Assembly (NCBI GenBank): GCA_946965045.2
Contig: OX337231.1
Span: 186,001-250,000 of the forward strand
Length of the DNA: 64,000 bases
Source: Epithemia pelagica
Lineage: Eukaryota > Protista > Bacillariophyta
Direction of reading: 5' to 3'
In this document: piece by piece, positions 1-64,000 of the stretch
How positions within the stretch are numbered: the stretch's first letter is position 1
Layout: each line of letters starts with the position of its first letter
The notes under the pieces: model-generated
What the model was told of the DNA's origin: nothing
The model's database searches: none
Seen by the model: the letters and a program-made list of their open reading frames with translations, nothing else
Made by a program: the position numbers and the translations under genes

Positions 1-1
1 C

Positions 2-766
2 GGACGAAAATGGCTACGTCTTTGTGCCCCAACCCACTCCCGATCCCATGGGCATGGGCTTTATCAGCATGCTCGGGGTCCAAGTGTATTTTGTTTGGGT
101 CAAGATGAAGGCGCCGACTACAATTATTATTATTACCACAATCAAGAATATTGTTTCTTGTACACGTCCGACTTTGCCGGCGGGTTGCGCGTCTATAATT
201 TGGACAATGGCAGTTTGGTCTTTGACGTGCCCACCACGTATGACGATGGATCGGCCACGGGCGAACTGAGTGTGTACCGGGATGCCATTCATGTCACGGG
301 CTTTACCAATGAAGAGCCGGGCAATGCCGTTGTGCAACGCTTTTCCGCCCTCGATGGAAGTCCCTTGCCCTCCCTGCAATTCAATGCCCACGACGAGGAT
401 ACCGCCTTTTTTCTCCCGCCCAATCCCGCCTTGGTTCGACCCATTGGCATTTTGGCCGTGAATCAAAATCGTTTGAGTGCTGGAACCAAGGGCAAAAAGA
501 GCGGCAAGGGAATGGACGATGAGTCGGGCAAAAAGAAGGGCAAAAAGGATGATAAGGACAGTGATTACGACAGTGACAAGAAAATGAGCAAAAAGAAAGG
601 CAAAGGCAAGGGCAGCATGGACAAGAGCAAGGGCAAAAAAGAGTACGACGACGACGATGAAATGAGCAAAAAAGGCACGGGCAAAATGAACAAGATCCAA
701 GGAAAGGGAGGAAAGGGCAATGACAAAGAGTCCAAGAAATCCAAGGGCTCCATGCCTTACCATTAA
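2..766 (+). CDS. 5'-truncated gene: beta-rich (propeller/LVIVD-like) segment followed by a Lys/Gly/Asp-rich KxxK tail
   Basis: Frame is open from the window edge to TAA at 764-766. Contains LYTSDFAGGLRVYNLD (propeller-blade-like), then about 90 aa of KGKK/KSGK/KMSK repeats. The first ~90 nt read more protein-like in frame 3 (DENGYVFVPQP), so the 5' structure is uncertain. Confidence 0.6.
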   Translation, partial: GRKWLRLCAPTHSRSHGHGLYQHARGPSVFCLGQDEGADYNYYYYHNQEYCFLYTSDFAGGLRVYNLDNGSLVFDVPTTYDDGSATGELSVYRDAIHVTGFTNEEPGNAVVQRFSALDGSPLPSLQFNAHDEDTAFFLPPNPALVRPIGILAVNQNRLSAGTKGKKSGKGMDDESGKKKGKKDDKDSDYDSDKKMSKKKGKGKGSMDKSKGKKEYDDDDEMSKKGTGKMNKIQGKGGKGNDKESKKSKGSMPYH

Positions 767-1101
767 CACGAGTCGGCACCAATCGTATAGTTGTAAGGAG
801 AGCCACACTGGCTCGAGACACGGATCCTAGGCTTGAGCAACTTATCGTACTATAAGTACAAGACTCTCGGTTCTTGTGTGCAAAATTGAAACATTAGAAA
901 AACAAGTTAAGTTCTGTTAGCTAGCATACCTTCCCGGTTCCAAAGCAACTCTGTTGATAGGGGATTTGATACATGACATGCCCGACTGGACGCTGTCATA
1001 CCTGTGTATTCTTTATATTTATCCCGTCATGAAGGGCGACAATCAGTCGACCCAGATGATCCGTTTTCCCTTGATTGCATCCGTATGCAACACGATGCAA
1101 C

Positions 1102-4100
1102 CTATGACGGATTGCTCGTAAACGGAGGTTGGAGCGTGTTGGGGAGTCCATAGTCTTGCAAAAGGTCGGTGTGTGTTTCGTACAAGACTTGGACCTTGCG
1201 AGTGGCCCCCCATTCCGCATAGTACTTCATGGCTTCGTTCATAAAAAAGGACGCATCGGAAAGGGCATGGACGGATCGCAAGAAGGTGGCATAACGTTCA
1301 TTGGCGAGGCCGGCATCTTGCAGAAATCCGCCCCGAACCGACGCGGCAATGGCCTGTTTGTACGCCTGTTTCGCTTGCTTGTCATTCCGTCTCAAAGCCG
1401 CTTCTTCTGCATCCAACAGAAACAGTTCGTGAACCAAGTTCAAAGCTCCAGACCTGACCCATTGTGCGATGCGGGAACGAGCCTTGCGAGCGGCGTTTCT
1501 GTACTTGGCTTGACCAGTTTCTGCGGCACGGACATACAGACAGAGCGCCCGCGAAAAGGGTTCAAAACCATAATAGGCCGCGCCTGACCATGTCTTATAG
1601 AAAACATCGCCCATCTCCAAGGCTATTTCAGCGCCCTTCTCGTACTCGGCAAAGTAGGCACACAAGTTGCAAATGTGATGACGGCCAACCGTATTGAAAA
1701 TAAAGGGATGTCGTTCAATGTCAATTCCGTGCATAGCCGTGCCCGTTAATCCTGTTGTTTGAGGATTATAGGGAGCACCCATCAAATTTAACACCTTTTG
1801 CCACAGCAGGCGCAATCCCAAAACATAGGTGTGAAGTTGAAGCTTCTCCAGTTGAGGGATATAGTTCCGCAAATCTTGTTCCAAACCAACCAATTTGTTC
1901 CCCCCTGAAAAGAATTCGCAAATCAAAAAGAACAAAATCGCCATGCCGACAGCTCCGATGTTCCCAGATAACATTCCAACACGATATGCTTCCAAGTAGT
2001 TCGCACGACAAGTGCGCAATGGCTTTACCCAACCCAAAACAAAGGTATTGATCTTGTGAAGCGTGCTGGATTTGGTGTAGTTAGACCCCAACCGATTTTC
2101 AATACCCAAGGAAATCTCGGCAATTTTAATGGCAGTCCTCCAGTCGCCATATTCATGCATCAACACATTGGCAAAAGATGCAAAGGAAGACGCGGTGTGG
2201 GTGGTCAATCCATAACGCTTGGTCCACCGCACACATTTGCAGCACAACAATATATACAGAGCCTTGTTCTTGGAGCCTAAGCAAAAGGATGCTGCCTTGA
2301 TCATGAAAGCAATGGCCTCACTTTTCATGACGTCTTGAATTATGGGCATGTCTTGAACGTCTTTTGCTACGGGCAAGTAAAATCGTTTTGTTTGTTGCAT
2401 TGACCAGGAGGCCCATAGTTTTTGGCATTTACGCATCCGGGGAAGTGAACAGCCCAGTTGGTCCAAAGTATCCAAACAAATAGACCACAACTCATCATAC
2501 TTTCCGTCACTGTACAACCGTTCGACCACAATGTTGTTCACTCGCATTTTCCCCAGAATGGAGATATGATCTTGTTTTCGAACTTGGTTGCAGTACCAAT
2601 CAGATTTGTCATTATTACCAGCACATTTCTCGACTTCCGCACCAATCGAGTACAATAACAATGTCAAGTACGGATGCTCCTTCCAAGTATCCGTACGGTT
2701 CAAACTCATGATCCCCTTCTCAACATAATGCACCGCACTGTGAAAGGCCGACAACTCGCGGGCTTTTTCGGCCGCCGATGCATTTAACTCGGCCATTTCC
2801 ATACCTTCGTACATCCCATTATTCAGCAAATCGGCAACCACAAACAGCATACTCTCCAAATCTTCGTCAGGAAGATTCTCGTACAAGCATCTACCAACAT
2901 CACTTCGGAATCCACGGTATTCGTCGTCAGGCATGAGCAACATGGCAGTTTCTTGGACCTTGTCGTGAATGAAGCGATACGATGAATCTCCAACACCTTC
3001 AACCAGCATCTCACGAAGGGCAACTTCTAGAAGATCTTCCACACTCTCGGATGTACCTTCGTATTTTTCTCCGAGATGGCCCCATAACAGCTCCACTGTT
3101 GTTATATCAAATGTGCTTCCCAAACAGGCTGCAACAGAAAGAAACAGAACCATGCCATCGGGGTACTTATCAATTTTGACCTTGATCATGCTAACAACAT
3201 TGAAAGTGGCTGCAGTTTCTTGTTCAACCTTTTCTTCGCTCCACGTCCATTGAAAGTTCCCTATGTTAAACTCCAAAATGTTCATCTCATGTAACAGAAT
3301 CAGAAACTCTTTGATAAAGAAGACATTCCCCAAAGTCCTCTTGTAGCAAATGTTTGCCAATCCTTGTGCTTTTTCCGACGAGACCGAAAGTAACTCGACA
3401 ATAAGTTCTGTTACTGCAGGCAATGGAAGATTCCCCACCGATAACTCGGTCAGGTTGTACTCCTTGGTATTACCTGTGGTACCACTGTTGTTGCTGCTCG
3501 AAGAAAATTCGTCTGGTGTCGAGTGTACGTTGGCAGCTTCAATACGAAGCGTTTGTATAGTTTGCGTTAGAGGATGGATAGCATCCACTTCATCCGAACG
3601 GAAACACCCAATTAACATGAGATTGGGAATAGTTTTATCACCGGCAATTGCTTTTATCATATCCAAAGAGGACTGATCGGCCCATTGCAAATCATCAAGT
3701 ACAATGACCACAGGTCCCAATCGAGCAGCAAAAATTTGGAGAAATGTTCTGACGGCATACTGTACCAATTGTTTCAGTTGACTGGCGTCAATTTCAAGTC
3801 GTTTCGGGGGAAACGTGTTCGTCGGCAACGGACTCCCATGTGAATAGCTCCACGAGCTGCTGCTATCGTCGACAGCAGCGCGCAGATGCCTTTGAAAGTT
3901 ACCGACCCGCTGTTGTACGATTTGCTTTATACTGCTCCGACGCGGTTGCCCTCGACGAGTGGTTCGTCTTGGTGACAAACCGTCATTGGTGTCACTCATT
4001 CGTCCTGCTCTTTTACTGCTGGCAGCTTTTGTTTTTGGGTCATTTCGGAACGATAGTTCAGCAGGGACAAAGGTTCGACTGGGTCTTCGCCGCTGCCCCA

Positions 4101-6630
4101 TGTCATCTTCTGCACGATCCCGATCCATGCGAGCTGCTGAAGGAACAACGGGAAGACTAGCCCTTCGTGCAGAGCCTTGATTTGAACTCGGGGTCGAATC
4201 AGACCGAGTTATAATTTGACTATTTCGACGAGCAGGTCGAGACACCGAGTCGGGTTGTGCTTGTACTGGCGTCTGGGACGATTTTTGATGTGAAGATTGA
4301 ACCCATTCCGACGACGATCGGGTAAACAATTGAGTGCGTCGATGACGCCCTACCTTTGTTGATGTCTCCGTAATGGGACTTGATTGGTTTGGTTGTCGAT
4401 GCAACTGTTGCTGTGATTGGGTTGGATGATCCGAGGAATCCATGGTTGTGGTTGTGGAAGGCAATTTGTGGAACAAATGACGACTCATGAGCCGTTTGAT
4501 TTCTCGAAAACCGTGGTTGGCCGGTGGAGTTGCGGAGGGACCTTGTTTACTGGCGCTCGACGAGTCACCGTCCGATCGTGGTTCTTTCTCGGGTAACTTT
4601 GTTCCTTCACTCTTGGGTGGTGTCGTTTCCATAATTGTACCCGTCAACTGATCCGAACACGATGGATTGGCTAGTACCACATGAAGTAAAGGAATGATAT
4701 GTTCCAGTACATCTAACAGAGGTTTGTCCAAACACGAAACAAGTTCAGTTCGTATCGATCTCACCATTGCTTCCGCGGCCGCAGCAGATGCCGTAGGATT
4801 TTTGTGTTTTCCCCATCTCCTGGTACCACTCGCTCCGGAGGTGAGTGATGGCTGTGTGGAGCTCGTTGGCAATGACGGTGTTTGACGAAAATACAAAATT
4901 TCGCGACACAGTTCATTGCACGCCAATCCAATACCGGACAACGGTTGTTCCTTGAGCTGAATATCATATTTCCCTCGCACCAAGATTCCCCCCATACGAT
5001 GAACGACTGTTTCCTTGAGAGTGTTGGTCAAACTTGATTTTCCCGTTCCCGAAGGACCCCCAATCAACACCACTTCCTTGCGTTGCGAGGTCAATACTGG
5101 ATACGGATTGAAGCCGGATGATACAGAAGCTACATTGACACTCATACCACCTTGACTCGAGGTACTGCTTCGTAGACTGCTGCGATTCGGACTTGCCACA
5201 GACGACGACGAGGATGACGACTCTTTCGTGTTGTGCGGTGGATCCACCAGGGCACGTCCAACGAGCCGATGCAAACAGTTTTGCAAAACTTGTGTTTCGG
5301 CATGGCGTCCCACCAATCCTAGTTTTTCAAATTTGAGTTTGTTAATCGAGGTAAAGGCGGAAGCCAACTTGGATTGAGCTTGCAACTCGAGACTCGATCG
5401 AACCAAGGTCACTTCGGGAGACATTCGACTGGCACTACCCATACTCGATTGGCTTGTAAGCGGGCCGTGTGTCGGAAATGGCAAACTATGATGAGTGGCA
5501 TTCCAACTGGACCGTGTCAAGGACGATGTGACGCTGCTCGGTGGTACCAGGACCATCATACCAGGGGAAGATGCCGATCGGCGCCCAAACGACGATCTCA
5601 GATCCGAAGAATCTTGAATATGTTGATGTTGGTTCTCTTGCACAAGCAAATGACTTTGACGACGAGACAATTGCCGTGGGGCAGGCCACAACATTAACGA
5701 GCGCGGTGGACCTCCAGTTTCGTCGTCTTGGCCTTCATCGTCTTGTTCATTGCCGAGAGCTGGTTCATCCCGAACCAAGTCAGGGTGACCTTGTCGATCC
5801 TCCTTTGCAGCACTGACAGGAACTTGAACTTGCCCTGATTCATCGGCACTCGCATCTTTGGGTTCGTTCGCATCATCTGGTTGCGAGTCTTGTTGTAAAG
5901 ATGAGTTGGAATGCCGCAACAAGGACCTTCTTCGGATGGTGACAGATGCCAAGGAGAGACTACTGCTACTTTCAACCACCATCGTCGATGCAACAGCAGG
6001 AGCACTATCCATCTCCGTGTTAGATGTCGCCGTTGTGTCGTTGGCCACAATAATGCGACGTGTCGTTTCTGCTGGTCCTTGGATGGATTCATGTCCCTGC
6101 TGATTCCCTTGTTCTTTGCTATCGTTTTGTTCATCCTGTGGACAATTTTCTCCTCCGTGTTCGTCCTCATGTTGCTCTTGTTCCTGACCTGTAGCACTGC
6201 GGAGAGGAAGTATTGCGTCATTCGTTTCACCCCCCTCGCTGTTTTGATGATCATGAGGAGTAGAGGGAGGTTGTATCTCGGAATCGCCCGCTGGTAGGGA
6301 CGTCATGACAGTGGAAACATCACTCTCTGTGGGCCCTTTTCTCCATACTGGTGCTTCTGCTTGCGACGGGTGCTCAAACACAATTTCTTCCTCAACTGGT
6401 TGGTTATTAGTGACAACCTGAAGTATTGGAAAGACAGCCTCATTGTCGTCGTCTTGTTGATTCTGTATCGGATCCATGCTGGGTTCGTCCATCTTTGATG
6501 AAGGACGGTCCTCAACGAGTCCTTCATTGTGTGCTGTCACGAAATCGGCAGAATCGCTCGTGTCTGAGATTTGCCCTGGACTTGATGATGATTGCGCATC
6601 CTCTTCTTTTTCCTCCTCCTCATGGTTCAT
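1102..6630 (-). CDS. STAND/AAA_16-type NTPase with long disordered N-terminus and C-terminal TPR-like helical domain (copy 1, 1842 aa)
   Basis: Single ORF with ATG at 6630. Pre-Walker motif LVGRHAE, Walker A GPSGTGKS, Walker B IVLDDLQWAD, LIGCFRSDEV, GNVFF, YRFIHDKVQE and C-terminal GGFLQDAGLANERYA...YAEWGATRKV. Confidence 0.9.
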   Translation of the reverse strand: MNHEEEEKEEDAQSSSSPGQISDTSDSADFVTAHNEGLVEDRPSSKMDEPSMDPIQNQQDDDNEAVFPILQVVTNNQPVEEEIVFEHPSQAEAPVWRKGPTESDVSTVMTSLPAGDSEIQPPSTPHDHQNSEGGETNDAILPLRSATGQEQEQHEDEHGGENCPQDEQNDSKEQGNQQGHESIQGPAETTRRIIVANDTTATSNTEMDSAPAVASTMVVESSSSLSLASVTIRRRSLLRHSNSSLQQDSQPDDANEPKDASADESGQVQVPVSAAKEDRQGHPDLVRDEPALGNEQDDEGQDDETGGPPRSLMLWPAPRQLSRRQSHLLVQENQHQHIQDSSDLRSSFGRRSASSPGMMVLVPPSSVTSSLTRSSWNATHHSLPFPTHGPLTSQSSMGSASRMSPEVTLVRSSLELQAQSKLASAFTSINKLKFEKLGLVGRHAETQVLQNCLHRLVGRALVDPPHNTKESSSSSSSVASPNRSSLRSSTSSQGGMSVNVASVSSGFNPYPVLTSQRKEVVLIGGPSGTGKSSLTNTLKETVVHRMGGILVRGKYDIQLKEQPLSGIGLACNELCREILYFRQTPSLPTSSTQPSLTSGASGTRRWGKHKNPTASAAAAEAMVRSIRTELVSCLDKPLLDVLEHIIPLLHVVLANPSCSDQLTGTIMETTPPKSEGTKLPEKEPRSDGDSSSASKQGPSATPPANHGFREIKRLMSRHLFHKLPSTTTTMDSSDHPTQSQQQLHRQPNQSSPITETSTKVGRHRRTQLFTRSSSEWVQSSHQKSSQTPVQAQPDSVSRPARRNSQIITRSDSTPSSNQGSARRASLPVVPSAARMDRDRAEDDMGQRRRPSRTFVPAELSFRNDPKTKAASSKRAGRMSDTNDGLSPRRTTRRGQPRRSSIKQIVQQRVGNFQRHLRAAVDDSSSSWSYSHGSPLPTNTFPPKRLEIDASQLKQLVQYAVRTFLQIFAARLGPVVIVLDDLQWADQSSLDMIKAIAGDKTIPNLMLIGCFRSDEVDAIHPLTQTIQTLRIEAANVHSTPDEFSSSSNNSGTTGNTKEYNLTELSVGNLPLPAVTELIVELLSVSSEKAQGLANICYKRTLGNVFFIKEFLILLHEMNILEFNIGNFQWTWSEEKVEQETAATFNVVSMIKVKIDKYPDGMVLFLSVAACLGSTFDITTVELLWGHLGEKYEGTSESVEDLLEVALREMLVEGVGDSSYRFIHDKVQETAMLLMPDDEYRGFRSDVGRCLYENLPDEDLESMLFVVADLLNNGMYEGMEMAELNASAAEKARELSAFHSAVHYVEKGIMSLNRTDTWKEHPYLTLLLYSIGAEVEKCAGNNDKSDWYCNQVRKQDHISILGKMRVNNIVVERLYSDGKYDELWSICLDTLDQLGCSLPRMRKCQKLWASWSMQQTKRFYLPVAKDVQDMPIIQDVMKSEAIAFMIKAASFCLGSKNKALYILLCCKCVRWTKRYGLTTHTASSFASFANVLMHEYGDWRTAIKIAEISLGIENRLGSNYTKSSTLHKINTFVLGWVKPLRTCRANYLEAYRVGMLSGNIGAVGMAILFFLICEFFSGGNKLVGLEQDLRNYIPQLEKLQLHTYVLGLRLLWQKVLNLMGAPYNPQTTGLTGTAMHGIDIERHPFIFNTVGRHHICNLCAYFAEYEKGAEIALEMGDVFYKTWSGAAYYGFEPFSRALCLYVRAAETGQAKYRNAARKARSRIAQWVRSGALNLVHELFLLDAEEAALRRNDKQAKQAYKQAIAASVRGGFLQDAGLANERYATFLRSVHALSDASFFMNEAMKYYAEWGATRKVQVLYETHTDLLQDYGLPNTLQPPFTSNPS

Positions 6631-7219
6631 TCTTCTTCCTGTTTTAAACTGGATTTGACGTTGGGGAAACGAACTTCATTCCCAGGCAACTAAAACTATC
6701 CTCGAGGAGCAATACAGACCAATCAATCACCTCCAATGAGGCAAACAACAATGGTTTCTCTCCTTGTTCCAAGGTCCAATTGATGACAAGAAAGGTTCAT
6801 CCACACAATTACTTGCAAAAGGATTGCAATCCAATCTGATTTCTCATGCAACCAAACAGAAGTCAATAATCCGTACAGATTGAAGAAAGGATTGTGAAGG
6901 ACCCCCGAATGCCGAAATCTCTGTCGATCCAGAGCAATCCGGAATCCAAGATTTGCAAAAGTGCGTCTGCCAGCTTTCAATCGTCGTCAGGGCCAATCAT
7001 TCAACCGAAACGACGACAACGACGAGAACCAAGTCTCTTTTCTCACACAGAGAAACAGGTAGGGATTCTAAGTAATCAAAAGAAGCAACCAAAACCAACA
7101 GAAGTTGCAATCTTTTGTTGCTTCTCTTCCTGTTGGTGGCTTCGCGTTGTGCTCGACTGATGATGAAAATGGGAAGAGCTCTTTCGTTTGTCGGTGCGCA
7201 ACGGTTCGTGTGCCTGCGT

Positions 7220-7281
7220 TGTGTGCGTCCCGCTGCGTCGCCTTGATCGTTGTGTGCGTCCCGCTGCGTCGCCTTGATCGT
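7220..7281. repeat. Perfect 31-nt tandem duplication
   Basis: tgtgtgcgtcccgctgcgtcgccttgatcgt at 7220-7250 and 7251-7281, upstream of STAND copy 1. Confidence 0.95.
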
Positions 7282-7784
7282 ACGCCGCACGGACGACTTT
7301 ACTTTACACTTCTCTGTAGTACTTTCTAGCAATAGAGTGAGTATTTCTCCGGCCAATCTGCACAGTCAATGTGTTGGGTCTATCGCAACCGATACGAAGG
7401 CAATATTCAGCTCCTGATTCTCCGAAATCTCCGAACCTTTTCAAACACGACCAAGATCAACACATAACAACAAAATCGGGATTACTTATAGGACAAGATA
7501 TGTCACGGAATTCTGTTGGGTAGATGTAGCTCATCTCACGACTGGAAACGAGTACTCCTAGCAGCATACTCCAAAACTAGGCCATTGAATAACTAGGGTT
7601 CATAGGTTTGCGATCTAGAGATGTGTGCAAAATTTCGACCACTTTTCAACCAAAGCAAAAAACACAAGGAATACAAAAAAACAACTTCTTTTACGTACAG
7701 GAAAGTACAACAACAAATCAGCATTCTTTTGGGCAAAAGCGAAATACAGGAGTTTTCTCGCGTGCGAGGAATCTCGGTTGGTGT

Positions 7785-10700
7785 TTATTCCAAGGCAATG
7801 CTCAACAATCGGTCATGCGTTTGATGGAGTTGCTCCACCTTGCGCATGGCTCCCCATTCGGAAAAATTTTGAATCGCATCCTTGACATGAAAAGCCGCAA
7901 AGGTCAACATGTCCAAGCGAATCAAATACAGGGCATACCGTTCATTGGCAATCCCAGCATCTTGCAAAAAGCCACCTCGAACCGATGCCGAAATGGCCAG
8001 TTTGTAGGCTTTGTGGGCCGCCTTTTTCTGCCCCCGTACAACCGCCTCTTCGGCATCCAACAAGAACAACTCGTGAACCAAATTCATGGCGCCCAACTTG
8101 ACCCAGCGAGCCAGTGTTTTGCGGGCCTTGCGGGCAGCCTTGAGGTATTTGGACTGTCTCGTTTCAATCGCCCTTGCATACAGACATAGTGCCCGCGAAA
8201 AGGGCTCAAAGCCAAAATACGAAGCACCGGACCATGTCTTGTAGAACTCATCGCCCATGGCCAGAGCAATTTCCGCACCCTTCTCATACTCCGAAAAATA
8301 GGCACACAGGTTACAAATATGATGGCGCCCCACCGTATTGTAGATAAAGGGATGCCGTTCAATATCGATTCCATGCATGGCGGTGCCCGTCAAAGCAGTG
8401 CTTTGAGGATTGTACGCAACACCAATCAAATTCAACACTTTTTGCCATAACAGCCGCAACCCAAGGACAAAGGTATATAGCTTGAGTTTTTCCATTTGCG
8501 GAATGAAGTTTCGTAGATCTTGCTCGAGACTTTCAAGTTTATGACTCCCAGAATAGAACTCACACATCAAAAAGAACAAAATTGACATTCCCACTCCTCC
8601 AATGTTCCCCGACAACATTCCTTCTCGGTAGGCTTCCAAATAATTGGCTCGACACGTGCGCAAGGGCTTGACCCATCCCAGGACAAAGGAATTGATCTTA
8701 TGGAGAGTACTGGTCTTGGTGTAATTGGACCCCAATCGGTTTTCAATGCTCAAGGAGATCTCGGCAATCTTGATGGCTGTCTTCCAATCGCCATACTCAT
8801 GCATCAAAACATTGGCAAAGGAAGCAAACCCAGAGGCAGTATGGGACGTCAATCCAAAAAGTTTGGTCCACTGCAAACAGCGACAACACAATAGGACATA
8901 CAATGGCTTGTTCTTGGAACCCAAACAAAAAGAGGCAGCCTTGAGCATGAATGCAATTGCCTCGCGCTTGCCGTCATCTTCAATCATTCCCATCGATTCC
9001 ACTTCATCGGCAACCGGTAAGTAGTATCGTTTGGTTTCGTACATGGAAATCGCCGCACTAAACTTCTGGCATCTCAGTCTTCGTGGAAGTATGCATCCCA
9101 ATTGGTCGAGGGTATCGAGGCACACCGGCCACAACTCATCATACATGCCATCGGCGTAGAGACGCTCCACGACAATATTGGTGATCCTCATCTTCCCTAG
9201 AGCCGGTAAACCTTCTTGCTTCCGCACTTCTTTACAATACCATTCTGATTTCTCATGATTGCCCACACATTCTTCTGCTTCAGCTCCAATCGAATACAGC
9301 AACAGGGTCAAGGTCGGATGGTCTTTCCACATGTCGGTGCAATTCAAACTCATAATGCCCTTTTCAACATAATGTACAGCGCTATTAAATGCGGACAACT
9401 CTCGCGCCTTTTCAGCAGCAGATGCGTTCAATTCACCCATTTCCATACCTTCATACAGCCCGTCGTTCAGTAAATCCGCCACCACGAACAACATGTTCTC
9501 CAAATCTTCATCCGTGAGATTTTCGTACAAACACTTGCCAATATCACTCCGAAACTCAGAAAACTCTTCTTGAGGCATGAGCAACATTGCCGTTTCTTGC
9601 ACTTTATCGTGTATGAACCGGTACGATGAATCATCAACAGACTCAATCAGCATTTCATGCAGGGCGACATTTAATAAATCATCCACGTTTTCGGCCGTTC
9701 CTTCGTACTTTTGTTCCAATTGGCCCCACAAGAGTTCGATCGTTGTGATATCAAATGTATTGCCCAAACAGGCAGCAACGGATAGGAACAACACCATACC
9801 ATCGGTATACTTGTCAATCTTCATTTTGATCATGCTCACGACGTTGAAGGTTGCAGCGGTTTCCTTTTCCAATCGCTCTTCATCCCATGTCCACTGGAAA
9901 GATCCAATATTGAACTGTAATATTTCCATTTGCTGGAGTAACATCAAGAACTCTTTGACAAAGAAGATATTTCCCATTGTTCGCTTGAAACAAACAGTTG
10001 CCAAGCTCTTGGCCTTTTCGGGAGAGATTGATAAAAGCTCCACTATTAGATCTGTCACAGCCAAAAGGGAGAGATTGCCCACGCGGATTTCCGTAAAATT
10101 GTATTCTTTTTGGCAGTACCCATTGTCGTCATGATCAACAACACTGGAGCAAGAAGAAGGCGGGGGAGGCATTGCACCGGCCCTCAGCACTTGAATGGTT
10201 TTGGAAAGGTAATGTGTAGTATCCACGGCATCCGACCGGTAACAGCCAATTACCATGAGGTTGGGAATATTCACATCACCGGCCACGGCAGCAAGGATAT
10301 CCAGCGAGGAGGGATCGGCCCATTGTAAATCATCCAATACAATCACCAAAGGTCCCAATCGCGTGGCAAAGATTTTGAAAAAGGTTCGAATCGCGAATTG
10401 GACCAACTGCTTGGATTGACTGGGATCAATGTCCAATCGTCGTCGGGAGATCAAACTGGGACGGGCGAAACTCAACGAACTGCAACTACTGTCGTCGGCA
10501 TAATTTTTAACGGCCGTCGTTCGGACCGCACTGGTGCTGCGACTATACGCACGACTTTTTCTTCCTCCGTGTTTCTTGTACGATGGTACGATCGATGTGG
10601 GGGTCCAATCACTCAGTTTGACATTCATTTCATCCGGTCGACCACCGACAGGGGTCTGGCGCTTTGAAAATTGCATGCTGTGTACAGCATCGCCATCTTC

Positions 10701-13274
10701 ATCACGTGCCGAACTGGTGCTGCGATCCGCAGTGACTTGTTCTTTTGTGGAATCGCTGCTTTCCGTTTCCTGCTTGTTGTGGCTCAATGGAAACTGTGCT
10801 GGTCCCGAGTGTTGCGGTCCTTTGCGTCCCACCACGTGTGATTTTCGTACGCTGGATCGAATCGGGTGGAAACCAGTCGAGCTATTGTGAGACGAAAACG
10901 ACGACGATGCCACGTCCCGGGTGGCTCTTGCCAGGTTGTTGTTGTTCCCACTACCGGAGTTTGCCACTTGCTGGTAGCTCATGACTCCCTGCGTGGTATT
11001 CTTGATGGTTGTTGGCTCTTTTGGATCGGGATCGGTCAAAATGACATAGAGTAGGGGAATGATACTCTCCAACAGGTGCAACAAGGGTCGATCAATGGAT
11101 GCCAAGAGGTCTTGACGAATCATGGAAGCCATCTTTTCGGACGCTTCAATCATTTCTTGGTGATCTTCTTGGTCTTTGTCGTCATGGGCAGATGGATCGC
11201 CATCCTCATCATCCTTTTGGTGCTGCTGATCTGGAGCATTTCGTTTTCGTCGCCATCCTGGTCGGTTGGTGTTGGTAGCGTCTTGACTGGTCGTCGTTGT
11301 AGTACGGGGTCGGTTTGGTCGTCGTCGCTGCTTGTGATGATGATACAAAATTTCGCGACACAATTCATTGCAGGCCAAACCAATGCCGGACAGGGGTTGT
11401 TCTTGCAGTTTGATATCGTGTTTGCCCAAGACAAAGAGACCACCGGCCCGTTCCATGGGTTCCCGCAAGGTACAGGCCAAGGTGGTTTTGCCCGTTCCGG
11501 GAGGACCACTCAAAAATACCACTTCTCGGGGAGCCGTCGCGGAACCAGCCGCAGCCGCCGCAGTAACGAATTGTCCTCGTCGTTCCGGCGGCTTGCCATG
11601 ACTAGTACTAGTAGTGGTAGTTGAATCTTGTGGAATAGTACCCTGGTGGTGTGGTGGATCGACCAGAACAGGTACAGCAATGGCAACAACGGGAGGTGGA
11701 GGCGAGGCTGGAGGATCTTGTCCGTGTTCTTGTTGTCCCATACCTGTACTGGTAGGAGTCGAGGGCAAAGCTGTGGTTTCCAGTTGCTCTCCTTTTTCGG
11801 GTCGCGGGGAGGAAGGCACGGAATTTTCTTGTTGTTGTTGTTGTTGTTGCAAGGGTGACGAGAGTCCCATGGAGGATCCTCCTCCTCCTCCTGGCCACGA
11901 CAAGATTTGATTCAAACAGGTTTGCAATCGTTCCACTTCCCATTCTCGACCAATCATGAGATGTTGCAACTTGTCAAACCGCAATTGATTCATGGTACTG
12001 AGGGCCGAGGACAATTTTTGTTCCTTTTGAATCTCGACACTGGGTCGGACCAACTCCATACTCCCGCTGCCTCGTAGTGGTGGTCCTCGACACGGACTGG
12101 TGGTGACAGAAGAAGTAGGAGGAGGAGGAGTATTCCCAAGACCACCAATGGTGGTTCGAGGACTGGGTTGTTGCTTCATCCTGGTGGTGGTGGGAGCAGC
12201 CGTATTGGACAGAGTCTCCTGCTCGGACCGGGGAAGCAAATGAGCCGAAAGTGAAGAAGCATTGGATCGGAATTCGGACGACCTCATTTCATAATACAAG
12301 TCGTTGGAGTGTTCTTCCTGAACCAAGGAAACAGTGTAGGTGGGTTCTGGTGGTTCTTGATTCGTGGAAGAAGACGCATGATAGAGCGGAGGCGGTGGTG
12401 AGGCCAATAACGGAGTGCCCGTCGCCGCCACAGTGACCGCGGCAACACCAGTAGTGCCATGAGGAGAGAGGGAACCCACCAAAGTGTTGGAAGAGGCCGA
12501 AACCGAAGAGGAAATGGCCACCAACAAGGCTCGTGCCGAAGATCGAGGATGCGAATCGTCGGCGTGTAGACTGCTGTTGTTGCTACTGCTGGTTCGTCGT
12601 CGGGGAGGATGGTGGATAGGATCACCAGTCACTGCAAGGGTATCATTCGTAGTCGTTGGATTGGGAATCATCATTCTGCTACTACTGTCACCATCCAACC
12701 GAAAGCAGGACGAATCACTATTTCGTCGAGCAATTTGAGAATTCGAAGACAGCTTGCGCAACGAGGTCAAGGCCGGAAGTGTGCTGCTGGACGTGAAACT
12801 GTTTCGAAAGGATGGACTCCTCTTGGTAGCAGTGGTAGTCGAAGCACTCGAATCGTTGTACTGGGTCCCTGAAACACTGGACTTGTGGTTTGCTGGTTGG
12901 TTCGGATTGTTGTTGTTGGTGGTGGGGAGCAACAAGGACCGTTTCCTTAACAAACTTTGCATGGCAATCATGCCACCATTTCCACTTTTGCTACTACTGG
13001 TATCCGTCTCATCATCCGTGACACATATGACCGGAGTGGTGCTGGAAGAAGGTTTGTGCTCCTCGGCAGCAGCCGTGTTTGTTTGGTGGCTGTTCTTGTT
13101 TGCGGTGGTTGGCGGTTGTTGCGGTGGCGGCTCGTGTTGCTCGGTTCCACCACCCGTGACATCTAGTGGCGTTTCACGCCGGTTGATGGGTTCCAATTGT
13201 TTCGTCAAATCAGATTGATCCGTTGCTGTTGTTACGGACAATGGCGTCGACTCTTCCTGTTGTGATGACGGCAT
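7785..13274 (-). CDS. STAND/AAA_16-type NTPase + helical repeats (copy 2, 1829 aa)
   Basis: ATG at 13274. MIGREWE, Walker A GPPGTGKT, Walker B IVLDDLQWAD, YRFIHDKVQE, GGFLQDAGIANERYA...EWGAMRKV. C-terminal ~850 aa clearly paralogous to copy 1. Confidence 0.9.
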   Translation of the reverse strand: MPSSQQEESTPLSVTTATDQSDLTKQLEPINRRETPLDVTGGGTEQHEPPPQQPPTTANKNSHQTNTAAAEEHKPSSSTTPVICVTDDETDTSSSKSGNGGMIAMQSLLRKRSLLLPTTNNNNPNQPANHKSSVSGTQYNDSSASTTTATKRSPSFRNSFTSSSTLPALTSLRKLSSNSQIARRNSDSSCFRLDGDSSSRMMIPNPTTTNDTLAVTGDPIHHPPRRRTSSSNNSSLHADDSHPRSSARALLVAISSSVSASSNTLVGSLSPHGTTGVAAVTVAATGTPLLASPPPPLYHASSSTNQEPPEPTYTVSLVQEEHSNDLYYEMRSSEFRSNASSLSAHLLPRSEQETLSNTAAPTTTRMKQQPSPRTTIGGLGNTPPPPTSSVTTSPCRGPPLRGSGSMELVRPSVEIQKEQKLSSALSTMNQLRFDKLQHLMIGREWEVERLQTCLNQILSWPGGGGGSSMGLSSPLQQQQQQQENSVPSSPRPEKGEQLETTALPSTPTSTGMGQQEHGQDPPASPPPPVVAIAVPVLVDPPHHQGTIPQDSTTTTSTSHGKPPERRGQFVTAAAAAGSATAPREVVFLSGPPGTGKTTLACTLREPMERAGGLFVLGKHDIKLQEQPLSGIGLACNELCREILYHHHKQRRRPNRPRTTTTTSQDATNTNRPGWRRKRNAPDQQHQKDDEDGDPSAHDDKDQEDHQEMIEASEKMASMIRQDLLASIDRPLLHLLESIIPLLYVILTDPDPKEPTTIKNTTQGVMSYQQVANSGSGNNNNLARATRDVASSSFSSHNSSTGFHPIRSSVRKSHVVGRKGPQHSGPAQFPLSHNKQETESSDSTKEQVTADRSTSSARDEDGDAVHSMQFSKRQTPVGGRPDEMNVKLSDWTPTSIVPSYKKHGGRKSRAYSRSTSAVRTTAVKNYADDSSCSSLSFARPSLISRRRLDIDPSQSKQLVQFAIRTFFKIFATRLGPLVIVLDDLQWADPSSLDILAAVAGDVNIPNLMVIGCYRSDAVDTTHYLSKTIQVLRAGAMPPPPSSCSSVVDHDDNGYCQKEYNFTEIRVGNLSLLAVTDLIVELLSISPEKAKSLATVCFKRTMGNIFFVKEFLMLLQQMEILQFNIGSFQWTWDEERLEKETAATFNVVSMIKMKIDKYTDGMVLFLSVAACLGNTFDITTIELLWGQLEQKYEGTAENVDDLLNVALHEMLIESVDDSSYRFIHDKVQETAMLLMPQEEFSEFRSDIGKCLYENLTDEDLENMLFVVADLLNDGLYEGMEMGELNASAAEKARELSAFNSAVHYVEKGIMSLNCTDMWKDHPTLTLLLYSIGAEAEECVGNHEKSEWYCKEVRKQEGLPALGKMRITNIVVERLYADGMYDELWPVCLDTLDQLGCILPRRLRCQKFSAAISMYETKRYYLPVADEVESMGMIEDDGKREAIAFMLKAASFCLGSKNKPLYVLLCCRCLQWTKLFGLTSHTASGFASFANVLMHEYGDWKTAIKIAEISLSIENRLGSNYTKTSTLHKINSFVLGWVKPLRTCRANYLEAYREGMLSGNIGGVGMSILFFLMCEFYSGSHKLESLEQDLRNFIPQMEKLKLYTFVLGLRLLWQKVLNLIGVAYNPQSTALTGTAMHGIDIERHPFIYNTVGRHHICNLCAYFSEYEKGAEIALAMGDEFYKTWSGASYFGFEPFSRALCLYARAIETRQSKYLKAARKARKTLARWVKLGAMNLVHELFLLDAEEAVVRGQKKAAHKAYKLAISASVRGGFLQDAGIANERYALYLIRLDMLTFAAFHVKDAIQNFSEWGAMRKVEQLHQTHDRLLSIALE

Positions 13275-13860
13275 GGTTTTGTGGCTTGTTTGTTTTACAA
13301 GAATGGCGCGGATGATTCAATACAAAAAATGGTTCTGCTGCTAGTAGTCGTTTGAATCAAGATGGAACCACACCACACGCTCTTTCACGCTACAATCGTT
13401 GTCTTTTTTGCTTTGTTGTTTCTTCCAAAACGGTCCACCGCAGCCTGATGCCATTCACAATGGCACTCGATCGTGGTCAAGAAAGAAGAAAATGATGATG
13501 ACCTTTGTCGTCTCTCTTGCTTGTTGTTTGGTTTGCGTTTGTTTGTTGTTGTTGTCGTTGGTTTCTATTCAGTTTTTTTGCCGGACCACATTGTCTCTCT
13601 TTGTTGGAGGTGTGTGAGTGTTGTTTTTGTGTGTTACCCAAGTTTCAAATCCACCCTAAGTGGAAGCATGCTACACTAATACAACTAATCTTGTACACTA
13701 GTATAGCTCCAATTAACAAAATGGACAATGACTCATGACCGCCCTTCGTGGATTGTATTCCAGTAACGCATGCAATGTTGAGCGACTACTGTTTGTCGTA
13801 CAGTGCAGATTCGTGCATGCCATTCTCTGCCCATACGGGTGTATGGACAGACGGCATGGT

Positions 13861-13936
13861 TCGGATTCGAATCAAGCTTTCCTTGATGGCTTCCTTGATC
13901 GGATTCGAATCAAGCTTTCCTTGATGGCTTCCTTGA
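13861..13936. repeat. Perfect 38-nt tandem duplication
   Basis: tcggattcgaatcaagctttccttgatggcttccttga at 13861-13898 and 13899-13936; contains the palindromes gattcgaatc and aagctt. Confidence 0.95.
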
Positions 13937-14628
13937 AGATGGGAGTAGAATGCGAACCACCTTTAGAGATAGCGGATAGGGTCTTTCTGTAGCGAAATTG
14001 TTGAAGCTCACTCACATGTCCACAAAGCGTGACAACGAGATTCACTATAACACGTAGAGTACATCCAAACTCCATGCCGAACTTGGGGGGCGCCTTACGC
14101 AGGCACGGAGTAATAAACACTTATTACTCCTATTATCGGCATTGGAGTACAAACCGGACGGACAGATGTGGGGGATATTCGTTGGGCTTCTTCCTACCCG
14201 GATGCCGTCGATGTTGTTGGTGGAGCTCGGACAAGATTATAATAGGAATATGAGCCTGGTATGGTGATGGAAAATACTTCTTATTCTATAGTAGATATGT
14301 AAGACTCGTATATTTATTGTCGATATGTGCTTAAACTCGGTTCTGTCCGGTCAATTGTCCATTGAAAAAGATTAATAGTAATCCGTTGGGAGTTTTAATC
14401 ATGGTGCTACCATCTAACGCTTGCTATTTCTGGGGGTATAGGGGCAATATGGCAGTATGACGCATCTGATAAGGCGTCATGCTCAGTCATCTATGCTAGC
14501 TATTACAATGACCAAGTTGATTGACGACACCAAGCTATTCTATGAACAATCGAGCAACAAAGAAATTTCCAACACTATATCCCAACAGCACTACGAATAC
14601 ACGATTGTGGAACACAAATTTGACTACA

Positions 14629-17600
14629 CTAGGTAAATGAATTTGCAGTCTGAATGGTGGACGAGTGGTGGAGCTGTAGCGATTCACTCCGAGACATGTT
14701 GAGTAGTTCGCCATAGTTTCGCTCCAACAACTCCACCTTGCGAGCTGCACCCCAATCCGAAAAATATTGCACCGCCTTTTTCATGTAAAACGCGGCATCA
14801 CTTAGTTTGTCCTGAGATATCAAATATCAAATAGGTGGCATACCGTTCATTCGCAATCCCGGCATCTTGCAAAAAACCACCTCGCACCGAAACAGAAATG
14901 GCCTGGATGTAGGCCTTGCCAATTTGTTTCTTGAGTTGCTTCACAACAGCCTCCTCGGCATCCAAAATCAACAACTCATGCACCAAATTAATCGCTCCCG
15001 AACGAACCCACTTGGCAATCGTAGACCGCGCTTTTCGTGCAGCCTTCAAATAGCGCGACTGTCCCGTTTTGATGGCCGTGGCATACAAACACAAGGCCCG
15101 TGAAAATGGTTCCTTCCCAAAATAGGCGGCACCGGACCAAATACTGTAGAATTCGTCACCAAATGCCATGGCAACATCAGCACCCTTTTCATACTCCGAA
15201 AAGGGTGCACACAAGTTACAAATGTGCAACGAACTGTTGGTCTTGTAGATCACCATGTTCCTCTCCACATTAATTCCATGCATTGCCGTACCAGTCAAGG
15301 TCGTCGTTTGTAGATTATACGGAGCTCCCATCAAATTCAACACCTTTTGCCACAAAAGACGCAGCCCCAGTACATGAGGATGCAATTTGAGCTTTTCCAG
15401 TTGAGAAATGTAGTTGCGCAAGTCTTCATCCAGATCGGGTAGTTTGTGTCCTCCTGAGAAGAATTCACAAATGGAAAAGAACAAAATGGACATGGCAGCT
15501 CCGCCAATATTTCCCGAAAGAATACCGACACGATAGGCCTCCAAATAGTTTGTTCGGCACGTTCGCAGTGGCTTTACCCAACCCAATACGAATGAGCTCA
15601 GCTTTTGCAGTGTGCTTGACTTTGTATAGTTTGAATTCATACGTTTCTCAATCCTCAACGCCAGTTCGGCTATTTTCAGGGCTGTTTTCCAGTCACCATA
15701 CTCGTGCATCAGTACATTCGCAAACGAAGCTAAGCCAGATGCAGTGTAGACTGTCAAACCATACTTCTTGGTCCACCAAACGCATTTGCAACACAACAAC
15801 ACGTAGAGAGGCTTGTTCTTGGAATCCAAACAAAACGAAGCGGCCTTCAGCATAAAGGCAATGGCTTCTCTAATGGCCGCGTCCCGGATCATTGGCATCG
15901 TTTCCACTTCCTCAGCGACAGGAACATACTTTCGTTTTGTTTTTCGAATAGTTATTGCAGCGCTGAACTGCTGCATCGCCTGCCTTTGCGGAAGCTTGCA
16001 TCCTAATTCATTGAGTGTCTTGAGGAAAATAGACCACAACTCTGTGTATTTGCCGTTGCTGTATAACCGCTCGACAATGGTGTTATTCACTCTCATCTTG
16101 TCCAGAACAGCAATACTCTCTTGTCGGTACACTTCTCTACAGTACCAGTCGGACTTTTCGCTGTTTCCGGCGCACTCCTCTGCTTCAGCACCAATGGTGT
16201 ACAAGGAAAGGGTCAACTTTGGGTGATCTTCCCACATCGACGTTCCATTCAGGCACAATATTCCCTGTTCAACATAGTGGATCGAAGTATGAAATGCCGA
16301 CAACTCTCTAGCCTTGTTCGCGGACGCCGCGTTCAACTCCGCCATTTCTTCACCATAGAAAATGCCATTGTTTAACAGATCGGTCACTACAAAAAGCATA
16401 TTTTCCATTTCTTTGGGAGGCAAGTTCTCGTACAGAATCTTTCCAATATCACATTGGAACTCGTTCGATTCTTCGTCCTGGATCAGCATCAGGGCAGTCT
16501 CTTGCACCGTATCGTGAACAAAACGATAGGAAGATTCACCGACAGCTTCAATCAGCAGTTCTTGTTGCGCCACTTCCAAAAGTTCATCTACGCCTTCGGA
16601 AGCACCACTGTACTTTTCCTTGAGATGACCCCACAACAGTTCGAGGGTGGTGCGACTAAAAATGTTCCCCAGACTGGCAGCGACAGAGGAGAAGAACCAT
16701 TCCATCCGGATATTTGTCGATTTTCATTTTGATCATGCTGACCACATTGAAAGTGGCCCCAGTTTCCTTTTCAAGCTTGTCTTCGTCCCAGGTCCACTGA
16801 AGTGTTCCCACATCAAACTCCAATAGAGCCATTTCATGCATAAGCATCAAAAACTCCTTGACAAAAAATACATTGCCCAAGGTCCGTTTGTAACACACAA
16901 TGGCCAGTCCATGAGCTTTTCCTGCAGTGACTGACAGCAACTCGACAATCATTTCTTGAACAGATTCCAAGGACAAGTTTCCGACCTCCAATTCGGTCAG
17001 TGTAAAATCCTTGTTGTGCTGCCTTTCATCGTCCGTGTTGTCTTTTGGTGCTGCTGCAGCTTTCAATCGCGGCAGGACTACTGAAAGTGGATGATCCTCA
17101 TCGTTGATGTACTCCGATCGATAGCAGCCAATGATCAAAAGGTTGGGGATGGCAACGTCCGTTACAACGGCATGGATCATATCCAACGAATTTCGGTCGG
17201 CCCACTGCAAATCATCCAGCAAAAGAACTAGGGGTCCAATGCGAGAGGCGAAAATCCGTAAAAAATTTCGAATCGCAAACTGAAGCAACATTTCACGTTG
17301 ACTGTTGTCGTCATCTAACCAATTGTGACTGTGACTCTGTGGTTCATCGACGAGCAAATTCGGAACTTCTGGGAGGCTGTTTGTATTATTGGCGGTAAAC
17401 CGAACAATACTTCGACGAAGTCGTCTCTTGGGGACAGTGAGTGGCGAAAAATTAGTATCATCTGTCGTGGATCGTCCTCCTTGAACGCTACTCCTTCGCA
17501 AATCTCGTCGTGCAGGTGCCGTTTGCGAAATGGAGGACCGCTTGGTGATGCGATTCGTCCGGCGATGAGCACCATCGTCATCTACGGAGGATGTCGTAGT

Positions 17601-18944
17601 ATTTCCCGAAGTGATCTTCGAATCTAAAATGACGTAGAGCAATGGCACTAAGTTGTCCAGCACATCCAACAAAGGTTTGTCAATGCTCAACAAGAGTTCT
17701 TGACGAATGGCAAGCAGTTCTTGCTCGTGTTGTTCTCGAGTCACTGTGTTGCGGTTGTACAAAACGTGTCGACACAACTCATTCAGAGCAACTCCGATAC
17801 CAGCCAAGGGCTTTTGATCCTTGATTTTAAGATCGTGCTTGCCCGTGACAAATACACCACCTCCACTCAAGACAACGGCTGACTGTCTTGCTTGCTCTTT
17901 CTGCGTCCATCCCTGTCGTCTCGAGGGATCTTTCAGAGCGGTGGCCAAGGCAGTTTTCCCAGCTCCTGACTCCACACTTAACAATACCAGTTCTCTTTGT
18001 GGCGGTGCAGAACGTTCGGTAGAGGAGGAAGACCGGTCCGTGTGTCCTGAAAGATCGTCCCCATTCAAAGCACTTGTATCACTGCGGCTGACTCGCTGTA
18101 AGCATTGCAAAAGAATGTTTGTCTCTTCCCTTCTTCCAATCAGACCCAACGACTCAAATTTGAGACGATTCATGGAACTCAACGCGGAAGCAAGTTTGCT
18201 TCGTTTTTGTGTTTCCAAACTGGAACGAATCAGGGTAACTTCTGGAACAATGAGACGAGACCTGGACCTTGATACAGAGGCAGGGGATGGGGAAGAGGTA
18301 GACGCCGATGAAAACTCTGCACCTGTATAGTAACTTCCGAGGGTATTGTAGCTGCTTATGGACGACCGAACACTGTTTCGAAACGAACGTCGTTGTCTCC
18401 ATGTCAGAGAATCATTCCGTGTCGTTGCAGTGGTCAAGCCTTGAATATTCGAATGTGCTCCAATGTCATCAAGACTCAGCCTTGGCTTCGAATACCTTCG
18501 TTGCAAAGGAGACGGGGGACCTGCGGATGTGCGTGGCAAATCACCCATGGAAGCGGACAGGGGTATCTTGTGTTCCTCTTGCTGCTCTGCATGCCTTGTA
18601 TCCATTGCCACGTCCTCTTGCTGTGGAATCGAAATGTTTATACTTTCTCGGCTGCTATTATTTTCCACATTTCGTAGCAACAAGGATCGAGTTCGAAACG
18701 ATAAACTGCGTTGAGGATCATCGTCCATTGCCAGGGAAGGACGATGGCCATTAATGTTTGGCCGTGTCAGAGTTATTTCCTTGCCATCGCCCTTGTTGGC
18801 TTCCTCTGCTTCTGTCTTGTTCCTGTCATTCTTTTCTACTTCTTCTTCTTCCAGGTTGCTACTTTCGTAGTTGTCATTGCTCAAAGTGCTTGGTTGTTGT
18901 TCTATGGTTTCTATTGTCGCACTAGTGGCTCTTGTGACATGCAT
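14629..18944 (-). pseudogene. STAND NTPase copy 3, broken by two frameshifts and with a mutated Walker A
   Basis: Three ORF pieces (18944-16656, 16705-14798, 14823-14629) together match copy 4. A 2-nt deletion lies near 16685 (GMVLLL-SVAASLG), a 7-nt duplication tatcaaa at 14818-14831, and Walker A reads VESGAGKT (first Gly to Val, 17973-17975). Confidence 0.85.
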
Positions 18945-19753
18945 TTGGAACCGAAACACCACTCCTCCGTTCCCAATCGTAAGTGTAAATAGTTACAACA
19001 TCCCCTTGTGCCACAATGGCTTGTCTTGGGCAAGAGGGTCAAAACACATGCGTTGTTCGGGACGAAATAGAAAAGTGGCATACGTTGGAAGGTGTCACAA
19101 CACAGCAGAAAGGAATGAATGATGAGAGCTGTATGAAGGATTCTCTTCCTCTCCCAGTTCTCCTTTTCCAACTGCCACCTACTGTGATTCTGTTGGTTTA
19201 GTCATCAGTTTGGTGGCAAGTTGCAAGAGAGATGCTTCCGATATTGCATCAAGACACACTTCCGTATTGCTGCCATCAAGGAAGTCTTTGGTGGGCGACG
19301 ACTGTGCAACCAATTCGCTCTTTATGTGTCATGGAGCAATGTCTGACACGGAGATGAGTCGGCAACGCATTTCCCCCCACCTGAACTGCAAAGAGAAGGT
19401 ACAACAGTAAGAAAGTCATGACTAAATCCGACATTCTATATGACAGCCACTGGGGAGTGAACTACGAGGCTTTGGCATACAAGAAATAAAGATGATCATA
19501 TGTAAATTAATCATCCGACCGAGCGATCGAAAATCACGACACAGCAGCTCCCCATCTCACAACAAGCCTCCTCCCACGCTACGCACCACCAAAGGCACAT
19601 GGTGGGGTGAGGCAAAAGACTCCGGAGATTCGAAGAAAGAGAAGAAGTCATACCTTAGCAGGTCATAAGTCATAAGTTCTGTGTGCGAAATTGGAACAAC
19701 GAGGAATTTTCAAGTCAACACTAGCGAGGTAAAGGTAACCTAAAGTAGATAGC

Positions 19754-22700
19754 TTACGTGAAGGAAGTGGACACACGAAGGTCGGAGGAGTCTAGTTGCA
19801 ACACCGATTCCGTCATGTTCAGTATTTCACCATATTTCTGCTCCAACAACTCCACCTTGCGAGCCGCACCCCAATCCGTATAATACTGGACCGCCTTTTT
19901 CATGTAAAAACCGGCATCGCCCAACATATCCTGAGACATTAAATAGGTGGCGTACCGTTCATTCGCAATCCCGGCATCTTGCAAAAAACCACCTCGTGCC
20001 GCGGCCGAAATTGCTTGTTTGTATGCTTTGCCAATTTGTTTCTTGAGTTGCTTCACAACAGCCTCCTCGGCATCCAAAATCAACAACTCATGCACCAAAT
20101 TAATTGCTCCCGAACGAACCCACTTGGCAATCGTAGACCGCGCTTTCCGTGCTGCCTTCAAATAACGCGCTTGACCCGTCTTGATGGCCGTTGCATACAA
20201 GCACAAGGCCCGTGAAAATGGTTCCTTCCCAAAATAGGCGGCACCAGACCAAATCTTGTAAAACTCGTCACCAAATGCCATGGCCACATCCGCGCCCTTT
20301 TCATACTCCGAAAAGTAGGCACACAAGTTGCATATGTGCAACGAACTGTTGGTCTTGTAGATTACCATATGTCGTTCTACATCAATTCCATGCATTGCCG
20401 TACCGGTCAAGGTCGTGGTTTGCTGATTGTAGGGTGCACCCATCAAATTCAACACCTTTTGCCACAAGAGACGCAGTCCCAGTACATGAGGATGCAATTT
20501 GAGCTTTTCCAGTTGAGAAATGTAGTTGCGCAAGTCTTCATCCAGATCGGGTAGTTTGTGTCCTCCTGAGAAGAATTCACAAATGGAAAAGAACAAGATG
20601 GACATGGCAGCTCCGCCAATATTTCCCGAAAGAATACCGACACGATAGGCCTCCAAGTAGTTTGTGCGACATGTTCGCAATGGTTTCACCCAACCCAATA
20701 CGAATGAGCTCAGCTTTTGCAAGGTACTTGCTTTGGTAAAGTTGGAGCCTAATCGCTTCTCAATGTTGAGGGCAATTTCACCAATTTTCATGGCCGTTTT
20801 CCAATCACCATATTCGTGCATCAGCACGTTCGCAAACGACGCAAACCCAGAAGCTGTATACGGGGTTAATCCGTACTTTTTGGTCCATCGAACGCATTTA
20901 CAGCACAACAATACGTAGAGGGGCTTGTTCTTGGAATCCAAACAAAACGATGCCGCTTTGAGCATGAAGGCAATCGCTTCACGCTTGGCCGGATCCGTGA
21001 TCATGGACATGTTTTCAACTTCTTCGGCAACCGGCAAGTACTTTCGTTTGGTTTCTCGAATCGTCACAAGGGCGCTGAATTTTTGCATGGTTCGTCTTCG
21101 AGGAAGTGTACAACCCAATTCATCCAATGTATCAAGAAAGATAGACCATAACTCGTCATACTTGCCGTTGCTGTACAATCGTTCCACAATGGTATGGTTT
21201 ACTCGCATTTTGTCCAACACGGGAATAATCTCTTGACGTCGGACTTCTCGGCAGTACCAATCCGACTTTTCACTATTCCCGGCGCATTCCTCGGCTTCCG
21301 CTCCCGTCGTATACAGTGACATGGTTAACTTGGGATGTTCTTCCCACATGTCTGTACGATTCAAACACAAGATACCCTTTTCCACATAGTGAATCGAGGT
21401 ATTGAAGGCCGACAAATCGCGAGCTTTCATTGCGGCTGACGCATTGAGTTCGCCCATTTCCACACCATCGTACATGCCATCGTTCAGCAAATCCGTCACC
21501 ACAAACAACATGTTGTCCAGTTCCTTTTGCGGCAGATTCTCGTACAAGCATTTGCCAATTTCACAACGAAAGTCACTTGATTCGTCGTCCGGCATGAGCA
21601 TCAAGGCCGTTTCTTGGACGGTATCGTGTACAAACCGATACGATGATTCCCCAATGGGTTCAATCAACATCTCGCGCTGAGCCACATCCAACAGCTCATC
21701 CACACCTTCCGAAGTGCCATTGTACTTGTCTTGGAGGTACAACCACAAGAGTTTGAGAGTCGCCGTATGGAAAATATTGCCCAAACTGGCCGCGACTGAC
21801 AAGAGTAGGACCATGCCATCTGGATACTTGTCGATTTTCATTTTGATCATGTTGACCACATTGAAGGTTGCGGCTGTTCCCTTTTCCAGTTTTCCTTCAT
21901 CCCATGACCACTGAAAGCTGCCGACATCAAACACCAATATATCAATTTCGTGCAAGAGCATCAAGAATTCCTTGACAAAAAAGACATTGCCCAAGGTTCG
22001 CTTGTAACACACTTTGGCCAATCCCTCCGCCTTTTCGGGGGTCACCGACAGGAGTTCGACGAGCATTTCATTGACAGATTCTTGTGGCAAATTTCCAATC
22101 TCCAATTCGGTAAAGGTAAAATCACGAGTGGCATGGTTGCTTCGGTTCCCACTCGAGCCGGGCGCCGCTGCGGCTTGATATTCGGGAATGGCCCGTCTCA
22201 GTGGATGAGTGTCGTCCACTTCGTCACTGCGGTAGCATCCGATAATGAGAATATTGGGAATGGCAATATCCGAGACAATGGCCTTGATCATATCCAAAGA
22301 ACTTTGATCGGCCCATTGCAAATCGTCCAACAACATGACAATGGGGCCCAGTCGACCGGCCATGACCCGCAAAAAATTCCGCATGGCAAATTGCAAGAGA
22401 GACTTGGCTTGACTGGCATCAATTTCCACCTTGGGTGTCGATTCGGTAGGATTCTCATGATTGGAATCTTGACTGGTTTCCGATTCCCATACACGGAGGC
22501 CGCCCATTAGTATACCGGCGGGTTGTTGGTCCTCCTCCTCGGCGAGAAAATTTTGTACTTGTGCGGCATCGTGATGAAAGCGTGACACACTGCTCCGCAA
22601 TCGCCGTTTTCGGCCTCCGCCACCACCCACCAGACCAGTGGTCGTACCAACGCCCGTGCCAGTCCCCAGTCCACCTTGTGCGGTAAAGGAGGGTTGTTGT

Positions 22701-24745
22701 TTCATGGCTTTGATACTTCGACGCATGTCTCGTCGTGTCGTTTGCACAAACGACGTTCGTTTGGTACTTTTTCGTGAGACTTCGGATGGTTGGTCTCCTC
22801 CGCCTTCTTCGGGAATGGAGGTATCCCGAATGGTCAAAATCACATACAAGAGAGGAATCAAATGATCCAACAAATTGAGCAGAGGTTTGTCAATGGTCAA
22901 CAAGAGTTCGTGTCGCAACGCAATCAAGTGTTGCAGGCGATCTTCCTTGGAAATGCCCGTGGTGGATCCATACAAGACGTGACGGCACAATTCATTGCAG
23001 GCAATGCCAATGCCAGCCAAGGGTTGATCCTTGACTTTAATGTCATGTTTGCCCGTGACAAAAATACCACTCCCAAACGTTGACGACAATGACGACGACG
23101 ACGAGGATGACACGGAGCCACCGCCACTAGAGGATGGTGGTACATAGGCACCCGCATTGGTGGACGATGACGACGACAAGTGATAACTTGCGGATTGTCG
23201 TTGGGGTTGGGGTCGTCGCAATCGTCGTGTTGGATCCTTGAGGGTGGCGGCCAAACTAGATTTGCCCGCACCCGAAGGACCACTCAACAAGACCAATTCT
23301 CGGGGTGGTGGCGGCGGTGGTGAGGTTGACGACGACGATGATGATGCAGATGGTTTGGTACTGGGATCCCAGGCACTGTTGTGGTTGGAGGATATTGATG
23401 ACGAGGATTGTTGTTGATTCATGCGATGCAAACAGTCCAACAAGACTTGCTTTTCCTGGTTCCGTCCAATCAAGCCCAGGGATTCAAATTTCAATCGATT
23501 CATGGAACTCAAGGCCGAGGCCAACTTTTTCTTTTTTTGCGTTTCCAAACTGGATCGAACCAAGGTGACTTCGGGTACAATCATGCTGGACCGGGGAGAC
23601 GAGGGCAAGGTGGTGGACAATGCCGACATGGAAGACGCATCCCCCGACGAACCCGCGCTGTGTTGACTCGTCAAGGAAGCACCATGTGCCCGATTACTAT
23701 ACAACGATCGTCGATGTCGACGTTGGCGCAAACTGGGAGATTCGTGCAAAAAGTCCATGGACAAGTTGTGGTTGGTGTGGTTGGGCGTATAGAACGAAAT
23801 GGTTTCCGTCAAACCATCGTCGGCACCGTGTTGTTGGGAATCATGACTGCTCCGTCGTCGACGCGATTTGGACAAGCGGCGTTGCGGTGGGGGCAAGACA
23901 CTGTCCGAAACGGACCGACCAGCAGCCGTCGACGATGATGACGACAATTCCGGAGCATGATCTTCAGGTGTCGCATCCACCGCCAAGGTGGCGTCCGACA
24001 TGGAAAAGCGCAAACTACTCGGTTCTTCCAAGGTTTCCATGGTCCCTCGTCGTTGACTTCCATTGGTGGTATTGCTCCGATCCGAACTGCGCATCAACAA
24101 GGATCGTCGTCGAAAGGAACGATTCTCCACCATGAATTCGCTGCTATTGGTCGTCGTAGATGTATCATCCTCCTTTGGATTCGTGTCATTTCTGTTGGAC
24201 GAGGAAGCAGCAGCAGATTCGTCTGGTTTCGATGCGGCACTTGTCGTAGCAGAAGCAGCAGCTACAGGGATTGGAGTGGTATCTTGTGGGGGTGGTATTG
24301 ATTCCACTCTCGTTGTGGATGTTGTGGGTGTGCTTCCTTGTGCGGAGGGGTCTGATGTTGGTAGTGGAGGTGCGTTGGTAGAAGGAGGAGGAGGCACGGC
24401 CGTCGAGGACAAGCCTGGATGCTCAGGGTGGAGGTGCAAAGGGCTCGACGACGACGAATTGGTTGGAGGGTTGTTGTGGTTGTTGTCACCAACATTCTCT
24501 ATTGTTTCCACAGAATCGAACCGAATCAAATCGACCTCTGATGGAGATGGCGTTTCCTCTGGGTCTACCAACACAATGAGATTGTCGTCGTCTGGATCGT
24601 CGTTGTCCTGCTCAGAATGTGGTGCTTGTTCGGGTCGTCGTCGTTGTAATGGCGCATCCTCCTGGTAGTGGTTGCTGTCTCCTTGTTTACTAGGTGCTGC
24701 ATCCACCGAGATGCTATCACGACTCGCTCCTGCATCTGGATCCAT
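19754..24745 (-). CDS. STAND/AAA_16-type NTPase + helical repeats (copy 4, 1663 aa)
   Basis: ATG at 24745. LIGRNQE, Walker A GPSGAGKS, Walker B MLLDDLQWAD, YRFVHDTVQE, GGFLQDAGIANERYA...DWGAARKV. Confidence 0.9.
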   Translation of the reverse strand: MDPDAGASRDSISVDAAPSKQGDSNHYQEDAPLQRRRPEQAPHSEQDNDDPDDDNLIVLVDPEETPSPSEVDLIRFDSVETIENVGDNNHNNPPTNSSSSSPLHLHPEHPGLSSTAVPPPPSTNAPPLPTSDPSAQGSTPTTSTTRVESIPPPQDTTPIPVAAASATTSAASKPDESAAASSSNRNDTNPKEDDTSTTTNSSEFMVENRSFRRRSLLMRSSDRSNTTNGSQRRGTMETLEEPSSLRFSMSDATLAVDATPEDHAPELSSSSSTAAGRSVSDSVLPPPQRRLSKSRRRRSSHDSQQHGADDGLTETISFYTPNHTNHNLSMDFLHESPSLRQRRHRRSLYSNRAHGASLTSQHSAGSSGDASSMSALSTTLPSSPRSSMIVPEVTLVRSSLETQKKKKLASALSSMNRLKFESLGLIGRNQEKQVLLDCLHRMNQQQSSSSISSNHNSAWDPSTKPSASSSSSSTSPPPPPPRELVLLSGPSGAGKSSLAATLKDPTRRLRRPQPQRQSASYHLSSSSSTNAGAYVPPSSSGGGSVSSSSSSSLSSTFGSGIFVTGKHDIKVKDQPLAGIGIACNELCRHVLYGSTTGISKEDRLQHLIALRHELLLTIDKPLLNLLDHLIPLLYVILTIRDTSIPEEGGGDQPSEVSRKSTKRTSFVQTTRRDMRRSIKAMKQQPSFTAQGGLGTGTGVGTTTGLVGGGGGRKRRLRSSVSRFHHDAAQVQNFLAEEEDQQPAGILMGGLRVWESETSQDSNHENPTESTPKVEIDASQAKSLLQFAMRNFLRVMAGRLGPIVMLLDDLQWADQSSLDMIKAIVSDIAIPNILIIGCYRSDEVDDTHPLRRAIPEYQAAAAPGSSGNRSNHATRDFTFTELEIGNLPQESVNEMLVELLSVTPEKAEGLAKVCYKRTLGNVFFVKEFLMLLHEIDILVFDVGSFQWSWDEGKLEKGTAATFNVVNMIKMKIDKYPDGMVLLLSVAASLGNIFHTATLKLLWLYLQDKYNGTSEGVDELLDVAQREMLIEPIGESSYRFVHDTVQETALMLMPDDESSDFRCEIGKCLYENLPQKELDNMLFVVTDLLNDGMYDGVEMGELNASAAMKARDLSAFNTSIHYVEKGILCLNRTDMWEEHPKLTMSLYTTGAEAEECAGNSEKSDWYCREVRRQEIIPVLDKMRVNHTIVERLYSNGKYDELWSIFLDTLDELGCTLPRRRTMQKFSALVTIRETKRKYLPVAEEVENMSMITDPAKREAIAFMLKAASFCLDSKNKPLYVLLCCKCVRWTKKYGLTPYTASGFASFANVLMHEYGDWKTAMKIGEIALNIEKRLGSNFTKASTLQKLSSFVLGWVKPLRTCRTNYLEAYRVGILSGNIGGAAMSILFFSICEFFSGGHKLPDLDEDLRNYISQLEKLKLHPHVLGLRLLWQKVLNLMGAPYNQQTTTLTGTAMHGIDVERHMVIYKTNSSLHICNLCAYFSEYEKGADVAMAFGDEFYKIWSGAAYFGKEPFSRALCLYATAIKTGQARYLKAARKARSTIAKWVRSGAINLVHELLILDAEEAVVKQLKKQIGKAYKQAISAAARGGFLQDAGIANERYATYLMSQDMLGDAGFYMKKAVQYYTDWGAARKVELLEQKYGEILNMTESVLQLDSSDLRVSTSFT

Positions 24746-25856
24746 TTTGTGAGAGTGACGACGGTGTAAAGATGGAGAGAGACTGCGACAATGGAATGAA
24801 CTGGTCTCCCTACATGCATGTGCGTCTTGTTGTTGGTTTGGTTGCTATTGTTGGTTTGGGTTGCAAAATTCCAAAATTTCCGCCACACAGTCAGTAGTCA
24901 GTAGCCTCTACTCCTAGGAGTATTATTTTATACTCCTATAAATCTACCATAGCAGAGTCATAGATAGAAAGGCGACGACGTGGTGCGTCGGTTTCGGCAT
25001 GGAACTTCCACTACCCGTATAGGTTTCTCACTTCCAATTGCTACACAGAGGATACCATTCGGAAGTGATTGAGACGCTCGGAAATTGCTCAACGAAGGTC
25101 CACGAGCTTCCGTGGGGTTCGGCGAAAACGACTAGGAGTAGGAAACGGGCACAAAAGAGGGGGCGTCTACTGTTCCGGCAAAACACTACCCATAGCTCGT
25201 ACCCACGAACACTCTCTAATCTTCATAAGAATGACATTGACTCTATGAGGTCAGGGAGTCTGGACCAGGGGCTACCCCGGAATGCGAACTCAGAAATACG
25301 GGTTCTCAGACCTATCTTTGGAATCCCAGTGACAATCCGGCCAAGAAATCTGTCGAGAACATGAGCAGCTACTGCCTATGCCTAGTACCTAGAGTCTATG
25401 TGGCCTTTGGAAGCATCTTTGGCAAATCGCCATGTCTACTACCCACCGAACTATCGTAGAGAGAGGCACTTCCTAGACGTATATTCTGTTGGTGGAGGCT
25501 GTCGCTGTCTCTGGTTGCCGGGCGAGTGGATACTATTGTACCTAGGTAGACTCTCCCCTCGCATGTGTCTATTTCATTCAACCCCTAGGAGTTGTAGTTC
25601 AAGGAGGAGAGGTCTTTTCGTCGAATGCATCCCTTCCTAAAGAGACGACTCCCTACGACGACAACGACAAGTTCGACCAACTTCACACACAACCTCAAGA
25701 GTCGATTCTCACACACACAAAAAGAGAGAAAAGAGAGGATCTTTTAACAGGCGAGAAAGAGAGAAAAGGGAGGATCTTAACAGGCGAGTAATGTATACAA
25801 TACTACTATGTATAGAATCCAATGGTTCGTCGTGGGCAACACCAACAATGACTGGC

Positions 25857-27388
25857 TCATGCTTCTTCTTCCTCCTCCTCTTCGTCTTCATCATCTTCTT
25901 CTTCCTCCTCCTCCTCTTCGTCGTCGTCGTAGTCTTCCTCTTCCTCAAAGTCTTCTTCGTCTTCGTCCTCCGCTCCTTGATAGTCGGGCAACAAGTGGGG
26001 AAATTGATGGCGAAATTGTTGCTGGCTGGGTCGGGAATATCCCAATGGGACATGGGGCAAGTCCCACAATTCGGTAACCAGCACACGTCGTTGTCCGGCC
26101 GTGATTGGCGTAATGCCATGCGAAGCTTCGGAATAAAAGACGACGGCGGAATATTGCGGCACCTTGAATTGGACACTGGACGATTTCAAGGTAAAGGCGC
26201 CGCCCTCGTAGTCGTTGGGATCCGACAGGGCAATGCTGACGGTATACAAGGATTCGGAATCGACGTGCAAGCCCAACCGACCCGTGGTATGATAGTCGAG
26301 CAATTCGGCCGTTCGTAGGCCGAGCGTCGAGGGATGCGGCATGGCCCATTCACCACGATACATGTTGGGACGCGTTCGAACGCGTTCGTCAAAGGTGGCA
26401 CCGGAATTCCATGCCGCATGGGCATGCGCCAAGTGAATGGCGTGGTACAAGGCATGCACAATGCCGGGCAAGTAGCGTTGCACCAAACCGGCCAAAAAGG
26501 TGACATGATTGCCGCCCATGTCCTTGTACAAGCCATATTTCTCGTCGACTTCTTCATTGCCAAAGGGACGTTCTTGATAAAAGGGCAACTCGTGGGGCAA
26601 CAAGTCTTGAATACACGTGTGCAAGGCCTGCACATGCCAGGCTTGACAGTCTGTCACGGCCTTATCAATCACCACCAAGTCACCTGAGCAATCAAAGAAC
26701 AAGAGCAAGAAGAAAACGATACAAACAAAGAAAGCGAGGGAGAGAGAGAGAGAGGAGAGAAAGAGAGAGAGGAGAGAAAGAGTATGAGTCATACAAGAGA
26801 GGATCCTTTTGTTGTTTGGGTGGTGTACGTACCTTCGTCGACATGGGTATAGAGACTGACGGCTCGGGGGCCTTGATGGTCGTCATGGTCGTCGACGTGA
26901 CAGTTGGCGGGCAGTGCTTCGTGTCGTTGTCGCTGCAAACAGGTTTGCAGTTGGTCATCCATGTCCTGTTCGCGCCACCATTGTTGCCAATACCCGACAT
27001 AGTCGACCGTGCGTCGATTCGAATCGTTGGGATCGCGGCGCCATTCCACTTCGACCGTGGGGGCCATCCAGTCTTGGACGCCCAAGGCCCCTAAACAGGA
27101 CGCTTCGTCCAATGTCAGGTCGTCGTCCTTGTCCTTGTCATTCACCGCCGACCGCCAGGTGGGATTGGCCCGACAGGCGGCCGCCAAACGATTTCGTTTG
27201 GTTTCGTCGTCTTGCATGCTGTCATTGTCGGTGGTGGTATCTTCTGCTTGTTCTTCGGGTGGTTGTGGTTGTGTCTCCTCGCTCACGACATGAACCTCTC
27301 CCCGAGCGTCCATGGCCGCGACACCTGTCAGCACGGCAGTAGAGCAGGCTGGAAGCAGCAGGGCCAGCACGACGAGCAGCCAGGACAT
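25857..27388 (-). CDS. Secreted 2OG-Fe(II) oxygenase (prolyl 4-hydroxylase/PKHD-like); 2 exons: 27388-26833 and 26683-25857
   Basis: Signal-peptide-like start MSWLLVVLALLLPACS (alternative ATG at 27433). A 149-nt intron GTACGT...CAG at 26832-26684 joins VDEG-DLVVIDK in frame. Facial triad HVD...H, YEGG, terminal R (QRRVLV) and an acidic E/D tail. Confidence 0.8.
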
Positions 27389-28553
27389 GGTGGTGGTGGT
27401 TCTGTTGTTGTGGTTCGTTGTTCTCGTCGTCATTTTGTCTCTCCAAGCAATGTATGTCTTTCGGAAACGACGACCGCAAGATCACAACCGCAAAGCTTCT
27501 TTGTTCGGTGTCTCGTCGTCGTATTTCGTATCTTGTATAGACTTTGCTCTCTAGAATCAGATCCCCCAGACACGATCTCATCGCCGGCCACACGATTCGA
27601 CCCGTGCAATCCCCTACAGAGAATACGACGGCGCGCCGCCATGGTCCCGTGCTTCCAAAGACACTCCCCACTCACACCATACAATAACAGGCGACTGTCT
27701 GTGACCAGTGTCTATGTCTTTGCTCCCGCTTGAGTCGTGTGTGAGTCCCCGCGGGACTGTCTCCAGCGGTTCCGGACGATCCAATCTTTCGACAAATCGA
27801 TGTAAATGGTCACATGGAAGCGCTCAAGTGTAACGGCAGTCCGAAAGAGTCACGACAATCGGGTGGGATCGCGCGAGGCGGTCGGCGCAGAATCACAACA
27901 CAAAGCGCATCCATTCGATCCCTCTATTCTCTACTACGGTAGATACGGAGAGAGCTAGCTAGCTAGAGGAGTAGAGAGAGCACTCGTTTGGTTCGATCTA
28001 GAGAACGTAGTTACCGATTGCAACCTCAAGCTCTAGCTAGAGCATGACAACGACCCATCCAATCATCCAAACCGGCCAACACACAAGCAGCGAGTCGTTT
28101 GTCTCTACTCTACTACGTTCGTTCGATCTACTACGAACCGAATCGTCGTCGTCCTTGTCGACGTGTCGTGCCGTTCTAGATTCCCCAGTGCGTACCAATG
28201 GGATCTAGAAAGGCGGGTCGTCCCGAGTTAGTTTGGGAGGATCCATTCGATCCCAACAATTGTCCTCCTCCTCGTGCACACATGCACATTGCCTCGAATG
28301 CCCTTTTTCTCTGTCTCTCGTTCCAGACGCACCACACTACTACCTACATGAGGGGGAATGTGTGTATGTCCAACACCATGGAATGGATCCATCCACGAGC
28401 ATCTTGTTGTTGTTGTTGTTGTTTGGGGGGAGATGGGCTCACAGACACATGTAGACACACACACACACACACACACACACCAAGAAGTACCGTATTCGTC
28501 GAATGCGCCTCCGACAATTCCCAAGTCCTCGGGTCCATCCGACAAGCATTTCT

Positions 28554-29040
28554 GTCTCCCAACCAACCAACGACTCCCTCTATAGTATATCCCCCATTTG
28601 GTTGGTAGGAGCCACCCTTGTCGTCGTCCCCCAACGGAACTCGTAGTGCAATGCCGCGCACAAGGTGCTGGTTCGGTCCTAGTCTAGGGGCAACGCGGGA
28701 TGTGTCAGCCTCTCCCAACCACAACCAACGACTCCTCCATTCCTTGTTGCTAGGAGATCCGTCGTCCCCCAACGGGACTCTCGTAGTGCGATGTGGGGCA
28801 GGCTTTTGGTTCGGCAAATCTGGTGGTGGTTGCAATGGGGGAAGTCATACTCGGTGGGTGCGATGCTCGTGTCCCCCATTCTTCTTTGGAACCACACAAC
28901 CAAGTAATAGGAGAACTGTGGATACGTGGTGGTTTGGTTGGGCGAGAGGATCTTCTTCTCCCCCACAGTGTGCCACAGATGGTCGTGTCCCCCAACGGGA
29001 CTGTTTGTGTGGTACCCCCAATCGAGGTAGTCCCGTTGGC
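28554..29040. repeat. Diverged ~140-200-nt direct repeats with an inverted copy
   Basis: Core gtcccccaacgg(a/g)act near 28625, 28764 and 28987. tctcccaacc(acaacc)aacgactcc near 28555 and 28711. Reverse-complement-like copy near 28928-28950. Confidence 0.6.
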
Positions 29041-29453
29041 GTCCTTCGTATAACTGGGTACGGCAATCTACGCACCACAAACTTAGAGAGCCAAGTGAGG
29101 GTGTTCATTCTCGTTCTGTCTCTCTCGTTTGGCCTCATAAATTTGCAACCCGAGTCATTTTTCGTGGCAGCCGCCGAGTCTCTCCCTCTATTACAGCAGT
29201 GAATTGTTGGTGTGGTTTGCCCTTGGCAAAACAAAGAATACAAGGTACGTTGCAGTGTTGCAGTGTTGCAGTGTGGTTCACACCACACTAGTAGAGTCTG
29301 CATCAGTCTTTTTCTTCTTCGATTGGTGGAATGGTGATGGCACAGTGTCGTGTTCCCACAAGGTACAAGATCGACTTGGTTTCTCATTGATTCCTTTGCT
29401 CTTGCGTGTGCGGTTCTTTGGCAGTGCATTGTTTGTTTCGTAGCAGTATCATC

Positions 29454-31637
29454 ATGACGGAGTATTATCACAAGACCCTCAAGAACCATAAGTCGTCGTC
29501 GTCCACGTGGGCCGGCTGGGTTCGTGCTGGATGGAAGCAAGGAGTGGCCACCCTTTGTTTGGCCGTGGCGATTACGCAGGTTTTGTGGATTCAAGTCGGG
29601 ACGACTCCCGAGTGGCAGTCGGTGGCCGAGACGGGACTCGTGGTGGAACCCTCCACTCAAGCCCTCGTTCCATCGCAGTCCCGTCGTCACTTGCTCCAAG
29701 ACGTTCCCCTCATTCCGTCGCAAATTGGACCCGTCATGACCCGTACCTCTCCTCAAGACGACCACAACGAGCACCAGTGGAGCAATGATTACAATGTCGT
29801 GCACGTGATTCATACCCGCTTGCTCCAAGACTATTCGGATAGTGTGGGACACTTGAATGCGGCCCGCTGGTACTTGTTTCAAACTCTGTGCGTTCCGAGT
29901 ATGCTGCAGCAAAGCAACCAACAGTACCTGTGGATGATTTGGATGGATCCGCAATTGGCCTTATTGGGCGAGGATGACAAAGTGGGACGACTGGTGCGCG
30001 ACTGGATGCAAACACAGCCAATGACCAGTATCGTCGTGGTGGCCGCCAATCACAATGACACTCATGTCCATCATAACCCAGCAAATCAGGACGACAACAA
30101 TGCTCCCACCTTGCGCAATTGGTATGGTCGATCTCAACAAGACTGGATGGAATCGTCGAATTTGGTGGCCTTTGGTTCCACGGCCTTGCTGGAATCCTAT
30201 TACCACGCGTCCCAGACCCATGTCTTGGTCGAAACGGTCCTCGATGCCGACGATGCGCTTTCGGCAACCTTTGTGGAAACGGTCCAAGCCCAAGCCGCCG
30301 TATATGTCGGTCACGATACGCGTCCCCACTCGACCCACGTCGAAACCTATTGTCCCGCATCCCACGTCGAATGGCGGTATTATCCCAATCCTCCAAAGAA
30401 TCATCATGACAACCAGAACGACTCTTTGCAACGAGGCCAATTGGTGCATTATCACAATCGCAATTTTTGCATTCAGTCCGGCCTGACCGTGGCCTACCAC
30501 GTCCAGGCCGCCGGTCGTCGTCACTTGTCCAATTGCAATCAACACACGCTGCAAGAAAAGTGTTGCGAACCGCCCCTGCGACGTCTCGCACAACTCGAAC
30601 CACAACCACACCCACACCCAATGAGTACCTACCCGGACGATCCGGCCCGATTGCGTGCCTCCCACCAAAAAAAGAGCAAGAAACAAGAGGGATTGCAACT
30701 GATTGATGTGCGCCACAAGGATCATCGATCCTTGTTGGGGACATTGGACAATCAAGCCTTTTTTGACACAGAAGCCGAGTGGCGGGCCAAGATTCAACAC
30801 TGTTGTCTCGACCGGGAAGACTTTGACGATCCCATGTTGCTGCCCAAGTTGGACATTCAATCGTCTTCCGGGTTTGGCCGCGTGTGGCAAGATGCGTGGT
30901 TTGATTTCTTGGCGTTTGAATACAAGACGACCATTACCTACAGTCATGGCATTGCCGCCATGGGCGGTCATTTTGATTTGCAAGCCATTGGGGGAGCCGG
31001 TGCCGGTATCTACGTCGATGTCAAGATGGATGGTCAACCCGCCGTGCACATTCCGGGACAAACCCAAGGCTTTTTTGGCTTTTACTCGGACCGCTTGGTC
31101 ACGACGATTGAATTGACGGTCGGCCACAATGACAACAACCTGCCCTTGATTGGATCGCCCTTGGCCGAAGCTTTTACCATTGAGTGGTTGGAATTTGCCT
31201 ATCCCCCGCAACATGCCTGCTTGCGACGCTTGCAACCGCTCCCCGCTGCACACGAAGAAACGACCCACGACAACTGGATGCAGTCCTTGCCCGCCGCCGT
31301 TCTCGTGTCTCGCACTCCCACTGCCGCGGGCATGAAACATGTGTTGCCCCGTTCGGATCGCCAGGGCACCAATTCTGTCGCCCTCACAACGTTTGACGGG
31401 CATCAAGACGAGGCCTGGCAGTATGTCCAACGCACCTTTGGCCTGTCGGCCGCCACGGCCATGACCGTCCATGCCACCTTGCAGCACAACCTGACGGACA
31501 TTTTGACCCAAGCCTTGGCCGCTCAATGTGCGCCGGGCCATTCCTGCAAGGCATCCAGTCAACACGCCTTGGGAGTCTTGTTGGATCAGGAACGACTCCA
31601 TCAACAGGAAGAAGAAGAGTCTCAGCATTCCTATTAG
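29454..31637 (+). CDS. Type II membrane putative rhamnosyltransferase-like glycosyltransferase with an internal inserted domain
   Basis: N-terminal TM anchor (VATLCLAVAITQVLWIQV), HVIHTRLLQ, LFQTLCVPSMLQQS, LWMIWMDP, ETVLDADDAL (DxDD) and late SRTPTAAGM, matching my recollection of the putative rhamnosyl transferase family. Confidence 0.65.
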   Translation: MTEYYHKTLKNHKSSSSTWAGWVRAGWKQGVATLCLAVAITQVLWIQVGTTPEWQSVAETGLVVEPSTQALVPSQSRRHLLQDVPLIPSQIGPVMTRTSPQDDHNEHQWSNDYNVVHVIHTRLLQDYSDSVGHLNAARWYLFQTLCVPSMLQQSNQQYLWMIWMDPQLALLGEDDKVGRLVRDWMQTQPMTSIVVVAANHNDTHVHHNPANQDDNNAPTLRNWYGRSQQDWMESSNLVAFGSTALLESYYHASQTHVLVETVLDADDALSATFVETVQAQAAVYVGHDTRPHSTHVETYCPASHVEWRYYPNPPKNHHDNQNDSLQRGQLVHYHNRNFCIQSGLTVAYHVQAAGRRHLSNCNQHTLQEKCCEPPLRRLAQLEPQPHPHPMSTYPDDPARLRASHQKKSKKQEGLQLIDVRHKDHRSLLGTLDNQAFFDTEAEWRAKIQHCCLDREDFDDPMLLPKLDIQSSSGFGRVWQDAWFDFLAFEYKTTITYSHGIAAMGGHFDLQAIGGAGAGIYVDVKMDGQPAVHIPGQTQGFFGFYSDRLVTTIELTVGHNDNNLPLIGSPLAEAFTIEWLEFAYPPQHACLRRLQPLPAAHEETTHDNWMQSLPAAVLVSRTPTAAGMKHVLPRSDRQGTNSVALTTFDGHQDEAWQYVQRTFGLSAATAMTVHATLQHNLTDILTQALAAQCAPGHSCKASSQHALGVLLDQERLHQQEEEESQHSY

Positions 31638-32161
31638 ACCACCAAGACTCGTAAGCGAGAGAGTTGCAGTGGATTGTATCCCAGTCCGTGTGTGGCTGGT
31701 GACAACGGCAACTCTCGCATTCTCTCTCTCTCTCCCATGGACTGTATTATCGGCTGCCCCAACCAACTTGGAAGAAAAAAATCATCACAGACAAGGAAAC
31801 GGAACCAAAATACATTATCATCATCATCATAACATTACACAATAGTAGAACAAAGCAGTTGTCCATGGAATTCCTGTCTTGTACCACCATAACAGAGTAA
31901 TGTGTGTGTGCGTGTGCGTGTGTGTGGTGGTCGTCTCGTGTGTTGCACGCGGTTGGGGAAACGAGTATTGATCGAAACACCGGACGACATGGCTGGGAAT
32001 CCGCACTGACTATACTCTATCTCTCTCTCTATTTATTGATTGGACCGACGACCATTGGACCCCTCGGTTCCGCCTCGTTCGCTGCCTTGCGCGCTCCATG
32101 GTCTGTTTCTCGGTCGCTTCTGGGGACTCTATGGTTTGGCAGTGTGTCAAAACAGATCCGG

Positions 32162-33353
32162 TTACGACTCGTCTCCTCCCTCATCAAAGTCGTGGTCGTC
32201 CTGGAGATCGGCGCCTCGCACATCGGCCGATTCGCCATGTTGAATGGCATGATCGACCGTGGCCAAGACATGGTCCACGGAGTCTTCGTCCGTAATGTTG
32301 AGGGGTAAAAAGCTCACCATGCTATAATCCTCCAAGACTTGTCCCAAGGCTTGGGTCAAGCCGTGCCACTTGTTGTTGTGGCGTCGAGTCGTAGTAGGTT
32401 CGGCCAACGGATAGTCCAAATTGGCAAAACTACGACGCATGGGTGGATCCTCGTTGTCGTCATCATTGTTGTCGTCGGCTTGTTCGTTCGAGTCTTCTTC
32501 CTCTTCTTTTTCTCCGTGTCCCATTCGATGCGACCGTGGTGGCAAGGAGAGCAGGGGCGCAACTGTCGATGTGGCATGATACTCGTGATTCTGCAAGACG
32601 TGCTGGGGCGATTGGGCCAACAAGGTGTCGTCCAACTCGTCGCGTTGCCGCGGACTGAGCAAATCCGTCTTTGTGAGCAAATTGACATGGGGCACCTCCA
32701 AGGCAATCATGGCCGCGAGTGCCAGTAACGAGCCGGACCAAAATTTGGTCACGTCGCCCAAGACAAAGGTCACATCCAAACAATAGACGGTCACGACATG
32801 ACCCTGCCAGTCCTGCAATTGCTCCACCAAGGATTTCAGAATGGGCACGTGCGTGACCAATTCCACTTGTCCGGGACAATCCAACAGCACGGTATCGTCC
32901 TCGTCCAAGTCGGACAAGATATCGTGACACAACCAGTCCGACACGTGTTGCAACAAATATTCCATGCAATAGACCAAGGCGCCATTGGGCCCCAAGCCCA
33001 ATTCTTGCATCACGTCCGTGACGGAAATCAAGTCGCGGACATCGGCCAAACACTCATACGAAAACTGTTCGGCGGCGGGATCCAAATTCACGACATGAAT
33101 CCGACGTTTGCGAATGCCTTGCAAACTGTGCGCGTGCTCTTGCACCGCCCGACAATACGTCGACTTGCCCGAACCGGCGGGACCCTATCGGTAGTATATA
33201 GGTCGAGAAGAAGAAGAAAAAGAGGGAACACAGTCCGTGAGACAACCGGAACCCACAAATTGGATCAAACTCTGGAGACCGATGCACTCCTCCATTCCAT
33301 TCCATGAGATTCCATGTACGTACCACAACCATTTGAATCGAACAGGGACCCAT
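32162..33353 (-). CDS. GPN3: GPN-loop GTPase 3; 2 exons: 33353-33324 and 33184-32162
   Basis: Exon 1 MGPCSIQMVV plus a 139-nt GTACGT...TAG intron joins GPAGSGKSTYC. Contains VNLDPA, GLGPNGALVYCMEYL (GPN loop), DCPGQVEL, HVNLLTKTDLL and EDYSMVSFLPL. Confidence 0.9.
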
Positions 33354-34237
33354 TGTGTTGTTGTTGGCAATCAATCAAATGTCGTTCGTTCGTTCGCTTG
33401 TTCTCGCACAAAATCCATTCGAGTCTCCACGTTGTTTGACGGCTGTAGTTGCGCAACACAACAAGAGGAGAGGAGAGGGGGAACTATGTCTTTGGAGGGA
33501 GGTCGTCGTCGTCGGTTGTTGTGGGTTTGGTGTGGGGAGTGTGGCCTGGAGTCCTACTGGGTATTCCGTCAGTCCGTCCGTCCTCCCAAGAACTCGGCGG
33601 GCGAGAGCCGGCCGGGCCAAAGAACTGTCGGCCGAATTCTCGTGTGCTCGCCAGATGGCCAACGGTTGTGTACACAACGAACCATAGTCGAACCAGCAGA
33701 TGGCCGGGGCCGAGCGAGACGGCTCTATTTTTGCATTCCCATTGATTGTAGCAGCCCCGGGCGCTTCCACGTGCCTGGCCCGGCGTTGGCTCAAGTAACT
33801 TCCCGGACCTCGTAGAACTGTACGAGAGTCCACGTGCCGTTCCAACGGCTGCCGGTTGTGGCGGCTGGCGGCGGCGGCCCACCCAGCATCAGCCCGCCAA
33901 CTTTTGAGTTGTATGTGTGGCGTTGCTGCTGTTGTTGCTGCAGCTACAACTTTTGGCTGCAACCAACAACCACAACACCAAGATATTCGAGAGTCGAGAC
34001 TGCGGGTGCCATTTTCTGGTTTGGGTTGCTTCTCTTGTGTTGTGGTTGCCATTTTTGGGATTTGAGAAATAGCACACCACAACGAGGAAGAACAAGAACA
34101 ACAACAACAACGGCAACAGACAGTTCGAGTTTTTTTCTCTCCAAACGGCCGGATTTGGTTTGGAGTGTGGTGTGGTTTGATTGGATTTGAATGGGGTGAG
34201 CCTCTCTGCTTTTTGATCTTTCCTTAAGCAACAATTC

Positions 34238-37200
34238 ATGGAATCATCACCTGGACTGCCCGTTGGCTTGACGGTGGGCACGCAAACACCTTCCACGGTG
34301 GGAACCCAAACTCCAGCTCTGAAACAAACCGTGCAAGTAAAGAAAGAACCAGCACCACCCCAATTCTTGTCCAAAGAAGTTTCCTCTCTTGAATTGAATT
34401 TGGAAGAAGAAGAACACCAACAACAGCCAGAGGGAGAAGAACCACAGCTCCAAGACGAAGAAGAACAAGAGCCTTCTCCCACGGCCCCCACCACGCCCTT
34501 TTTGGCCAAACACCGGACGGTTCGCATTCAAATGGACCTGCCAGTCGCCGAAACACCCATTACGAATACTCACAATAACAATAACAATGCCTTGGAAGAC
34601 TCCATGGATTCGGAATTGGAGGAGGACGAGGATGACATGCTCCTGTTACTGCCCCCATCGTCCCCGGCCATTGATTGGAGGTATTGGAAGAGTCTGGTGC
34701 AACACACGGTGTCCCATTTGACCCAAGTGGCCTGTCAGTGTCTGTTGATTGCCGCGTGGTCTCGCGTCTTGCTCGGAACCGAACCAGACTGGCAACATTC
34801 GTTGGCCTTGAATCGCGCTCTGGTGGCCTCGTTGCTGCACGTGGTGGAACATGTCGTGGCACGAAGCACCGACCCAACGACCACCAGTACAACGATTACG
34901 ACGACCAACCTCTTGTTTGTCGCCTTGATTCGGGGCGGTGTGCAATTTTGGTTGCTGCCCATGGTGCCCCCGTCCTTTCGGTGGATGCATGCGTGGACGG
35001 TCCAGGCCTGGGCGTGGACCATGCTCGGGTCGGCCCTGGTGCGATTGGTCCGGGGCAGCATGGTGCCCGGTGGTGCGGCACTTATCCGGGCCAGTCGGCT
35101 CGGACTGGCCACACTCCACGCCTCGAGTGTCGGGTTGTACCAGAAATGTGCCCGAGTTTTGAGTCGGCGCCACAAACAACAGGAGGAGGAGAATCCTACC
35201 CTCTCGTTGCAACAAGAAGAAGAGAACGAGAACGAAGAATTGGACACTCCTCAGGAAGAAAAAGAGGTTAAACCCGACGAATCCGAGACCAATGCCCACG
35301 AGGCTGGGGAACAAGCCACCAACGAGAAGGAGGAAGAAAAAGAAGAATTGGCAGTGGCTGGCGTTTGTACCGTGGCAACCCAAACGGAATTGGTGGTGGA
35401 ACCACAATCCTCATCGTCGGATCATGAAGCGGTCGAAGGCGATGTCATTCTCTACGTTACCAGCAGTATAGAGAGTAGCAAAAGTAGCAAGAAGAGCGCC
35501 CTTGGCATGAGACTGGTGGCTTTTGTGATGTTGCGACTGCGTCCTATCGTACAGTGGTGGCAGGTCCTGGCCACTCACGTCTCGCAACGCGCCGCTCGTG
35601 TGGCACAATCCGTGCAGCAGGCTGTCACTGTCGGAATGCAGTGGGGAATGCGACTGGGTAAATTCTTGACGAGTTTGGTGCAGCATGTTGTCCTTCCCGT
35701 CCTGTTGGACGGACTCCTGCCCTTGGCCTGTGCCGTGGGAGAAATGACCTTGGTGGCCACCGTGGCTTGGACCGCCACGCGGCCCTTGGAATTGTGGATG
35801 GCCTGGGTCGCGTGGCCCATTGCCTTTTATCCCGTCTTGTTTGGTCAAGTCTTGCCACGGGCCCTGGTGCGACTGGCGCACACCCTCCGACGATTGGTCA
35901 GGTCCGTGCCGAGACGCATGGCAGCCTGGTGGCCCCTGAAGAAACCAACGACGGGAGAGACCATGGCCACGACTCCGTCCAAAGCAGGAACCGAATCCAT
36001 GACAACCTCGACAACGACACCGTCCAAATGGTTTGCCACGCCCTTGTTGCTGCAAGACTGGGAAGAGTATTTGGAACGATTGTATTTGATCTGTTGCAAT
36101 ACCGTCTTGTTGGTGGCCTGGGCCCGCGTTGGACTCGAATTGGTCCACGCCTGGACCTTGAGTGGTGTGTGTACGACGACGACGACGACCTCGTCCTTGT
36201 TGGATACGGCCTTGACGTGTAGTTTGTGGCTCGAAGTCTTGAATGCCATTATCAGTTGGACACGGTACTCTTCTTCCACAGCCGCAGCAGCACACGACAT
36301 GAAACTGACTGGACGTCGTTCTTCCTCGTCCAAACGCCGCATGCCACGTTTGCAAGTCCTCTTGTTGTTGGCGGGATTGCGCATGGCCTTGCATCATGCC
36401 ATTGTTACGCCCCTACTGTTGCAAAACCAATCAACTGCCGCAGCCGAGTGGCGTTGGTTTGCCGTGGCGGTTCGTTGGGTCCATGGATGGACCGTGGCCT
36501 GTTGGTCGTTGGGAGATTGTTTGCGATTTGCGTGCTTTGTGTGGACCGATGTGTCGGAATTGATTGTCCAATGGTCGTCCTCCACAACGTATTCGTTGTC
36601 GTCGTCCTCCTCGTTACAGTTGCATCCGTTGGACGATGAGACGGTCCATGACGACGATGCTTCGGTCGTATCCACGACATCCGTTCTCAGTCGGATTCTC
36701 ACCACGACGCAGTCCACCACTTGTTCCTGGTTGTTGTGGTGGTTGCATCAAAGTACCTTTTGGGCGCCGTGGACACGCTATACCTTGGTGGAACCCGTGT
36801 TGTTTCCCCTCACCTCCTTGGGCGAATGGACCTTGATTGTCTTGGCCGCCAGTAGTGCCAATCGGCCCTTGGAATTGTGGTGTATTGTCGTGGCTTGGCC
36901 CGTCTTGGGATTGCGACCCCTCTGGAATCAATTGGAACGACAACGTCGCACCGCTTGTCGTCGCGCCAAGCGACGTCAGGAACGACGCCAACGTCGCTTG
37001 CAAGAACAACAAGAACACGAGCAGTTATTGGAATCGCCCCAACGCCTCAAGAATTTTCAGTCCTCCAGTACGCCCAAACGAAGTTCCTTGTCGTCGTCCT
37101 CTCCCACGACGACAACGACGTGGTCTCCGACCGATGCCTCGGTTTCCTTGGCCTCGACGCGGGTCGCGGCACCACCGGCCTCGCCTCTCATGGAAGAATT

Positions 37201-37819
37201 GCTCGTCAAGAGTGCCAAACAGCAACCACAGTCATTGTCCTCGGGCAGTCATCATCCCCACCATTGTAGTAGTAACGAAACAGTCTCCACGACGGAAAAT
37301 ACCACCGTGGTGGCAGCGGCACCGCCCTGCTCCTCGCATCATGAGGAGGATGAGGAAGTATCGGATTTGATTGCCCCGCAGTCGAGTACGGTCCATGACG
37401 ACGACGACGATGGTAGGCCTCGTCGATCGTACACGACCGGCTTGTCCTTTTGGACCTCTCCGTCCTTGTGGTTGCGACGCCGATCCGTTCCCCGGTCGAC
37501 CGTTACCACGACGACGAGTTGCAACACGAGTTTGACCACAACGCATCCACCCCTCGTGTCTGCAGCCGATGGACCGGCACCACCCATTTCTCAATTTGCC
37601 ATTCGGTTGCCCTCGTGGGACAATTCGTTGCGACGTCAAAATGGAACCGAGCACAAGTTGCGTCGCTTGTTGGGCGAATTGGATCCGCAGGAAGAAGCGG
37701 CCGGACCGACCACATCGGCGTCGGACATTTTTGAGTTGCAGCAACAAGAGGATGACCTGGTACGAGGAGCTGGCTCACGGACTCATGTTTCCTTACCCGC
37801 ACGGATGGAACCACACTAA
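34238..37819 (+). CDS. Multi-pass membrane protein with two degenerate PTPLA/HACD (3-hydroxyacyl-CoA dehydratase)-like modules
   Basis: 1193-aa ORF. Second module: LEVLNA...LRMALH...WSLGDCLRF...WTRYTL..VLFPLTSLGE. First module is paralogous: GEMTL...RPLELW versus GEWTL...RPLELW. Confidence 0.55.
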   Translation: MESSPGLPVGLTVGTQTPSTVGTQTPALKQTVQVKKEPAPPQFLSKEVSSLELNLEEEEHQQQPEGEEPQLQDEEEQEPSPTAPTTPFLAKHRTVRIQMDLPVAETPITNTHNNNNNALEDSMDSELEEDEDDMLLLLPPSSPAIDWRYWKSLVQHTVSHLTQVACQCLLIAAWSRVLLGTEPDWQHSLALNRALVASLLHVVEHVVARSTDPTTTSTTITTTNLLFVALIRGGVQFWLLPMVPPSFRWMHAWTVQAWAWTMLGSALVRLVRGSMVPGGAALIRASRLGLATLHASSVGLYQKCARVLSRRHKQQEEENPTLSLQQEEENENEELDTPQEEKEVKPDESETNAHEAGEQATNEKEEEKEELAVAGVCTVATQTELVVEPQSSSSDHEAVEGDVILYVTSSIESSKSSKKSALGMRLVAFVMLRLRPIVQWWQVLATHVSQRAARVAQSVQQAVTVGMQWGMRLGKFLTSLVQHVVLPVLLDGLLPLACAVGEMTLVATVAWTATRPLELWMAWVAWPIAFYPVLFGQVLPRALVRLAHTLRRLVRSVPRRMAAWWPLKKPTTGETMATTPSKAGTESMTTSTTTPSKWFATPLLLQDWEEYLERLYLICCNTVLLVAWARVGLELVHAWTLSGVCTTTTTTSSLLDTALTCSLWLEVLNAIISWTRYSSSTAAAAHDMKLTGRRSSSSKRRMPRLQVLLLLAGLRMALHHAIVTPLLLQNQSTAAAEWRWFAVAVRWVHGWTVACWSLGDCLRFACFVWTDVSELIVQWSSSTTYSLSSSSSLQLHPLDDETVHDDDASVVSTTSVLSRILTTTQSTTCSWLLWWLHQSTFWAPWTRYTLVEPVLFPLTSLGEWTLIVLAASSANRPLELWCIVVAWPVLGLRPLWNQLERQRRTACRRAKRRQERRQRRLQEQQEHEQLLESPQRLKNFQSSSTPKRSSLSSSSPTTTTTWSPTDASVSLASTRVAAPPASPLMEELLVKSAKQQPQSLSSGSHHPHHCSSNETVSTTENTTVVAAAPPCSSHHEEDEEVSDLIAPQSSTVHDDDDDGRPRRSYTTGLSFWTSPSLWLRRRSVPRSTVTTTTSCNTSLTTTHPPLVSAADGPAPPISQFAIRLPSWDNSLRRQNGTEHKLRRLLGELDPQEEAAGPTTSASDIFELQQQEDDLVRGAGSRTHVSLPARMEPH

Positions 37820-39230
37820 TCCGCCTCCATGACGGACGGACGAGTCGTAGCAACTGCACCAAGCTTGTTGGTGCTGTGTCAAAAAATAAGTGTTTGTGGG
37901 AGGGGAAATTCACGCAATGAAATATATACAGTTTGCGGCATGAGACTCTATAATGTGTACTACATTTATATATATGATGATGAGGAGGAGGAGGAACAAA
38001 TGGCCGGACGACGGAACCCAACAAAGGTGAGTCTGTGTGGGGAGAACAACAGCAGAATCTACCATCAAGACGACGACAAGCCGGAATAGAGAGGAAATCC
38101 CAGTAGCCGATTCGTTCGACCAAACTACTATAGATGGAATCTCATGCCTTGCTACTACTAGAGTGTTGTGGTTGTTGTCACGCGTCATTCTGTGATGGAT
38201 GTGCTATAGAGTCACATCTCTTTCTTTGGTTGTGTTAGGAAGAAAGAAACACAATCTGTTCAACGCATGCACACACAAGGGAGACTTCCTTTGTTGGTCT
38301 GGTTTTGGTATAGAGACACACACCGACTCATGAGAAATATATTCTCTACTAGAGGAGAGAGGAGACACTGCTCACGCTCACGGGATGCCCGTCTTTCCAA
38401 AGAGGATGCTTGCTCTGTTTTGTTGGCCGCGAATCTATATTCATCTCTCCGTCACTTGTCAAACTCCACATATTCGTAGAATAGACGAGGTGGCAATATA
38501 TACTCCTACTTACTCCTACGAAGAAGCAAAAGCAATGTGGTAAGTGGTAATGGTTCGGAGGGATAGAAATAGGAAGACTATCCCCTTCGGCATAGGAACC
38601 AACGCGACCACGTGGCGTCTTTCTCTTGTCGTAACGCATATCGGTCGCACCGCCGCACTCGGCCTTCCTCTTCGCTGTTTCCTGTTTCCTTCATGCACTC
38701 TGTGCTCGCATTGCGCCACAATCGGTGTGCATGTACTTGGAAGAGTCTGTTCCCTGCGCTCCATCTCTCTCCATCTCTCTCTACTCTAATAGAGAAGAAG
38801 TTCTTCTTACTTGCTGCCGCCGCCAAAAAGCTGGAGAGAGAGAGAGTGTGTGTGAATGTGAATGGATCGCTCCGCTTCTTGCGAATCTCTGTCACACACA
38901 ACACCACACCGTTCCTTTTTGTCCTTTGTGGCACGTACCTCTACGGTAGCTGGATAGATTTTTGGTGTGGTTCGATTGTGTCCAGAAGTACCTAGTACAA
39001 AAGACCGGGAATCGTTGTCTCTCCAGGAATGTGTGACGACCATTCGTCCGTGAGTTTGGAACCAACAACAACAAAAGTCGCCGCCACCAAACGAGAGGAG
39101 GGAGTGAAAGAATCACTCCCATTTGATTGAGAGAGGCAACAAGAACCACAAACCAATAAGGAGAAAACGCCTCAAACACACCAACCATATATAGACAGTT
39201 CCTCCTCCTCTTTCTCTCATCTTCATCATC

Positions 39231-41075
39231 ATGCAAGAGCAGCAAACCCCGACGAATTTGCAAGGCCGCCATTTGCGGTTTACCGTGGTGCAAGAAGGAA
39301 CTTTTTTGAGCATTCACTCCCAAACACCCAACAACAACGACAACAACAAGAAGAAGGTACCCACCTTTCAACATGGCAACACGACACTCTGGTTTGATGG
39401 GTATATCATTGACATGATTCAAGCCGTGTCGGAGCGCGCCAATTTTACCTATGAACTCCGTCCACCCAGTGGCAAGGGATCCGACTGTACACCACCCATG
39501 ACGGGAGACGGCAATCACGATGAAGAAGATCGCTTGTATCATTCCGATTACTACACGCAATACAATTGTGGGGCCAACGATGTCACGGAATTCTCCCCAG
39601 AAACATCCACCACCACCAATGATCCTCCCAACGAATGGGCGACGGACATTTATGCCGGCATGTTTTACATCTCCCCCCAACGACAATTACAGAATTGGTT
39701 TACCATGCCCTTTTCGCCACCCACGCAGGGTACCCTTGTTATGTATGGGACCGCCACGCAACTCGAACGGATCCAAGATTTGGTACAAGCGCAACAAGAC
39801 GGTCGCATTCCCCAAGCGGCCTGTGTCTTGGGATCGACAGCCGTCTATCAACTCTTGGAAACGGCCTTTCCCGACTTGAAACTCCGACCCTTTTTTGGAC
39901 AAGCGCAAGCCGATATTTTTGAAAGCATGTACAATGGTTCGTGTCCGGTTCATATTTACGATTCACCCATTGCCGCCAAATTTGTTTTGCATCAATTTGA
40001 AAAGAATCAATGTCACGATCAGAATGGTCAGGCCATTGGCTTGATTGGACAACCTCTGTCGTTTGGGTTGACCCATTACGCCTGGGGTGTCGGTCGGCAC
40101 CAATCCATGACGGTCGTCCAGGCCTTGTCGTATTGGATCAATGTCTTGACCAATTGCAATCCCAAGGATGCACTCGGCGCGTGTCCCCAGGGCAATTTGC
40201 ATTCCATGTATCAAGCCCATGGCGGGGGTACGGGCCAGGAATGTGGTCATGTCAATTTTCCCACCACACTCACGGAAACCACCAATATGAACATTGCCTT
40301 GGTGACCAGCTTGGTTGTTGGTGGTGTCGCGTTGCTTGTGGGCAGCCTCTTGGTGTGGCATTGGATTCGATTGCGACACCAAGAACAGCGATACAAGTAC
40401 CGCTTTGTCGAACAAATTGCCCGCAATATTGAAATTGGACCGTCCCCCGGTCTCATTACGCCCGAAAAATTGGCCGAGGAAATTCAACATATTGCCCAAG
40501 GCAAGGGTGTCATTTCCAAACCCGACTTGCTACAATGGATGTCCGATGTGAAATTGTCCTTTTTATCCGAAGGCGATTTGAATGCCCTGTGGGATGCCAT
40601 GGATGTGCATCGAACGGGGACGGTGGATCCCCTCGAATTTATTCTCTTTTTATCCGCCTGTGGTCCCCAATTTGCTCAAGTCTACCAACAACATCAACAA
40701 TTGCCCAAGACGGAACGCTTGAAATTGGCCGCCCGACGATTGACCAATTTGGCCACCGTCGGAGAAGACGGCGTGCGCAAAATTCAACACAAGCTCGATC
40801 GTGGATACAAGCAAGAATTTCAACCCGGAGATGCCGCCGCGCCCACAACAACGCCATCGTCGTCGTCCTTGTCGTCCTGTTGCAATCCTCCAGCACGACG
40901 ACGGCACTTGGCAACGACGGCACGACGAGCCGAAGAAGCGGCGGCAACCTTTACCGGAGCCGTTCCCAGTACCTTGGCGGCACCCCCATCCTCCACGACC
41001 ATGGCCGTTTCGACCACCACCAACACTTTCATCCATTGTTCAAGCCTCCACGACCATGGGCGTCTGAGCTTGTAA
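39231..41075 (+). CDS. Solute-binding (PBP2/iGluR-LBD-like) domain + single TM + EF-hand, receptor-like paralog A
   Basis: FDGYIIDMIQAVSERANFTYEL, DIYAGMFYISPQR...FTMPF, CVLGST, TM LVVGGVALLVGSLLVW and EF loop DVHRTGTVDPLE. No signal peptide in the ORF, so a 5' exon may be missing. Confidence 0.75.
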   Translation: MQEQQTPTNLQGRHLRFTVVQEGTFLSIHSQTPNNNDNNKKKVPTFQHGNTTLWFDGYIIDMIQAVSERANFTYELRPPSGKGSDCTPPMTGDGNHDEEDRLYHSDYYTQYNCGANDVTEFSPETSTTTNDPPNEWATDIYAGMFYISPQRQLQNWFTMPFSPPTQGTLVMYGTATQLERIQDLVQAQQDGRIPQAACVLGSTAVYQLLETAFPDLKLRPFFGQAQADIFESMYNGSCPVHIYDSPIAAKFVLHQFEKNQCHDQNGQAIGLIGQPLSFGLTHYAWGVGRHQSMTVVQALSYWINVLTNCNPKDALGACPQGNLHSMYQAHGGGTGQECGHVNFPTTLTETTNMNIALVTSLVVGGVALLVGSLLVWHWIRLRHQEQRYKYRFVEQIARNIEIGPSPGLITPEKLAEEIQHIAQGKGVISKPDLLQWMSDVKLSFLSEGDLNALWDAMDVHRTGTVDPLEFILFLSACGPQFAQVYQQHQQLPKTERLKLAARRLTNLATVGEDGVRKIQHKLDRGYKQEFQPGDAAAPTTTPSSSSLSSCCNPPARRRHLATTARRAEEAAATFTGAVPSTLAAPPSSTTMAVSTTTNTFIHCSSLHDHGRLSL

Positions 41076-41553
41076 CAGGATAGCGCCGATTACAGGATAG
41101 TTCTCTTCTAAGAGTATTTGAGTAGTATCTATATCCGTAGGAGTATAGTTAGCTTCCGTAGTATGCGTAGAAATCTTGTCAGTCGCATAAACGTTCTAGG
41201 TCGCGTTACACTCGCGTTGGAGACATGGAGTGAGACATTGTTACGACAGAAGGTACGACGTGTCTGCTTCCGAGCAGTCGTGTTTGTCGACGGTTGTGTG
41301 CGCTGACATGCGCGCCTTTTTGCTACCTCACGAAACAAAACCGAGAGATAGGAGAGAGATAGTTTAGGTACTCTCTTTTCTATTGGTAGCAATGAATCCT
41401 CACAGATTCTCGTCGCCATCTCGAGCGAGAGAGACGTTTGATGCATCCATATTGCTATAGACTCTGGAACGAAAGAGAACGAGATTGACAGATTTCAAAA
41501 GTGCCAACAACAACAATAGCGAGGATCCACCGACCCGTGAGACGGCGGCGGCG

Positions 41554-43512
41554 ATGGGTGCGTTGGTCGTCGGCCACACCAACAACCAGTGGCTTGTTCT
41601 GGTCGCATGGTGGTCCTTGTTGTTGCTGTTAGTAGTACCACCGAGCTGCAGCAGCAGCAGTGTCACAACAACCGCCACGAATGAGTGGATGGAAGCTGCC
41701 CAAACTCAATTTCAGTTGCAAGGCCAACATTTGCGCATCACGGTCGTCCAAGAAGGCACCTTCTTGAGCATTCACCAAAGCAATCCAAACAAGGACGACA
41801 ACAACGACGACAACAAGATACCCACCTTTCAACGAGGCAATACCACCTTGTGGTTTCAAGGCTATATCATTGATATGATTCAAGCCTTGTCGGAACGCGC
41901 CAATTTTACCTACGAGCTCCGACCGCCCAGTGGCAAGGGATCCGATTGTACGCCCCAAATTATTGTCGACGACGACGACAACGACAACCAACAAGAGGAT
42001 CGACTCTATCACTCGGATTACTACAATCAATACAATTGTGGGGCCAACGATGTCAATGAATTGTCCCAAATGGCCAATCCGCCGCAACAGGCCACTGACA
42101 TTTATGCCGGCATGTTTTATATTTCCCCCCAACGACAATTGAAAAATTGGTTTACCATGCCCTTTTCTCCACCGGCGCAAGGGACGCAAGTCATGTATGG
42201 CACGGCCACACAATTGAAAACCATTCAAGACTTGGTTCAGGCCCAACAAGAGGGTCGCATTCTCCAAGCGGCATGTGTTCCGGGATCGTCGGCCAATTTT
42301 GGTGTCTTGCAACAAGCCTTTCCGGACTTGAAACTTGCCGCCTTTTTTGGGACACGAGAAGAGGATGTGTATCAAAGCATGCAATCGGGTGAATGTCCCA
42401 TTCATATTTTTGATTTGCCCGTGGCGGCCCAATTTGTCTTGCATCAATCGCAAAAGGGACAATGTACGGGGTATCAAAATCAACCCATTGGATTGATTGG
42501 AGAACCACTGTCGTTTGGATTGACCCACTATGCCCTCGGTGTCGGTCATCATTTGTCCGTGACAGTCGTCGATACCTTGTCCTTTTGGATCAATGTCTTT
42601 ATGACCTGTCCTCCTCGACAGGACGACGACGAAGAGAGCAGCAACGACGACGCACCGACAACAAGCCTGTCGTGTCCTCCACAAGGCAATTTGTATGCCA
42701 TGTACCAAGCCCATGGGGGTGGCACTGGAACTGAATGTGGTCATGTCAATTTTCCCACCACAGGCACGGAAACCAAGAATATCAATGTCGGTTTGGTCAC
42801 GGGGTTGATTGTGGGTGGTGTCGTCGTGTTGCTGATTTGTTTGGTCGTGTTGCATGCTAGTCGATTGCGGCAACAAGAACAACGGTACAAATACCGCTTT
42901 GTCGAACAAATTGCGCGCAACATTGAAATTGGATCTTCCCCCGGTCTCTTGACACCGGAAAAATTGGCGGAGGAAATGCAACACATTGCCCAAGGCAAGG
43001 GGGTCATTTCCAAACCAGACTTGTTGCAGTGGATGTCGGATGTCAAACTGGACTTTTTGTCCGAACGCGATTTGAATGCCCTCTGGGATGCCATGGATGT
43101 CGATCGAACTGGAACAGTCGATCCCATGGAATTTATCCTCTTCTTGTCAGCCTGTGGTCCCCAATTTGCTCAAGTGCATGCCCAACATGCCACATTGCCC
43201 AAAACCGAACGCTTGAAATTGGCCGCCCGACGCTTAACGACCGTCGCCACAGTCGGAGAAGAGGGCGTGCGCAAAATTCAATACAAACTCGATCGAGGAT
43301 CCAAAGAACTGCAACAACAACAGCCAACAGCAGCAACTACAACCGCAACAACCGAAGGAGCAACACCCGAGGAACTCGTGATGGCATCCCTGCAACGTCG
43401 TCCGTGGACACTCTGGGGACGTGGTACTGGTGGTGGTACAGGTCCTCCGCGTCGTGCTCGTCCCCATCGTCGACATGGTCAAACGGCCATTGTCGAAGAA
43501 GAGGAAGAATAA
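41554..43512 (+). CDS. Solute-binding (PBP2/iGluR-LBD-like) domain + single TM + EF-hand, receptor-like paralog B
   Basis: ATG at 41554 with a signal-peptide-like stretch WLVLVAWWSLLLLLVVPPSC. Same SBP motifs as paralog A, TM LIVGGVVVLLICLVVL and canonical EF loop DVDRTGTVDPME. Confidence 0.8.
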   Translation: MGALVVGHTNNQWLVLVAWWSLLLLLVVPPSCSSSSVTTTATNEWMEAAQTQFQLQGQHLRITVVQEGTFLSIHQSNPNKDDNNDDNKIPTFQRGNTTLWFQGYIIDMIQALSERANFTYELRPPSGKGSDCTPQIIVDDDDNDNQQEDRLYHSDYYNQYNCGANDVNELSQMANPPQQATDIYAGMFYISPQRQLKNWFTMPFSPPAQGTQVMYGTATQLKTIQDLVQAQQEGRILQAACVPGSSANFGVLQQAFPDLKLAAFFGTREEDVYQSMQSGECPIHIFDLPVAAQFVLHQSQKGQCTGYQNQPIGLIGEPLSFGLTHYALGVGHHLSVTVVDTLSFWINVFMTCPPRQDDDEESSNDDAPTTSLSCPPQGNLYAMYQAHGGGTGTECGHVNFPTTGTETKNINVGLVTGLIVGGVVVLLICLVVLHASRLRQQEQRYKYRFVEQIARNIEIGSSPGLLTPEKLAEEMQHIAQGKGVISKPDLLQWMSDVKLDFLSERDLNALWDAMDVDRTGTVDPMEFILFLSACGPQFAQVHAQHATLPKTERLKLAARRLTTVATVGEEGVRKIQYKLDRGSKELQQQQPTAATTTATTEGATPEELVMASLQRRPWTLWGRGTGGGTGPPRRARPHRRHGQTAIVEEEEE

Positions 43513-44890
43513 CGACAAGACTATTCTCATGACCTGGCCGACGAGGAGGAGGAACTCATGCCATCCCATCGAACCGCCGCCACAACCTTGTTGTGCCAAA
43601 CGGAATCCTTGCCGGACACATCACCGGAACAAGATGATGACGACTCTGTGGATGCACCCGCGACAAGAACGCTCATGGAGGCAACCGAGGACCAAGCCGG
43701 GACGACGACAACATCAACAATAAACTCCTGCACTATGGCAGACGAGACCAACCATCCGAAACATGTCAACGCGGATCAGCAGCAGCAGGAGGAGGCAAAC
43801 GAAAGGGTCACTGCGACGAGTGCATCATCCACGAAAATCATGCATGACCAGGATGAACCTGACAATGACGACAATGTCTAGGAGTTTGCAAAATGGCGTG
43901 GCGTGATTTCCATACAGCAATAACATTCCTTGATCCACGACAAATGATTGTTGTCATTCATTCATGGACATTTGTTTTTGGTGACAGCACGGCATGCTGA
44001 TTCTGTGTTCCGAAAATGTTGCATTCTGTCATGAAAGCGGGCCATGTTCGGTCCACCCTCTTTGTTTGGGTACTACGGACAAACAATGACGCTCTCTCTT
44101 TGTTTGGGAAGTGTAATCCAACCACACACTACTATACACTCCTTCCATCCACGCACTACCTGTTGTGCCCGGATACGAAACAACAACACTGGGAATTGAT
44201 TTGCAATGACTGTGGTGTACTCTCCCGATTTGTGTGTAGAGTTTTTCTTTTGGAATTGTTTTGATAGTGTGCCGGTTTCCTTCCATCTTTTTCGACACAC
44301 AACTGTATCTACTACATCTAGTAGATACATAATATAGAGATGGACCTTTGCTTATGTTTGCGTGGTTTTTTCGATATTATTTATCATTGCGCCGGTTTGT
44401 TTTTCCTGTCATCGTTGCAGTTACGCACATGAGTGTTCAACAGACATTACTGTAGTATCTACTACATCCAATAGGTAGTAGATGTCATGGAGATGACCCT
44501 TTTTGTTGTTGTGACTCCATTTTTTGTGAATTCAACAATACATGCCTATATATCGACAAGGAGACTCATGGTGGTGGTGATGGTTGCTGCCGTGTGTAAT
44601 CCGGTTTCCCACTTTTCTTGCATGGTTCTAATTCGTGCAATTCATATCCACTGGGCACAATCGTTAAACGAGGCAACCCGTTTCATCCTGTCTCGTTCTT
44701 TTTCTCTCGCTGTTTTTTAAGCACACCACACTTGTTTCGCACATGGGGCGCGCAGATGAAAATGTCTGGATCACACCACAGCAGCGGGCAGTGACAAAAG
44801 TGATTGGTTGTATATATTGTACATTGTGTCGTGTCGTGGGTTTTGGAGAAGGACAATGATTCTTCTTCTTCTTGTTGTTTATGTTGATGA

Positions 44891-47661
44891 TTATCCCAAT
44901 TTCACTTGTCCCAAATGGGTTTGGACACAAAGGGCTCCAAGGAGGACCCCGGCTCCAATGACACCGGGCGCTTGGAGTTGATACAAGGTGGCCAAGGCCC
45001 CGGCCACGCAAAACACGACGGCATCGGCGGCGGTATGGACACTCTTGGTATACAGAAATAAACATCCGCCTCCAATCAACCCCACGGCGGCGGCATTCAA
45101 GCCTTGCAAAAGGGCCTTGAACCATGCCAAATGCCGGGCATGACTCCACAATGGCAAGAGTGCCAAGATCCACAAAATACCGGGGGCAAAAATGGACCAT
45201 TGGGCAACGACCGCACCACGGATGCTGCCCGTATGGACGGCACCCAAAAAAGCGGCAAAATTACACAAGGGACCGGGCAAGGATTGGGCCAACCCCAAGC
45301 CTTGAAAAAATTGGGCTTCACTAATCCATTGTTTGGCCGTCACGAGTTCGGCATGGGCCATGGGAATCATTACAACGGCACCGCCATAAATCAAACTCCC
45401 AATGCGAAACATGCATTCCATCAACACAATGGTATCCGGTGGAACCGTGGGACTGACATGAACGACCGCCACAAGTACCAACAAAGTAAGGGCCCAAATC
45501 CCAAAATACATAAAGCCTTGTCCCATGGTAATGCCAATTTGTCGTTTCAACATTTCATCCCTCTCATGAGTCGTATGTGGTTGTTGTTGTGGAGGATGAT
45601 TGGGAGAATCCGAGGAATGGTTGTGAGAATTGTGGGTACGATGAAATGGCAAATTGGTTTCTTGTTGTTGTTGTTGTGTGGCTTCTTCGTCCAAGGTCAT
45701 GGTGGCTGCAGTATTCCCATCTTCACCAGCACCTTCCTTGTCGTCATCCTTGTGGTCGTCGTGACTCTTATTGGTATGCCAACCATTCCGACCATTGTGT
45801 TGTTGTTGGTGAGATGTGATTGGGTGCGGCACTCCACCATGTTGTTGCAACAATAAATGATGGATCCACAACGTCATGGCACCGGCCAGCAATAACAGGG
45901 GAAAGACGACACTACTGCTTGGTAAATGAGGATCGCCGGCATTGACCAAAATGGCACCGACGCAGGAGACCAAGGCCACGATCCATTCCAAGGCGTGCAA
46001 TTTTTGACAAAAGCCGTACGTGGCCTTGAAAATCAAACTCACGGCCGCCGGGGGCACACCGACCAACCACATACTAGTAGTACTAGTACTAGTACTAGTA
46101 CTGTGGGAGGCCATATCACTCGGGTCGGCGGTTCCTCCTCCCGTATCATCATTCGGTGGATTCGACGCCAACGACGACGAATGGACCCACAATCCAAAGC
46201 CGGTCAAGACCAGTGCTCCGGGCCAGGCCCACAAGACAAAGGCCAAGAGGCCACCCCAGACACCACCCCGTGTCGCGGCCGATCCAATCACTAATTGCGT
46301 CGACGAGGGTCCCGGAAGGCCTTGGCCTATTATAGTGTTGCGAAACAACATGGAATACCATGCCACGTGTCGGTTTGGTGGGGAATAGCAAAACAAAGAG
46401 ACGAGAAACGAGAGAGCGAGAAAGGAGACAAGAAAAGAGAAAAAGAAGAGGAGAGAAAGGAGACAAGAAAAGGGAAAAAGAAGGAGACAAAAAAGAGAGA
46501 AAAAGAAAAAAGAGAGAAAAAGAAGAGAGCAAAATAGAAGAGAGTCACAAAAGAGGAGAGCGAAAAAAGAGAGAGTCACAAAAGAAGAGAGCGAAAAAAG
46601 AAGAGAGTCAAAAAAGAAGAAGAGAGGGAAAAAGAAGAGAGTCACAAAAGGAAAGAGGGAAAAGAGAGAGTCACAAAAGAAGAGAGCGAAGAAAGAAGAG
46701 AATCACAAAAAAACGAAGAAGAGAGACACAAATGAAGAAACACAAAAAAAAACGAAGAAGAGAATCACAAAAGAAAAGAGCGAAAAAAGAAAAGAGACGC
46801 AAAAGAAGAAGAGACACAAATGAAGAGAGCGAAAAAAGAAAAGAGACACACAAGAAAAGAGACACACAAGAAGAGAGCGAAAAAAGAAAAGAGACACAAA
46901 ACAACAGATCGAAAAAAGAAGAGAGAGGGGAAAAGAAGAGAGACATAACAGAAGAGAGAGGGAAAAAGAGAGAAAACAGAAGAGAGACACAAAAGAAGAG
47001 AGCGAGAGAACGAGAAAAGAAGAGAGAGACAAACAAACAAACAGAGAGGTGCTGGTGTGAGAGCCACCCACCAAATCCACACCCACAGCAGTACCAAGAA
47101 TCTAGAGAACGAACCACAGTCCTGTGTTTGTGTGGTGGTCTTGTGTGTTTGTGTGGTTTTCCCGTTGACAGTTTGGTTGTGTGTGTGTAGCGGAACTCTC
47201 CAATAGAACGTACCCAAGGCAAAGAGTTCCAAAAAGACATCTTCATCGAGCCAGGCATGGACACGGACCAAATGATCGCGAAAAATGGCCACATGAACAC
47301 TGGGACCTCCAAAGGCAATCCATCCCAAATGCCAATACACTTGCAACACATGATAGAGTCGTTGCGGCAGAGAGGACGACGACGACGACGAAAAAGAACC
47401 ACCACCACCACAGCACCCTTTTGTGCCAGCACCACAATCGTCCTTTCGAGGAGGAGGAGGATTCGTAGTGTGGGCATTCCACGATGACGAGGAAGAGACT
47501 AACAAGGGATCCGTTTCGCCACGAAAGGTTGTTGTTGTGGTTGTTGTTGCCGGAGCGCTCATCGTGTCACTTCCCATACTCATGCTAAAATGAGTCGGTG
47601 GTGGTATTGCAAGGCGATCCGAATGGCCGTTGGAAGGAAATGATGGTTGTGTGGTGTCCAT
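44891..47661 (-). CDS. chrA: Long-chain chromate ion transporter (CHR family); 2 exons: 47661-47214 and 46326-44891
   Basis: GWIAFGGPSVH...WLDEDVFLELFALG joined across the GTACGT...TAG intron (47213-46327) to QGLPGPSSTQL. Second CHR domain: GSLIYGG...QFFQGLGLAQSLPGP. Confidence 0.88.
46385..47045. repeat. Purine-rich (sense strand CT-rich) degenerate minisatellite inside the chrA intron
   Basis: Roughly 30-34-nt units such as gagagcgaaaaaagaagagagtcacaaaagaa repeated with variation. Confidence 0.85.
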
Positions 47662-48599
47662 CCTCCTGCTGGTGCTGTAGAAGAGAAATAGAGGAACACA
47701 ATATTAATAATAGGGGATGCGTTGTGGTCCGCTGCCAAAGAGGACGGTGAGGAGGAGGTGCTCCCACAGCGAGAGTTCAGCCGTTGATGTCGTCGTAGTC
47801 TCCTTCCAAGATCTTGAGAGACTTCTGAGACTTTTTTGAAGAAACTCTCTGATTCAGAGAATGTGACACCCTTCCATCTGTCGGGACATTCTTCCACGCA
47901 CATGAGTCGCGTTTCAGATGGACAGGCTTCGCTGCACGCGAGGCGACCACTCCAACTCACAAAATGGGCAGCTATCCATACCTTTTCTACAAAGAAAAAC
48001 GAACACGTCGTTCACCACAACGCAAACCGCAGCAAACCGAGACGAAGAGAAAACAAGATTCTCGACATCATCATCCTCCATCGCCTCCCACAAAAGATCT
48101 CTCCCGGTTGCCCCTTGTCCATACACAAAAGCGAGAGAGAGAGACTCGAGACAGAGAGTTTGACGATTCATCCTTTGGTTGTCACTTTTTGGCCGAGAGC
48201 AATACGAGCACTCGTGTATCAATTTCCCTCACATACACGTGCCAAATTTGCTCCATGGCCATGCACACTCGTCCCAAAAATGGCTGGCGCACCCAAATCG
48301 CCTGCCAGTCCCCTTAATTACAAAAACAGACTATTTAACGAAACTCTACAGAGAAACGTCTTTCTCTCGTCATTTTCTGCTCATTTTTCTCATTCGGTAC
48401 CCACCTCCCTCGGAGGCAACATTGGTTTTGGTCCATCAAACCTGCCAATGGGAACAACCATGGCTTGTGAATTTCAATCTACCATTCGGACAACTCACAA
48501 ATAACTTGATACGTTGTCCTCTCAGAGAAAGATTGAAGAAAGAAACAATTAAACAACATACCCGGCCCTGACCTCCATCACCCTGTTTACGTTTGCAAC

Positions 48600-50417
48600 A
48601 TGCAAGACTCTTTTAGAATTGGCTCATTCGTCCATATCCGCCTCCCTAAACAAGACGAAGAGACAACGACCATTGCCCGTTTGGACTACGCGGACGACGG
48701 CGAACTGGCATTGACACTCTTCTTTCCTCTTTTCCCCGACAAGGAGTTGACATGCCACCCGCCTCCCCCGGAACACGCCATCGACCCGATTGTTGATGGC
48801 ATCGGCAAGAACAACGTTGAGTTATACCGTTCTGGGATACAGATCAAACAATTCCCGTCCTTTATCCTGCTTTTGTATTCAACATCGAAGAACTGTCGCA
48901 TCCCCAAAATGCATGGGCCTCCGGAATCCGGAATGCGCAACGTTTACGTTGTTCGTTTCAAACAAAGAAGAATCCAACACGTCCCTAAACTTGTTCCCAT
49001 TCAACCATCGGACGTTCTTTGTTTCCCTACCAACTCTATTGCTCCGGACGACGAGTCCCTTATCATATGCCACAGATGCTATCACAAGAACGTATGGACT
49101 GGCCTATATCTTCTCCGAAAGGCCATTAGCAAAGTCCTAAACAGACGACGCAGAGTTTCAGAGAAGCACCAAGTTGTCCAGACATGTGGAATAGGCCTTA
49201 TTCCTTTGGAGGTATTCAATTACATCCATGTATTGGCCAACTCGTCTGTCAAGTCACTAACTTGTCATTATTGTTCCTCTTCAGAGTCGTATTTGCACAT
49301 TGACGAAAACCTCACTCGTCGCAAACTCAAGTTCGAGTTTGAGCAAGGTGTCATGCGCTTTGTGTCCTGCGACGACCTGGACATTCTCCGCCAGTTCCTC
49401 GGTTTGGGCGGCGTATATGGTTCTCCGGAAACCCGACCTACATTAGCGGAATCGAAACACGGCCATACTCTCAAACGGGGTCACTCATTGACCCTCGTCC
49501 AAGCATCTAAACAAGACGACGAGACACCTTTCAAACGCCGTTCCAAACAGCAACGAGTTGACCTAATGTTCTCTCCAACACAGGTTCGTGTCACAGTTGC
49601 TTATTCGCGTTATACTTTTGATACCTTTCGATCTACTGGACGACTAAAACATGATCCTCCTACTCCTCATCTCCAGGCTATCTTAAGCAAACAAAAATAC
49701 AACGAACGACCCGATACTGTATTCTGTCCCAAGAGGAACTCCTCTCCTGGACATTCCTCATCCTCAGGAGGACCATCAGAAATTTCAGGTGGTCCTGATT
49801 CTCTCGATGCCTCGGACAAGGATAGAAAACCCCCGGCTAACGACGACACGTTCCATAAAATTTTGGAGATGTCTATGAATGACTCTGAAGACGACGAGGA
49901 TGATAGTGTGCATGACCCCCATGTTGCAACCACCATTCCTCCTGATACCTGCTCTGACAAAACAGACAACAACGATTCGAAGGAAGCCCTTGATTACACA
50001 ACCAATCAAAACGAGACTGCTTCACAAGAACTAGTTCTAAGTCCTATTGATGAACACGTGAAGGTTCAGGTCGGGGATACGACCATCTACGTCAGCGACC
50101 AGTTCTATGACCTCAAGTCTGTCTTCGAAGTATCTTTCATCTTGAAGCCGTCTTCGGACAAACGATTCCTTGTACGCGAGAAAACCACTGGTGCTTGGTT
50201 TACGACAACTAAGGCGGCATCGTTTGTATCTCATCGTCCTCGATTTGGACCCAAATACAACCACGAAGGAACCTTACCTGCCGACGCAGGTCCATTCTAC
50301 GTCTGCCAGGTTGTTGCTGGTTCAATGTACCGAAAGGAAATTGATGTGTCCCAACAAACTATCATTATCAAAGAACACTCTGACGAATTCGTTACCAAAC
50401 TACAAGACTTCAACTAG
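48600..50417 (+). CDS. Transposon accessory protein (605 aa); N-terminus possibly BAH-like
   Basis: Open ORF from ATG 48600, inside the TIRs, ending 30 nt from the transposase stop. N-terminus RIGSFVHIR...IARL...LFFP...NNVELYRS resembles the BAH pattern; acidic patch SEDDEDDS. Confidence 0.6.
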   Translation: MQDSFRIGSFVHIRLPKQDEETTTIARLDYADDGELALTLFFPLFPDKELTCHPPPPEHAIDPIVDGIGKNNVELYRSGIQIKQFPSFILLLYSTSKNCRIPKMHGPPESGMRNVYVVRFKQRRIQHVPKLVPIQPSDVLCFPTNSIAPDDESLIICHRCYHKNVWTGLYLLRKAISKVLNRRRRVSEKHQVVQTCGIGLIPLEVFNYIHVLANSSVKSLTCHYCSSSESYLHIDENLTRRKLKFEFEQGVMRFVSCDDLDILRQFLGLGGVYGSPETRPTLAESKHGHTLKRGHSLTLVQASKQDDETPFKRRSKQQRVDLMFSPTQVRVTVAYSRYTFDTFRSTGRLKHDPPTPHLQAILSKQKYNERPDTVFCPKRNSSPGHSSSSGGPSEISGGPDSLDASDKDRKPPANDDTFHKILEMSMNDSEDDEDDSVHDPHVATTIPPDTCSDKTDNNDSKEALDYTTNQNETASQELVLSPIDEHVKVQVGDTTIYVSDQFYDLKSVFEVSFILKPSSDKRFLVREKTTGAWFTTTKAASFVSHRPRFGPKYNHEGTLPADAGPFYVCQVVAGSMYRKEIDVSQQTIIIKEHSDEFVTKLQDFN

Positions 50418-50447
50418 TATTTACCATACCTATATAGTGTCATTGTT

Positions 50448-53400
50448 CTATTCACTCTCGTCGTCACTCATTACGTTGTCATCCTCAGAGTCGGCCTCTT
50501 CTGATCCTTTGTCTGCAAGGCTCGAAGATTCCGATTCCGAATCATCTTGTCTGTTGTACATCTTGTAGGCCAAATTACGAATTGCTTCGTCCAATGATTG
50601 CTCGTATAGGGAGTTCTTGCCTATAGTGTAGTCAAATTGGAGTTCCACTCGTTCGTCCTCAGCTCCCATTGCAACTTCAGATGGACGATCACTTATTAGC
50701 TGTCCAAACTCAATCGTTCCCCCGAGGTTTCTTACCCAATCACGAGTATTCTCTCTCTCTTTGACAGTCAATCCTGTCACTGCGGTACGAATGTCTTCTT
50801 CCGTATATTTGCCCATGAAAATAGTTCTCCGCTGTACCCAACAAGCCATGGGCAGGAGTCTCGATTGCTTACCCCGACCCTTGTTCACCGAGCCACCCCT
50901 TTGAGTCCGATTGAAGAAGTAGGTCTTGAATGCGCTATTAAAGGCTTCCCACCCTTGTTGCGAATGTACGGAAAGGTTTCTCCAATGTTGAAGGTATTCC
51001 AATAAGTGACCCGACCCCATCATGTGCCCATAGTTGGTGATACCATCGGAACCATGCAGGGTTATCCAGTCCCTGAACCAAAGATCGGCGCTACTCTGGA
51101 AATCCCAGATCTTGTCGTCAGAGAAAGGAGTTCTCTTGCGCAACTTGGTCATTGCCTCCGCATAGTGCCCAACAGACTCTGTCCATAGCTCCATCTCTGC
51201 ATCGTTGTCAATACACAGTTCTACGATCCTATGTATCCCAGTCAACAGTGCCCTCACTTGAACGTTGTCTAACTTCAGAATCCCAATCTGCTTCTTGTCG
51301 TCATTGAATGGTACACTGGAAGGATTTGATTCAGTCCCAAGCATCTCTCTGTTCACCCTTTTTTCAATCTCATTCTTTAATGCGTTACAAGCTTGCAGTT
51401 TGCTCGATTTACAAGAGTCGTTCATCCATGACAACGAACCCTTCTTTGCATTGGTGAAGCCGTCCTTGATACACATCGTGAGTATCTTGATACCGAGTCT
51501 TATTTCCATGTGAAGGATGCATGGAACAAGGTCCATCATCATCGCAAGGGCCGACGTGGCATTTGCTTTGCCAAACTTTTTCACGGCTTTGGACGCATCG
51601 TGGTACGTCCATTCCGATACGTGTTGCAAGAAGAGACGAGCCTGTCGTTCGATAAGAGAACCATCGAAAGACAGGTCTCTTAGGGCAAGATCCTCTGTGA
51701 GATATGTCGAATACTTTTTCCTTTCGGCACGAGTCGCTTGACCGATATTGAAGTGGATAGATGTCAGATTCCCTCCCTCATTCTCTCCGTGGGGGAGTCG
51801 CGGGTCACCTTGTACTGGAATGTTGGACTCCTCCCAAATGTTCTCGATCTCTTTTGATATTTCTGGCATATCTCTCTCGAATCTTTTCAATTTGGCTCAA
51901 AGAGACTTGAGATGCTCTGGCGTACACATCTTTATATGCCTGCACTCCCAGTCCGGGATGGTGTCATGGCCCATTGCATAACACCAGTTACAGAAGGTCT
52001 TTTACCTCTGACGTTCTTTTTCTTCTCTTTTCCCATGATACAAACAAGAGGAGTAACGTCATTCCTCGATGACGTTAGAGGATTGCTTTGGTCATTGAAG
52101 TTTATTCCGGCCATCGTGATGGAATGCTTCTTTGATAACGTGGCACCATCAAGAGTTTGGGCCATTAGTAGATTTCGTTCTTTTGCTTCTTCCACGACAT
52201 CACGGGCCATGACAATTTCGCGCGTCATATCAGCCGGTCTGAAATAGAAGCCTTCAGACCCGTCATTGCTGTCTCGTATCATCTTGAATGGGATCTTTAT
52301 ATTGCCAAAGGATTCTATCAGGGCGGCCACCTGTTTGAGTGAGCTTGAACTCGGTATCATTGTGCGTAGGTGTTTTTGGCCGTTGGTTTCACAACGGCGT
52401 AGTATCTCTATTCCTTCGAAATTTAGAACTCCCCCAGCGAGGTCCATCACGCGGAGAAAACGGAAGGGAGTGAACAGATGATTGCGCATGTAGGTCTTGA
52501 ACTGCCGTACAAATTGGTCCTGTAGTTGTCCATCATGGATTTTCGATTCGATCAACATGTCAGCAAGGAGCTGAAAGAATTTGTCTGTTCTTTTACTGTT
52601 CATGGCATGGTTCTCCACGCTTTGCTTGATCACATCCTTGATATACAAAACAATCTCCTTTGCACGTTCGTTGTCAGTACAGGACGGAGGAGGAAGCCGT
52701 CCATATTAAGCAAGATCATCTTTCCTTGCCTTCTCAATAGTACGAATACGATCGTCCTTGGCTCGGATATTGACTTCCAATGCCTTATTGCGACGTTCCT
52801 GTTTTCAAATCTTGTCTTTCATTTCGACGAGGCGTTCCTTGAGTAGATCAATGCGGGCTATGAGAAGATCCTTTTCTCTTTGTGGTGAGAGGGGTAGTCG
52901 AGATATTGAATTGGAGATCCTTTCGAGACGGGGAGAGCGTGAAGGGGATCGTATGGCAGCGTCTGTTGTAGACGTCCGTGAGGTGGTTGTTTGCGACAGT
53001 AGGAACGATGGGGACGTGTCTTTGGTGGGATTGGTTTGTGCGCCATCAGAATTACGACTGCCTTGAACAGGGGAGGCTTCTTGTGCAGTCGAGAATGGGG
53101 TTCTGACAGTTGTAGACGCAGTGTTCAATGAATCAATTTGAGAAGAAGCATCGGTCCGGAAAATTACTGTTTGTTGACGAGCCATCGGAGATGGATTCGT
53201 TCTTACACTAACAGTAGGATTCGTGGATTGTGGACAAGTTGTAGAAGCATCAGTCGTTGCATTGCTTGTCTGAGACGGTCTCGTTTTGTCTTTGTCTTTA
53301 TTGTTGCCAGTGCTGGGAGATTCGGAAGGGTCTTCTTCATCATCCTCCATTGCCGTTGTCAAAATGAGGGCTTGTTTATGGCGATGGGTTTGTTGTATAG

Positions 53401-53986
53401 GTGAAATAGGCCTGCAGATTGTGTTGTCAGTGACATTGTTGCCTTGCGGATAGATTGCTGTTGTAAGAACTGCAGCATTTGCATTGACCATATTGGATGT
53501 GGTGGTGACTCGAGCTTTCTGTCCTCGTGGTTTGATGGTTTTTACTCGGTGAGTTGGATACCCAACACTGGTATGGTGGGACCTGACTGTCCTGTTGACA
53601 TAAATAGAAGGATTGTTCTTTTCATATTCATCCGCATCGAAACAATTGCTGCAGAATTTGAAACCACGGAAAATTTGGTAACGGTAGCTGCCAAAAACAG
53701 AACAAGGTTTGGTTGTGGACTTCTTGAATTCTCTGCAGATTTGGGATATCCTCTCTCGTTCGTCATATGATACAGCCAGAGAGTTGCCTTCTGATGAAAG
53801 TCTCCTAGACCGGGTTTGTTGGTTGGGAGAGGGAGGCTTCTTTTTGATCCGGGCTTGTTCAGCTTCTGGGATGAACTTTTTGGCAAATTTCGGGATGGGT
53901 TGTGACGGAGGTCGGCCTGGCTTCTTCTTGGACCTTGAAGGAGGACGTTTGGGAGAGGCTTTCTTGTTCTTGTTACGGGTCTTCAT
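50448..53986 (-). pseudogene. Decayed RAG1/Transib-like DDE transposase
   Basis: ORFs 53986-52805, 52648-51932 and 51890-50448 form one reading. In-frame stops at 52805-52807, 52706-52708 and 51897-51899; frameshift near 52000. Motifs TLDG, PLVCIMGKE, FCNWC, VPCILHMEIR, LDNVQVRALL and ITNYGHMMGSGH...SQQGWEAFN. Confidence 0.8.
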
Positions 53987-55039
53987 TGTAGATAGATGCT
54001 ATTGTCATGATGGACTGATTGTTCGTTCGAATGCAAAAAGATGAGGCCAGTTTGGGATCGTCCAAAATTCTAAAAAGAGAGATTAAAGTACGATTAATGT
54101 GCGATTGGGGGGTAATGTAGATATTAAGGAACGTATATTTTTTCCCGTTGAAACACGCCGGTCGATGTGCGGATCAGTCGGTGAGCCACAAATTTGGTGA
54201 AATTTTGGGGGGGCCATTTCGAACGTAAAATGCTCGACAAAACAAGATCGACAGGTGTTATTTTCTGTGTGATTTAGATTCTCCATGTTTTAAAATGTCT
54301 AAATGTATCGGACCATAACACTCAACGGCAATCGGTTTGGTCCGGAATGCCGTTGCAAGGGAGATGGTCGGATTTGGCCAAAAATATTTAACAATTTGGG
54401 GTTTGGGGGTTCAGTACAAATTGAGGCTATAGTGATTGTGTCTCTTTCTGAGGGAAATTCTGGTCGCTTTTGAGGGACGTCAGCATGGATTGATACAGCA
54501 GTGCTCGTATTTGAATCTTTGTGACAAGATCTATAGATATACTCCTACTAGAGACAAAAGCTATCTTAGCTACCGTTTGACTAATTCCATTCAAAGAAGT
54601 CAACCCTTGGTCAAAATCAGGTCACGTCAAGTCAGACTTGGGCCGGTGACGTGATCCTTGGGCACACCGACTGTCAAACACTGCTCGGAAATAGAGACAC
54701 GTCGTACCTTCTGTCGTAACAATGTCTCTTTCCGTTTCACAAAAGCGACCAACAATTTTTTACGCGACTTAATCTGCAAAAGCATTCGCTTCAGAGTCGC
54801 TTGAGATGGATTCGACAAGAACACGTCATTCGCAACAACAATGCAAAACAGCATACAAAAAAAGGATTCTCGACATCATCCTCCATCATCAACGTACAAC
54901 AGAAAAAGATCTCATTCTCCCTGCCACCTCTGTGCATAGACAAAAGCAAAAGAGAGCGCAAGAGATTGAGAGAGAAAAGGTCGACAATTATTGGTTTGTT
55001 ACCACAACATTCGTTCGAGCCATTTGCCGCCCGTCCATC

Positions 55040-56899
55040 ATGCCATTCTCCTCTTCTTCCCAGTTGTCATCCTCCTGGATGACCAGCACACTAATGGCCA
55101 CGGCCACCATGGCCGTGGTGGCCACCACTGGGGTGATATGGACCTGGTATTCGTCGTCGTCTTCGTCTCCAAACAATGAGGACAACAAGGACGACATTAC
55201 CACCGCCAAAAAGCTCAAGGGCGTCGTTCCCGCTGGTCTGCCGGCCATGGTCCCCTGGTACTTGTGTTGGCCCTTGGGGGGTCGGTGGATGTGGGAATTT
55301 CTCGCCTTGATTCGGGCCGGCGGTGTCCCCGGTATGGTGCGGCGGCGGCGCTATCAAACGAATCATCACCATTATACCTTTTCGATTCACTGTCTCAATT
55401 TTGTCAGCGCGATACCCAGCACGGTGCCCCGCATTGTCATTTCCCATTACGACGATGTCCAGACCGTCTTTGCCAAGCAACGCAAATTGGAATTGCCCCT
55501 CACCTTTCCGTCGTCCTTGACGCGCATTCATGGACGACACAATTTGCAAGAATTGTCCGGATCCAATCATGCCGTGATGCGCAAACTCTTTTCCAGTCTC
55601 TTGTCGCCCCGGGCCCTCGACGGATTTTTGCCCCACATTCTCGATACCTTTACCCGGTTTTGGCAGCACGTGTACACCGAAACGCAACAACAGAACAACA
55701 ACAAGGACACGACGAACGACAAGACGATTATTTTTCGCAACCACATTCGGCAATTTCAATTTGAATTAATGGCCAAGATCTTGTACGGCATGGATGTGGC
55801 CGAGGAACCCGACTTGGTCCATCGGTTGCAACGCAATTTTGAATTGGAAGATGCCGCCCTCTTTGCTCCCTTGACCTCGGCCACCTTTCGCGACGGCCTG
55901 GCGGCCAGTCAAGAAACGCGAGGCATTTTGTGGCAACGCTTTCAAACCATTTTGCAACAAGCCCAACAGGACCACAACAACAACAACAACAAGAACCAGA
56001 CGAACAAGAAAGCGTCTTCGTCCGACCAGGAATCCTTGCCGCCGATTGGCAATGCCTTTCAAGCCATTGCCCAAGCCGTGGTGGAAAGTGGCAAGGCCAC
56101 GGACGACGAAACCCTGTTGTCGGCCATTCAAGACAATTTGTTGCTCTTGCTGGAAGCGGCGCATGGGACCACCATGTACGTCACCACCACCATTTTGTAT
56201 TACTTGTTTCATCCCAATCATGCTGCCGCCCTCCAACGCGTTCGAAGCGAATGTCAGCACTTGATGGACAAGAACGACAAGACGGTACAGCCAACGGTCA
56301 GTGATCTCAAGGATGGGTTGCCCTTTTGCGACGCTGTCATTCAAGAAGCCCAACGCTTGTGTCCCATTGTTGGCTTGATTGTCTTGTACATGAGTGAGGG
56401 CAAGGTGATTGAACTTCCCAAACGACATTTACCAGCCAACCAGCAAAAGGACAACATGTGGAGGCTCGAGGGTCCCCTGGTACTCAAACTCATGTCGGAT
56501 CATTGGTATCGCGATGAACGGGCCTTTCCCAACGCGGACCAATTTTGTCCGCAACGATGGATGCCATGCAGCAACAAGCACTATCCCGACGATGGCCAGG
56601 ACATGACCGACTGGGCGCCCAGGACCTTTGCTCCCTTTGGCGGTGGAAACCACATTTGTTTGGGCATGCACTTGGCCAAACTCGTCCTCAAGGCCAATAT
56701 GTTGTGCCTGGTACAAGCCCGAGTGCCCAGTCCCAACAATACAGACTCGTCGTTGTGTTCCCTCAAGGTGGTCTACGATCCCCAAAAGGTCTTTGTCCAA
56801 AATGGAGTCTTTCCCCAATTTGAAATCAAGGACGGCATGCCCTGTCAAGTTGTGGCCGACGAAGAAGCATCTAAGGAAGAACCAACCAAAAAATCATAA
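55040..56899 (+). CDS. Cytochrome P450, membrane anchored
   Basis: ATG at 55040 with TM anchor. K-helix EAQR (ExxR), FCPQRW (PERF-like) and heme motif FAPFGGGNHICLG. Confidence 0.92.
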   Translation: MPFSSSSQLSSSWMTSTLMATATMAVVATTGVIWTWYSSSSSSPNNEDNKDDITTAKKLKGVVPAGLPAMVPWYLCWPLGGRWMWEFLALIRAGGVPGMVRRRRYQTNHHHYTFSIHCLNFVSAIPSTVPRIVISHYDDVQTVFAKQRKLELPLTFPSSLTRIHGRHNLQELSGSNHAVMRKLFSSLLSPRALDGFLPHILDTFTRFWQHVYTETQQQNNNKDTTNDKTIIFRNHIRQFQFELMAKILYGMDVAEEPDLVHRLQRNFELEDAALFAPLTSATFRDGLAASQETRGILWQRFQTILQQAQQDHNNNNNKNQTNKKASSSDQESLPPIGNAFQAIAQAVVESGKATDDETLLSAIQDNLLLLLEAAHGTTMYVTTTILYYLFHPNHAAALQRVRSECQHLMDKNDKTVQPTVSDLKDGLPFCDAVIQEAQRLCPIVGLIVLYMSEGKVIELPKRHLPANQQKDNMWRLEGPLVLKLMSDHWYRDERAFPNADQFCPQRWMPCSNKHYPDDGQDMTDWAPRTFAPFGGGNHICLGMHLAKLVLKANMLCLVQARVPSPNNTDSSLCSLKVVYDPQKVFVQNGVFPQFEIKDGMPCQVVADEEASKEEPTKKS

Positions 56900-57831
56900 T
56901 CTAGTGTGTGTGGGAATGGTGTTTTGATGGCATGTCGAAACAAACAGTATGTGTTCACGGTGGCGACTGTGGCACACGTACATGGTTCATGATCCTTTCT
57001 CTCTCTCTTGTGTATTCCGAACGTGACATTCCAAATACAATGAATAGAAGAACAAACATATAGTTACATTTAACTATCCTAGTATTGCAAGCTCGGACGG
57101 TGATTCTCTGTCTAGGATAGTGGTGGTTTTCTCAACAGAACCACAGTCATTCCGAGAGTCTTTTGTGTCCGGAAGCCAATCGCGGTACAGTGGTTCGTCA
57201 GGCACCGATTCTTCTTGCTGTTTGGCTCTGAGAGAACAAGGGCACTCTCGACCGGCCATATCCTTGGGGGATGATTGCCATGGAATCAAGACGACATGGA
57301 TTCCATGCACTTTGATAAACAAGGCTGGAACGACCCCGTGATGGAAGAGTGACGACTCCTCAAGCATAATATATTGATTAGTCAAACCAAGCAACGACAA
57401 GGGGTGTGGACCAACAATCTGTCATCCAATGGCATGATCATCCTTTTCCAATTGATCAAATGGAGCCGCAATGAGTAACTATTCCTATCTACTCCTAGGA
57501 GCAGGAGTGCTGTTCGGAATAAAACTATGGAAACTATCCGCTTCCAGACTTTGGAACCGCGACTGGAGGTGCAGGCGACACACGCGAGGCGACCACCCGA
57601 GCAATCATCCAATGGTCACACAAAAAGGCAACGACCGTCCGTTGAATGCCGAAACTTTCCAGATTGGAAGACTGCTGGAATCGACTCCTACATCCCATAA
57701 TTCTTGTGTTGCTGCAGTCGGTCTGGTTCCAAAAAAAAAACGAGAGAAAGCCACAATATCAACCAACCAACGCAAAGCACGAGAGAGTGACTGGCTCTCC
57801 AGAGAGAGAACAAGAACAAGACAGAATCATC

Positions 57832-59466
57832 ATGTCACCACCCTCACTCGCTCCACAGTCACAACCACGACGATCCATTCAAGTATCCTTGTCACACCGA
57901 TGGCTGATTCGCAGTCTTCAACTGGCCGTTGGATTCCTCATTCTCGCCTGTTGGTATGCCAATCTTCAAACGTCGGTTCAGTTGAATACAAGTCTTTTAT
58001 CGGATTCGCAGCAGCATCGCAACGCCTTCTTGTTGTTGGAGGATACTACCAACAAGAACAAGAAGAACCACCAGATGCACGAGAACAAGGAACCCTTTTC
58101 ATCATCATTTCCAGTTGGGTCGAATGCCAAACCCCAAACCGAGGGCGACACCACCAACAAGAACAATACCAGCAAGAAGAACCGCACCAGCAGCAGCAAC
58201 CAAACCACAACCCCCATGCCTCAACACGATTCCAAGCTCTCCTTGGTAAAGCAGCAGCAGCAGCAACAACAACAACAACAACAACCGCCTGCGGCATGGC
58301 ACTCCTCCATTCCCAATGACCACAACCGCTCCAACGATAAGGACAAGGACGACGACCACCCTCCCAACACCCACAAGATCGACAATACCACCATTGCCAC
58401 CAGCAATACGAATTCGGTCCTAGAGTTTCGAGAATTTGAACGCCATGCCGGTGTCGTGATTGCCACCAAAATTCATGGACCGCAATACCTCATCTTGTTG
58501 CACCAATCCCTGTGTCTGTTGCATCAAGCCTACAACCATCGCGTCTTGTACGATATTGTTGTCTTTACCACCGAACCTTTGAATGCCACACAGATTGCCA
58601 CGACTCAAGCCTTGGTGGCACCCGCCAAACTCACGGTCGTGGTGGACAATCGCGGTTCCTTGCACGACGAAATTGCCGCCCTGACCCCCCTTCGACGGCA
58701 AAAATTTCTCGAGCGGTGCAATGTCACCAATCCCCAAAATTTGACGTGGTGGTCCGAGTGTCCGGGTCGCATTGCCTACAATTGGCAAGCAGAATTTCGG
58801 GCCTGGCACTTGTGGACGCATCCCGCATTGGCCGCGTACCAGACCATGCTGTGGATGGATACCGATGGCTTTTGTACGCGAGTTTGGAATCGCGATCCCG
58901 TGGCCGTCTTTTTGCAACACAATCTCACCATTTTGTTTGACAATTTTCCACGGGGCAAAGTCCAAGGTCCCGCCGTCCACAATCGCATTTACGACGCCTT
59001 TGAACAATCCGTCTGTCGCATTCGAGTTGTCAACGGGAAACTGGCCACGACGACGAAACGAAACCACCGAAACGCGTGTCCCCGTGCCCAATTGCATTCC
59101 ATTCATGGATTTTTTCATATCACCAATCTCAACTTTTATCGCAGTCCGGCTGTCCAACACTTTTTGGAAAGGTGGATTGGCGATTGCTTTTTGTGTCGGG
59201 AATTTGACGATCAAGCGGCCGTCACCTTGCCGGCCGCTGTTTGGACACCGCACTTGGCCTGGGATATGCGATGGCACAATGTGTCGCTCCAAGTCTTTCA
59301 CAATTACAAGCTCGATGGCAAAGATCAAGCGGTACCCGCGGGATTTCTCAAGTATTGGAAAACACATGGTCCCACCCAGTTTCCCCAAGCCTTTGTGGGT
59401 TCCACTAATGACACCAACAATCCGAACAACTGGATCAACAAGTGTCCCATTCTGGCGGGCGGATAA
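57832..59466 (+). CDS. Type II membrane glycosyltransferase, GT15 (KRE2/MNT1)-like
   Basis: N-terminal TM LAVGFLILACWYANL, low-complexity stem, then YNWQAEFR, HPALAAYQTMLWMDTD (DxD), GFFHITNLNFYRS and FDDQ. Confidence 0.6.
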   Translation: MSPPSLAPQSQPRRSIQVSLSHRWLIRSLQLAVGFLILACWYANLQTSVQLNTSLLSDSQQHRNAFLLLEDTTNKNKKNHQMHENKEPFSSSFPVGSNAKPQTEGDTTNKNNTSKKNRTSSSNQTTTPMPQHDSKLSLVKQQQQQQQQQQQPPAAWHSSIPNDHNRSNDKDKDDDHPPNTHKIDNTTIATSNTNSVLEFREFERHAGVVIATKIHGPQYLILLHQSLCLLHQAYNHRVLYDIVVFTTEPLNATQIATTQALVAPAKLTVVVDNRGSLHDEIAALTPLRRQKFLERCNVTNPQNLTWWSECPGRIAYNWQAEFRAWHLWTHPALAAYQTMLWMDTDGFCTRVWNRDPVAVFLQHNLTILFDNFPRGKVQGPAVHNRIYDAFEQSVCRIRVVNGKLATTTKRNHRNACPRAQLHSIHGFFHITNLNFYRSPAVQHFLERWIGDCFLCREFDDQAAVTLPAAVWTPHLAWDMRWHNVSLQVFHNYKLDGKDQAVPAGFLKYWKTHGPTQFPQAFVGSTNDTNNPNNWINKCPILAGG

Positions 59467-60503
59467 AAAACCCAGGACAATCCCTCATATATGGAATGGA
59501 ACACCAGAGAGAGCAACACACCGAAATCACCGCGTCCAGACGACAAACGAGGATTAGCATCCAGCAGTTGTCTCACTTTTGCTCCAGTCACAAGACAGAA
59601 GACGAGCTGGACTGAACTGGACTGGACTGTAATGAGACTAATACGTTTGTTCTCGTTCCTAGGGACGAAACAATGAAACAAGGAGGACAAAGGACTCTAC
59701 AAACTCTGGAAACGTTCGGTTCCCCACGTATAGAATACGCCCGCTGAATTGGGCAAGACGGAGATGAAGCCAAGGTCTCCTTCAAAACTCAACCCAATCA
59801 CAAAATAAGAATACGACAAAAAAGGTTGGGTTTCTGGAACATGTACAATGTGCCGTGCAATGATTCGACGTTGTTGTTGAGGAAAAGCATCACCTCTTGC
59901 CGGTGCGGTCTCTGCATCCAACTGGTATAGCCAATGTTTCCACAAGTTCTATGATATTCCATCTTCCTCATGTGCTTACGCTATACTCAATGGTCCTAGA
60001 TTGGCCTTGAAGTGCAAGCGAATGCTATAGTCATTGGTGACTACGGATAGCCCTGGTGGTGATGTTTTCCTTCCGTTAACTGGTTGCGTGCCAATCATCA
60101 TGAAAGACAATCCCGATGATCTAGAATACAACATGCAATTGTGAGTTTCCGGGCCATGCCCAACACAAAACAAGTTGCGGCGATCCATACGATTTCAAGC
60201 TGTAGAGGTGGCTGGTCTCCTGTTGACATCTGTTGTGTGCTTCTGCGAACTCATCCTTCTATTTTTAGTCTATATTCTTTCAGTATACTACTTGGATTCT
60301 TTTTTTTCCCATCTAAGATTCGAGCCAATATACAGCCCACATGTGGCTCCCATTGGGTCCAAGGAACAAACCACTCTCGTTCCATACACTATAGTACTAT
60401 ACCGACTACAAGAAGACGGAGAAACAAAAGGACAAGGGTTTTGTTTGGTAATGTCCGCAGACAAGGCTTCTTTGTCGTCCCTCTCACTGTTTGGAGGAGG
60501 GGT

Positions 60504-61382
60504 CTAAATTAACAAAAAGGATGGCAAAGAAGAATGGTGGCCATGTTTTTCTTCTGTAGCAGTGGATTCGTTGTTGTTTGTCGTCCTCGGAGGCAACCGT
60601 TGTTGCACTTCGGCTTGAAAGTGGTAGGGATCCTGAACGTTCAATCCATGACGAACAATACTGGGACGAGGGTGCAACGTCTCTTCCTCCTCCTCTTCTT
60701 CTGTCAATAATCGATCACAAACCAACACCACTTCATGATACTTCTGAAGGGGTGCCACCATGAATTGAGCCAAACGTTGGGAACCACACGAGTGCGAGGC
60801 CACGACTTTATTGAGAAACGTATCCGTTAAGACAGGAACCACCCGTACCTCTCGAATACTGGACAAGGGAACGCGAACATCACCACTTCTACTAAGAGTA
60901 GACTCATTTCTGTCATGAGCGAGACGGAGCGGTGGAACGACCACCGTTGGATCGTACCAGAGGTTGGTCTCATCCAAGGTAATGACGGGCGGTTGTTCCG
61001 TTACTTTGGCAAGTTTTTGACTATACTCGTGTCGCAGGCGTCCCAGACGGTACCAATAAGGAATGAAAAATACTGAAACAATCATCGTCAGGAGAATTCC
61101 AGTCGTCATCATGACACTGGCGAGACCGTCTCGATCGGTTTGGAAAGGTCGGTGGAATGCCATCCAACTACCACTGGTCAACAAGACGATACCCACCAAC
61201 CCCACCACGATAATTTTCCAGGCCGTTGCACGTTGCAGGGAATACAAGAGCAACGTCCAAGCCGTTGAATCGTAGCAAAAGGTGGTGGCGGCTTCTTTTG
61301 GTTGGAGTACGTCCTCCGGATTCCTGATGGACCTGTCGTCCTTTTTGTCGTTGTTGTTGTTTTGGACAAGGCTGTAAGTCAT
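60504..61382 (-). CDS. Hypothetical membrane protein with two TM helices
   Basis: 292-aa ATG-started ORF. Hydrophobic helices IIVVGLVGIVLLTSGSW and MMTTGILLTMIVSVFFIPYW, then a soluble beta-rich segment. Confidence 0.6.
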   Translation of the reverse strand: MTYSLVQNNNNDKKDDRSIRNPEDVLQPKEAATTFCYDSTAWTLLLYSLQRATAWKIIVVGLVGIVLLTSGSWMAFHRPFQTDRDGLASVMMTTGILLTMIVSVFFIPYWYRLGRLRHEYSQKLAKVTEQPPVITLDETNLWYDPTVVVPPLRLAHDRNESTLSRSGDVRVPLSSIREVRVVPVLTDTFLNKVVASHSCGSQRLAQFMVAPLQKYHEVVLVCDRLLTEEEEEEETLHPRPSIVRHGLNVQDPYHFQAEVQQRLPPRTTNNNESTATEEKHGHHSSLPSFLLI

Positions 61383-61594
61383 GTTGTCCTGTCGAATGCG
61401 AGTCTGTCTCTAGGACAACAGTGTCTTGTTGTGAACCTGTGTGTGTGTTGTCAATTTTATGGATCTTTGGCTCTGTGGTTGTGTGCGCGTGACGACATGA
61501 TGTTTTGATGTGGGGGGTTCTCTTCCAGAAACGGAACGAAATACAAACCTTTGTGCTTCCGGACTCGTTCCGAATGGCCTGCGCGCGTTTGAAG

Positions 61595-62020
61595 CAATCC
61601 GCCTGCCCTCGGCGAATTGCTTGCTAACGCTGCAGTCCTTTGGTAGCTTTAGGGAAAGACTCCGCTGGTTGGTTGTGGCTTCTGATGACTAGGAGTCATC
61701 GGGAGCCTGCCAACAGCGGAAACGCTGAGGGAGGGAGTGGTGGGACCAACAGCAAACTTGATAGAGATTGCGTTGCTCCAAAAACTCTGAGCTCCATGGC
61801 TGCTGTTGGCAGACTCCTAGACATAGCTAGTGATCTAGCTAGACTATGTGTAGCTACCTGAGTGTCCTGTCGCTGACGCACACAATCCGCCTGCCCTCGG
61901 CGAATTGCTTGCTAACGCTGCAGTCCTTTGGTAGCTTTAGGGAAAGACTCCGCTGGTTGGTTGTGGCTTCTGATGACTAGGAGTCATCGGGAGCCTGCCA
62001 ACAGCGGAAACGCTGAGGAG
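61595..62020. repeat. Two identical 138-bp direct repeats (period 288) with a partly inverted spacer; hairpin-rich
   Basis: 61595-61732 is identical to 61883-62020. Hairpins gatgact-agg-agtcatc, cagcg-gaaa-cgctg and cgcc-7nt-ggcg. Spacer 61802-61820 is complementary to repeat segments 61689-61697 and 61708-61717. Confidence 0.92.
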
Positions 62021-62173
62021 TAGATCATCGGGATCTAACCCTCGAGCGTCTGCACCACATGTCTTTGCCTTGACTAGCCACCACAGCTGACTGCGGAGTG
62101 TGAGGGAGTAGCCGATAGGACAATTGGAGGGCGTAGGACATGGGCACAAAGATACGGTTGCGGAAGAGGTGAG

Positions 62174-63178
62174 ATGAGTTCTGCAGCTCGGAGAACAGAA
62201 GAAAGCGAAACGACGGCTGAACAACTGGATCGTTTAAAAACAGTTGTCGAGGCACAACGCAAAGAATTGCACTGCGCTTTAGGAGGAGTGGATATCGCGC
62301 AAACAGAGCTGGATAAGACTCGCGTGTTGCACGCCCAAGAGCGTCAACATTTGGAAGACGTGCAAGGCGGGATACTTGCATCCAAAGAGGCGTCGGTGAT
62401 TCAGACGCAGAAAAACGTGCGAGAGTTGGTGGGCGACCATCAAGCGGAGATCGATCGACTAGTGACCCGTGTGTGTGAAACTTTTGCGGAGGAAGGAGGA
62501 GACGGGGAAGACTTCGTGGAAACGGTGTTTCGAAGAGCATCGCCAAGCAACAAGAAGGTCGTGGTGGCTCTAGAGCTGTTGTTTCCGCACCCGGAAGACC
62601 AAGAAGTCGTTTTCCACCAGATTTGTGGATTGGCCTTGGCTGGCGGACGGGAGAGGCCTTCTGCAGAGGAGGTTGTGGAACGAAAAGTGGCCGTTGTTCG
62701 TGAGTTGTTCGCACAGAACTCTGCCCGCCGTGGATTGCCTGTGCCAGTTCCCGGAGGGAGAGCCGCGACGGCTGCCGCAGCAGCCGACCGAAAAGATAAG
62801 AAACCCGAGGCGGGTAAAAAGAGGTCCGAAGGGAAAGGAACTGGTGAAGCGTTTTCGAAGCGCGAGAAGCGTTCTTTGGAAGAGTGGTTGGGCCAACCGG
62901 GTTTCAGTACCCTACCCAAGAAGCAGCGCAAAAGCAGTACCCCTGTGAAGAGGAGCGCGAGTGTTTCGCCCAAGGAGAAAGGCAAGGGGTCGATCAAGGA
63001 AACTCCCACGAGGGAGAAATCGATTAAGGAAACTCCTACGAGGGAGAATACGGCGACGAGGGAAAACACGGCGACAGAGGACGAGCCGTTGTCGGGGAAG
63101 AAACATTTACCGGAAGTGGTTGTCCTGTCTGGCGATTCGTCGGGACGCGCGTCGAAGTTGGAATCAGACAGTGAATGA
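62174..63178 (+). CDS. Hypothetical coiled-coil/basic protein, possibly a mobile-element ORF1
   Basis: 334-aa ORF with N-terminal heptads, K/R-rich C-terminus and short TRE(K/N) repeats. Its stop overlaps the next ATG (ATGA at 63175-63178). Confidence 0.55.
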   Translation: MSSAARRTEESETTAEQLDRLKTVVEAQRKELHCALGGVDIAQTELDKTRVLHAQERQHLEDVQGGILASKEASVIQTQKNVRELVGDHQAEIDRLVTRVCETFAEEGGDGEDFVETVFRRASPSNKKVVVALELLFPHPEDQEVVFHQICGLALAGGRERPSAEEVVERKVAVVRELFAQNSARRGLPVPVPGGRAATAAAAADRKDKKPEAGKKRSEGKGTGEAFSKREKRSLEEWLGQPGFSTLPKKQRKSSTPVKRSASVSPKEKGKGSIKETPTREKSIKETPTRENTATRENTATEDEPLSGKKHLPEVVVLSGDSSGRASKLESDSE

Positions 63179-63771
63179 AGATGGAGGAGATGGCCGAGTT
63201 GATTGAGGAGCTGGATCAGATGGCAGATAGGCAGGCCCAAATGGCCGAGATTATGGGAGAGTTGGGACGGATGGCCGAGAGGCAAGTGGAGATTTCTAGT
63301 CGATTGCTTGAATTGAAGGAATTGACGGAGAGGAGAGTGCAGCAGGCGATTAATGTGGTGGCGGCAGCGAACGCGGCTGTGGCCGACGGAGGAGGAGGGG
63401 GGGAGTGGGAGCCCTATGGAGTGGGCCCTACGGGCAGAGATGGAATGCGAGAGGGCACACCACGGGGCCGAGAGGAAGGGTCGACGGCCCGTGGAGGAAG
63501 ATGGGGCTGGCGAGTGGCAAGCAAAGGGGTGGGTGGACCGAGTCCCCGTGGACGTACGAGTCCACGAGCACAAGGTGGATTTCGGGGTCGGCGGGCGAGC
63601 CGTGGATCGGAGGAGCGTTTCAAAGTTGGGGAGCGGGTCCGGATTCGAAACCCAAACGATCCCGCTGACCCAACTGGGCGGGTGGTGAAGGTAACAGACG
63701 CACGTATCCACGTGGAGACCGACAATGGCGTGCGTTATTCTCGAGCGGACAAGAACATAGCGAGGATTTAA
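63175..63771 (+). CDS. Hypothetical protein: coiled coil + RG-rich region + KOW/SH3-like C-terminus
   Basis: 198-aa ORF ending FKVGERVRIRN...GRVVKVTDARIHVETDNG. Confidence 0.55.
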   Translation: MKMEEMAELIEELDQMADRQAQMAEIMGELGRMAERQVEISSRLLELKELTERRVQQAINVVAAANAAVADGGGGGEWEPYGVGPTGRDGMREGTPRGREEGSTARGGRWGWRVASKGVGGPSPRGRTSPRAQGGFRGRRASRGSEERFKVGERVRIRNPNDPADPTGRVVKVTDARIHVETDNGVRYSRADKNIARI

Positions 63772-64000
63772 TGTTGGACCGGACGAAATAGTGATACTAT
63801 AACAGAATAGTGAGATACATTTGATGTGAATAGTGATATTTAAATATTTAGGACGCCCGCAATGGCCGCTTGACTATGAGGACCAATTGCTTTCGAGCAG
63901 TCACGGAGGTAGTGTTTGATCGAGTCTTCTTGCCATCTGAGTCTGAAGGCAATTTGGGGAAGGGGAACTTGAACGTTCCACAACGCTACAGCGGCTGTGA

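Follow-up and report, generated by a model that had tools for sequence, protein, structure and literature searches.

A lineage-specific array of STAND NTPase genes without a recognisable effector in the diatom Epithemia pelagica: probable MalT-like ligand-gated switches

Diatoms are major primary producers, and their intracellular signalling and responses to pathogens are little known. The 64-kb window of the Epithemia pelagica genome analysed here (the whole stretch of DNA under study) contains four STAND-type paralogues in tandem, three intact (c1, c2 and c4) and one broken (c3), all encoded on the reverse strand with spacers of just 0.8-1.5 kb between copies (Table 1). Immune receptor loci also show tandem multiplication, pseudogenes and gene-conversion tracts, and the original prediction for this locus was of a bacteria-derived sensor family, stripped of its kinase and histidine-kinase modules and repurposed as a diversifying immune or stress sensor cluster. 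Its description of four co-oriented paralogues, one of them dead, was borne out by the open reading frame sets of c1-c4 and by lesions in both available alleles of c3.

Table 1. Positions of the array genes, their motifs and other mapped segments within the 64-kb window.
Feature	Position	Strand	Description
c1	1102-6630	-	intact paralogue, 1842 aa
c1 RRRSLL	5917-5934		motif
c1 LVGRHAE	5296-5316		motif
c1 Walker A	5035-5058		motif
c1 Walker B	3682-3708		motif
c1 GNVFF	3316-3330		motif
c1 YRFIHD	2962-2979		motif
c1 WGATRKV	1192-1212		motif
c2	7785-13274	-	intact paralogue, 1829 aa
c2 RKRSLL	12930-12947		motif
c2 MIGREWE	11937-11957		motif
c2 Walker A	11484-11507		motif
c2 Walker B	10320-10346		motif
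c2 GNIFF	9960-9974		motif
c2 YRFIHD	9606-9623		motif
c2 WGAMRKV	7836-7856		motif
c3	about 14632-18992	-	recently decayed copy
c3 open piece	16656-18962		
c3 open piece	14798-16705		
c3 tail	14632-14826		frame-shifted
c3 P-loop	17952-17975		VESGAGKT
c3 deletion	near 16690		2 bp, within a CT run
c3 conversion tract	14820-15600	-	matches c4 at about 19940-20720
c4	19754-24745	-	intact paralogue, 1663 aa
c4 RRRSLL	24095-24112		motif
c4 LIGRNQE	23453-23473		motif
c4 Walker A	23258-23281		motif
c4 Walker B	22313-22339		motif
c4 GNVFF	21977-21991		motif
c4 YRFVHD	21623-21640		motif
c4 WGAARKV	19853-19873		motif
c4 NOD (nucleotide-binding oligomerisation module)	21554-23503	-	NBD + HD + WHD, aa 415-1064; two disordered inserts within the NBD
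c4 C-terminal TPR-like superhelix	19853-20998	-	about aa 1250-1631; putative ligand-binding sensor

The reading frames could be pieces of larger spliced genes encoding kinase and histidine-kinase (HK) domains, or the low-complexity inserts within them could be introns, and no public run is recorded as RNA that would display the transcript structure. This explanation is very improbable. The frames of c1, c2 and c4 were open across an insert of approximately 1 kb in two assemblies that differ by a dS of 0.05-0.09, every allelic indel in the three genes was frame-preserving, and comparison of the alleles gave pN/pS values of 0.05-0.16 for the inserts of c2 and c4; together these observations indirectly support the three genes being intronless. 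TBLASTN searches of the whole 64 kb with six full-length bacterial hybrid proteins matched only the four cores and revealed no coding sequence for kinase, GAF, PAS or HK domains, and the short spacers also speak against larger genes. Approximately 20 diatom homologues likewise carried AAA_16 as their sole domain and ended at the same point as the array proteins. No spliced joints were seen on c1 in contigs from three public runs, for which no RNA type is recorded, and the coverage of c1 by run X3, whose kind is unrecorded, was uneven, 3'-heavy, zero upstream of position 6472 and without joints, a pattern that looks RNA-like.

The array proteins share one order of parts, consisting of a disordered N-terminus of approximately 400 aa, an AAA_16 P-loop nucleotide-binding domain (NBD), a helical domain (HD) that bears GNxFF, a winged-helix domain (WHD) that bears FxHD, a helical arm and a TPR-like domain, beyond which they end within about 30 aa. 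AAA_16 (PF13191) was the only Pfam family to exceed its cut-off in any copy, scoring 48.0-72.9 bits against a gathering cut-off of 32.6 in the three intact copies and in the N-terminal piece of c3. In c1 and c2 this match was split into two stretches because of disordered inserts, which measure 45 to about 280 aa and lie between Walker A and Walker B. Neither a NACHT nor an NB-ARC type NOD was encountered in the array, and a distant relative, P0076, scored 20.1 bits against NB-ARC, below the cut-off of 23.5. All of the motifs that had been read from the DNA were present, namely LxGRxxE, Walker A (GPSGxGKS/T), Walker B (LDDLQW(AD)), GFLQDAG and WGAxRKV, the last of these about 30-35 aa upstream of the stop.

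The N-termini are rich in Ser, Thr, Pro and Arg, with 15-19% Ser and 16-24% hydrophobic residues. They had been described as non-alignable, which held overall but for a single RRRSLL island that does align; this is the sole six-residue word (one mismatch allowed) common to the N-termini of c1, c2 and c4, and it has a near match in c3 and recurs in the orthologues P0004 and P0014. Searches against Pfam, NCBIfam and PADLOC identified no domain other than AAA_16, TIR, CARD, HET, patatin, nuclease and other effector domains all being absent, and Pfam returned no GerE/LuxR helix-turn-helix match in the array proteins. The proteins also contained no kinase, GAF or HK domain by Pfam, in agreement with what had been proposed. 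NCBIfam yielded only a weak, sub-threshold match over the same core to TOMM kinase/cyclase fusion proteins, and the PADLOC anti-phage defence profiles matched the P-loop only.

Structure models were generated for two regions of c4, the whole core (aa 475-1663) and the NOD only (aa 415-1064). The whole-core model had a pLDDT of 81 and its top Foldseek match was the archaeal STAND-TPR protein 6mfv (E 1.5e-6), followed by Avs3, SAMD9, Apaf-1 and MalT. The NOD-only model had a pLDDT of 76, with its ordered parts above 90, and superposed across NBD, HD and WHD on MalT, NRC2, 6mfv and Apaf-1 with an rmsd of 3.7-4.4, against more than 10, or alignment of NBD and HD only, for ORC/Cdc6. Residues 586-1157 of the core model were all-helical, and residues 776-1157 resembled MalT domain III and the TPR domain of Rap. 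By sequence, a single-sequence search and a 69-sequence profile retrieved only P-loops from solved structures. Pfam family and modelled fold thus both support the assignment of the array proteins to the STAND NTPases that had been anticipated, and the models place an arm-linked, apparently repeat-type sensor C-terminal to the NOD.

MalT of Escherichia coli, the archetype of STAND transcription activators, has a NOD-arm-sensor layout (PMC4381067) that is matched by the array proteins. Its NBD-HD-WHD aligned with the c4 model over 317 residues (8bob; Z 14.5, rmsd 3.7), and its domain III (1hz4) aligned with the C-terminal superhelix over 345 of 366 residues (Z 19.3). STAND proteins have at least one effector domain, placed N- or C-terminally (PMC4381067), whereas the array proteins have none that is recognisable and differ from MalT in lacking its C-terminal LuxR/GerE DNA-binding effector. 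The PH0952-type protein 6mfv also combines a NOD (Z 13.9, rmsd 3.9) with a TPR sensor, but is archaeal, far shorter, without the disordered inserts or tail, and only 14-16% identical in sequence. The best structural match of the c4 TPR domain was to the Rap/RRNPP peptide receptors of Firmicutes and their phages (Z 19-21 over about 340 residues), which suggests a closed superhelix able to hold a small peptide or metabolite; however, identity was 7-9%, amounting to no sequence similarity, Rap has no NTPase module, and the likeness may be just that of a common TPR superhelix.

The TPR part also resembled many scaffold TPR proteins (Z 14-18), and with the NBD split by its disordered inserts and no effector domain present, the proteins might have lost the nucleotide switch and serve as constitutive protein-interaction platforms of TPR and disordered regions, for instance within a complex as APC or IFT TPR subunits do, with the P-loop a relic. 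We consider such a scaffold improbable in view of the conservation of the switch. Across 66 homologues, including c1, c2 and c4, the glycines and lysine of Walker A, the DD of Walker B, the T.G of T.GN.FF and the F.H of the WHD F.HD were invariant, the N and FF of T.GN.FF and the D of F.HD were at least 90% conserved, and the YR arginine was nearly invariant; c1, c2 and c4 each contain GxxGxGK[ST], DDLQW and FxHD, with both Walker motifs and the WHD histidine intact. The NBD segments flanking the inserts were modelled at a pLDDT above 90, and the Walker B-HD-WHD segment had an allelic pN/pS of 0.03-0.04. Moreover, the copy without a P-loop glycine is the dead one, c3, in which the first glycine has been changed to valine.

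The nearest non-diatom relatives by sequence were cyanobacterial Ser/Thr-kinase/AAA_16/GAF/PAS/His-kinase hybrids, to which 96-97% of the core aligned at 25-26% identity (E 1e-83 to 1e-60). Dual kinases of this type (HstK/cbSTKIII) have a Ser/Thr kinase at the N-terminus, a His kinase at the C-terminus and one or more GAF domains (PMC2176072), and their LxGRxxE, DDLQW, GNPFF, FxHD and C-terminal WGAxxKV motifs align with the array core throughout NTPase, HD, WHD, arm and sensor. The proposed relationship to the hybrid core was upheld, the homology running from end to end, and the diatom proteins stop where the hybrid GAF domain begins. In contrast to the hybrids, the array genes are eukaryotic nuclear genes whose products have no kinase, GAF, PAS or HK domain and possess the disordered N-terminus and long NBD inserts. 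In a rooted tree, for which sampling was restricted by protein length, the diatom clade was sister to the bacterial hybrids and not nested within them (joint support 95), so that the direction of transfer and any loss of domains stay inferences. The description of the genes as bacteria-derived with modules stripped away is unproven.

The gene family is widespread in diatoms, where its members are annotated merely as 'predicted ATPase' or 'hypothetical'. The three intact paralogues formed a single clade within the diatom clade, and five other diatom loci each held one copy, from which the array is taken to be lineage-specific. No synteny was conserved with these five loci; c4 and P0008 both have a 2OG oxygenase gene upstream, but these genes are unrelated. 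A literature search found no paper on this diatom AAA_16 STAND family; NB-ARC-TPR and NACHT proteins of T. pseudonana have been mentioned (PMC5599023) and belong to families other than that of the array. It is rather unlikely, in our estimation, that the array represents diatom reuse of a bacterial hybrid NOD-sensor core for biotic or cell-fate sensing, in which a four-gene set of effector-less eukaryotic STAND switches, NLR-like but with AAA_16 as a third family of NOD, would signal via a phospho-regulated disordered N-terminus (the conserved RRRSLL site) and disordered loops of the NBD.

An innate-immune or cell-death cluster, comparable to NLRs, would respond to pathogen or stress ligands, evolve by birth and death and use the disordered N-termini as unconventional effectors. 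The NBD-HD-WHD fold is indeed common to the array, NLRs, Apaf-1 and Avs proteins (Z 14.6 for NRC1, 14.3 for NRC2, 11.3 for Apaf-1 and 11.4 for Avs3), and a repeat-type sensor follows the NOD in all of them; the array, however, has an AAA_16 in place of an NB-ARC or NACHT module, and lacks their effectors, a hypervariable sensor and any link to defence profiles beyond the P-loop. The lineage-specific expansion to four tandem copies is compatible with such a cluster, as is the decay of c3. In addition to its deletion and altered P-loop, the c3 allele of the window has indels of 9 bp and 7 bp near the C-terminal end, whilst the allele of the second assembly carries a different lesion, a stop codon directly after Walker A, so that the two alleles were broken independently. 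A gene-conversion tract in c3 with 85-100% identity to c4, against about 72% elsewhere, and a retrotransposon insertion polymorphism within the array could also be expected of an immune locus.

The age and constraint of the genes nevertheless make an immune cluster unlikely. The duplications appear to be old, as the paralogous proteins are 52-67% identical and the intergenic spacers, compared to date the duplications, had no mutual similarity. At this identity synonymous sites are saturated, and dN/dS was therefore calculated between alleles with those of the second assembly, a comparison of two haplotypes that would miss positive selection confined to a handful of sites. The resulting values were 0.34 for c1, 0.12 for c2 and 0.07 for c4, and between these two haplotypes the intact copies are under purifying selection, as opposed to the diversifying selection of immune receptor clusters. 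The C-terminal sensor-like domain was the most conserved region, with 75% identity between paralogues and 50% across the diatom clade, and its allelic dN/dS (pN/pS) was 0.02-0.12. The second assembly also contained the identical four copies in the identical order, and only one gene of the family was present at each of the five other diatom loci. With neither an effector or death domain nor a match to a defence family, the portrayal of the locus as a diversifying immune or stress sensor cluster was not sustained.

The age of the paralogues and the constraint on each make it most likely that they are signalling switches that have subfunctionalised, as opposed to a repertoire for diversifying recognition. 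Our preferred explanation, which we regard as probable, is that this lineage-specific array of three intact genes and one decayed gene encodes STAND NTPases of the AAA_16, MalT/PknK-like type that act as MalT-like ligand-gated switches with no recognisable effector. By analogy with MalT, an oligomerising switch for a conserved signal is the most likely mode of action: the arm and sensor would take up a conserved ligand, either a small molecule or a peptide, and the module would open, replace its ADP with ATP and form oligomers. The clustered disordered N-termini might carry the output, or a recruited partner might do so, with phosphorylation at RRRSLL as a possible means of tuning.

As this locus illustrates, the presence of tandem copies and a pseudogene does not suffice to identify an immune receptor cluster. 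The family is a clear instance of a STAND sensor core of bacterial type that exists without a catalytic or effector partner, and thereby poses the question of how a STAND switch can signal without an effector, for which the diatom-wide orthologues, the conserved candidate phosphosite and the conserved putative ligand pocket offer tractable targets.

Four co-oriented reading frames were found on the minus strand, separated by spacers of just 0.8-1.5 kb, confirming the four-copy array of STAND NTPase paralogues described in the original prediction; all the motifs that it had quoted were found in their places, and its interpretation at the level of architecture was right. Overall protein identity to c1 was 52-53% for c2 and c4, whilst the intact copies (c1, c2 and c4) shared 60-67% identity over the core alone, from the AAA_16 NTPase to the end of the C-terminal helical sensor. 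AAA_16 was the sole Pfam family to pass its cut-off (48-73 bits versus 32.6). Two of the spacers each hold a perfect tandem duplication in two copies, one of 31 bp upstream of c1 (7217-7281) and one of 38 bp upstream of c2 (13861-13936).

Features of the array and its flanks (window coordinates unless a locus of the second assembly is named)
Feature	Position	Strand	Remarks
c1	1102-6630	minus	1842 aa reading frame
c2	7785-13274	minus	1829 aa reading frame
c3, broken	pieces 16656-18962 and 14798-16705, shifted tail 14632-14826	minus	
c4	19754-24745	minus	1663 aa reading frame
RRRSLL / RKRSLL island	5917-5934, 12930-12947, 24095-24112	minus	sole conserved island of the N-termini
c3-c2 spacer, second assembly	L001 20491-24977 and L004 1-9500		holds a Copia-type (RVT_2) retrotransposon ORF of 1875 aa
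2OG-Fe(II) oxygenase	25857-26792		PF13640
Putative rhamnosyltransferase	29406-31637		PF11316
GPN-loop GTPase	32162-33145		ATP_bind_1, E 1e-57

When six full-length bacterial kinase/AAA_16/GAF/PAS/histidine-kinase hybrids were used as tblastn queries against all 64 kb, the only part of them that matched was residues ~320 to 1310 (from the NTPase up to where the helical domain ends), with four matches in the window, and their kinase, GAF, PAS and histidine-kinase parts matched nowhere, bearing out the prediction that kinase and histidine-kinase modules are absent. The ~20 diatom-type homologues likewise carry AAA_16 alone and share the end point of the window proteins. A second assembly (ENA ERZ21939226, contig ctg1223l, loci L001 and L004; 97-98% DNA identity to the window) carries alleles of the array. 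The long low-complexity stretches read as coding sequence rather than introns, since they are in frame in both assemblies (synonymous divergence 0.05-0.09), all indels between alleles of c1, c2 and c4 preserve the frame, and pN/pS within the inserts is low (0.05 for c2, 0.16 for c4). It is thus very improbable that the architecture is an artefact of the gene models. No joints were present in contigs of three public runs placed on c1, none of which is recorded as RNA. One of these, X3, showed RNA-like depth over c1 (900-6850), uneven and 3'-heavy, with a longest contig of only 10 kb and nothing mapped upstream of 6472 (annotated ATG, 6630); it shares its sample with a DNA-like run. X3 may be RNA, in which case c1 would be transcribed without splicing, possibly from a start site downstream of its first ATG.

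Modelled with AlphaFold from a 69-sequence alignment, c4 residues 475-1663 reached a mean pLDDT of 81; the nucleotide-binding domain contains two disordered segments (model residues 37-82 and 173-300). In Foldseek, the whole core matched best to an archaeal STAND-TPR protein, 6mfv (E 1.5e-6), with Avs3, SAMD9, Apaf-1 and MalT next. The C-terminal 380 residues matched MalT domain III (1hz4; Z 19.3, 345/366 residues aligned) and Rap peptide receptors (Z about 21). A separate model of the NOD (c4 residues 415-1064) matched MalT across the nucleotide-binding, helical and winged-helix domains (Z 14.5, rmsd 3.7, 317 residues), and NRC1 (14.6), NRC2 (14.3), 6mfv (13.9) and Apaf-1 (11.3) over the same three subdomains; ORC/Cdc6 gave comparable Z, but their alignments either had rmsd >10 or were confined to the first two subdomains. 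The diatom proteins match the NOD-arm-sensor layout of the STAND scheme (PMC4381067), with no effector domain found at either end. Across 66 homologues, the Walker A glycines and lysine, the Walker B DD, the T.G of T.GN.FF and the F.H of the winged-helix F.HD are invariant, and the N and FF of the former motif and D of the latter are at least 90% conserved. F.HD likely corresponds to the winged-helix histidine that is conserved in other STANDs. Walker A and Walker B lie unusually far apart, at 315-450 residues compared with ~140-160 in compact relatives. With the Walker A and Walker B residues and the winged-helix histidine invariant, a scaffold bearing a relic NTPase seems improbable.

The c4 core, used as query in a word-based search, returned two groups of relatives, the first comprising ~20 diatom-type proteins (29-67% identity), whose named members are from Thalassiosira, Seminavis and a Bacillariaceae MAG, and the second comprising cyanobacterial Ser/Thr-kinase/AAA_16/GAF/PAS/His-kinase hybrids (25-26% identity over 96-97% of the query), known as 'dual protein kinases' or the HstK family (PMC2176072). 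ESM Atlas feature and structure searches concurred, with Bacillariophyta the commonest eukaryotic taxon. In the whole-core tree, c1, c2 and c4 formed one clade (support 99) within a 20-row diatom clade (support 100). A NOD tree rooted on distant AAA_16-TPR proteins placed all diatom-type rows in one clade (support 88), sister to the bacterial hybrids rather than nested among them (joint node support 95); tree sampling covered proteins of ~915 aa or longer. A bacterial origin followed by loss of the kinase and histidine-kinase modules is a plausible hypothesis, given that kinases are also present in several outgroups and that few eukaryotes have the family. An ESM Atlas cluster of 106 proteins of ~609 aa, mostly from Bacillariophyta, matched the arm and sensor only (TM 0.88); its members are stand-alone sensor proteins or else gene models that were cut short. 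The diatom-type homologue P0012 (ENA ERZ23498362 contig) has, 1 kb downstream on the same strand, a separate gene for a protein kinase of 445 aa, which may neighbour it by chance or may be a split partner.

The prediction that the array is a diversifying, NLR-like immune or stress cluster was not upheld. Between assemblies, dN/dS was 0.34 for c1, 0.12 for c2 and 0.07 for c4, with values of 0.02-0.12 in the sensor and 0.03-0.04 across Walker B and the helical and winged-helix domains. The sensor is the best-conserved region (75% among paralogues, 50% over the diatom clade), and the N-terminus and inserts are the variable parts. The second assembly has four copies in unchanged order, and five other diatom-type loci are single copy within 10 kb and show no synteny with the window. 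This pattern is the reverse of that expected for a diversifying receptor repertoire, though two haplotypes may hide a few selected sites; an NLR-like immune role is hence unlikely.

The array spacers show no mutual similarity, therefore the duplications are old. The c3-c2 spacer (13275-14797) differs by an insertion polymorphism, being 1.5 kb in the window versus ~15.3 kb in the second assembly, where a ~14 kb insertion includes the Copia-type element. Allelic divergence in c1 is mosaic (pS 0.12 at the N-terminus, 0.07 in the C-terminal domain and 0.00-0.025 over residues 405-1230), a pattern suggestive of a local sweep, or of haplotypes that have recently recombined or undergone conversion. 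The broken copy, c3, had rightly been called dead: in the window it has lost 2 bp from a CT run near 16690, valine replaces the first glycine of its P-loop, and indels of 9 bp and 7 bp lie close to its end. The second-assembly allele has none of these and instead a stop codon immediately past Walker A, so the lesions arose independently in the two alleles; since c3 allelic dN/dS is still 0.18, its decay is recent. A ~0.8 kb tract (14820-15600) is 85-100% identical to c4, versus ~72% elsewhere, indicating gene conversion between these neighbours.

The genes next to the array are of ordinary eukaryotic kinds and show no obvious connection with it. Upstream of c4 the assemblies are structurally different (window 25340-37811 versus L001 279-8929): the block 29342-37811, holding the rhamnosyltransferase-like ORF, the GPN-loop GTPase and a 1193-aa ORF, adjoins c4 directly in L001, in opposite orientation and only 79.6% identical, and nothing there corresponds to 25340-29342. 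Either an inversion or a paralogous segment could account for the difference.

The N-terminal 395-405 residues of the copies could not be aligned, and consist of 15-19% serine and 16-24% hydrophobic residues. The only 6-residue word common to c1, c2 and c4 in this region, allowing one mismatch, is RRRSLL (RKRSLL in c2; TRSLLL in c3), which recurs in the N-termini of the orthologues P0004 and P0014 and is a candidate phosphorylation or docking site. By analogy, the diatom proteins are probably MalT-like switches, in which binding of a conserved ligand to the arm and sensor would open the NOD, allow nucleotide exchange and lead to oligomerisation. As there is no effector domain, the signal would be passed on either by the clustered disordered N-termini, in which RRRSLL is a putative target of a basophilic kinase, or by a partner that the protein recruits. 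Our literature search found no paper on this diatom family, which constitutes an effector-less eukaryotic AAA_16 STAND, a variant of the known STAND type.

Follow-up and report, generated by a model that had tools for sequence, protein, structure and literature searches.

Background

In iGluRs and amino-acid solute-binding proteins (SBPs), an arginine in S1 binds the alpha-carboxylate of the ligand, and an acidic residue in S2 likewise belongs to the ligand site. Bacterial histidine kinases of the BvgS/EvgS type carry periplasmic SBP_bac_3, or Venus-flytrap, sensor domains. STIM1 is a single-pass protein whose luminal EF-hand senses store Ca2+. Here we describe two proteins encoded in a 64,000-nucleotide window of the diatom Epithemia pelagica (contig OX337231.1), in which an initial annotation had claimed two tandem paralogs. 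Both + strand ORFs exist as adjacent tandem genes, their products are 71% identical over 546 aa (E = 0) with 72% identity between the LBDs, and all of the motifs quoted in that annotation are present in the window proteins.

With iGluR and GLR channels (diatom clade P0095, P0099, P0120, P0122 and P0127), the window proteins share a bilobed S1S2 fold and the ligand arginine, and probably also the Cys motif before M4 and a counterpart of the M4 helix; homology to the diatom GLRs is strong in both the S1 and the S2 sequence. Unlike these channels, they have no M1, pore loop, M3 (Lig_chan) or amino-terminal domain; their cytosolic tail is an EF-hand pair and, judging from sequence, they would not conduct ions on their own. 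In engineered iGluR S1S2 cores (GluK2 construct 3g3i), too, S1 is joined to S2 by a short linker in the matching place, but the fusion in the window proteins is natural, anchored in the membrane by the putative M4-equivalent helix and continued by a cytosolic module. An outer PBP2-type clamshell, one TM and a helix continuing to a cytosolic output are common to the BvgS/EvgS type, to the LBD-histidine-kinase sisters in diatoms (P0022, P0024, P0027, P0050, P0109 and P0128) and to the window proteins, whose output, unlike that of the sisters, is a non-enzymatic EF-hand module.

A homologous TM-juxtamembrane-EF cassette is found in other diatom proteins that combine an ectodomain, a TM and an EF-hand pair (loci L005-L010 and P. 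tricornutum XP_002184577.1, whose sole annotation is "EF-hand domain-containing protein"). These differ in their ectodomains (unknown fold, alpha-carbonic anhydrase), have both EF loops canonical, and are without the additional basic C-helix that members of the LBD-EF family conserve. The window proteins resemble STIM1 in being single-pass with an EF-hand module, but in them the EF pair is cytosolic and the sensor-like domain outside, and no specific homology of the window proteins to STIM1 was found. Bacterial family 3 SBPs are soluble or lipid-anchored ABC partners, unlike the window proteins, which are eukaryotic type-I membrane proteins.

Results

Gene structure, topology and selection

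The features of paralog 1 are as follows.

39231..41075, + strand: paralog 1 gene, one intact 614-aa ORF plus stop
39258..40262, + strand: iGluR-type LBD with contiguous S1 and S2, matched by family profile to the GluK2/GluA2 LBDs; its SPQRQ motif holds Arg151 and its IYD motif Asp244
40293..40361, + strand: TM helix, a hydrophobic stretch (residues 355-377) that aligns with the TM of paralog 2
40362..40805, + strand: cytosolic module with juxtamembrane helix, EF-hand pair and conserved basic C-helix ending KLDRG
40602-40637, + strand: EF2 loop, His at loop position 3
40806..41072, + strand: variable, low-complexity C-terminal tail, unconserved in the family alignment

Those of paralog 2 are given in the same order.

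41554..43512, + strand: paralog 2 gene, 652 aa plus stop
41554..41661, + strand: signal peptide region predicted from sequence, a hydrophobic core with a Ser-rich segment after it
41716..42756, + strand: iGluR-type LBD (AF2 model, Foldseek, VIA and HMMER alignments), closing with the pre-TM ECG motif
42124-42138, + strand: Arg194, within the LBD
42151-42174, + strand: end of S1, FTMPFSPP, with a short natural linker in place of M1-pore-M3
42274-42291, + strand: GS motif, within the LBD
42400-42420, + strand: Asp287, within the LBD
42787..42855, + strand: TM helix (residues 412-434), equivalent to iGluR M4 by structural and sequence alignments
42856..43299, + strand: cytosolic module, its juxtamembrane helix running on from the TM in the AF2 secondary structure
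42955-43041, + strand: EF1, non-canonical (AF2 secondary structure, loop census)
43063-43155, + strand: EF2, near-canonical; loop 43096-43131, Thr at loop position 5
43195-43299, + strand: conserved basic helix, LPKTERLKLAARRL...KLDRG, part of the cytosolic module
43300..43509, + strand: variable, low-complexity C-terminal tail (family alignment)

The mechanical ORF of paralog 2 begins at TTG 41485, and the true first ATG lies 69 nt inside, at 41554, where it opens the signal peptide. The orthologue of paralog 2, P0001, is 97% identical, and the homologues P0012, P0017, P0022 and P0024 likewise have hydrophobic N-terminal segments. Within each paralog there is a single internal TM helix, with a run of positive charge after it, so that the single TM originally described holds for the internal helix, but paralog 2 has an N-terminal signal peptide in addition. 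The topology is further indicated by an N-x-T sequon that the ectodomain conserves and by the positive cluster past the TM. No N-terminal signal peptide was found in paralog 1, either here or in the related assembly (two genomes), which leaves its topology uncertain. The segment of ~150 aa after the TM and charged stretch was nearly invariant in the family alignment, as had been claimed for the cytosolic part.

Rates of substitution were calculated against the orthologues on the related contig L011, where an intact paralog 1 orthologue has 93.8% nucleotide identity. Whole-gene dN/dS was 0.165 for paralog 1 and 0.109 for paralog 2, and values for the TM+EF part were 0.041 and 0.026, respectively. 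Both paralogs are under purifying selection and are functional tandem genes. A profile search of 1.8 billion proteins found 538 relatives, and these homologues together with the whole-gene dN/dS exclude a chance origin.

Ectodomain fold and ligand site

Taken alone, the two window proteins had Pfam matches that were all under the gathering thresholds (SBP_bac_3, PF00497, scored 11.9-13.4 bits against a cut-off of 26.4), and the domain assignments are significant only through family profiles and structure. The AlphaFold (AF2) model of paralog 2 had a pLDDT of 90.8 with a 107-sequence alignment, and its top Foldseek matches were iGluR LBD cores (GluN3A/AvGluR1) at a probability of 1.0. Comparison by VIA with the GluN2A, GluN2D and GluN3 LBDs returned a Z of 23 and an rmsd of 2.5-2.8 Å over ~250 residues; against full-length NMDA receptors, the alignment continues via model residues 391-393 into M4. 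The ectodomain family profile matched the GluK2/GluA2 LBDs with an E of 4e-5, and HMMER paired the natural S1-S2 junction with the engineered linker of the GluK2 S1S2 crystal construct. PF00060 (Lig_chan) was unmatched by Pfam in both window proteins, with no M1-pore-M3 between S1 and S2, and Pfam found no HisKA, HATPase_c or receiver domains in either. As modelled, the ectodomain is an iGluR/GLR-type bilobed ligand-binding clamshell, with a short linker where channels carry M1-pore-M3. Structure and family profiles thus uphold the PBP2/iGluR-LBD-type ectodomain with contiguous S1 and S2 that had been proposed.

The family arginine aligns with the ligand arginine of GluK2 (YVRE motif) and is kept in 71 of 72 sequences. 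Together with the lobe-2 aspartate, it also aligns to the corresponding residues of an ABC-transporter amino-acid SBP; the aspartate is invariant in the close family and substituted in about one-third of the wider family. At the membrane, the S2 match to GLR P0099 reaches across the last TM of P0099, and a weak HMMER alignment places the pre-TM ECG on the pre-M4 GECG of GluA2. The sole TM helix probably corresponds to iGluR M4.

EF-hand tail

The tail family profile matched calmodulin with an E of 4e-7, and the tail is homologous to Pfam-significant canonical EF-hand pairs that this genome encodes with other ectodomains (E down to 3e-15). The AF2 model shows the EF helix pattern. The cytosolic tail is a genuine EF-hand pair; the pair originally annotated therefore stands in its homology to known pairs, but only the second loop is near-canonical. 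In a loop census with 12 residues of the form D-x-[DNS]-x-[DNS]-G-...-E counted as canonical, EF1 was non-canonical in every family member and, compared with the P. tricornutum homologue, short by one residue. For EF2, 20 of 44 members had a canonical loop; paralog 2 had a near-canonical one, and those of paralog 1 and the proteins closest to it were degenerate.

Integration of cytosolic Ca2+, the role first suggested for these receptors, is doubtful because EF1 is non-canonical family-wide and EF2 is degenerate in paralog 1, with its His at position 3, and in the nearest relatives of that protein. Judged by the loop sequences, any effect of Ca2+ would be confined to modulation of paralog 2, where EF2 alone is near-canonical. 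The loops being degenerate in paralog 1 and the proteins closest to it, the tail of these members is probably a Ca2+-independent interaction module. This genome also joins the TM+EF tail to a carbonic-anhydrase ectodomain, so the tail need not be a receptor output; its presence on other ectodomains fits a general surface-protein tail equally well. Weak Pfam EF-hand_STIM1 matches were observed in the sister EF-tail family.

Family and lineage

Named relatives are all from diatoms, bar one foraminifer entry. The ectodomain occurs in three architectures, namely GLR channels in which the pore splits S1 from S2 (~170 aa with PF00060 between them), hybrid histidine kinases, and the EF-hand-tailed form; the single-pass proteins are therefore natural S1-S2 fusions of the GLR lineage and not bacterial SBPs. 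The histidine-kinase forms make up at least eight clusters, one of them from a Synedropsis transcriptome. Their LBD, TM and first juxtamembrane residues are nearly interchangeable with those of the window proteins, after which the helix enters HisKA/HATPase/receiver. In the tree, single-pass LBDs and GLR LBDs split with a support of 99, and only short branches part EF-type from HK-type LBDs. We regard the window proteins as GLR-lineage derivatives because the ectodomain is sister to the diatom GLR-channel LBDs and the TM apparently corresponds to M4. The likeness to bacterial SBPs drawn by the initial annotation survives in the contiguity of S1 and S2, but not in descent.

The EF-tailed architecture spans radial centric to raphid pennate diatoms, with full-length EF-type proteins from Stephanopyxis and Arcocellulus transcriptomes. 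EF-type genes are uninterrupted genomic ORFs in several diatoms, and the window ORFs match homologues in order along the whole length, signal peptide to stop, without a break in frame. EF-tailed proteins are a diatom-wide single-pass membrane family, and the intact single ORFs and transcriptome-derived proteins agree with the claim that no pore or enzyme is present.

A six-frame search of this 60.5-Mb genome found no GLR channel. PF00060 gave one sub-threshold match in that search, to an ORF for a K+-channel-type protein (Ion_trans_2), and a diatom GLR query matched only three single-pass paralogs. A short fragment copy lies elsewhere in the genome, at locus L004. A survey reports that some pennate diatoms have lost GLR (PMC11085791). 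The architecture had been put forward as undescribed, and we found no description of an LBD-TM-EF-hand receptor design in the searchable literature; the LBD-TM-EF family goes unmentioned in surveys of Ca2+ signalling in diatoms and of histidine kinases in eukaryotes.

Discussion

We favour, with a probability of roughly 55%, the reading that the window proteins are non-ionotropic amino-acid/carboxylate sensors, with a GLR-type LBD and a tail that has a partner-binding output. The ectodomain would bind an extracellular amino acid or related carboxylate in a 'metabotropic-like', non-ionotropic manner, and ligand would close the clamshell, probably in a dimer. The closure signal would then cross the TM, modelled as part of a single 45-residue helix that extends into the cytosol, and reach the EF-hand pair and conserved basic helix, where a cytosolic partner may be bound or released. 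We infer a sensor mainly because the histidine-kinase sisters carry a nearly interchangeable LBD+TM+juxtamembrane unit.

The TM+EF cassette could instead be a general diatom tail through which Ca2+ or a partner controls the surface exposure, clustering or endocytosis of the ectodomain, the LBD then being a tethered binding protein for amino-acid capture or uptake. Outside-in signalling is needless for an enzyme ectodomain, and the cassette is found with fully canonical EF loops on an alpha-carbonic-anhydrase-containing ectodomain (L008), and on an unrelated Cys-containing ectodomain (L005, orthologous to P. tricornutum XP_002184577.1); a further SBP_bac_3-like ectodomain (P0091/P0164) bears this tail as well. 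We nevertheless consider such inside-out control unlikely. The LBD+TM+juxtamembrane unit is joined straight to HisKA in the sisters and should therefore be able to transmit ligand occupancy; the Ca2+ ligands of the LBD-EF family have decayed under a strongly constrained tail, which is unexpected for a Ca2+ input module; and no transporter partner is evident. The GLR-lineage origin and the apparently retained M4-equivalent helix, which packs on neighbouring subunits in iGluRs, would also suit a pore-less auxiliary subunit, one that assembles together with GLR channel subunits and modulates how these are gated or trafficked. This is quite improbable, and is disfavoured for this genome by the outcome of the six-frame search for GLR and by the GLR loss reported for some pennate diatoms (PMC11085791).

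Decaying GLR remnants, or gene models missing pore or enzyme exons, would account for the lack of a signal peptide in paralog 1 and for the fragment copy at L004, and the homologue transcripts come from other diatoms, none from this genome. That the genes are non-functional is, however, very hard to credit given the purifying selection on both copies, an architecture kept across diatoms, radial centric to raphid pennate, and seen also in transcriptome-derived full-length proteins, and ORFs collinear with homologues without frame breaks. We attach similarly slight weight to a bacterial SBP gained through horizontal gene transfer and tethered to the membrane by a TM. Contiguous S1 and S2, sub-threshold SBP_bac_3 matches and the bacterial SBPs among the Foldseek matches speak for it, but the nearest relatives are diatom GLR channels (E down to ~1e-42), these have in common with the family a Cys-containing insertion in lobe 1, specific to the lineage, and the ECG motif before M4, the best structural matches are iGluR LBDs, and the named homologues are diatom except for the foraminifer entry.

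Beyond the favoured reading of the window proteins as sensors, we tentatively propose, at somewhat less than even odds, that a pore-less GLR-LBD derivative became a portable extracellular amino-acid sensor in diatoms, with alternative outputs in the form of an EF-hand/basic-helix tail, a hybrid histidine kinase and possibly a multi-pass protein. It would constitute a new eukaryotic class of non-ionotropic receptor, with the EF-hand tail as a new type of output converting occupancy to partner recruitment. A pore-less glutamate-receptor clamshell under strong selection, wired to histidine kinases in its sisters, suggests by analogy that the iGluR LBD can drive non-ionotropic signalling. The S1S2 constructs engineered for iGluR structural biology, in use there for decades, have a natural parallel in the LBD-EF family. 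Its members are compact, single-exon candidate receptors that persist in a pennate diatom with no GLR channel detected by six-frame search, and they bear on a largely unknown field, the perception by diatoms of dissolved amino acids, organic nitrogen, and bacterial and algal chemical cues.

Genes, copies and 5' ends

The window DNA is eukaryotic and diatom-like (contig 4, 186001-250000, of a 60.5-Mb, 23-contig assembly), and the features at the locus are listed below in window positions.

34238-37819 (+): flanking ORF of 1193 aa, of low complexity and rich in hydrophobic stretches
about 38975-39130: conserved non-coding block upstream of paralog 1
39231-41075 (+): paralog 1 ORF, 614 aa, head to tail with paralog 2
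39963-40499 (-): antisense ORF
41554-43512 (+): paralog 2 ORF, 652 aa from the first ATG at 41554 (the mechanical start in the ORF list is a TTG at 41485)
41629-42993 (-): antisense ORF
44891-46645 (-): flanking ORF of 584 aa, multi-pass membrane-like

The two proteins share 71% identity over 546 residues, and a third full paralog (L003, identical to the homologous protein P0004) lies ~40 kb downstream, beyond the window. An 85-aa piece on contig 9 (L004, G000:C9:1589405-1589656), which sits inside an open frame of 138 aa and is 59% identical to residues 133-217 of paralog 2, in its ligand-binding domain (LBD), is probably what remains of a pseudogene of the LBD-EF family, as we call the single-pass LBD-TM-EF-hand proteins. 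P0015, a 1076-aa predicted protein from another assembly, contains two complete LBD-TM-EF units; it probably joins two tandem genes by read-through, and it suggests that the family has repeatedly been duplicated in tandem in other diatoms too.

The locus is syntenic with an ENA contig of a related assembly (L011), where both genes are intact; the two sequences diverge upstream of 38601, so synteny ends there. Nei-Gojobori dN/dS between the window genes and their L011 orthologues was 0.165 for the whole of paralog 1 and 0.109 for paralog 2, falling to 0.041 and 0.026, respectively, in the TM and EF part. Both are therefore real, constrained genes, with the strongest constraint on the cytosolic module. 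Antisense ORFs of up to 454 aa span both genes in the window and recur in L011 (3731-4954, -), where the gene caller picked the antisense ORF over the intact paralog 1 orthologue. These long ORFs look like compositional artefacts.

A hydrophobic signal peptide forms the N-terminus of paralog 2, and an N-terminal hydrophobic segment is also found in most full-length homologues. Together with the Arg/Lys cluster that follows the single internal TM helix and a nearly invariant N-F-T sequon in the ectodomain, this indicates a type I topology (N-out, C-in). The start Met of paralog 1 aligns to an internal Met of paralog 2, its L011 orthologue starts likewise, and no leader was found encoded in 38560-39231 in any frame or by comparison with L011. 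Upstream, ~150 nt (about 38975-39130) are identical to L011 within surroundings that are ~82% identical and carry indels. This non-coding block holds an ATG with GTGAGT 7 codons on; it could belong to the promoter or the 5'-UTR, or be a mini-exon. A signal-peptide exon for paralog 1 was considered here and rejected: the 7 codons from ATG to GTGAGT could form a mini-exon whose phase fits the AG at 39238-39239, but they encode no hydrophobic leader.

Both ORFs align collinearly with their homologues over the full length, and thus give no hint of introns or of exons that were missed. The initial annotation had allowed for extra exons encoding a pore or an enzyme; none is indicated by the collinear ORFs or by the transcriptome-derived full-length EF-type proteins of Stephanopyxis turris (510 aa) and Arcocellulus cornucervis (483 aa), evidence that comes from genomic ORFs and from transcriptomes of other diatoms. 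Transcript contigs were sought for the homologues P0007 and P0012, and the encoding contigs were genomic, with no transcript among them.

Ectodomain fold and predicted ligand

Taken singly, the window proteins matched Lig_chan-Glu_bd and SBP_bac_3 below the Pfam threshold, and an NCBIfam search returned no matches. A family profile restricted to the ectodomain matched the GluK2 and GluA2 LBDs in the PDB (E ~4e-5). An initial AlphaFold model built from 15 sequences (pLDDT 53) was excluded from the fold search. The model of paralog 2 residues 47-590, built from 107 sequences, reached a pLDDT of 90.8, and in Foldseek its first ranks were the iGluR ligand-binding cores of GluN3A, AvGluR1, and GluN2A (TM-score on the target at most 0.77), with bacterial amino-acid SBPs ranked below them. 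VIA-align superposed the model on iGluR LBDs with Z ~23 and an rmsd of 2.5-2.8 Å over ~250 residues, and against full-length NMDA receptors the alignment passes through the model's TM helix into M4. These results bear out the PBP2/iGluR-LBD-like ectodomain fold first proposed for both paralogs.

In HMMER alignments, a family Arg (Arg194 in paralog 2) falls on the ligand Arg of GluK2, and the S1-S2 junction falls on the engineered linker of an S1S2 crystal construct; a weak HMMER alignment places the pre-TM ECG motif on the pre-M4 GECG of GluA2. Arg194 and the lobe-2 residue Asp287 also align with counterparts in an ABC-transporter SBP. The Arg is kept in 71 of 72 aligned relatives; the Asp does not vary within the close family, and ~2/3 of the wider family have it. 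In iGluRs and family-3 SBPs, the aligned Arg and Asp bind amino-acid ligands by their alpha-carboxylate and alpha-amino groups. Given these established roles, an amino acid or related carboxylate would, by analogy, be the most likely ligand.

The EF-hand tail and its cassette

The region from the TM to the EF pair matches six other loci of the same genome (E 3e-15 to 3e-4), five of which have Pfam-significant EF-hand pairs, and the family profile matches calmodulin at E 4e-7. These matches identify the tail as a true EF-hand pair that is part of a wider diatom 'TM + EF pair' cassette. An ESM Atlas search with the tail gave no usable match. In all LBD-EF members, EF1 lacks the acids at positions 1 and 3 and has one residue fewer than EF1 of the P. 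tricornutum homologue. In paralog 2 the EF2 loop (D-V-D-R-T-G-T-V-D-P-M-E) is near-canonical; in paralog 1 its third position is His. Among the nearest relatives this loop has degenerated, and over the whole family 20 of 44 members have a canonical EF2. Judged by these loops, the Ca2+ ligands of the LBD-EF tail are eroded. Thus, of the earlier proposal that the tail is an EF-hand module integrating Ca2+, the module stands and the Ca2+ input is doubtful. Beyond the EF pair lies a conserved basic amphipathic helix (LPKTERLKLAARRL...KLDRG), restricted to the LBD-EF family and predicted to be helical with high confidence in the AlphaFold model, which could be an intramolecular or partner-binding helix.

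Other ectodomains are joined to related tails, among them those of L005 and L008, two of the six matching loci. L005 (G000:C1:810628-814029) encodes a signal peptide, a Cys-containing ectodomain of ~300 aa, a TM, and a pair of canonical EF-hands. Its P. tricornutum orthologue, XP_002184577.1 (34% identity over 441 aa), is annotated as an EF-hand domain-containing protein and nothing more, and a literature search on that accession found nothing relevant. Members of the L005 family occur widely in diatom transcriptomes (Trieres, Thalassiosira), and their ectodomain has no Pfam match. The P0091/P0164 cluster (469 aa; many marine contigs) combines a distinct, weakly SBP_bac_3-like ectodomain with a very similar TM/EF/basic-helix tail and a canonical EF2 loop, and may represent a second PBP2-like sensor using this tail; a PDB sequence search with P0164 gave weak EF-hand matches only.

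Relatives and origin

Only 14 relatives came up in a word-based search, and those with a named source were from the diatom Epithemia; an exhaustive profile search gave 538 at E <= 1e-3, of which 124 were at E <= 1e-30. In Pfam scans and domain coordinates, the ectodomain occurs in three architectures.

Architecture a: ectodomain + TM + EF tail, the form at the window locus
Architecture b: ectodomain + TM + HisKA + HATPase_c + receiver (hybrid histidine kinase, HK), at least 8 clusters at 50% identity
Architecture c: true glutamate-receptor-like (GLR) channels, with S1 (profile 13-157), ~170 residues with PF00060, and S2 (from about 170)

One HK-form cluster includes a Synedropsis transcriptome protein, and in the GLR P0099 the S2 match extends over the last TM. 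Homology between EF and HK forms goes on ~12 residues beyond the TM, and in the HK forms the juxtamembrane helix enters the HisKA H-box with no HAMP domain. The metagenomic protein P0153 (1541 aa) has the LBD, then an ephrin-receptor-like Cys repeat and ~8 hydrophobic segments, and may be a fourth architecture with a multi-pass output. All named sources are diatoms, centric and pennate, except one foraminifer entry, which may reflect diatom material.

In a quick maximum-likelihood LBD tree (diatoms only, no outgroup), a branch with support of 99 parts GLR from the single-pass forms, and the EF-type and HK-type LBDs lie close to each other. GLR architecture is common to animals, plants, and bacteria, and single-pass forms were seen in diatoms only; the simplest history would therefore be that a diatom GLR lost M1-pore-M3 and that its cytosolic part was then exchanged, a direction that goes beyond the outgroup-free tree alone. 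A bacterial-SBP-like origin, as the initial comparison with such proteins suggests, is not supported: the relatives include diatom GLR channels, the SBP_bac_3 match is sub-threshold, and iGluR cores outrank SBPs in Foldseek. By evolution, the window proteins are, on this evidence, GLR derivatives, and they fall outside the GLR channel family because the pore module that defines it is absent. They are also not members of SBP_bac_3 by Pfam criteria, nor are they histidine kinases.

Possible function

The reading we favor, at a probability of about 0.55, is a ligand-driven sensor in which an iGluR-type clamshell acts through an EF-hand/basic-helix module whose output is partner binding. In the AlphaFold model the TM helix continues into the cytosol as a 45-residue helix, and in the HK sister proteins the corresponding LBD and helix feed a histidine kinase. 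Bacterial SBP-domain histidine kinases likewise join an extracellular PBP2-type domain to a single TM, and the window proteins would work like such sensors. In the main alternative, the tail would serve surface proteins in general, sorting or clustering them under the control of Ca2+ or a partner, and the LBD would be a tethered binding protein. We give this a low probability; it is favored by the carbonic-anhydrase-bearing relatives of the cassette, such as L008, whose EF-hand pair is homologous to the window tail. It is unlikely that the LBD and M4-like helix serve GLR channels here as an auxiliary subunit: a PF00060 search of the genome gave one sub-threshold match, in a K+-channel-type ORF, a diatom GLR query matched the three single-pass paralogs alone, and GLR loss has also been reported in some pennate diatoms (PMC11085791). 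With no GLR in the genome, this role was set aside.

Two sets of loci mentioned here have features of their own. L008 (G000:C3:3056169-3059549) is a single ORF with an alpha-carbonic-anhydrase domain, a ~370-aa ectodomain without assigned fold, a TM, and a canonical EF-hand pair; L006 and L007 (G000:C9 about 2278829-2303524) are near copies in which carbonic-anhydrase-like sequence lies in a neighboring frame. The K+-channel-type locus L013 (G000:C2:2815868-2819074), a 503-aa ORF with an Ion_trans_2 pore (E 2.6e-18) and the genome's only, sub-threshold PF00060 match, had no detectable attached ligand-binding domain.

A survey of eukaryotic histidine kinases (PMC6324907) does not mention solute-binding or glutamate-type sensor domains. 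In the literature searched we found neither an iGluR-LBD/TM/EF-hand protein nor an iGluR-LBD histidine kinase described, in agreement with the initial view that the SBP-TM-EF-hand architecture is not known from earlier descriptions; the library searched was incomplete, and a prior description is possible.

For the favored sensor, ligand would close the LBD clamshell, probably within a dimer like those of iGluRs and sensor kinases. Closure would move the TM and juxtamembrane helices, and their movement would alter the state of the tail so that a cytosolic partner is bound or released. Ca2+ may tune this response in members with an intact EF2. With an LBD/TM/EF combination not met in the literature searched, these proteins would represent a derivative of the GLR lineage that has no pore, crosses the membrane once and has a non-enzymatic output.

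Follow-up and report, generated by a model that had tools for sequence, protein, structure and literature searches.

Positions 48200–54512 of the window (the whole 64,000-nucleotide stretch of DNA analysed here) very probably hold a decayed and non-autonomous copy from a diatom family of cut-and-paste transposons that have two genes, combine a transposase core of RAG1/Transib architecture with a BAH-type partner and represent a new lineage within the CMCT clade. The copy measures 6,313 bp and has two tail-to-tail genes between 24-nt inverted ends. Next to the partner gene, the terminal inverted repeat (48200..48223, plus strand) begins 5'-CAATACGAGCAC; the outermost base of its counterpart on the transposase side (54489..54512, minus strand) is mutated (A for C, read inward). 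The 23-bp repeats recognized in the first-pass annotation (48201-48223 and 54489-54511) are present and match at 21 of 23 positions, but the true start lies one base further out, at 5'-CA. Contigs from other copies begin to match precisely at 48200, and the homology between the window copy and L001 is cut off exactly where the inverted ends stop. The ends are shared by other copies. They are not CGAG, as first proposed, but 5'-CA..TG-3' in all subfamilies: CAA, CAT or CAC is followed by TA and (C/G)GAGC, within inverted repeats of 23–31 nt. Terminal positions 1–5 vary by subfamily, both ends changing in step; in one young copy these positions read AG at one end and TT at the opposite end. The element lies ∼ 290 bp upstream of a P450-like gene.

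As originally described, the two genes are 30 nt apart: the stop codon of a 605-aa plus-strand ORF is separated from that of the minus-strand ORFs by a spacer at 50418..50447. In ProtoRAG, too, inverted repeats enclose a convergent pair of genes, and the ProtoRAG-like geometry claimed for the window was confirmed there and at 12 other loci. Our comparison set consisted of the window copy, 11 further copies from the same diatom assembly and one (L007) from another sample; both genes are found in the same geometry at 12/12 further loci, intact copies being present in the same assembly and every copy carrying both genes. Intact elements are 6.0–6.6 kb in length (3–4 kb in Transib/RAG-type elements), with an intron-less transposase gene of ∼ 1,000–1,270 aa placed tail to tail with a gene of ∼ 460–625 aa. 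Three of them (L006, L008 and L009) are ∼ 99% identical over 6.1–6.3 kb and have open 1,208-aa and 547–556-aa ORFs; the family is apparently still active. It is also large: 3,038 representative proteins matched the transposase at E ≤ 1e-3. The named members, from Seminavis robusta, Fragilaria crotonensis and a Bacillariaceae MAG, together with a host PP1 phosphatase that is 98% identical to its counterpart in Nitzschia sp. Nitz4, bear out the diatom host that had been proposed. The family had also been thought to be undescribed, and we found no description of it in the searched literature.

Insertion appears to duplicate a single base and not, as was initially read, the dinucleotide TA. The window copy is flanked by G at 48199 and G at 54513, and a single identical base flanks 11/11 copies of this assembly (p ∼ 2e-5 even with the observed T-rich flanks, where 12 of 22 bases are T); the second flanking base is never identical in the young copies. 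No empty site was recovered, the flanks of L007 differ (G versus A) and a 1-bp duplication is not mentioned in the literature that we searched. Like the T-rich flanks, these points would suit a blunt insertion that makes no target-site duplication at all, the matching bases being due to target preference or to chance. We consider this improbable, since a symmetric target preference predicts complementary flank bases and the observed ones are identical, and since the youngest full copies match with differing bases (L008 C/C, L009 A/A), in addition to the agreement of all 11 copies. We therefore retain the 1-bp duplication.

The window copy itself is dead and broken, not a working two-gene unit. 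Its minus-strand gene, presented at first as a gene, is a pseudogene, interrupted by three in-frame stops and by a 226-bp deletion private to this copy. The N-terminal region (52808..53986, 393 aa), which has a basic start, a Ser/Thr/Pro-rich stretch and a coiled-coil-like segment and is in one reading frame with the core in L005, ends at a TGA stop (52805..52807, Leu in L005). A second piece (52005..52705), bounded by a TAA stop (52706..52708, Lys in L005), contains the first RNase H strands and, ahead of them, the pre-RNase H region, in which LNFEGIEILR lies at 52397-52426. The deletion, placed at 52003..52004 by DNA alignment, follows and shifts the frame at ∼ 52004; contigs of an undeleted sister copy diverge at 52003 from both sides. 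Beyond it are a short piece (51900..51998) with a CxxC...C.H cluster (FCNWC at 51981-51995), a further TGA stop (51897..51899, Arg in L005) and the C-terminal piece (50448..51896), 91% identical to protein P0001, which comprises the insertion domain, PCILHME, the H-x5-H pair, the catalytic Glu, the C-terminal domain and an acidic tail. All these features are on the minus strand. The partner ORF on the plus strand is affected too: a frameshifted patch at 48851..48925, where 22 bp have been lost and 7 bp gained by comparison with L005 so that the frame is restored, scrambles the residues in columns 110-145 of the protein alignment, and the intact form is present in one contig.

All the motifs quoted in the first-pass annotation exist, and two of them need a different assignment. 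An alignment of 61 sequences (P0002 numbering) shows D72 and D153 to be near-invariant and C174, C177, C195, C198, C211, H355, H519, H525 and E545 to be invariant. This conserved Asp-Asp-Glu triad is represented in the window by the first catalytic Asp codon (TLDG, D72, at 52148..52150) and the catalytic Glu codon (SQQGWEAFN, E545, at 50946..50948), with the invariant His pair H519/H525 in TNYGHMMGSGH (51006..51038). Lost with the 226-bp deletion are the second Asp, which is near-invariant in the family and stands in TNCDMS, and the first CxxC, the invariant PCTKC. PLVCIMGKE therefore does not correspond to D708 of RAG1, as had been assumed, and FCNWC is the second CxxC of the family; the counterpart of C727/C730, with which it had been equated, is probably the lost PCTKC. 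Intact members present these elements in the same succession as RAG1, ProtoRAG RAG1L and HzTransib, namely Asp, Asp, CxxC, His pair and Glu. The invariant CxxC lies 21 residues past the second Asp (19 in RAG1), and the His pair ends 20 residues ahead of the Glu, the same distance as from H942 to E962 in RAG1. By spacing and domain-level alignment, the triad would correspond to D600/D708/E962 of RAG1. The diatom proteins differ from RAG1 in the distance from CxxC to the His pair (342 versus 207 residues), where their insertion holds an extra invariant CxxC...C cluster, and in the pair itself (H-x5-H versus H-x4-H).

An AlphaFold2 model of an intact relative's transposase (pLDDT 89.3, pTM 0.87) resembles RAG1 throughout its core. 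When the PDB was searched with Foldseek, the top 49 matches were all RAG1, BbRAGL or HzTransib (E 3e-9 to 1e-3), so that RAG1 and HzTransib, two of the three references proposed for comparison, rank at the top, and the next was Hermes (E 0.04). VIA-align superposed model residues 1-596 on mouse RAG1 483-1005 and HzTransib 58-473 with Z 18-19 (P element, Z 11; Hermes, Z 7), and the likeness to the RAG1 core, ProtoRAG RAG1L and HzTransib (4WWX, 6XNY, 6B40, 6PQX; Z 17-19) takes in the dimerisation/DNA-binding region, the C-terminal domain and all that lies between. The language-model neighbours of two different members are RAG1 Pfam families. At the level of the predicted fold, these results support the proposed RAG1/Transib-type transposase, with a modelled core of that architecture that includes the DDE triad and C2/H2 zinc site.

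That the family belongs to the Transib/RAG1 clade, as the first-pass annotation went on to claim, is unsupported at the level of sequence or profile. Identity to RAG1/Transib is 10-15% only, with no HMM-level match: at E ≤ 10, nothing was returned when PDB sequences were searched with phmmer and hmmsearch, or by Pfam, RAG1 domain models included. The PDB to our knowledge contains no CACTA, Mirage or Chapaev structure. In an ESM Atlas shape search, CACTA-type Transposase_21 clusters fitted as well (TM 0.52, 437-441 residues aligned) as RAG1 and Transib clusters (TM 0.49-0.51, 388-411 residues), DUF1280 clusters likewise appeared among the neighbours, and in the AlphaFold DB RAG1 was found at rank 21 only, amid many unnamed transposases. 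Since RAG1 is not matched by HMMs and CACTA-type models fit equally well, we place the family in the broad CMCT clade and not in Transib proper.

Transibs are defined by a 5-bp target-site duplication, by 38-bp ends composed of a CAC-initiated heptamer, a 23-bp spacer and an A-rich nonamer, and by significant similarity to Transib transposases or the RAG1 core (Kapitonov and Jurka, 2005; PMC1131882). The diatom elements have a 1-bp duplication, no significant sequence similarity and ends without the heptamer/spacer/nonamer layout; the nonamer is absent from those terminal sequences that were read. The CMCT clade unites CACTA/EnSpm-Mirage-Chapaev-Transib with Plavaka, ESTA and Lanisha (Kojima, 2025; PMC12730594). 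Its lineages have C(2)C and a His pair, H(3-4)H, between the second Asp and the Glu, CA..TG ends and 2-5 bp duplications, and often carry extra genes (PMC12730594). The diatom family shares the DDE with C(2)C and His pair, the CA..TG ends, a short duplication and an extra gene, and departs from these lineages in the length of the duplication (1 bp versus 2-5 bp) and in its His spacing (5 versus 3-4) (PMC12730594).

Could the family be a CMC-type element (EnSpm/CACTA, Mirage, Chapaev, or ESTA, Lanisha or Plavaka) that is no kin of Transib/RAG1, the RAG1 matches merely reflecting the lack of a solved CMC structure? We regard this as a serious possibility, if not a probable one. Two-protein elements are usual in CACTA, and the slightly higher TM of the Transposase_21 clusters and the DUF1280 neighbours point the same way. 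So do the C(2)C, His pair and CA..TG ends common to all CMCT lineages, among which ESTA was tied to RAG1 solely through HHpred profile comparison (PMC12730594). EnSpm/CACTA in particular is similar in overall shape alone: the Pfam Transposase_21 model (PF02992) has no match in 15 members, the termini are not CACTA and there is no 3-bp duplication. For the CMC-type lineages in general, the 1-bp duplication stands against 2-4 bp, and the family-named language-model neighbours are mostly RAG1 families, Transposase_21 being absent. No report of a named CMCT lineage in diatoms was found in the searched literature. We favour a new CMCT lineage that, as far as models can tell, is nearest to RAG1/Transib among solved structures and by language-model features.

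The partner gene (48600..50417, plus strand, 605 aa) is a constant component of these elements. Homologues occupy the same position at all 12 other loci, making 13/13 with the window, and even the most distant element has one: that of L007, an element 25-30% identical, is homologous by hhalign (95.6%). Pairwise identities of transposase and partner are correlated (r 0.94, over 28 non-independent pairs), and partner dN is 0.16-0.72 with dS saturated. By these sequence comparisons we judge the partner to be conserved, under purifying selection and co-diverged with the transposase, and the co-occurrence of the second ORF, on which the first reading had depended, is established at every locus.

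The protein is predicted to consist of an N-terminal BAH-like domain, a middle domain of unknown fold, a disordered acidic linker and a small C-terminal beta-barrel. Its model is mediocre (pLDDT 67.6, pTM 0.39). Foldseek nevertheless retrieved BAHCC1, polybromo and EBS (E 4e-4 to 1e-3), and independently, for model residues 11-180, the top 18 VIA-wide matches were all BAH (Z 5.8-8.8). The language-model neighbours are BAH as well, at a weak score of 0.73, and the Pfam BAH model did not match the partner. The C-terminal barrel (residues 500-624) has a weak Tudor/SH3-like resemblance. The structural model thus gives the partner a BAH-type N-terminal fold, and conservation and fold together make the partner a likely chromatin-binding protein. 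The second gene had been called non-RAG2; in agreement with this, the fold searches returned BAH and Tudor/SH3-like domains only, and neither a Kelch propeller nor a PHD finger.

BAH and Tudor-like folds are histone or nucleosome readers, which raises the question of whether the partner is a captured host chromatin gene that serves to escape or exploit silencing, or to steer the element to safe chromatin without contacting the transposase, and is not a cofactor of transposition. Transposons of the CMCT clade and others are documented to have captured chromatin-modifying genes, and fungal transposons that took up TET/JBP genes have been proposed to escape or exploit silencing by means of them (PMC12730594). 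A word-based search gave nine partner homologues against thousands for the transposase, two counts that are not comparable because the searches were of unequal sensitivity. We consider such a capture rather unlikely: the partner is present at all 13 loci, the most distant included, and it has diverged in parallel with the transposase until as little as 21-28% identity is left, which suggests that it was acquired a single time, long ago, and is strictly required.

We prefer to see in the partner an accessory subunit that would tie or steer the transposase to chromatin, a functional analogue of RAG2 and not a homologue. The PHD finger of RAG2 binds H3K4me3. Both partners are encoded convergently with a RAG1-fold enzyme and have a module of the histone-tail-reader type, which in RAG2 is accompanied by a Kelch propeller. 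The diatom protein has a BAH domain and a Tudor/SH3-like barrel in place of the propeller and PHD finger, and the lack of a propeller also sets it apart from the partner in ProtoRAG. As there is no relation in sequence or fold between the diatom partner and RAG2, any common role would be convergent. In the mechanism that we propose, the transposase would bind the inverted ends, use its RNase H-type site for cleavage at the CA/TG boundaries and join the ends to target DNA with a one-base stagger; the window copy could at best be mobilised in trans by intact relatives.

More tentatively still, and with more doubt than confidence, we speculate that this is a superfamily-level diatom lineage of the RAG1 fold, an obligate two-subunit recombinase with a chromatin-reading partner (BAH and Tudor-like barrel) that converged on RAG1/RAG2 outside animals and uses a one-base stagger unreported for any cut-and-paste superfamily. 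The interest of RAG1-fold transposases lies in V(D)J recombination, which is descended from one of them. A large diatom family extends the known range of the fold and adds a branch that could help to root Transib/RAG1 relative to CACTA-Mirage-Chapaev. The 1-bp duplication, if reproducible, would represent a novel geometry of integration, and for diatom genetics the near-identical copies in which neither gene is interrupted could be tried out as a tool. The family would offer a second, independent case of a RAG1-fold enzyme travelling with a chromatin-reader, which makes the reason for such recruitment testable.

The window element is a repeated mobile element with exact limits. As the first-pass annotation had claimed, it is closed by inverted repeats (48201-48223 and 54489-54511), which match at 21 of 23 positions. 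The arms enclose the plus-strand ORF of the partner, the second gene of the element (48600-50417, 605 aa), and three minus-strand ORFs of 480, 238 and 393 aa; the ends of the plus- and minus-strand reading frames are 30 nt apart. All the peptide motifs quoted in that annotation were found in place, among them TLDG (Asp at 52148-52150, minus strand) and SQQGWEAFN (Glu at 50946-50948, minus strand). The 480-aa piece matched eight relatives, whose contigs led to copies in one assembly (ENA ERZ21939226). DNA similarity to one related locus, L001 (∼ 70%), runs from window position 54511 to 48200 and ends there, and in sister-copy contigs from public runs of the organism the match begins exactly at 48200. 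The expectation that other copies share the termini is borne out by L001 and a second locus, L005, which are closed by the same terminal sequence as the window copy. An ORF of 697 aa that bears a heme-binding signature of cytochrome P450 (FGGGNHICLG; 54806-56899, plus strand) starts ∼ 290 bp past the transposase-side end, so the element is inserted in the upstream region of this ORF.

Thirteen loci were covered: the window, L001-L006 and L008-L012, plus L007 from a different sample. In 13/13 a long gene is followed by a tail-to-tail second gene, as predicted for a two-gene unit. L006 (5407-11484), L008 (3407-9686) and L009 (3407-9695) are ∼ 99% identical over 6.1-6.3 kb, and in each of them both genes are open (1,208 aa and 547-556 aa); the family has thus been active recently. 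In L006 a truncation at the 3′ end or a rearrangement has removed the final ∼ 200 bp, right inverted repeat included. L007 is an 8,121-bp contig (ENA ERZ27250636) with an element of 5,961 bp, and several metagenome contigs of its distant subfamily, including those clustering with the transposase-family protein P0078, are close to this length (5,991-6,098 bp). Such contigs could come from assemblies broken at the repeat; excised or circular forms are a further possibility. Close to two of the copies, at L003 1-888 and L005 18269-20984, lie further mobile elements, namely a Helitron-like gene (Helitron_like_N, DUF6570) and a Copia-type pol (RVT_2, Pol_BBD).

The terminal sequence is CAATACGAGCAC in the window copy, L001 and L005, CATTAGGAGCC in L002, CAATAGGAGCAC in L003, CAATACGAGCC in L004, CAATAGGAGCAT in L010, CACTACGAGCC in L011 and CAATAGGAGCC in L012; L008 and L009 have CATAGGCAGCAC / CATAAGGAGCAC and L007 has CACTTCGAGCAT / CACAACGAGCAT. 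Terminal positions 1-5 vary by subfamily, yet both ends of each copy agree (CAATA, CATTA), so these positions are part of the element rather than target sequence. The TA duplication proposed earlier does not survive this comparison: L008 and L009, which are young and 99% identical, have AG at positions 4-5 of one end and TT at those of the opposite end, which rules out a 2-bp duplication there. The first impression of a 2-bp TT duplication at L007 was rejected, as it is contradicted by the same young copies. Just outside the CA..TG ends, the left base equals the right base in 11/11 copies of the assembly (G, T, T, C, T, A, C, A, T, T, T), for which the chance is ∼ 2e-5 even at the T-rich composition of the flanks; L007 is the exception (G versus A), and the second base out does not match between sides. 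This match is an apparent 1-bp target-site duplication, of which there is no mention in the literature searched. The empty site of the window copy is predicted to read GGCCGAGAG then directly AATCTTTG. It was not recovered from the three genomic runs with contigs of the region; these contain the window copy together with a sister copy, with no joint across the element. No RNA run turned up. At the partner-side ends of the window copy, L002, L003 and L005 the inverted repeat is followed by a conserved sub-terminal box, CAAT T(T/C)(C/G)GCTCAC, which is present at both ends of L002 and absent from the transposase side of window-type elements. A binding site that sets one end apart from the other is a possible role for the box.

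The window copy itself is dead. At the DNA level it shares 91.7% identity with L005, whose transposase gene (one frame, about 1,272 codons, a single stop) served as the reference. Relative to L005, the window transposase has in-frame stops at 52805-52807, 52706-52708 and 51897-51899 and a 226-bp deletion at about 52004, through which the stretch with TNCDMS and PCTKC in intact relatives has gone. Only this copy carries the deletion, since contigs of the undeleted sister copy depart from it at 52003 on either side. In the partner ORF, which stays open, ∼ 25 residues are scrambled by a deletion of 22 bp and an insertion of 7 bp.

A profile of the transposase family retrieved 3,038 matches at E ≤ 1e-3, 450 of them at E ≤ 1e-30, from 1.84 billion representative proteins, and Pfam domains were detected in 0/15 members scanned. 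Among the members that bear a name, the sources are two diatoms, Seminavis robusta and Fragilaria crotonensis, and a Bacillariaceae MAG, and the host phosphatase gene adjoining L002 is 98% identical to its counterpart in Nitzschia sp. Nitz4; the assignment to diatoms is therefore correct. In a 61-sequence alignment (numbered on P0002, a family protein from a relative) C174, C177, C195, C198, C211, H355, N516, H519, H525, G543 and E545 are invariant, and D72 and D153 are kept in at least 90% of the sequences. These conserved residues give an Asp-Asp-Glu triad together with zinc ligands. The second Asp precedes the CxxC by 21 residues and the Glu follows the end of the His pair by 20, compared with 19 (D708 to C727) and 20 (H942 to E962) in RAG1 by the numbering given in the first-pass annotation. 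Two of the motif pairings made in the first-pass annotation have to be revised. PLVCIMGKE cannot correspond to the D708 region because D708 sits 19 residues before C727; the equivalent Asp has been lost from the window copy. FCNWC, which had been paired with C727/C730, is the family's second CxxC and has no counterpart in the RAG1 numbering. It belongs to a second invariant Cys cluster, located after the first CxxC and made up of a CxxC with C.H ∼ 13 residues on (P0002 195-213 in the family alignment; window 51936-51995), that probably forms an extra zinc site without equivalent in RAG1 residue numbering. Near the N-terminus of the transposase, a basic start is followed by a conserved Cys-containing stretch, CSVFGSY...FKFCSNCF (window 53700-53800, minus strand; L005 about 7350-7480), which may be a small zinc-binding DNA-recognition module.

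An AlphaFold2 model of P0002 with the 61-sequence alignment (pLDDT 89.3, pTM 0.87) has a RAG1-type fold. RAG1, amphioxus RAGL and HzTransib account for every one of its first 49 Foldseek matches in the PDB (E 3e-9 to 1e-3, ∼ 680 aligned columns); the 50th is Hermes (E 0.04). VIA-align of model residues 1-596 gave Z 18-19 against mouse RAG1 483-1005, 18.7 against HzTransib 58-473 and 17.4 against BbRAGL, followed by the P element (11), ISCth4 (8) and Hermes (7). RAG1 domain families predominate among the language-model neighbours with a named family, both for P0002 and, independently, for P0012, another family protein. The fold half of the claim of a RAG1/Transib transposase thus stands; membership of that clade does not follow. 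Searches of Pfam and PDB sequences with the window ORFs, intact relatives and profiles built from 11 and 61 sequences returned coiled-coil noise only, and RAG1 was reached by no sequence or profile search. The PDB holds no CACTA, Mirage or Chapaev transposase, Transposase_21 (CACTA type) clusters fit equally well in the ESM Atlas (TM 0.52, versus 0.51 for Transib-like and 0.49 for RAG1), and in the AlphaFold DB RAG1 ranks 21 among many unnamed eukaryotic transposases of similar score. For these reasons we withhold membership of the Transib/RAG1 clade. A CMC-type lineage, which the Transposase_21 fit would suit, is one of the two main alternative readings, which we hold only tentatively. The wider CACTA/EnSpm-Mirage-Chapaev-Transib (CMCT) grouping rests on common C(2)C and His-pair motifs, CA..TG ends and 2-5 bp duplications, and one of its lineages was linked to RAG1 solely via HHpred (PMC12730594); the diatom family agrees with this clade in architecture and termini. 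Lanisha was set aside, as it is a lineage of mosses and not of diatoms. The features that define Transib, duplications of 5 bp and an end built of CAC heptamer, spacer and nonamer (PMC1131882), are both absent from the diatom family. The window element is a dead copy from a diatom lineage of two-gene transposons with a RAG1 fold (CMCT clade) that had not been described and, by the defining features of each, belongs to neither Transib nor ProtoRAG.

The partner is a constant, co-diverging protein of BAH type. Its homologues align over ∼ 370 N-terminal and ∼ 120 C-terminal residues at 34-91% identity, and that of the distant L007 is still recognized (hhalign 95.6%, E 1e-8). Pairwise identities of partner and transposase correlate with r 0.94 (28 non-independent pairs). 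For both genes dN is 0.16-0.72 between subfamilies, and no dN/dS ratio is given since dS is saturated in every pair. In a moderate AlphaFold2 model (pLDDT 67.6), residues 11-180 resemble the BAH domains of BAHCC1, polybromo, EBS, DNMT1 and ORC1 (Foldseek, E from 4e-4), and BAH domains made up all top 18 matches in a Foldseek-independent search (Z 5.8-8.8). The C-terminal domain (residues 500-624) is weakly like Tudor, KOW and SH3-like barrels (Z 4-5.4); a whole-model shape search of the ESM Atlas was uninformative (TM ≤ 0.21). The partner was rightly called non-RAG2, as the propeller is absent and a BAH-type N-terminal domain is found instead. A captured chromatin gene that serves silencing escape or targeting, and not catalysis, would share this BAH-type domain and would have to be kept in all 13 loci while diverging in step with the transposase; we hold it, as the other main alternative, only tentatively.

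We favour a partner that takes part in transposition. In RAG and Transib, hairpins form on the flanking DNA during excision. In the diatom family, DDE cleavage would occur at the CA/TG boundaries and integration would proceed with a one-base stagger. The partner would serve as an accessory subunit and connect the transposase with chromatin, in a role that may be analogous to that of RAG2 and would have evolved separately.
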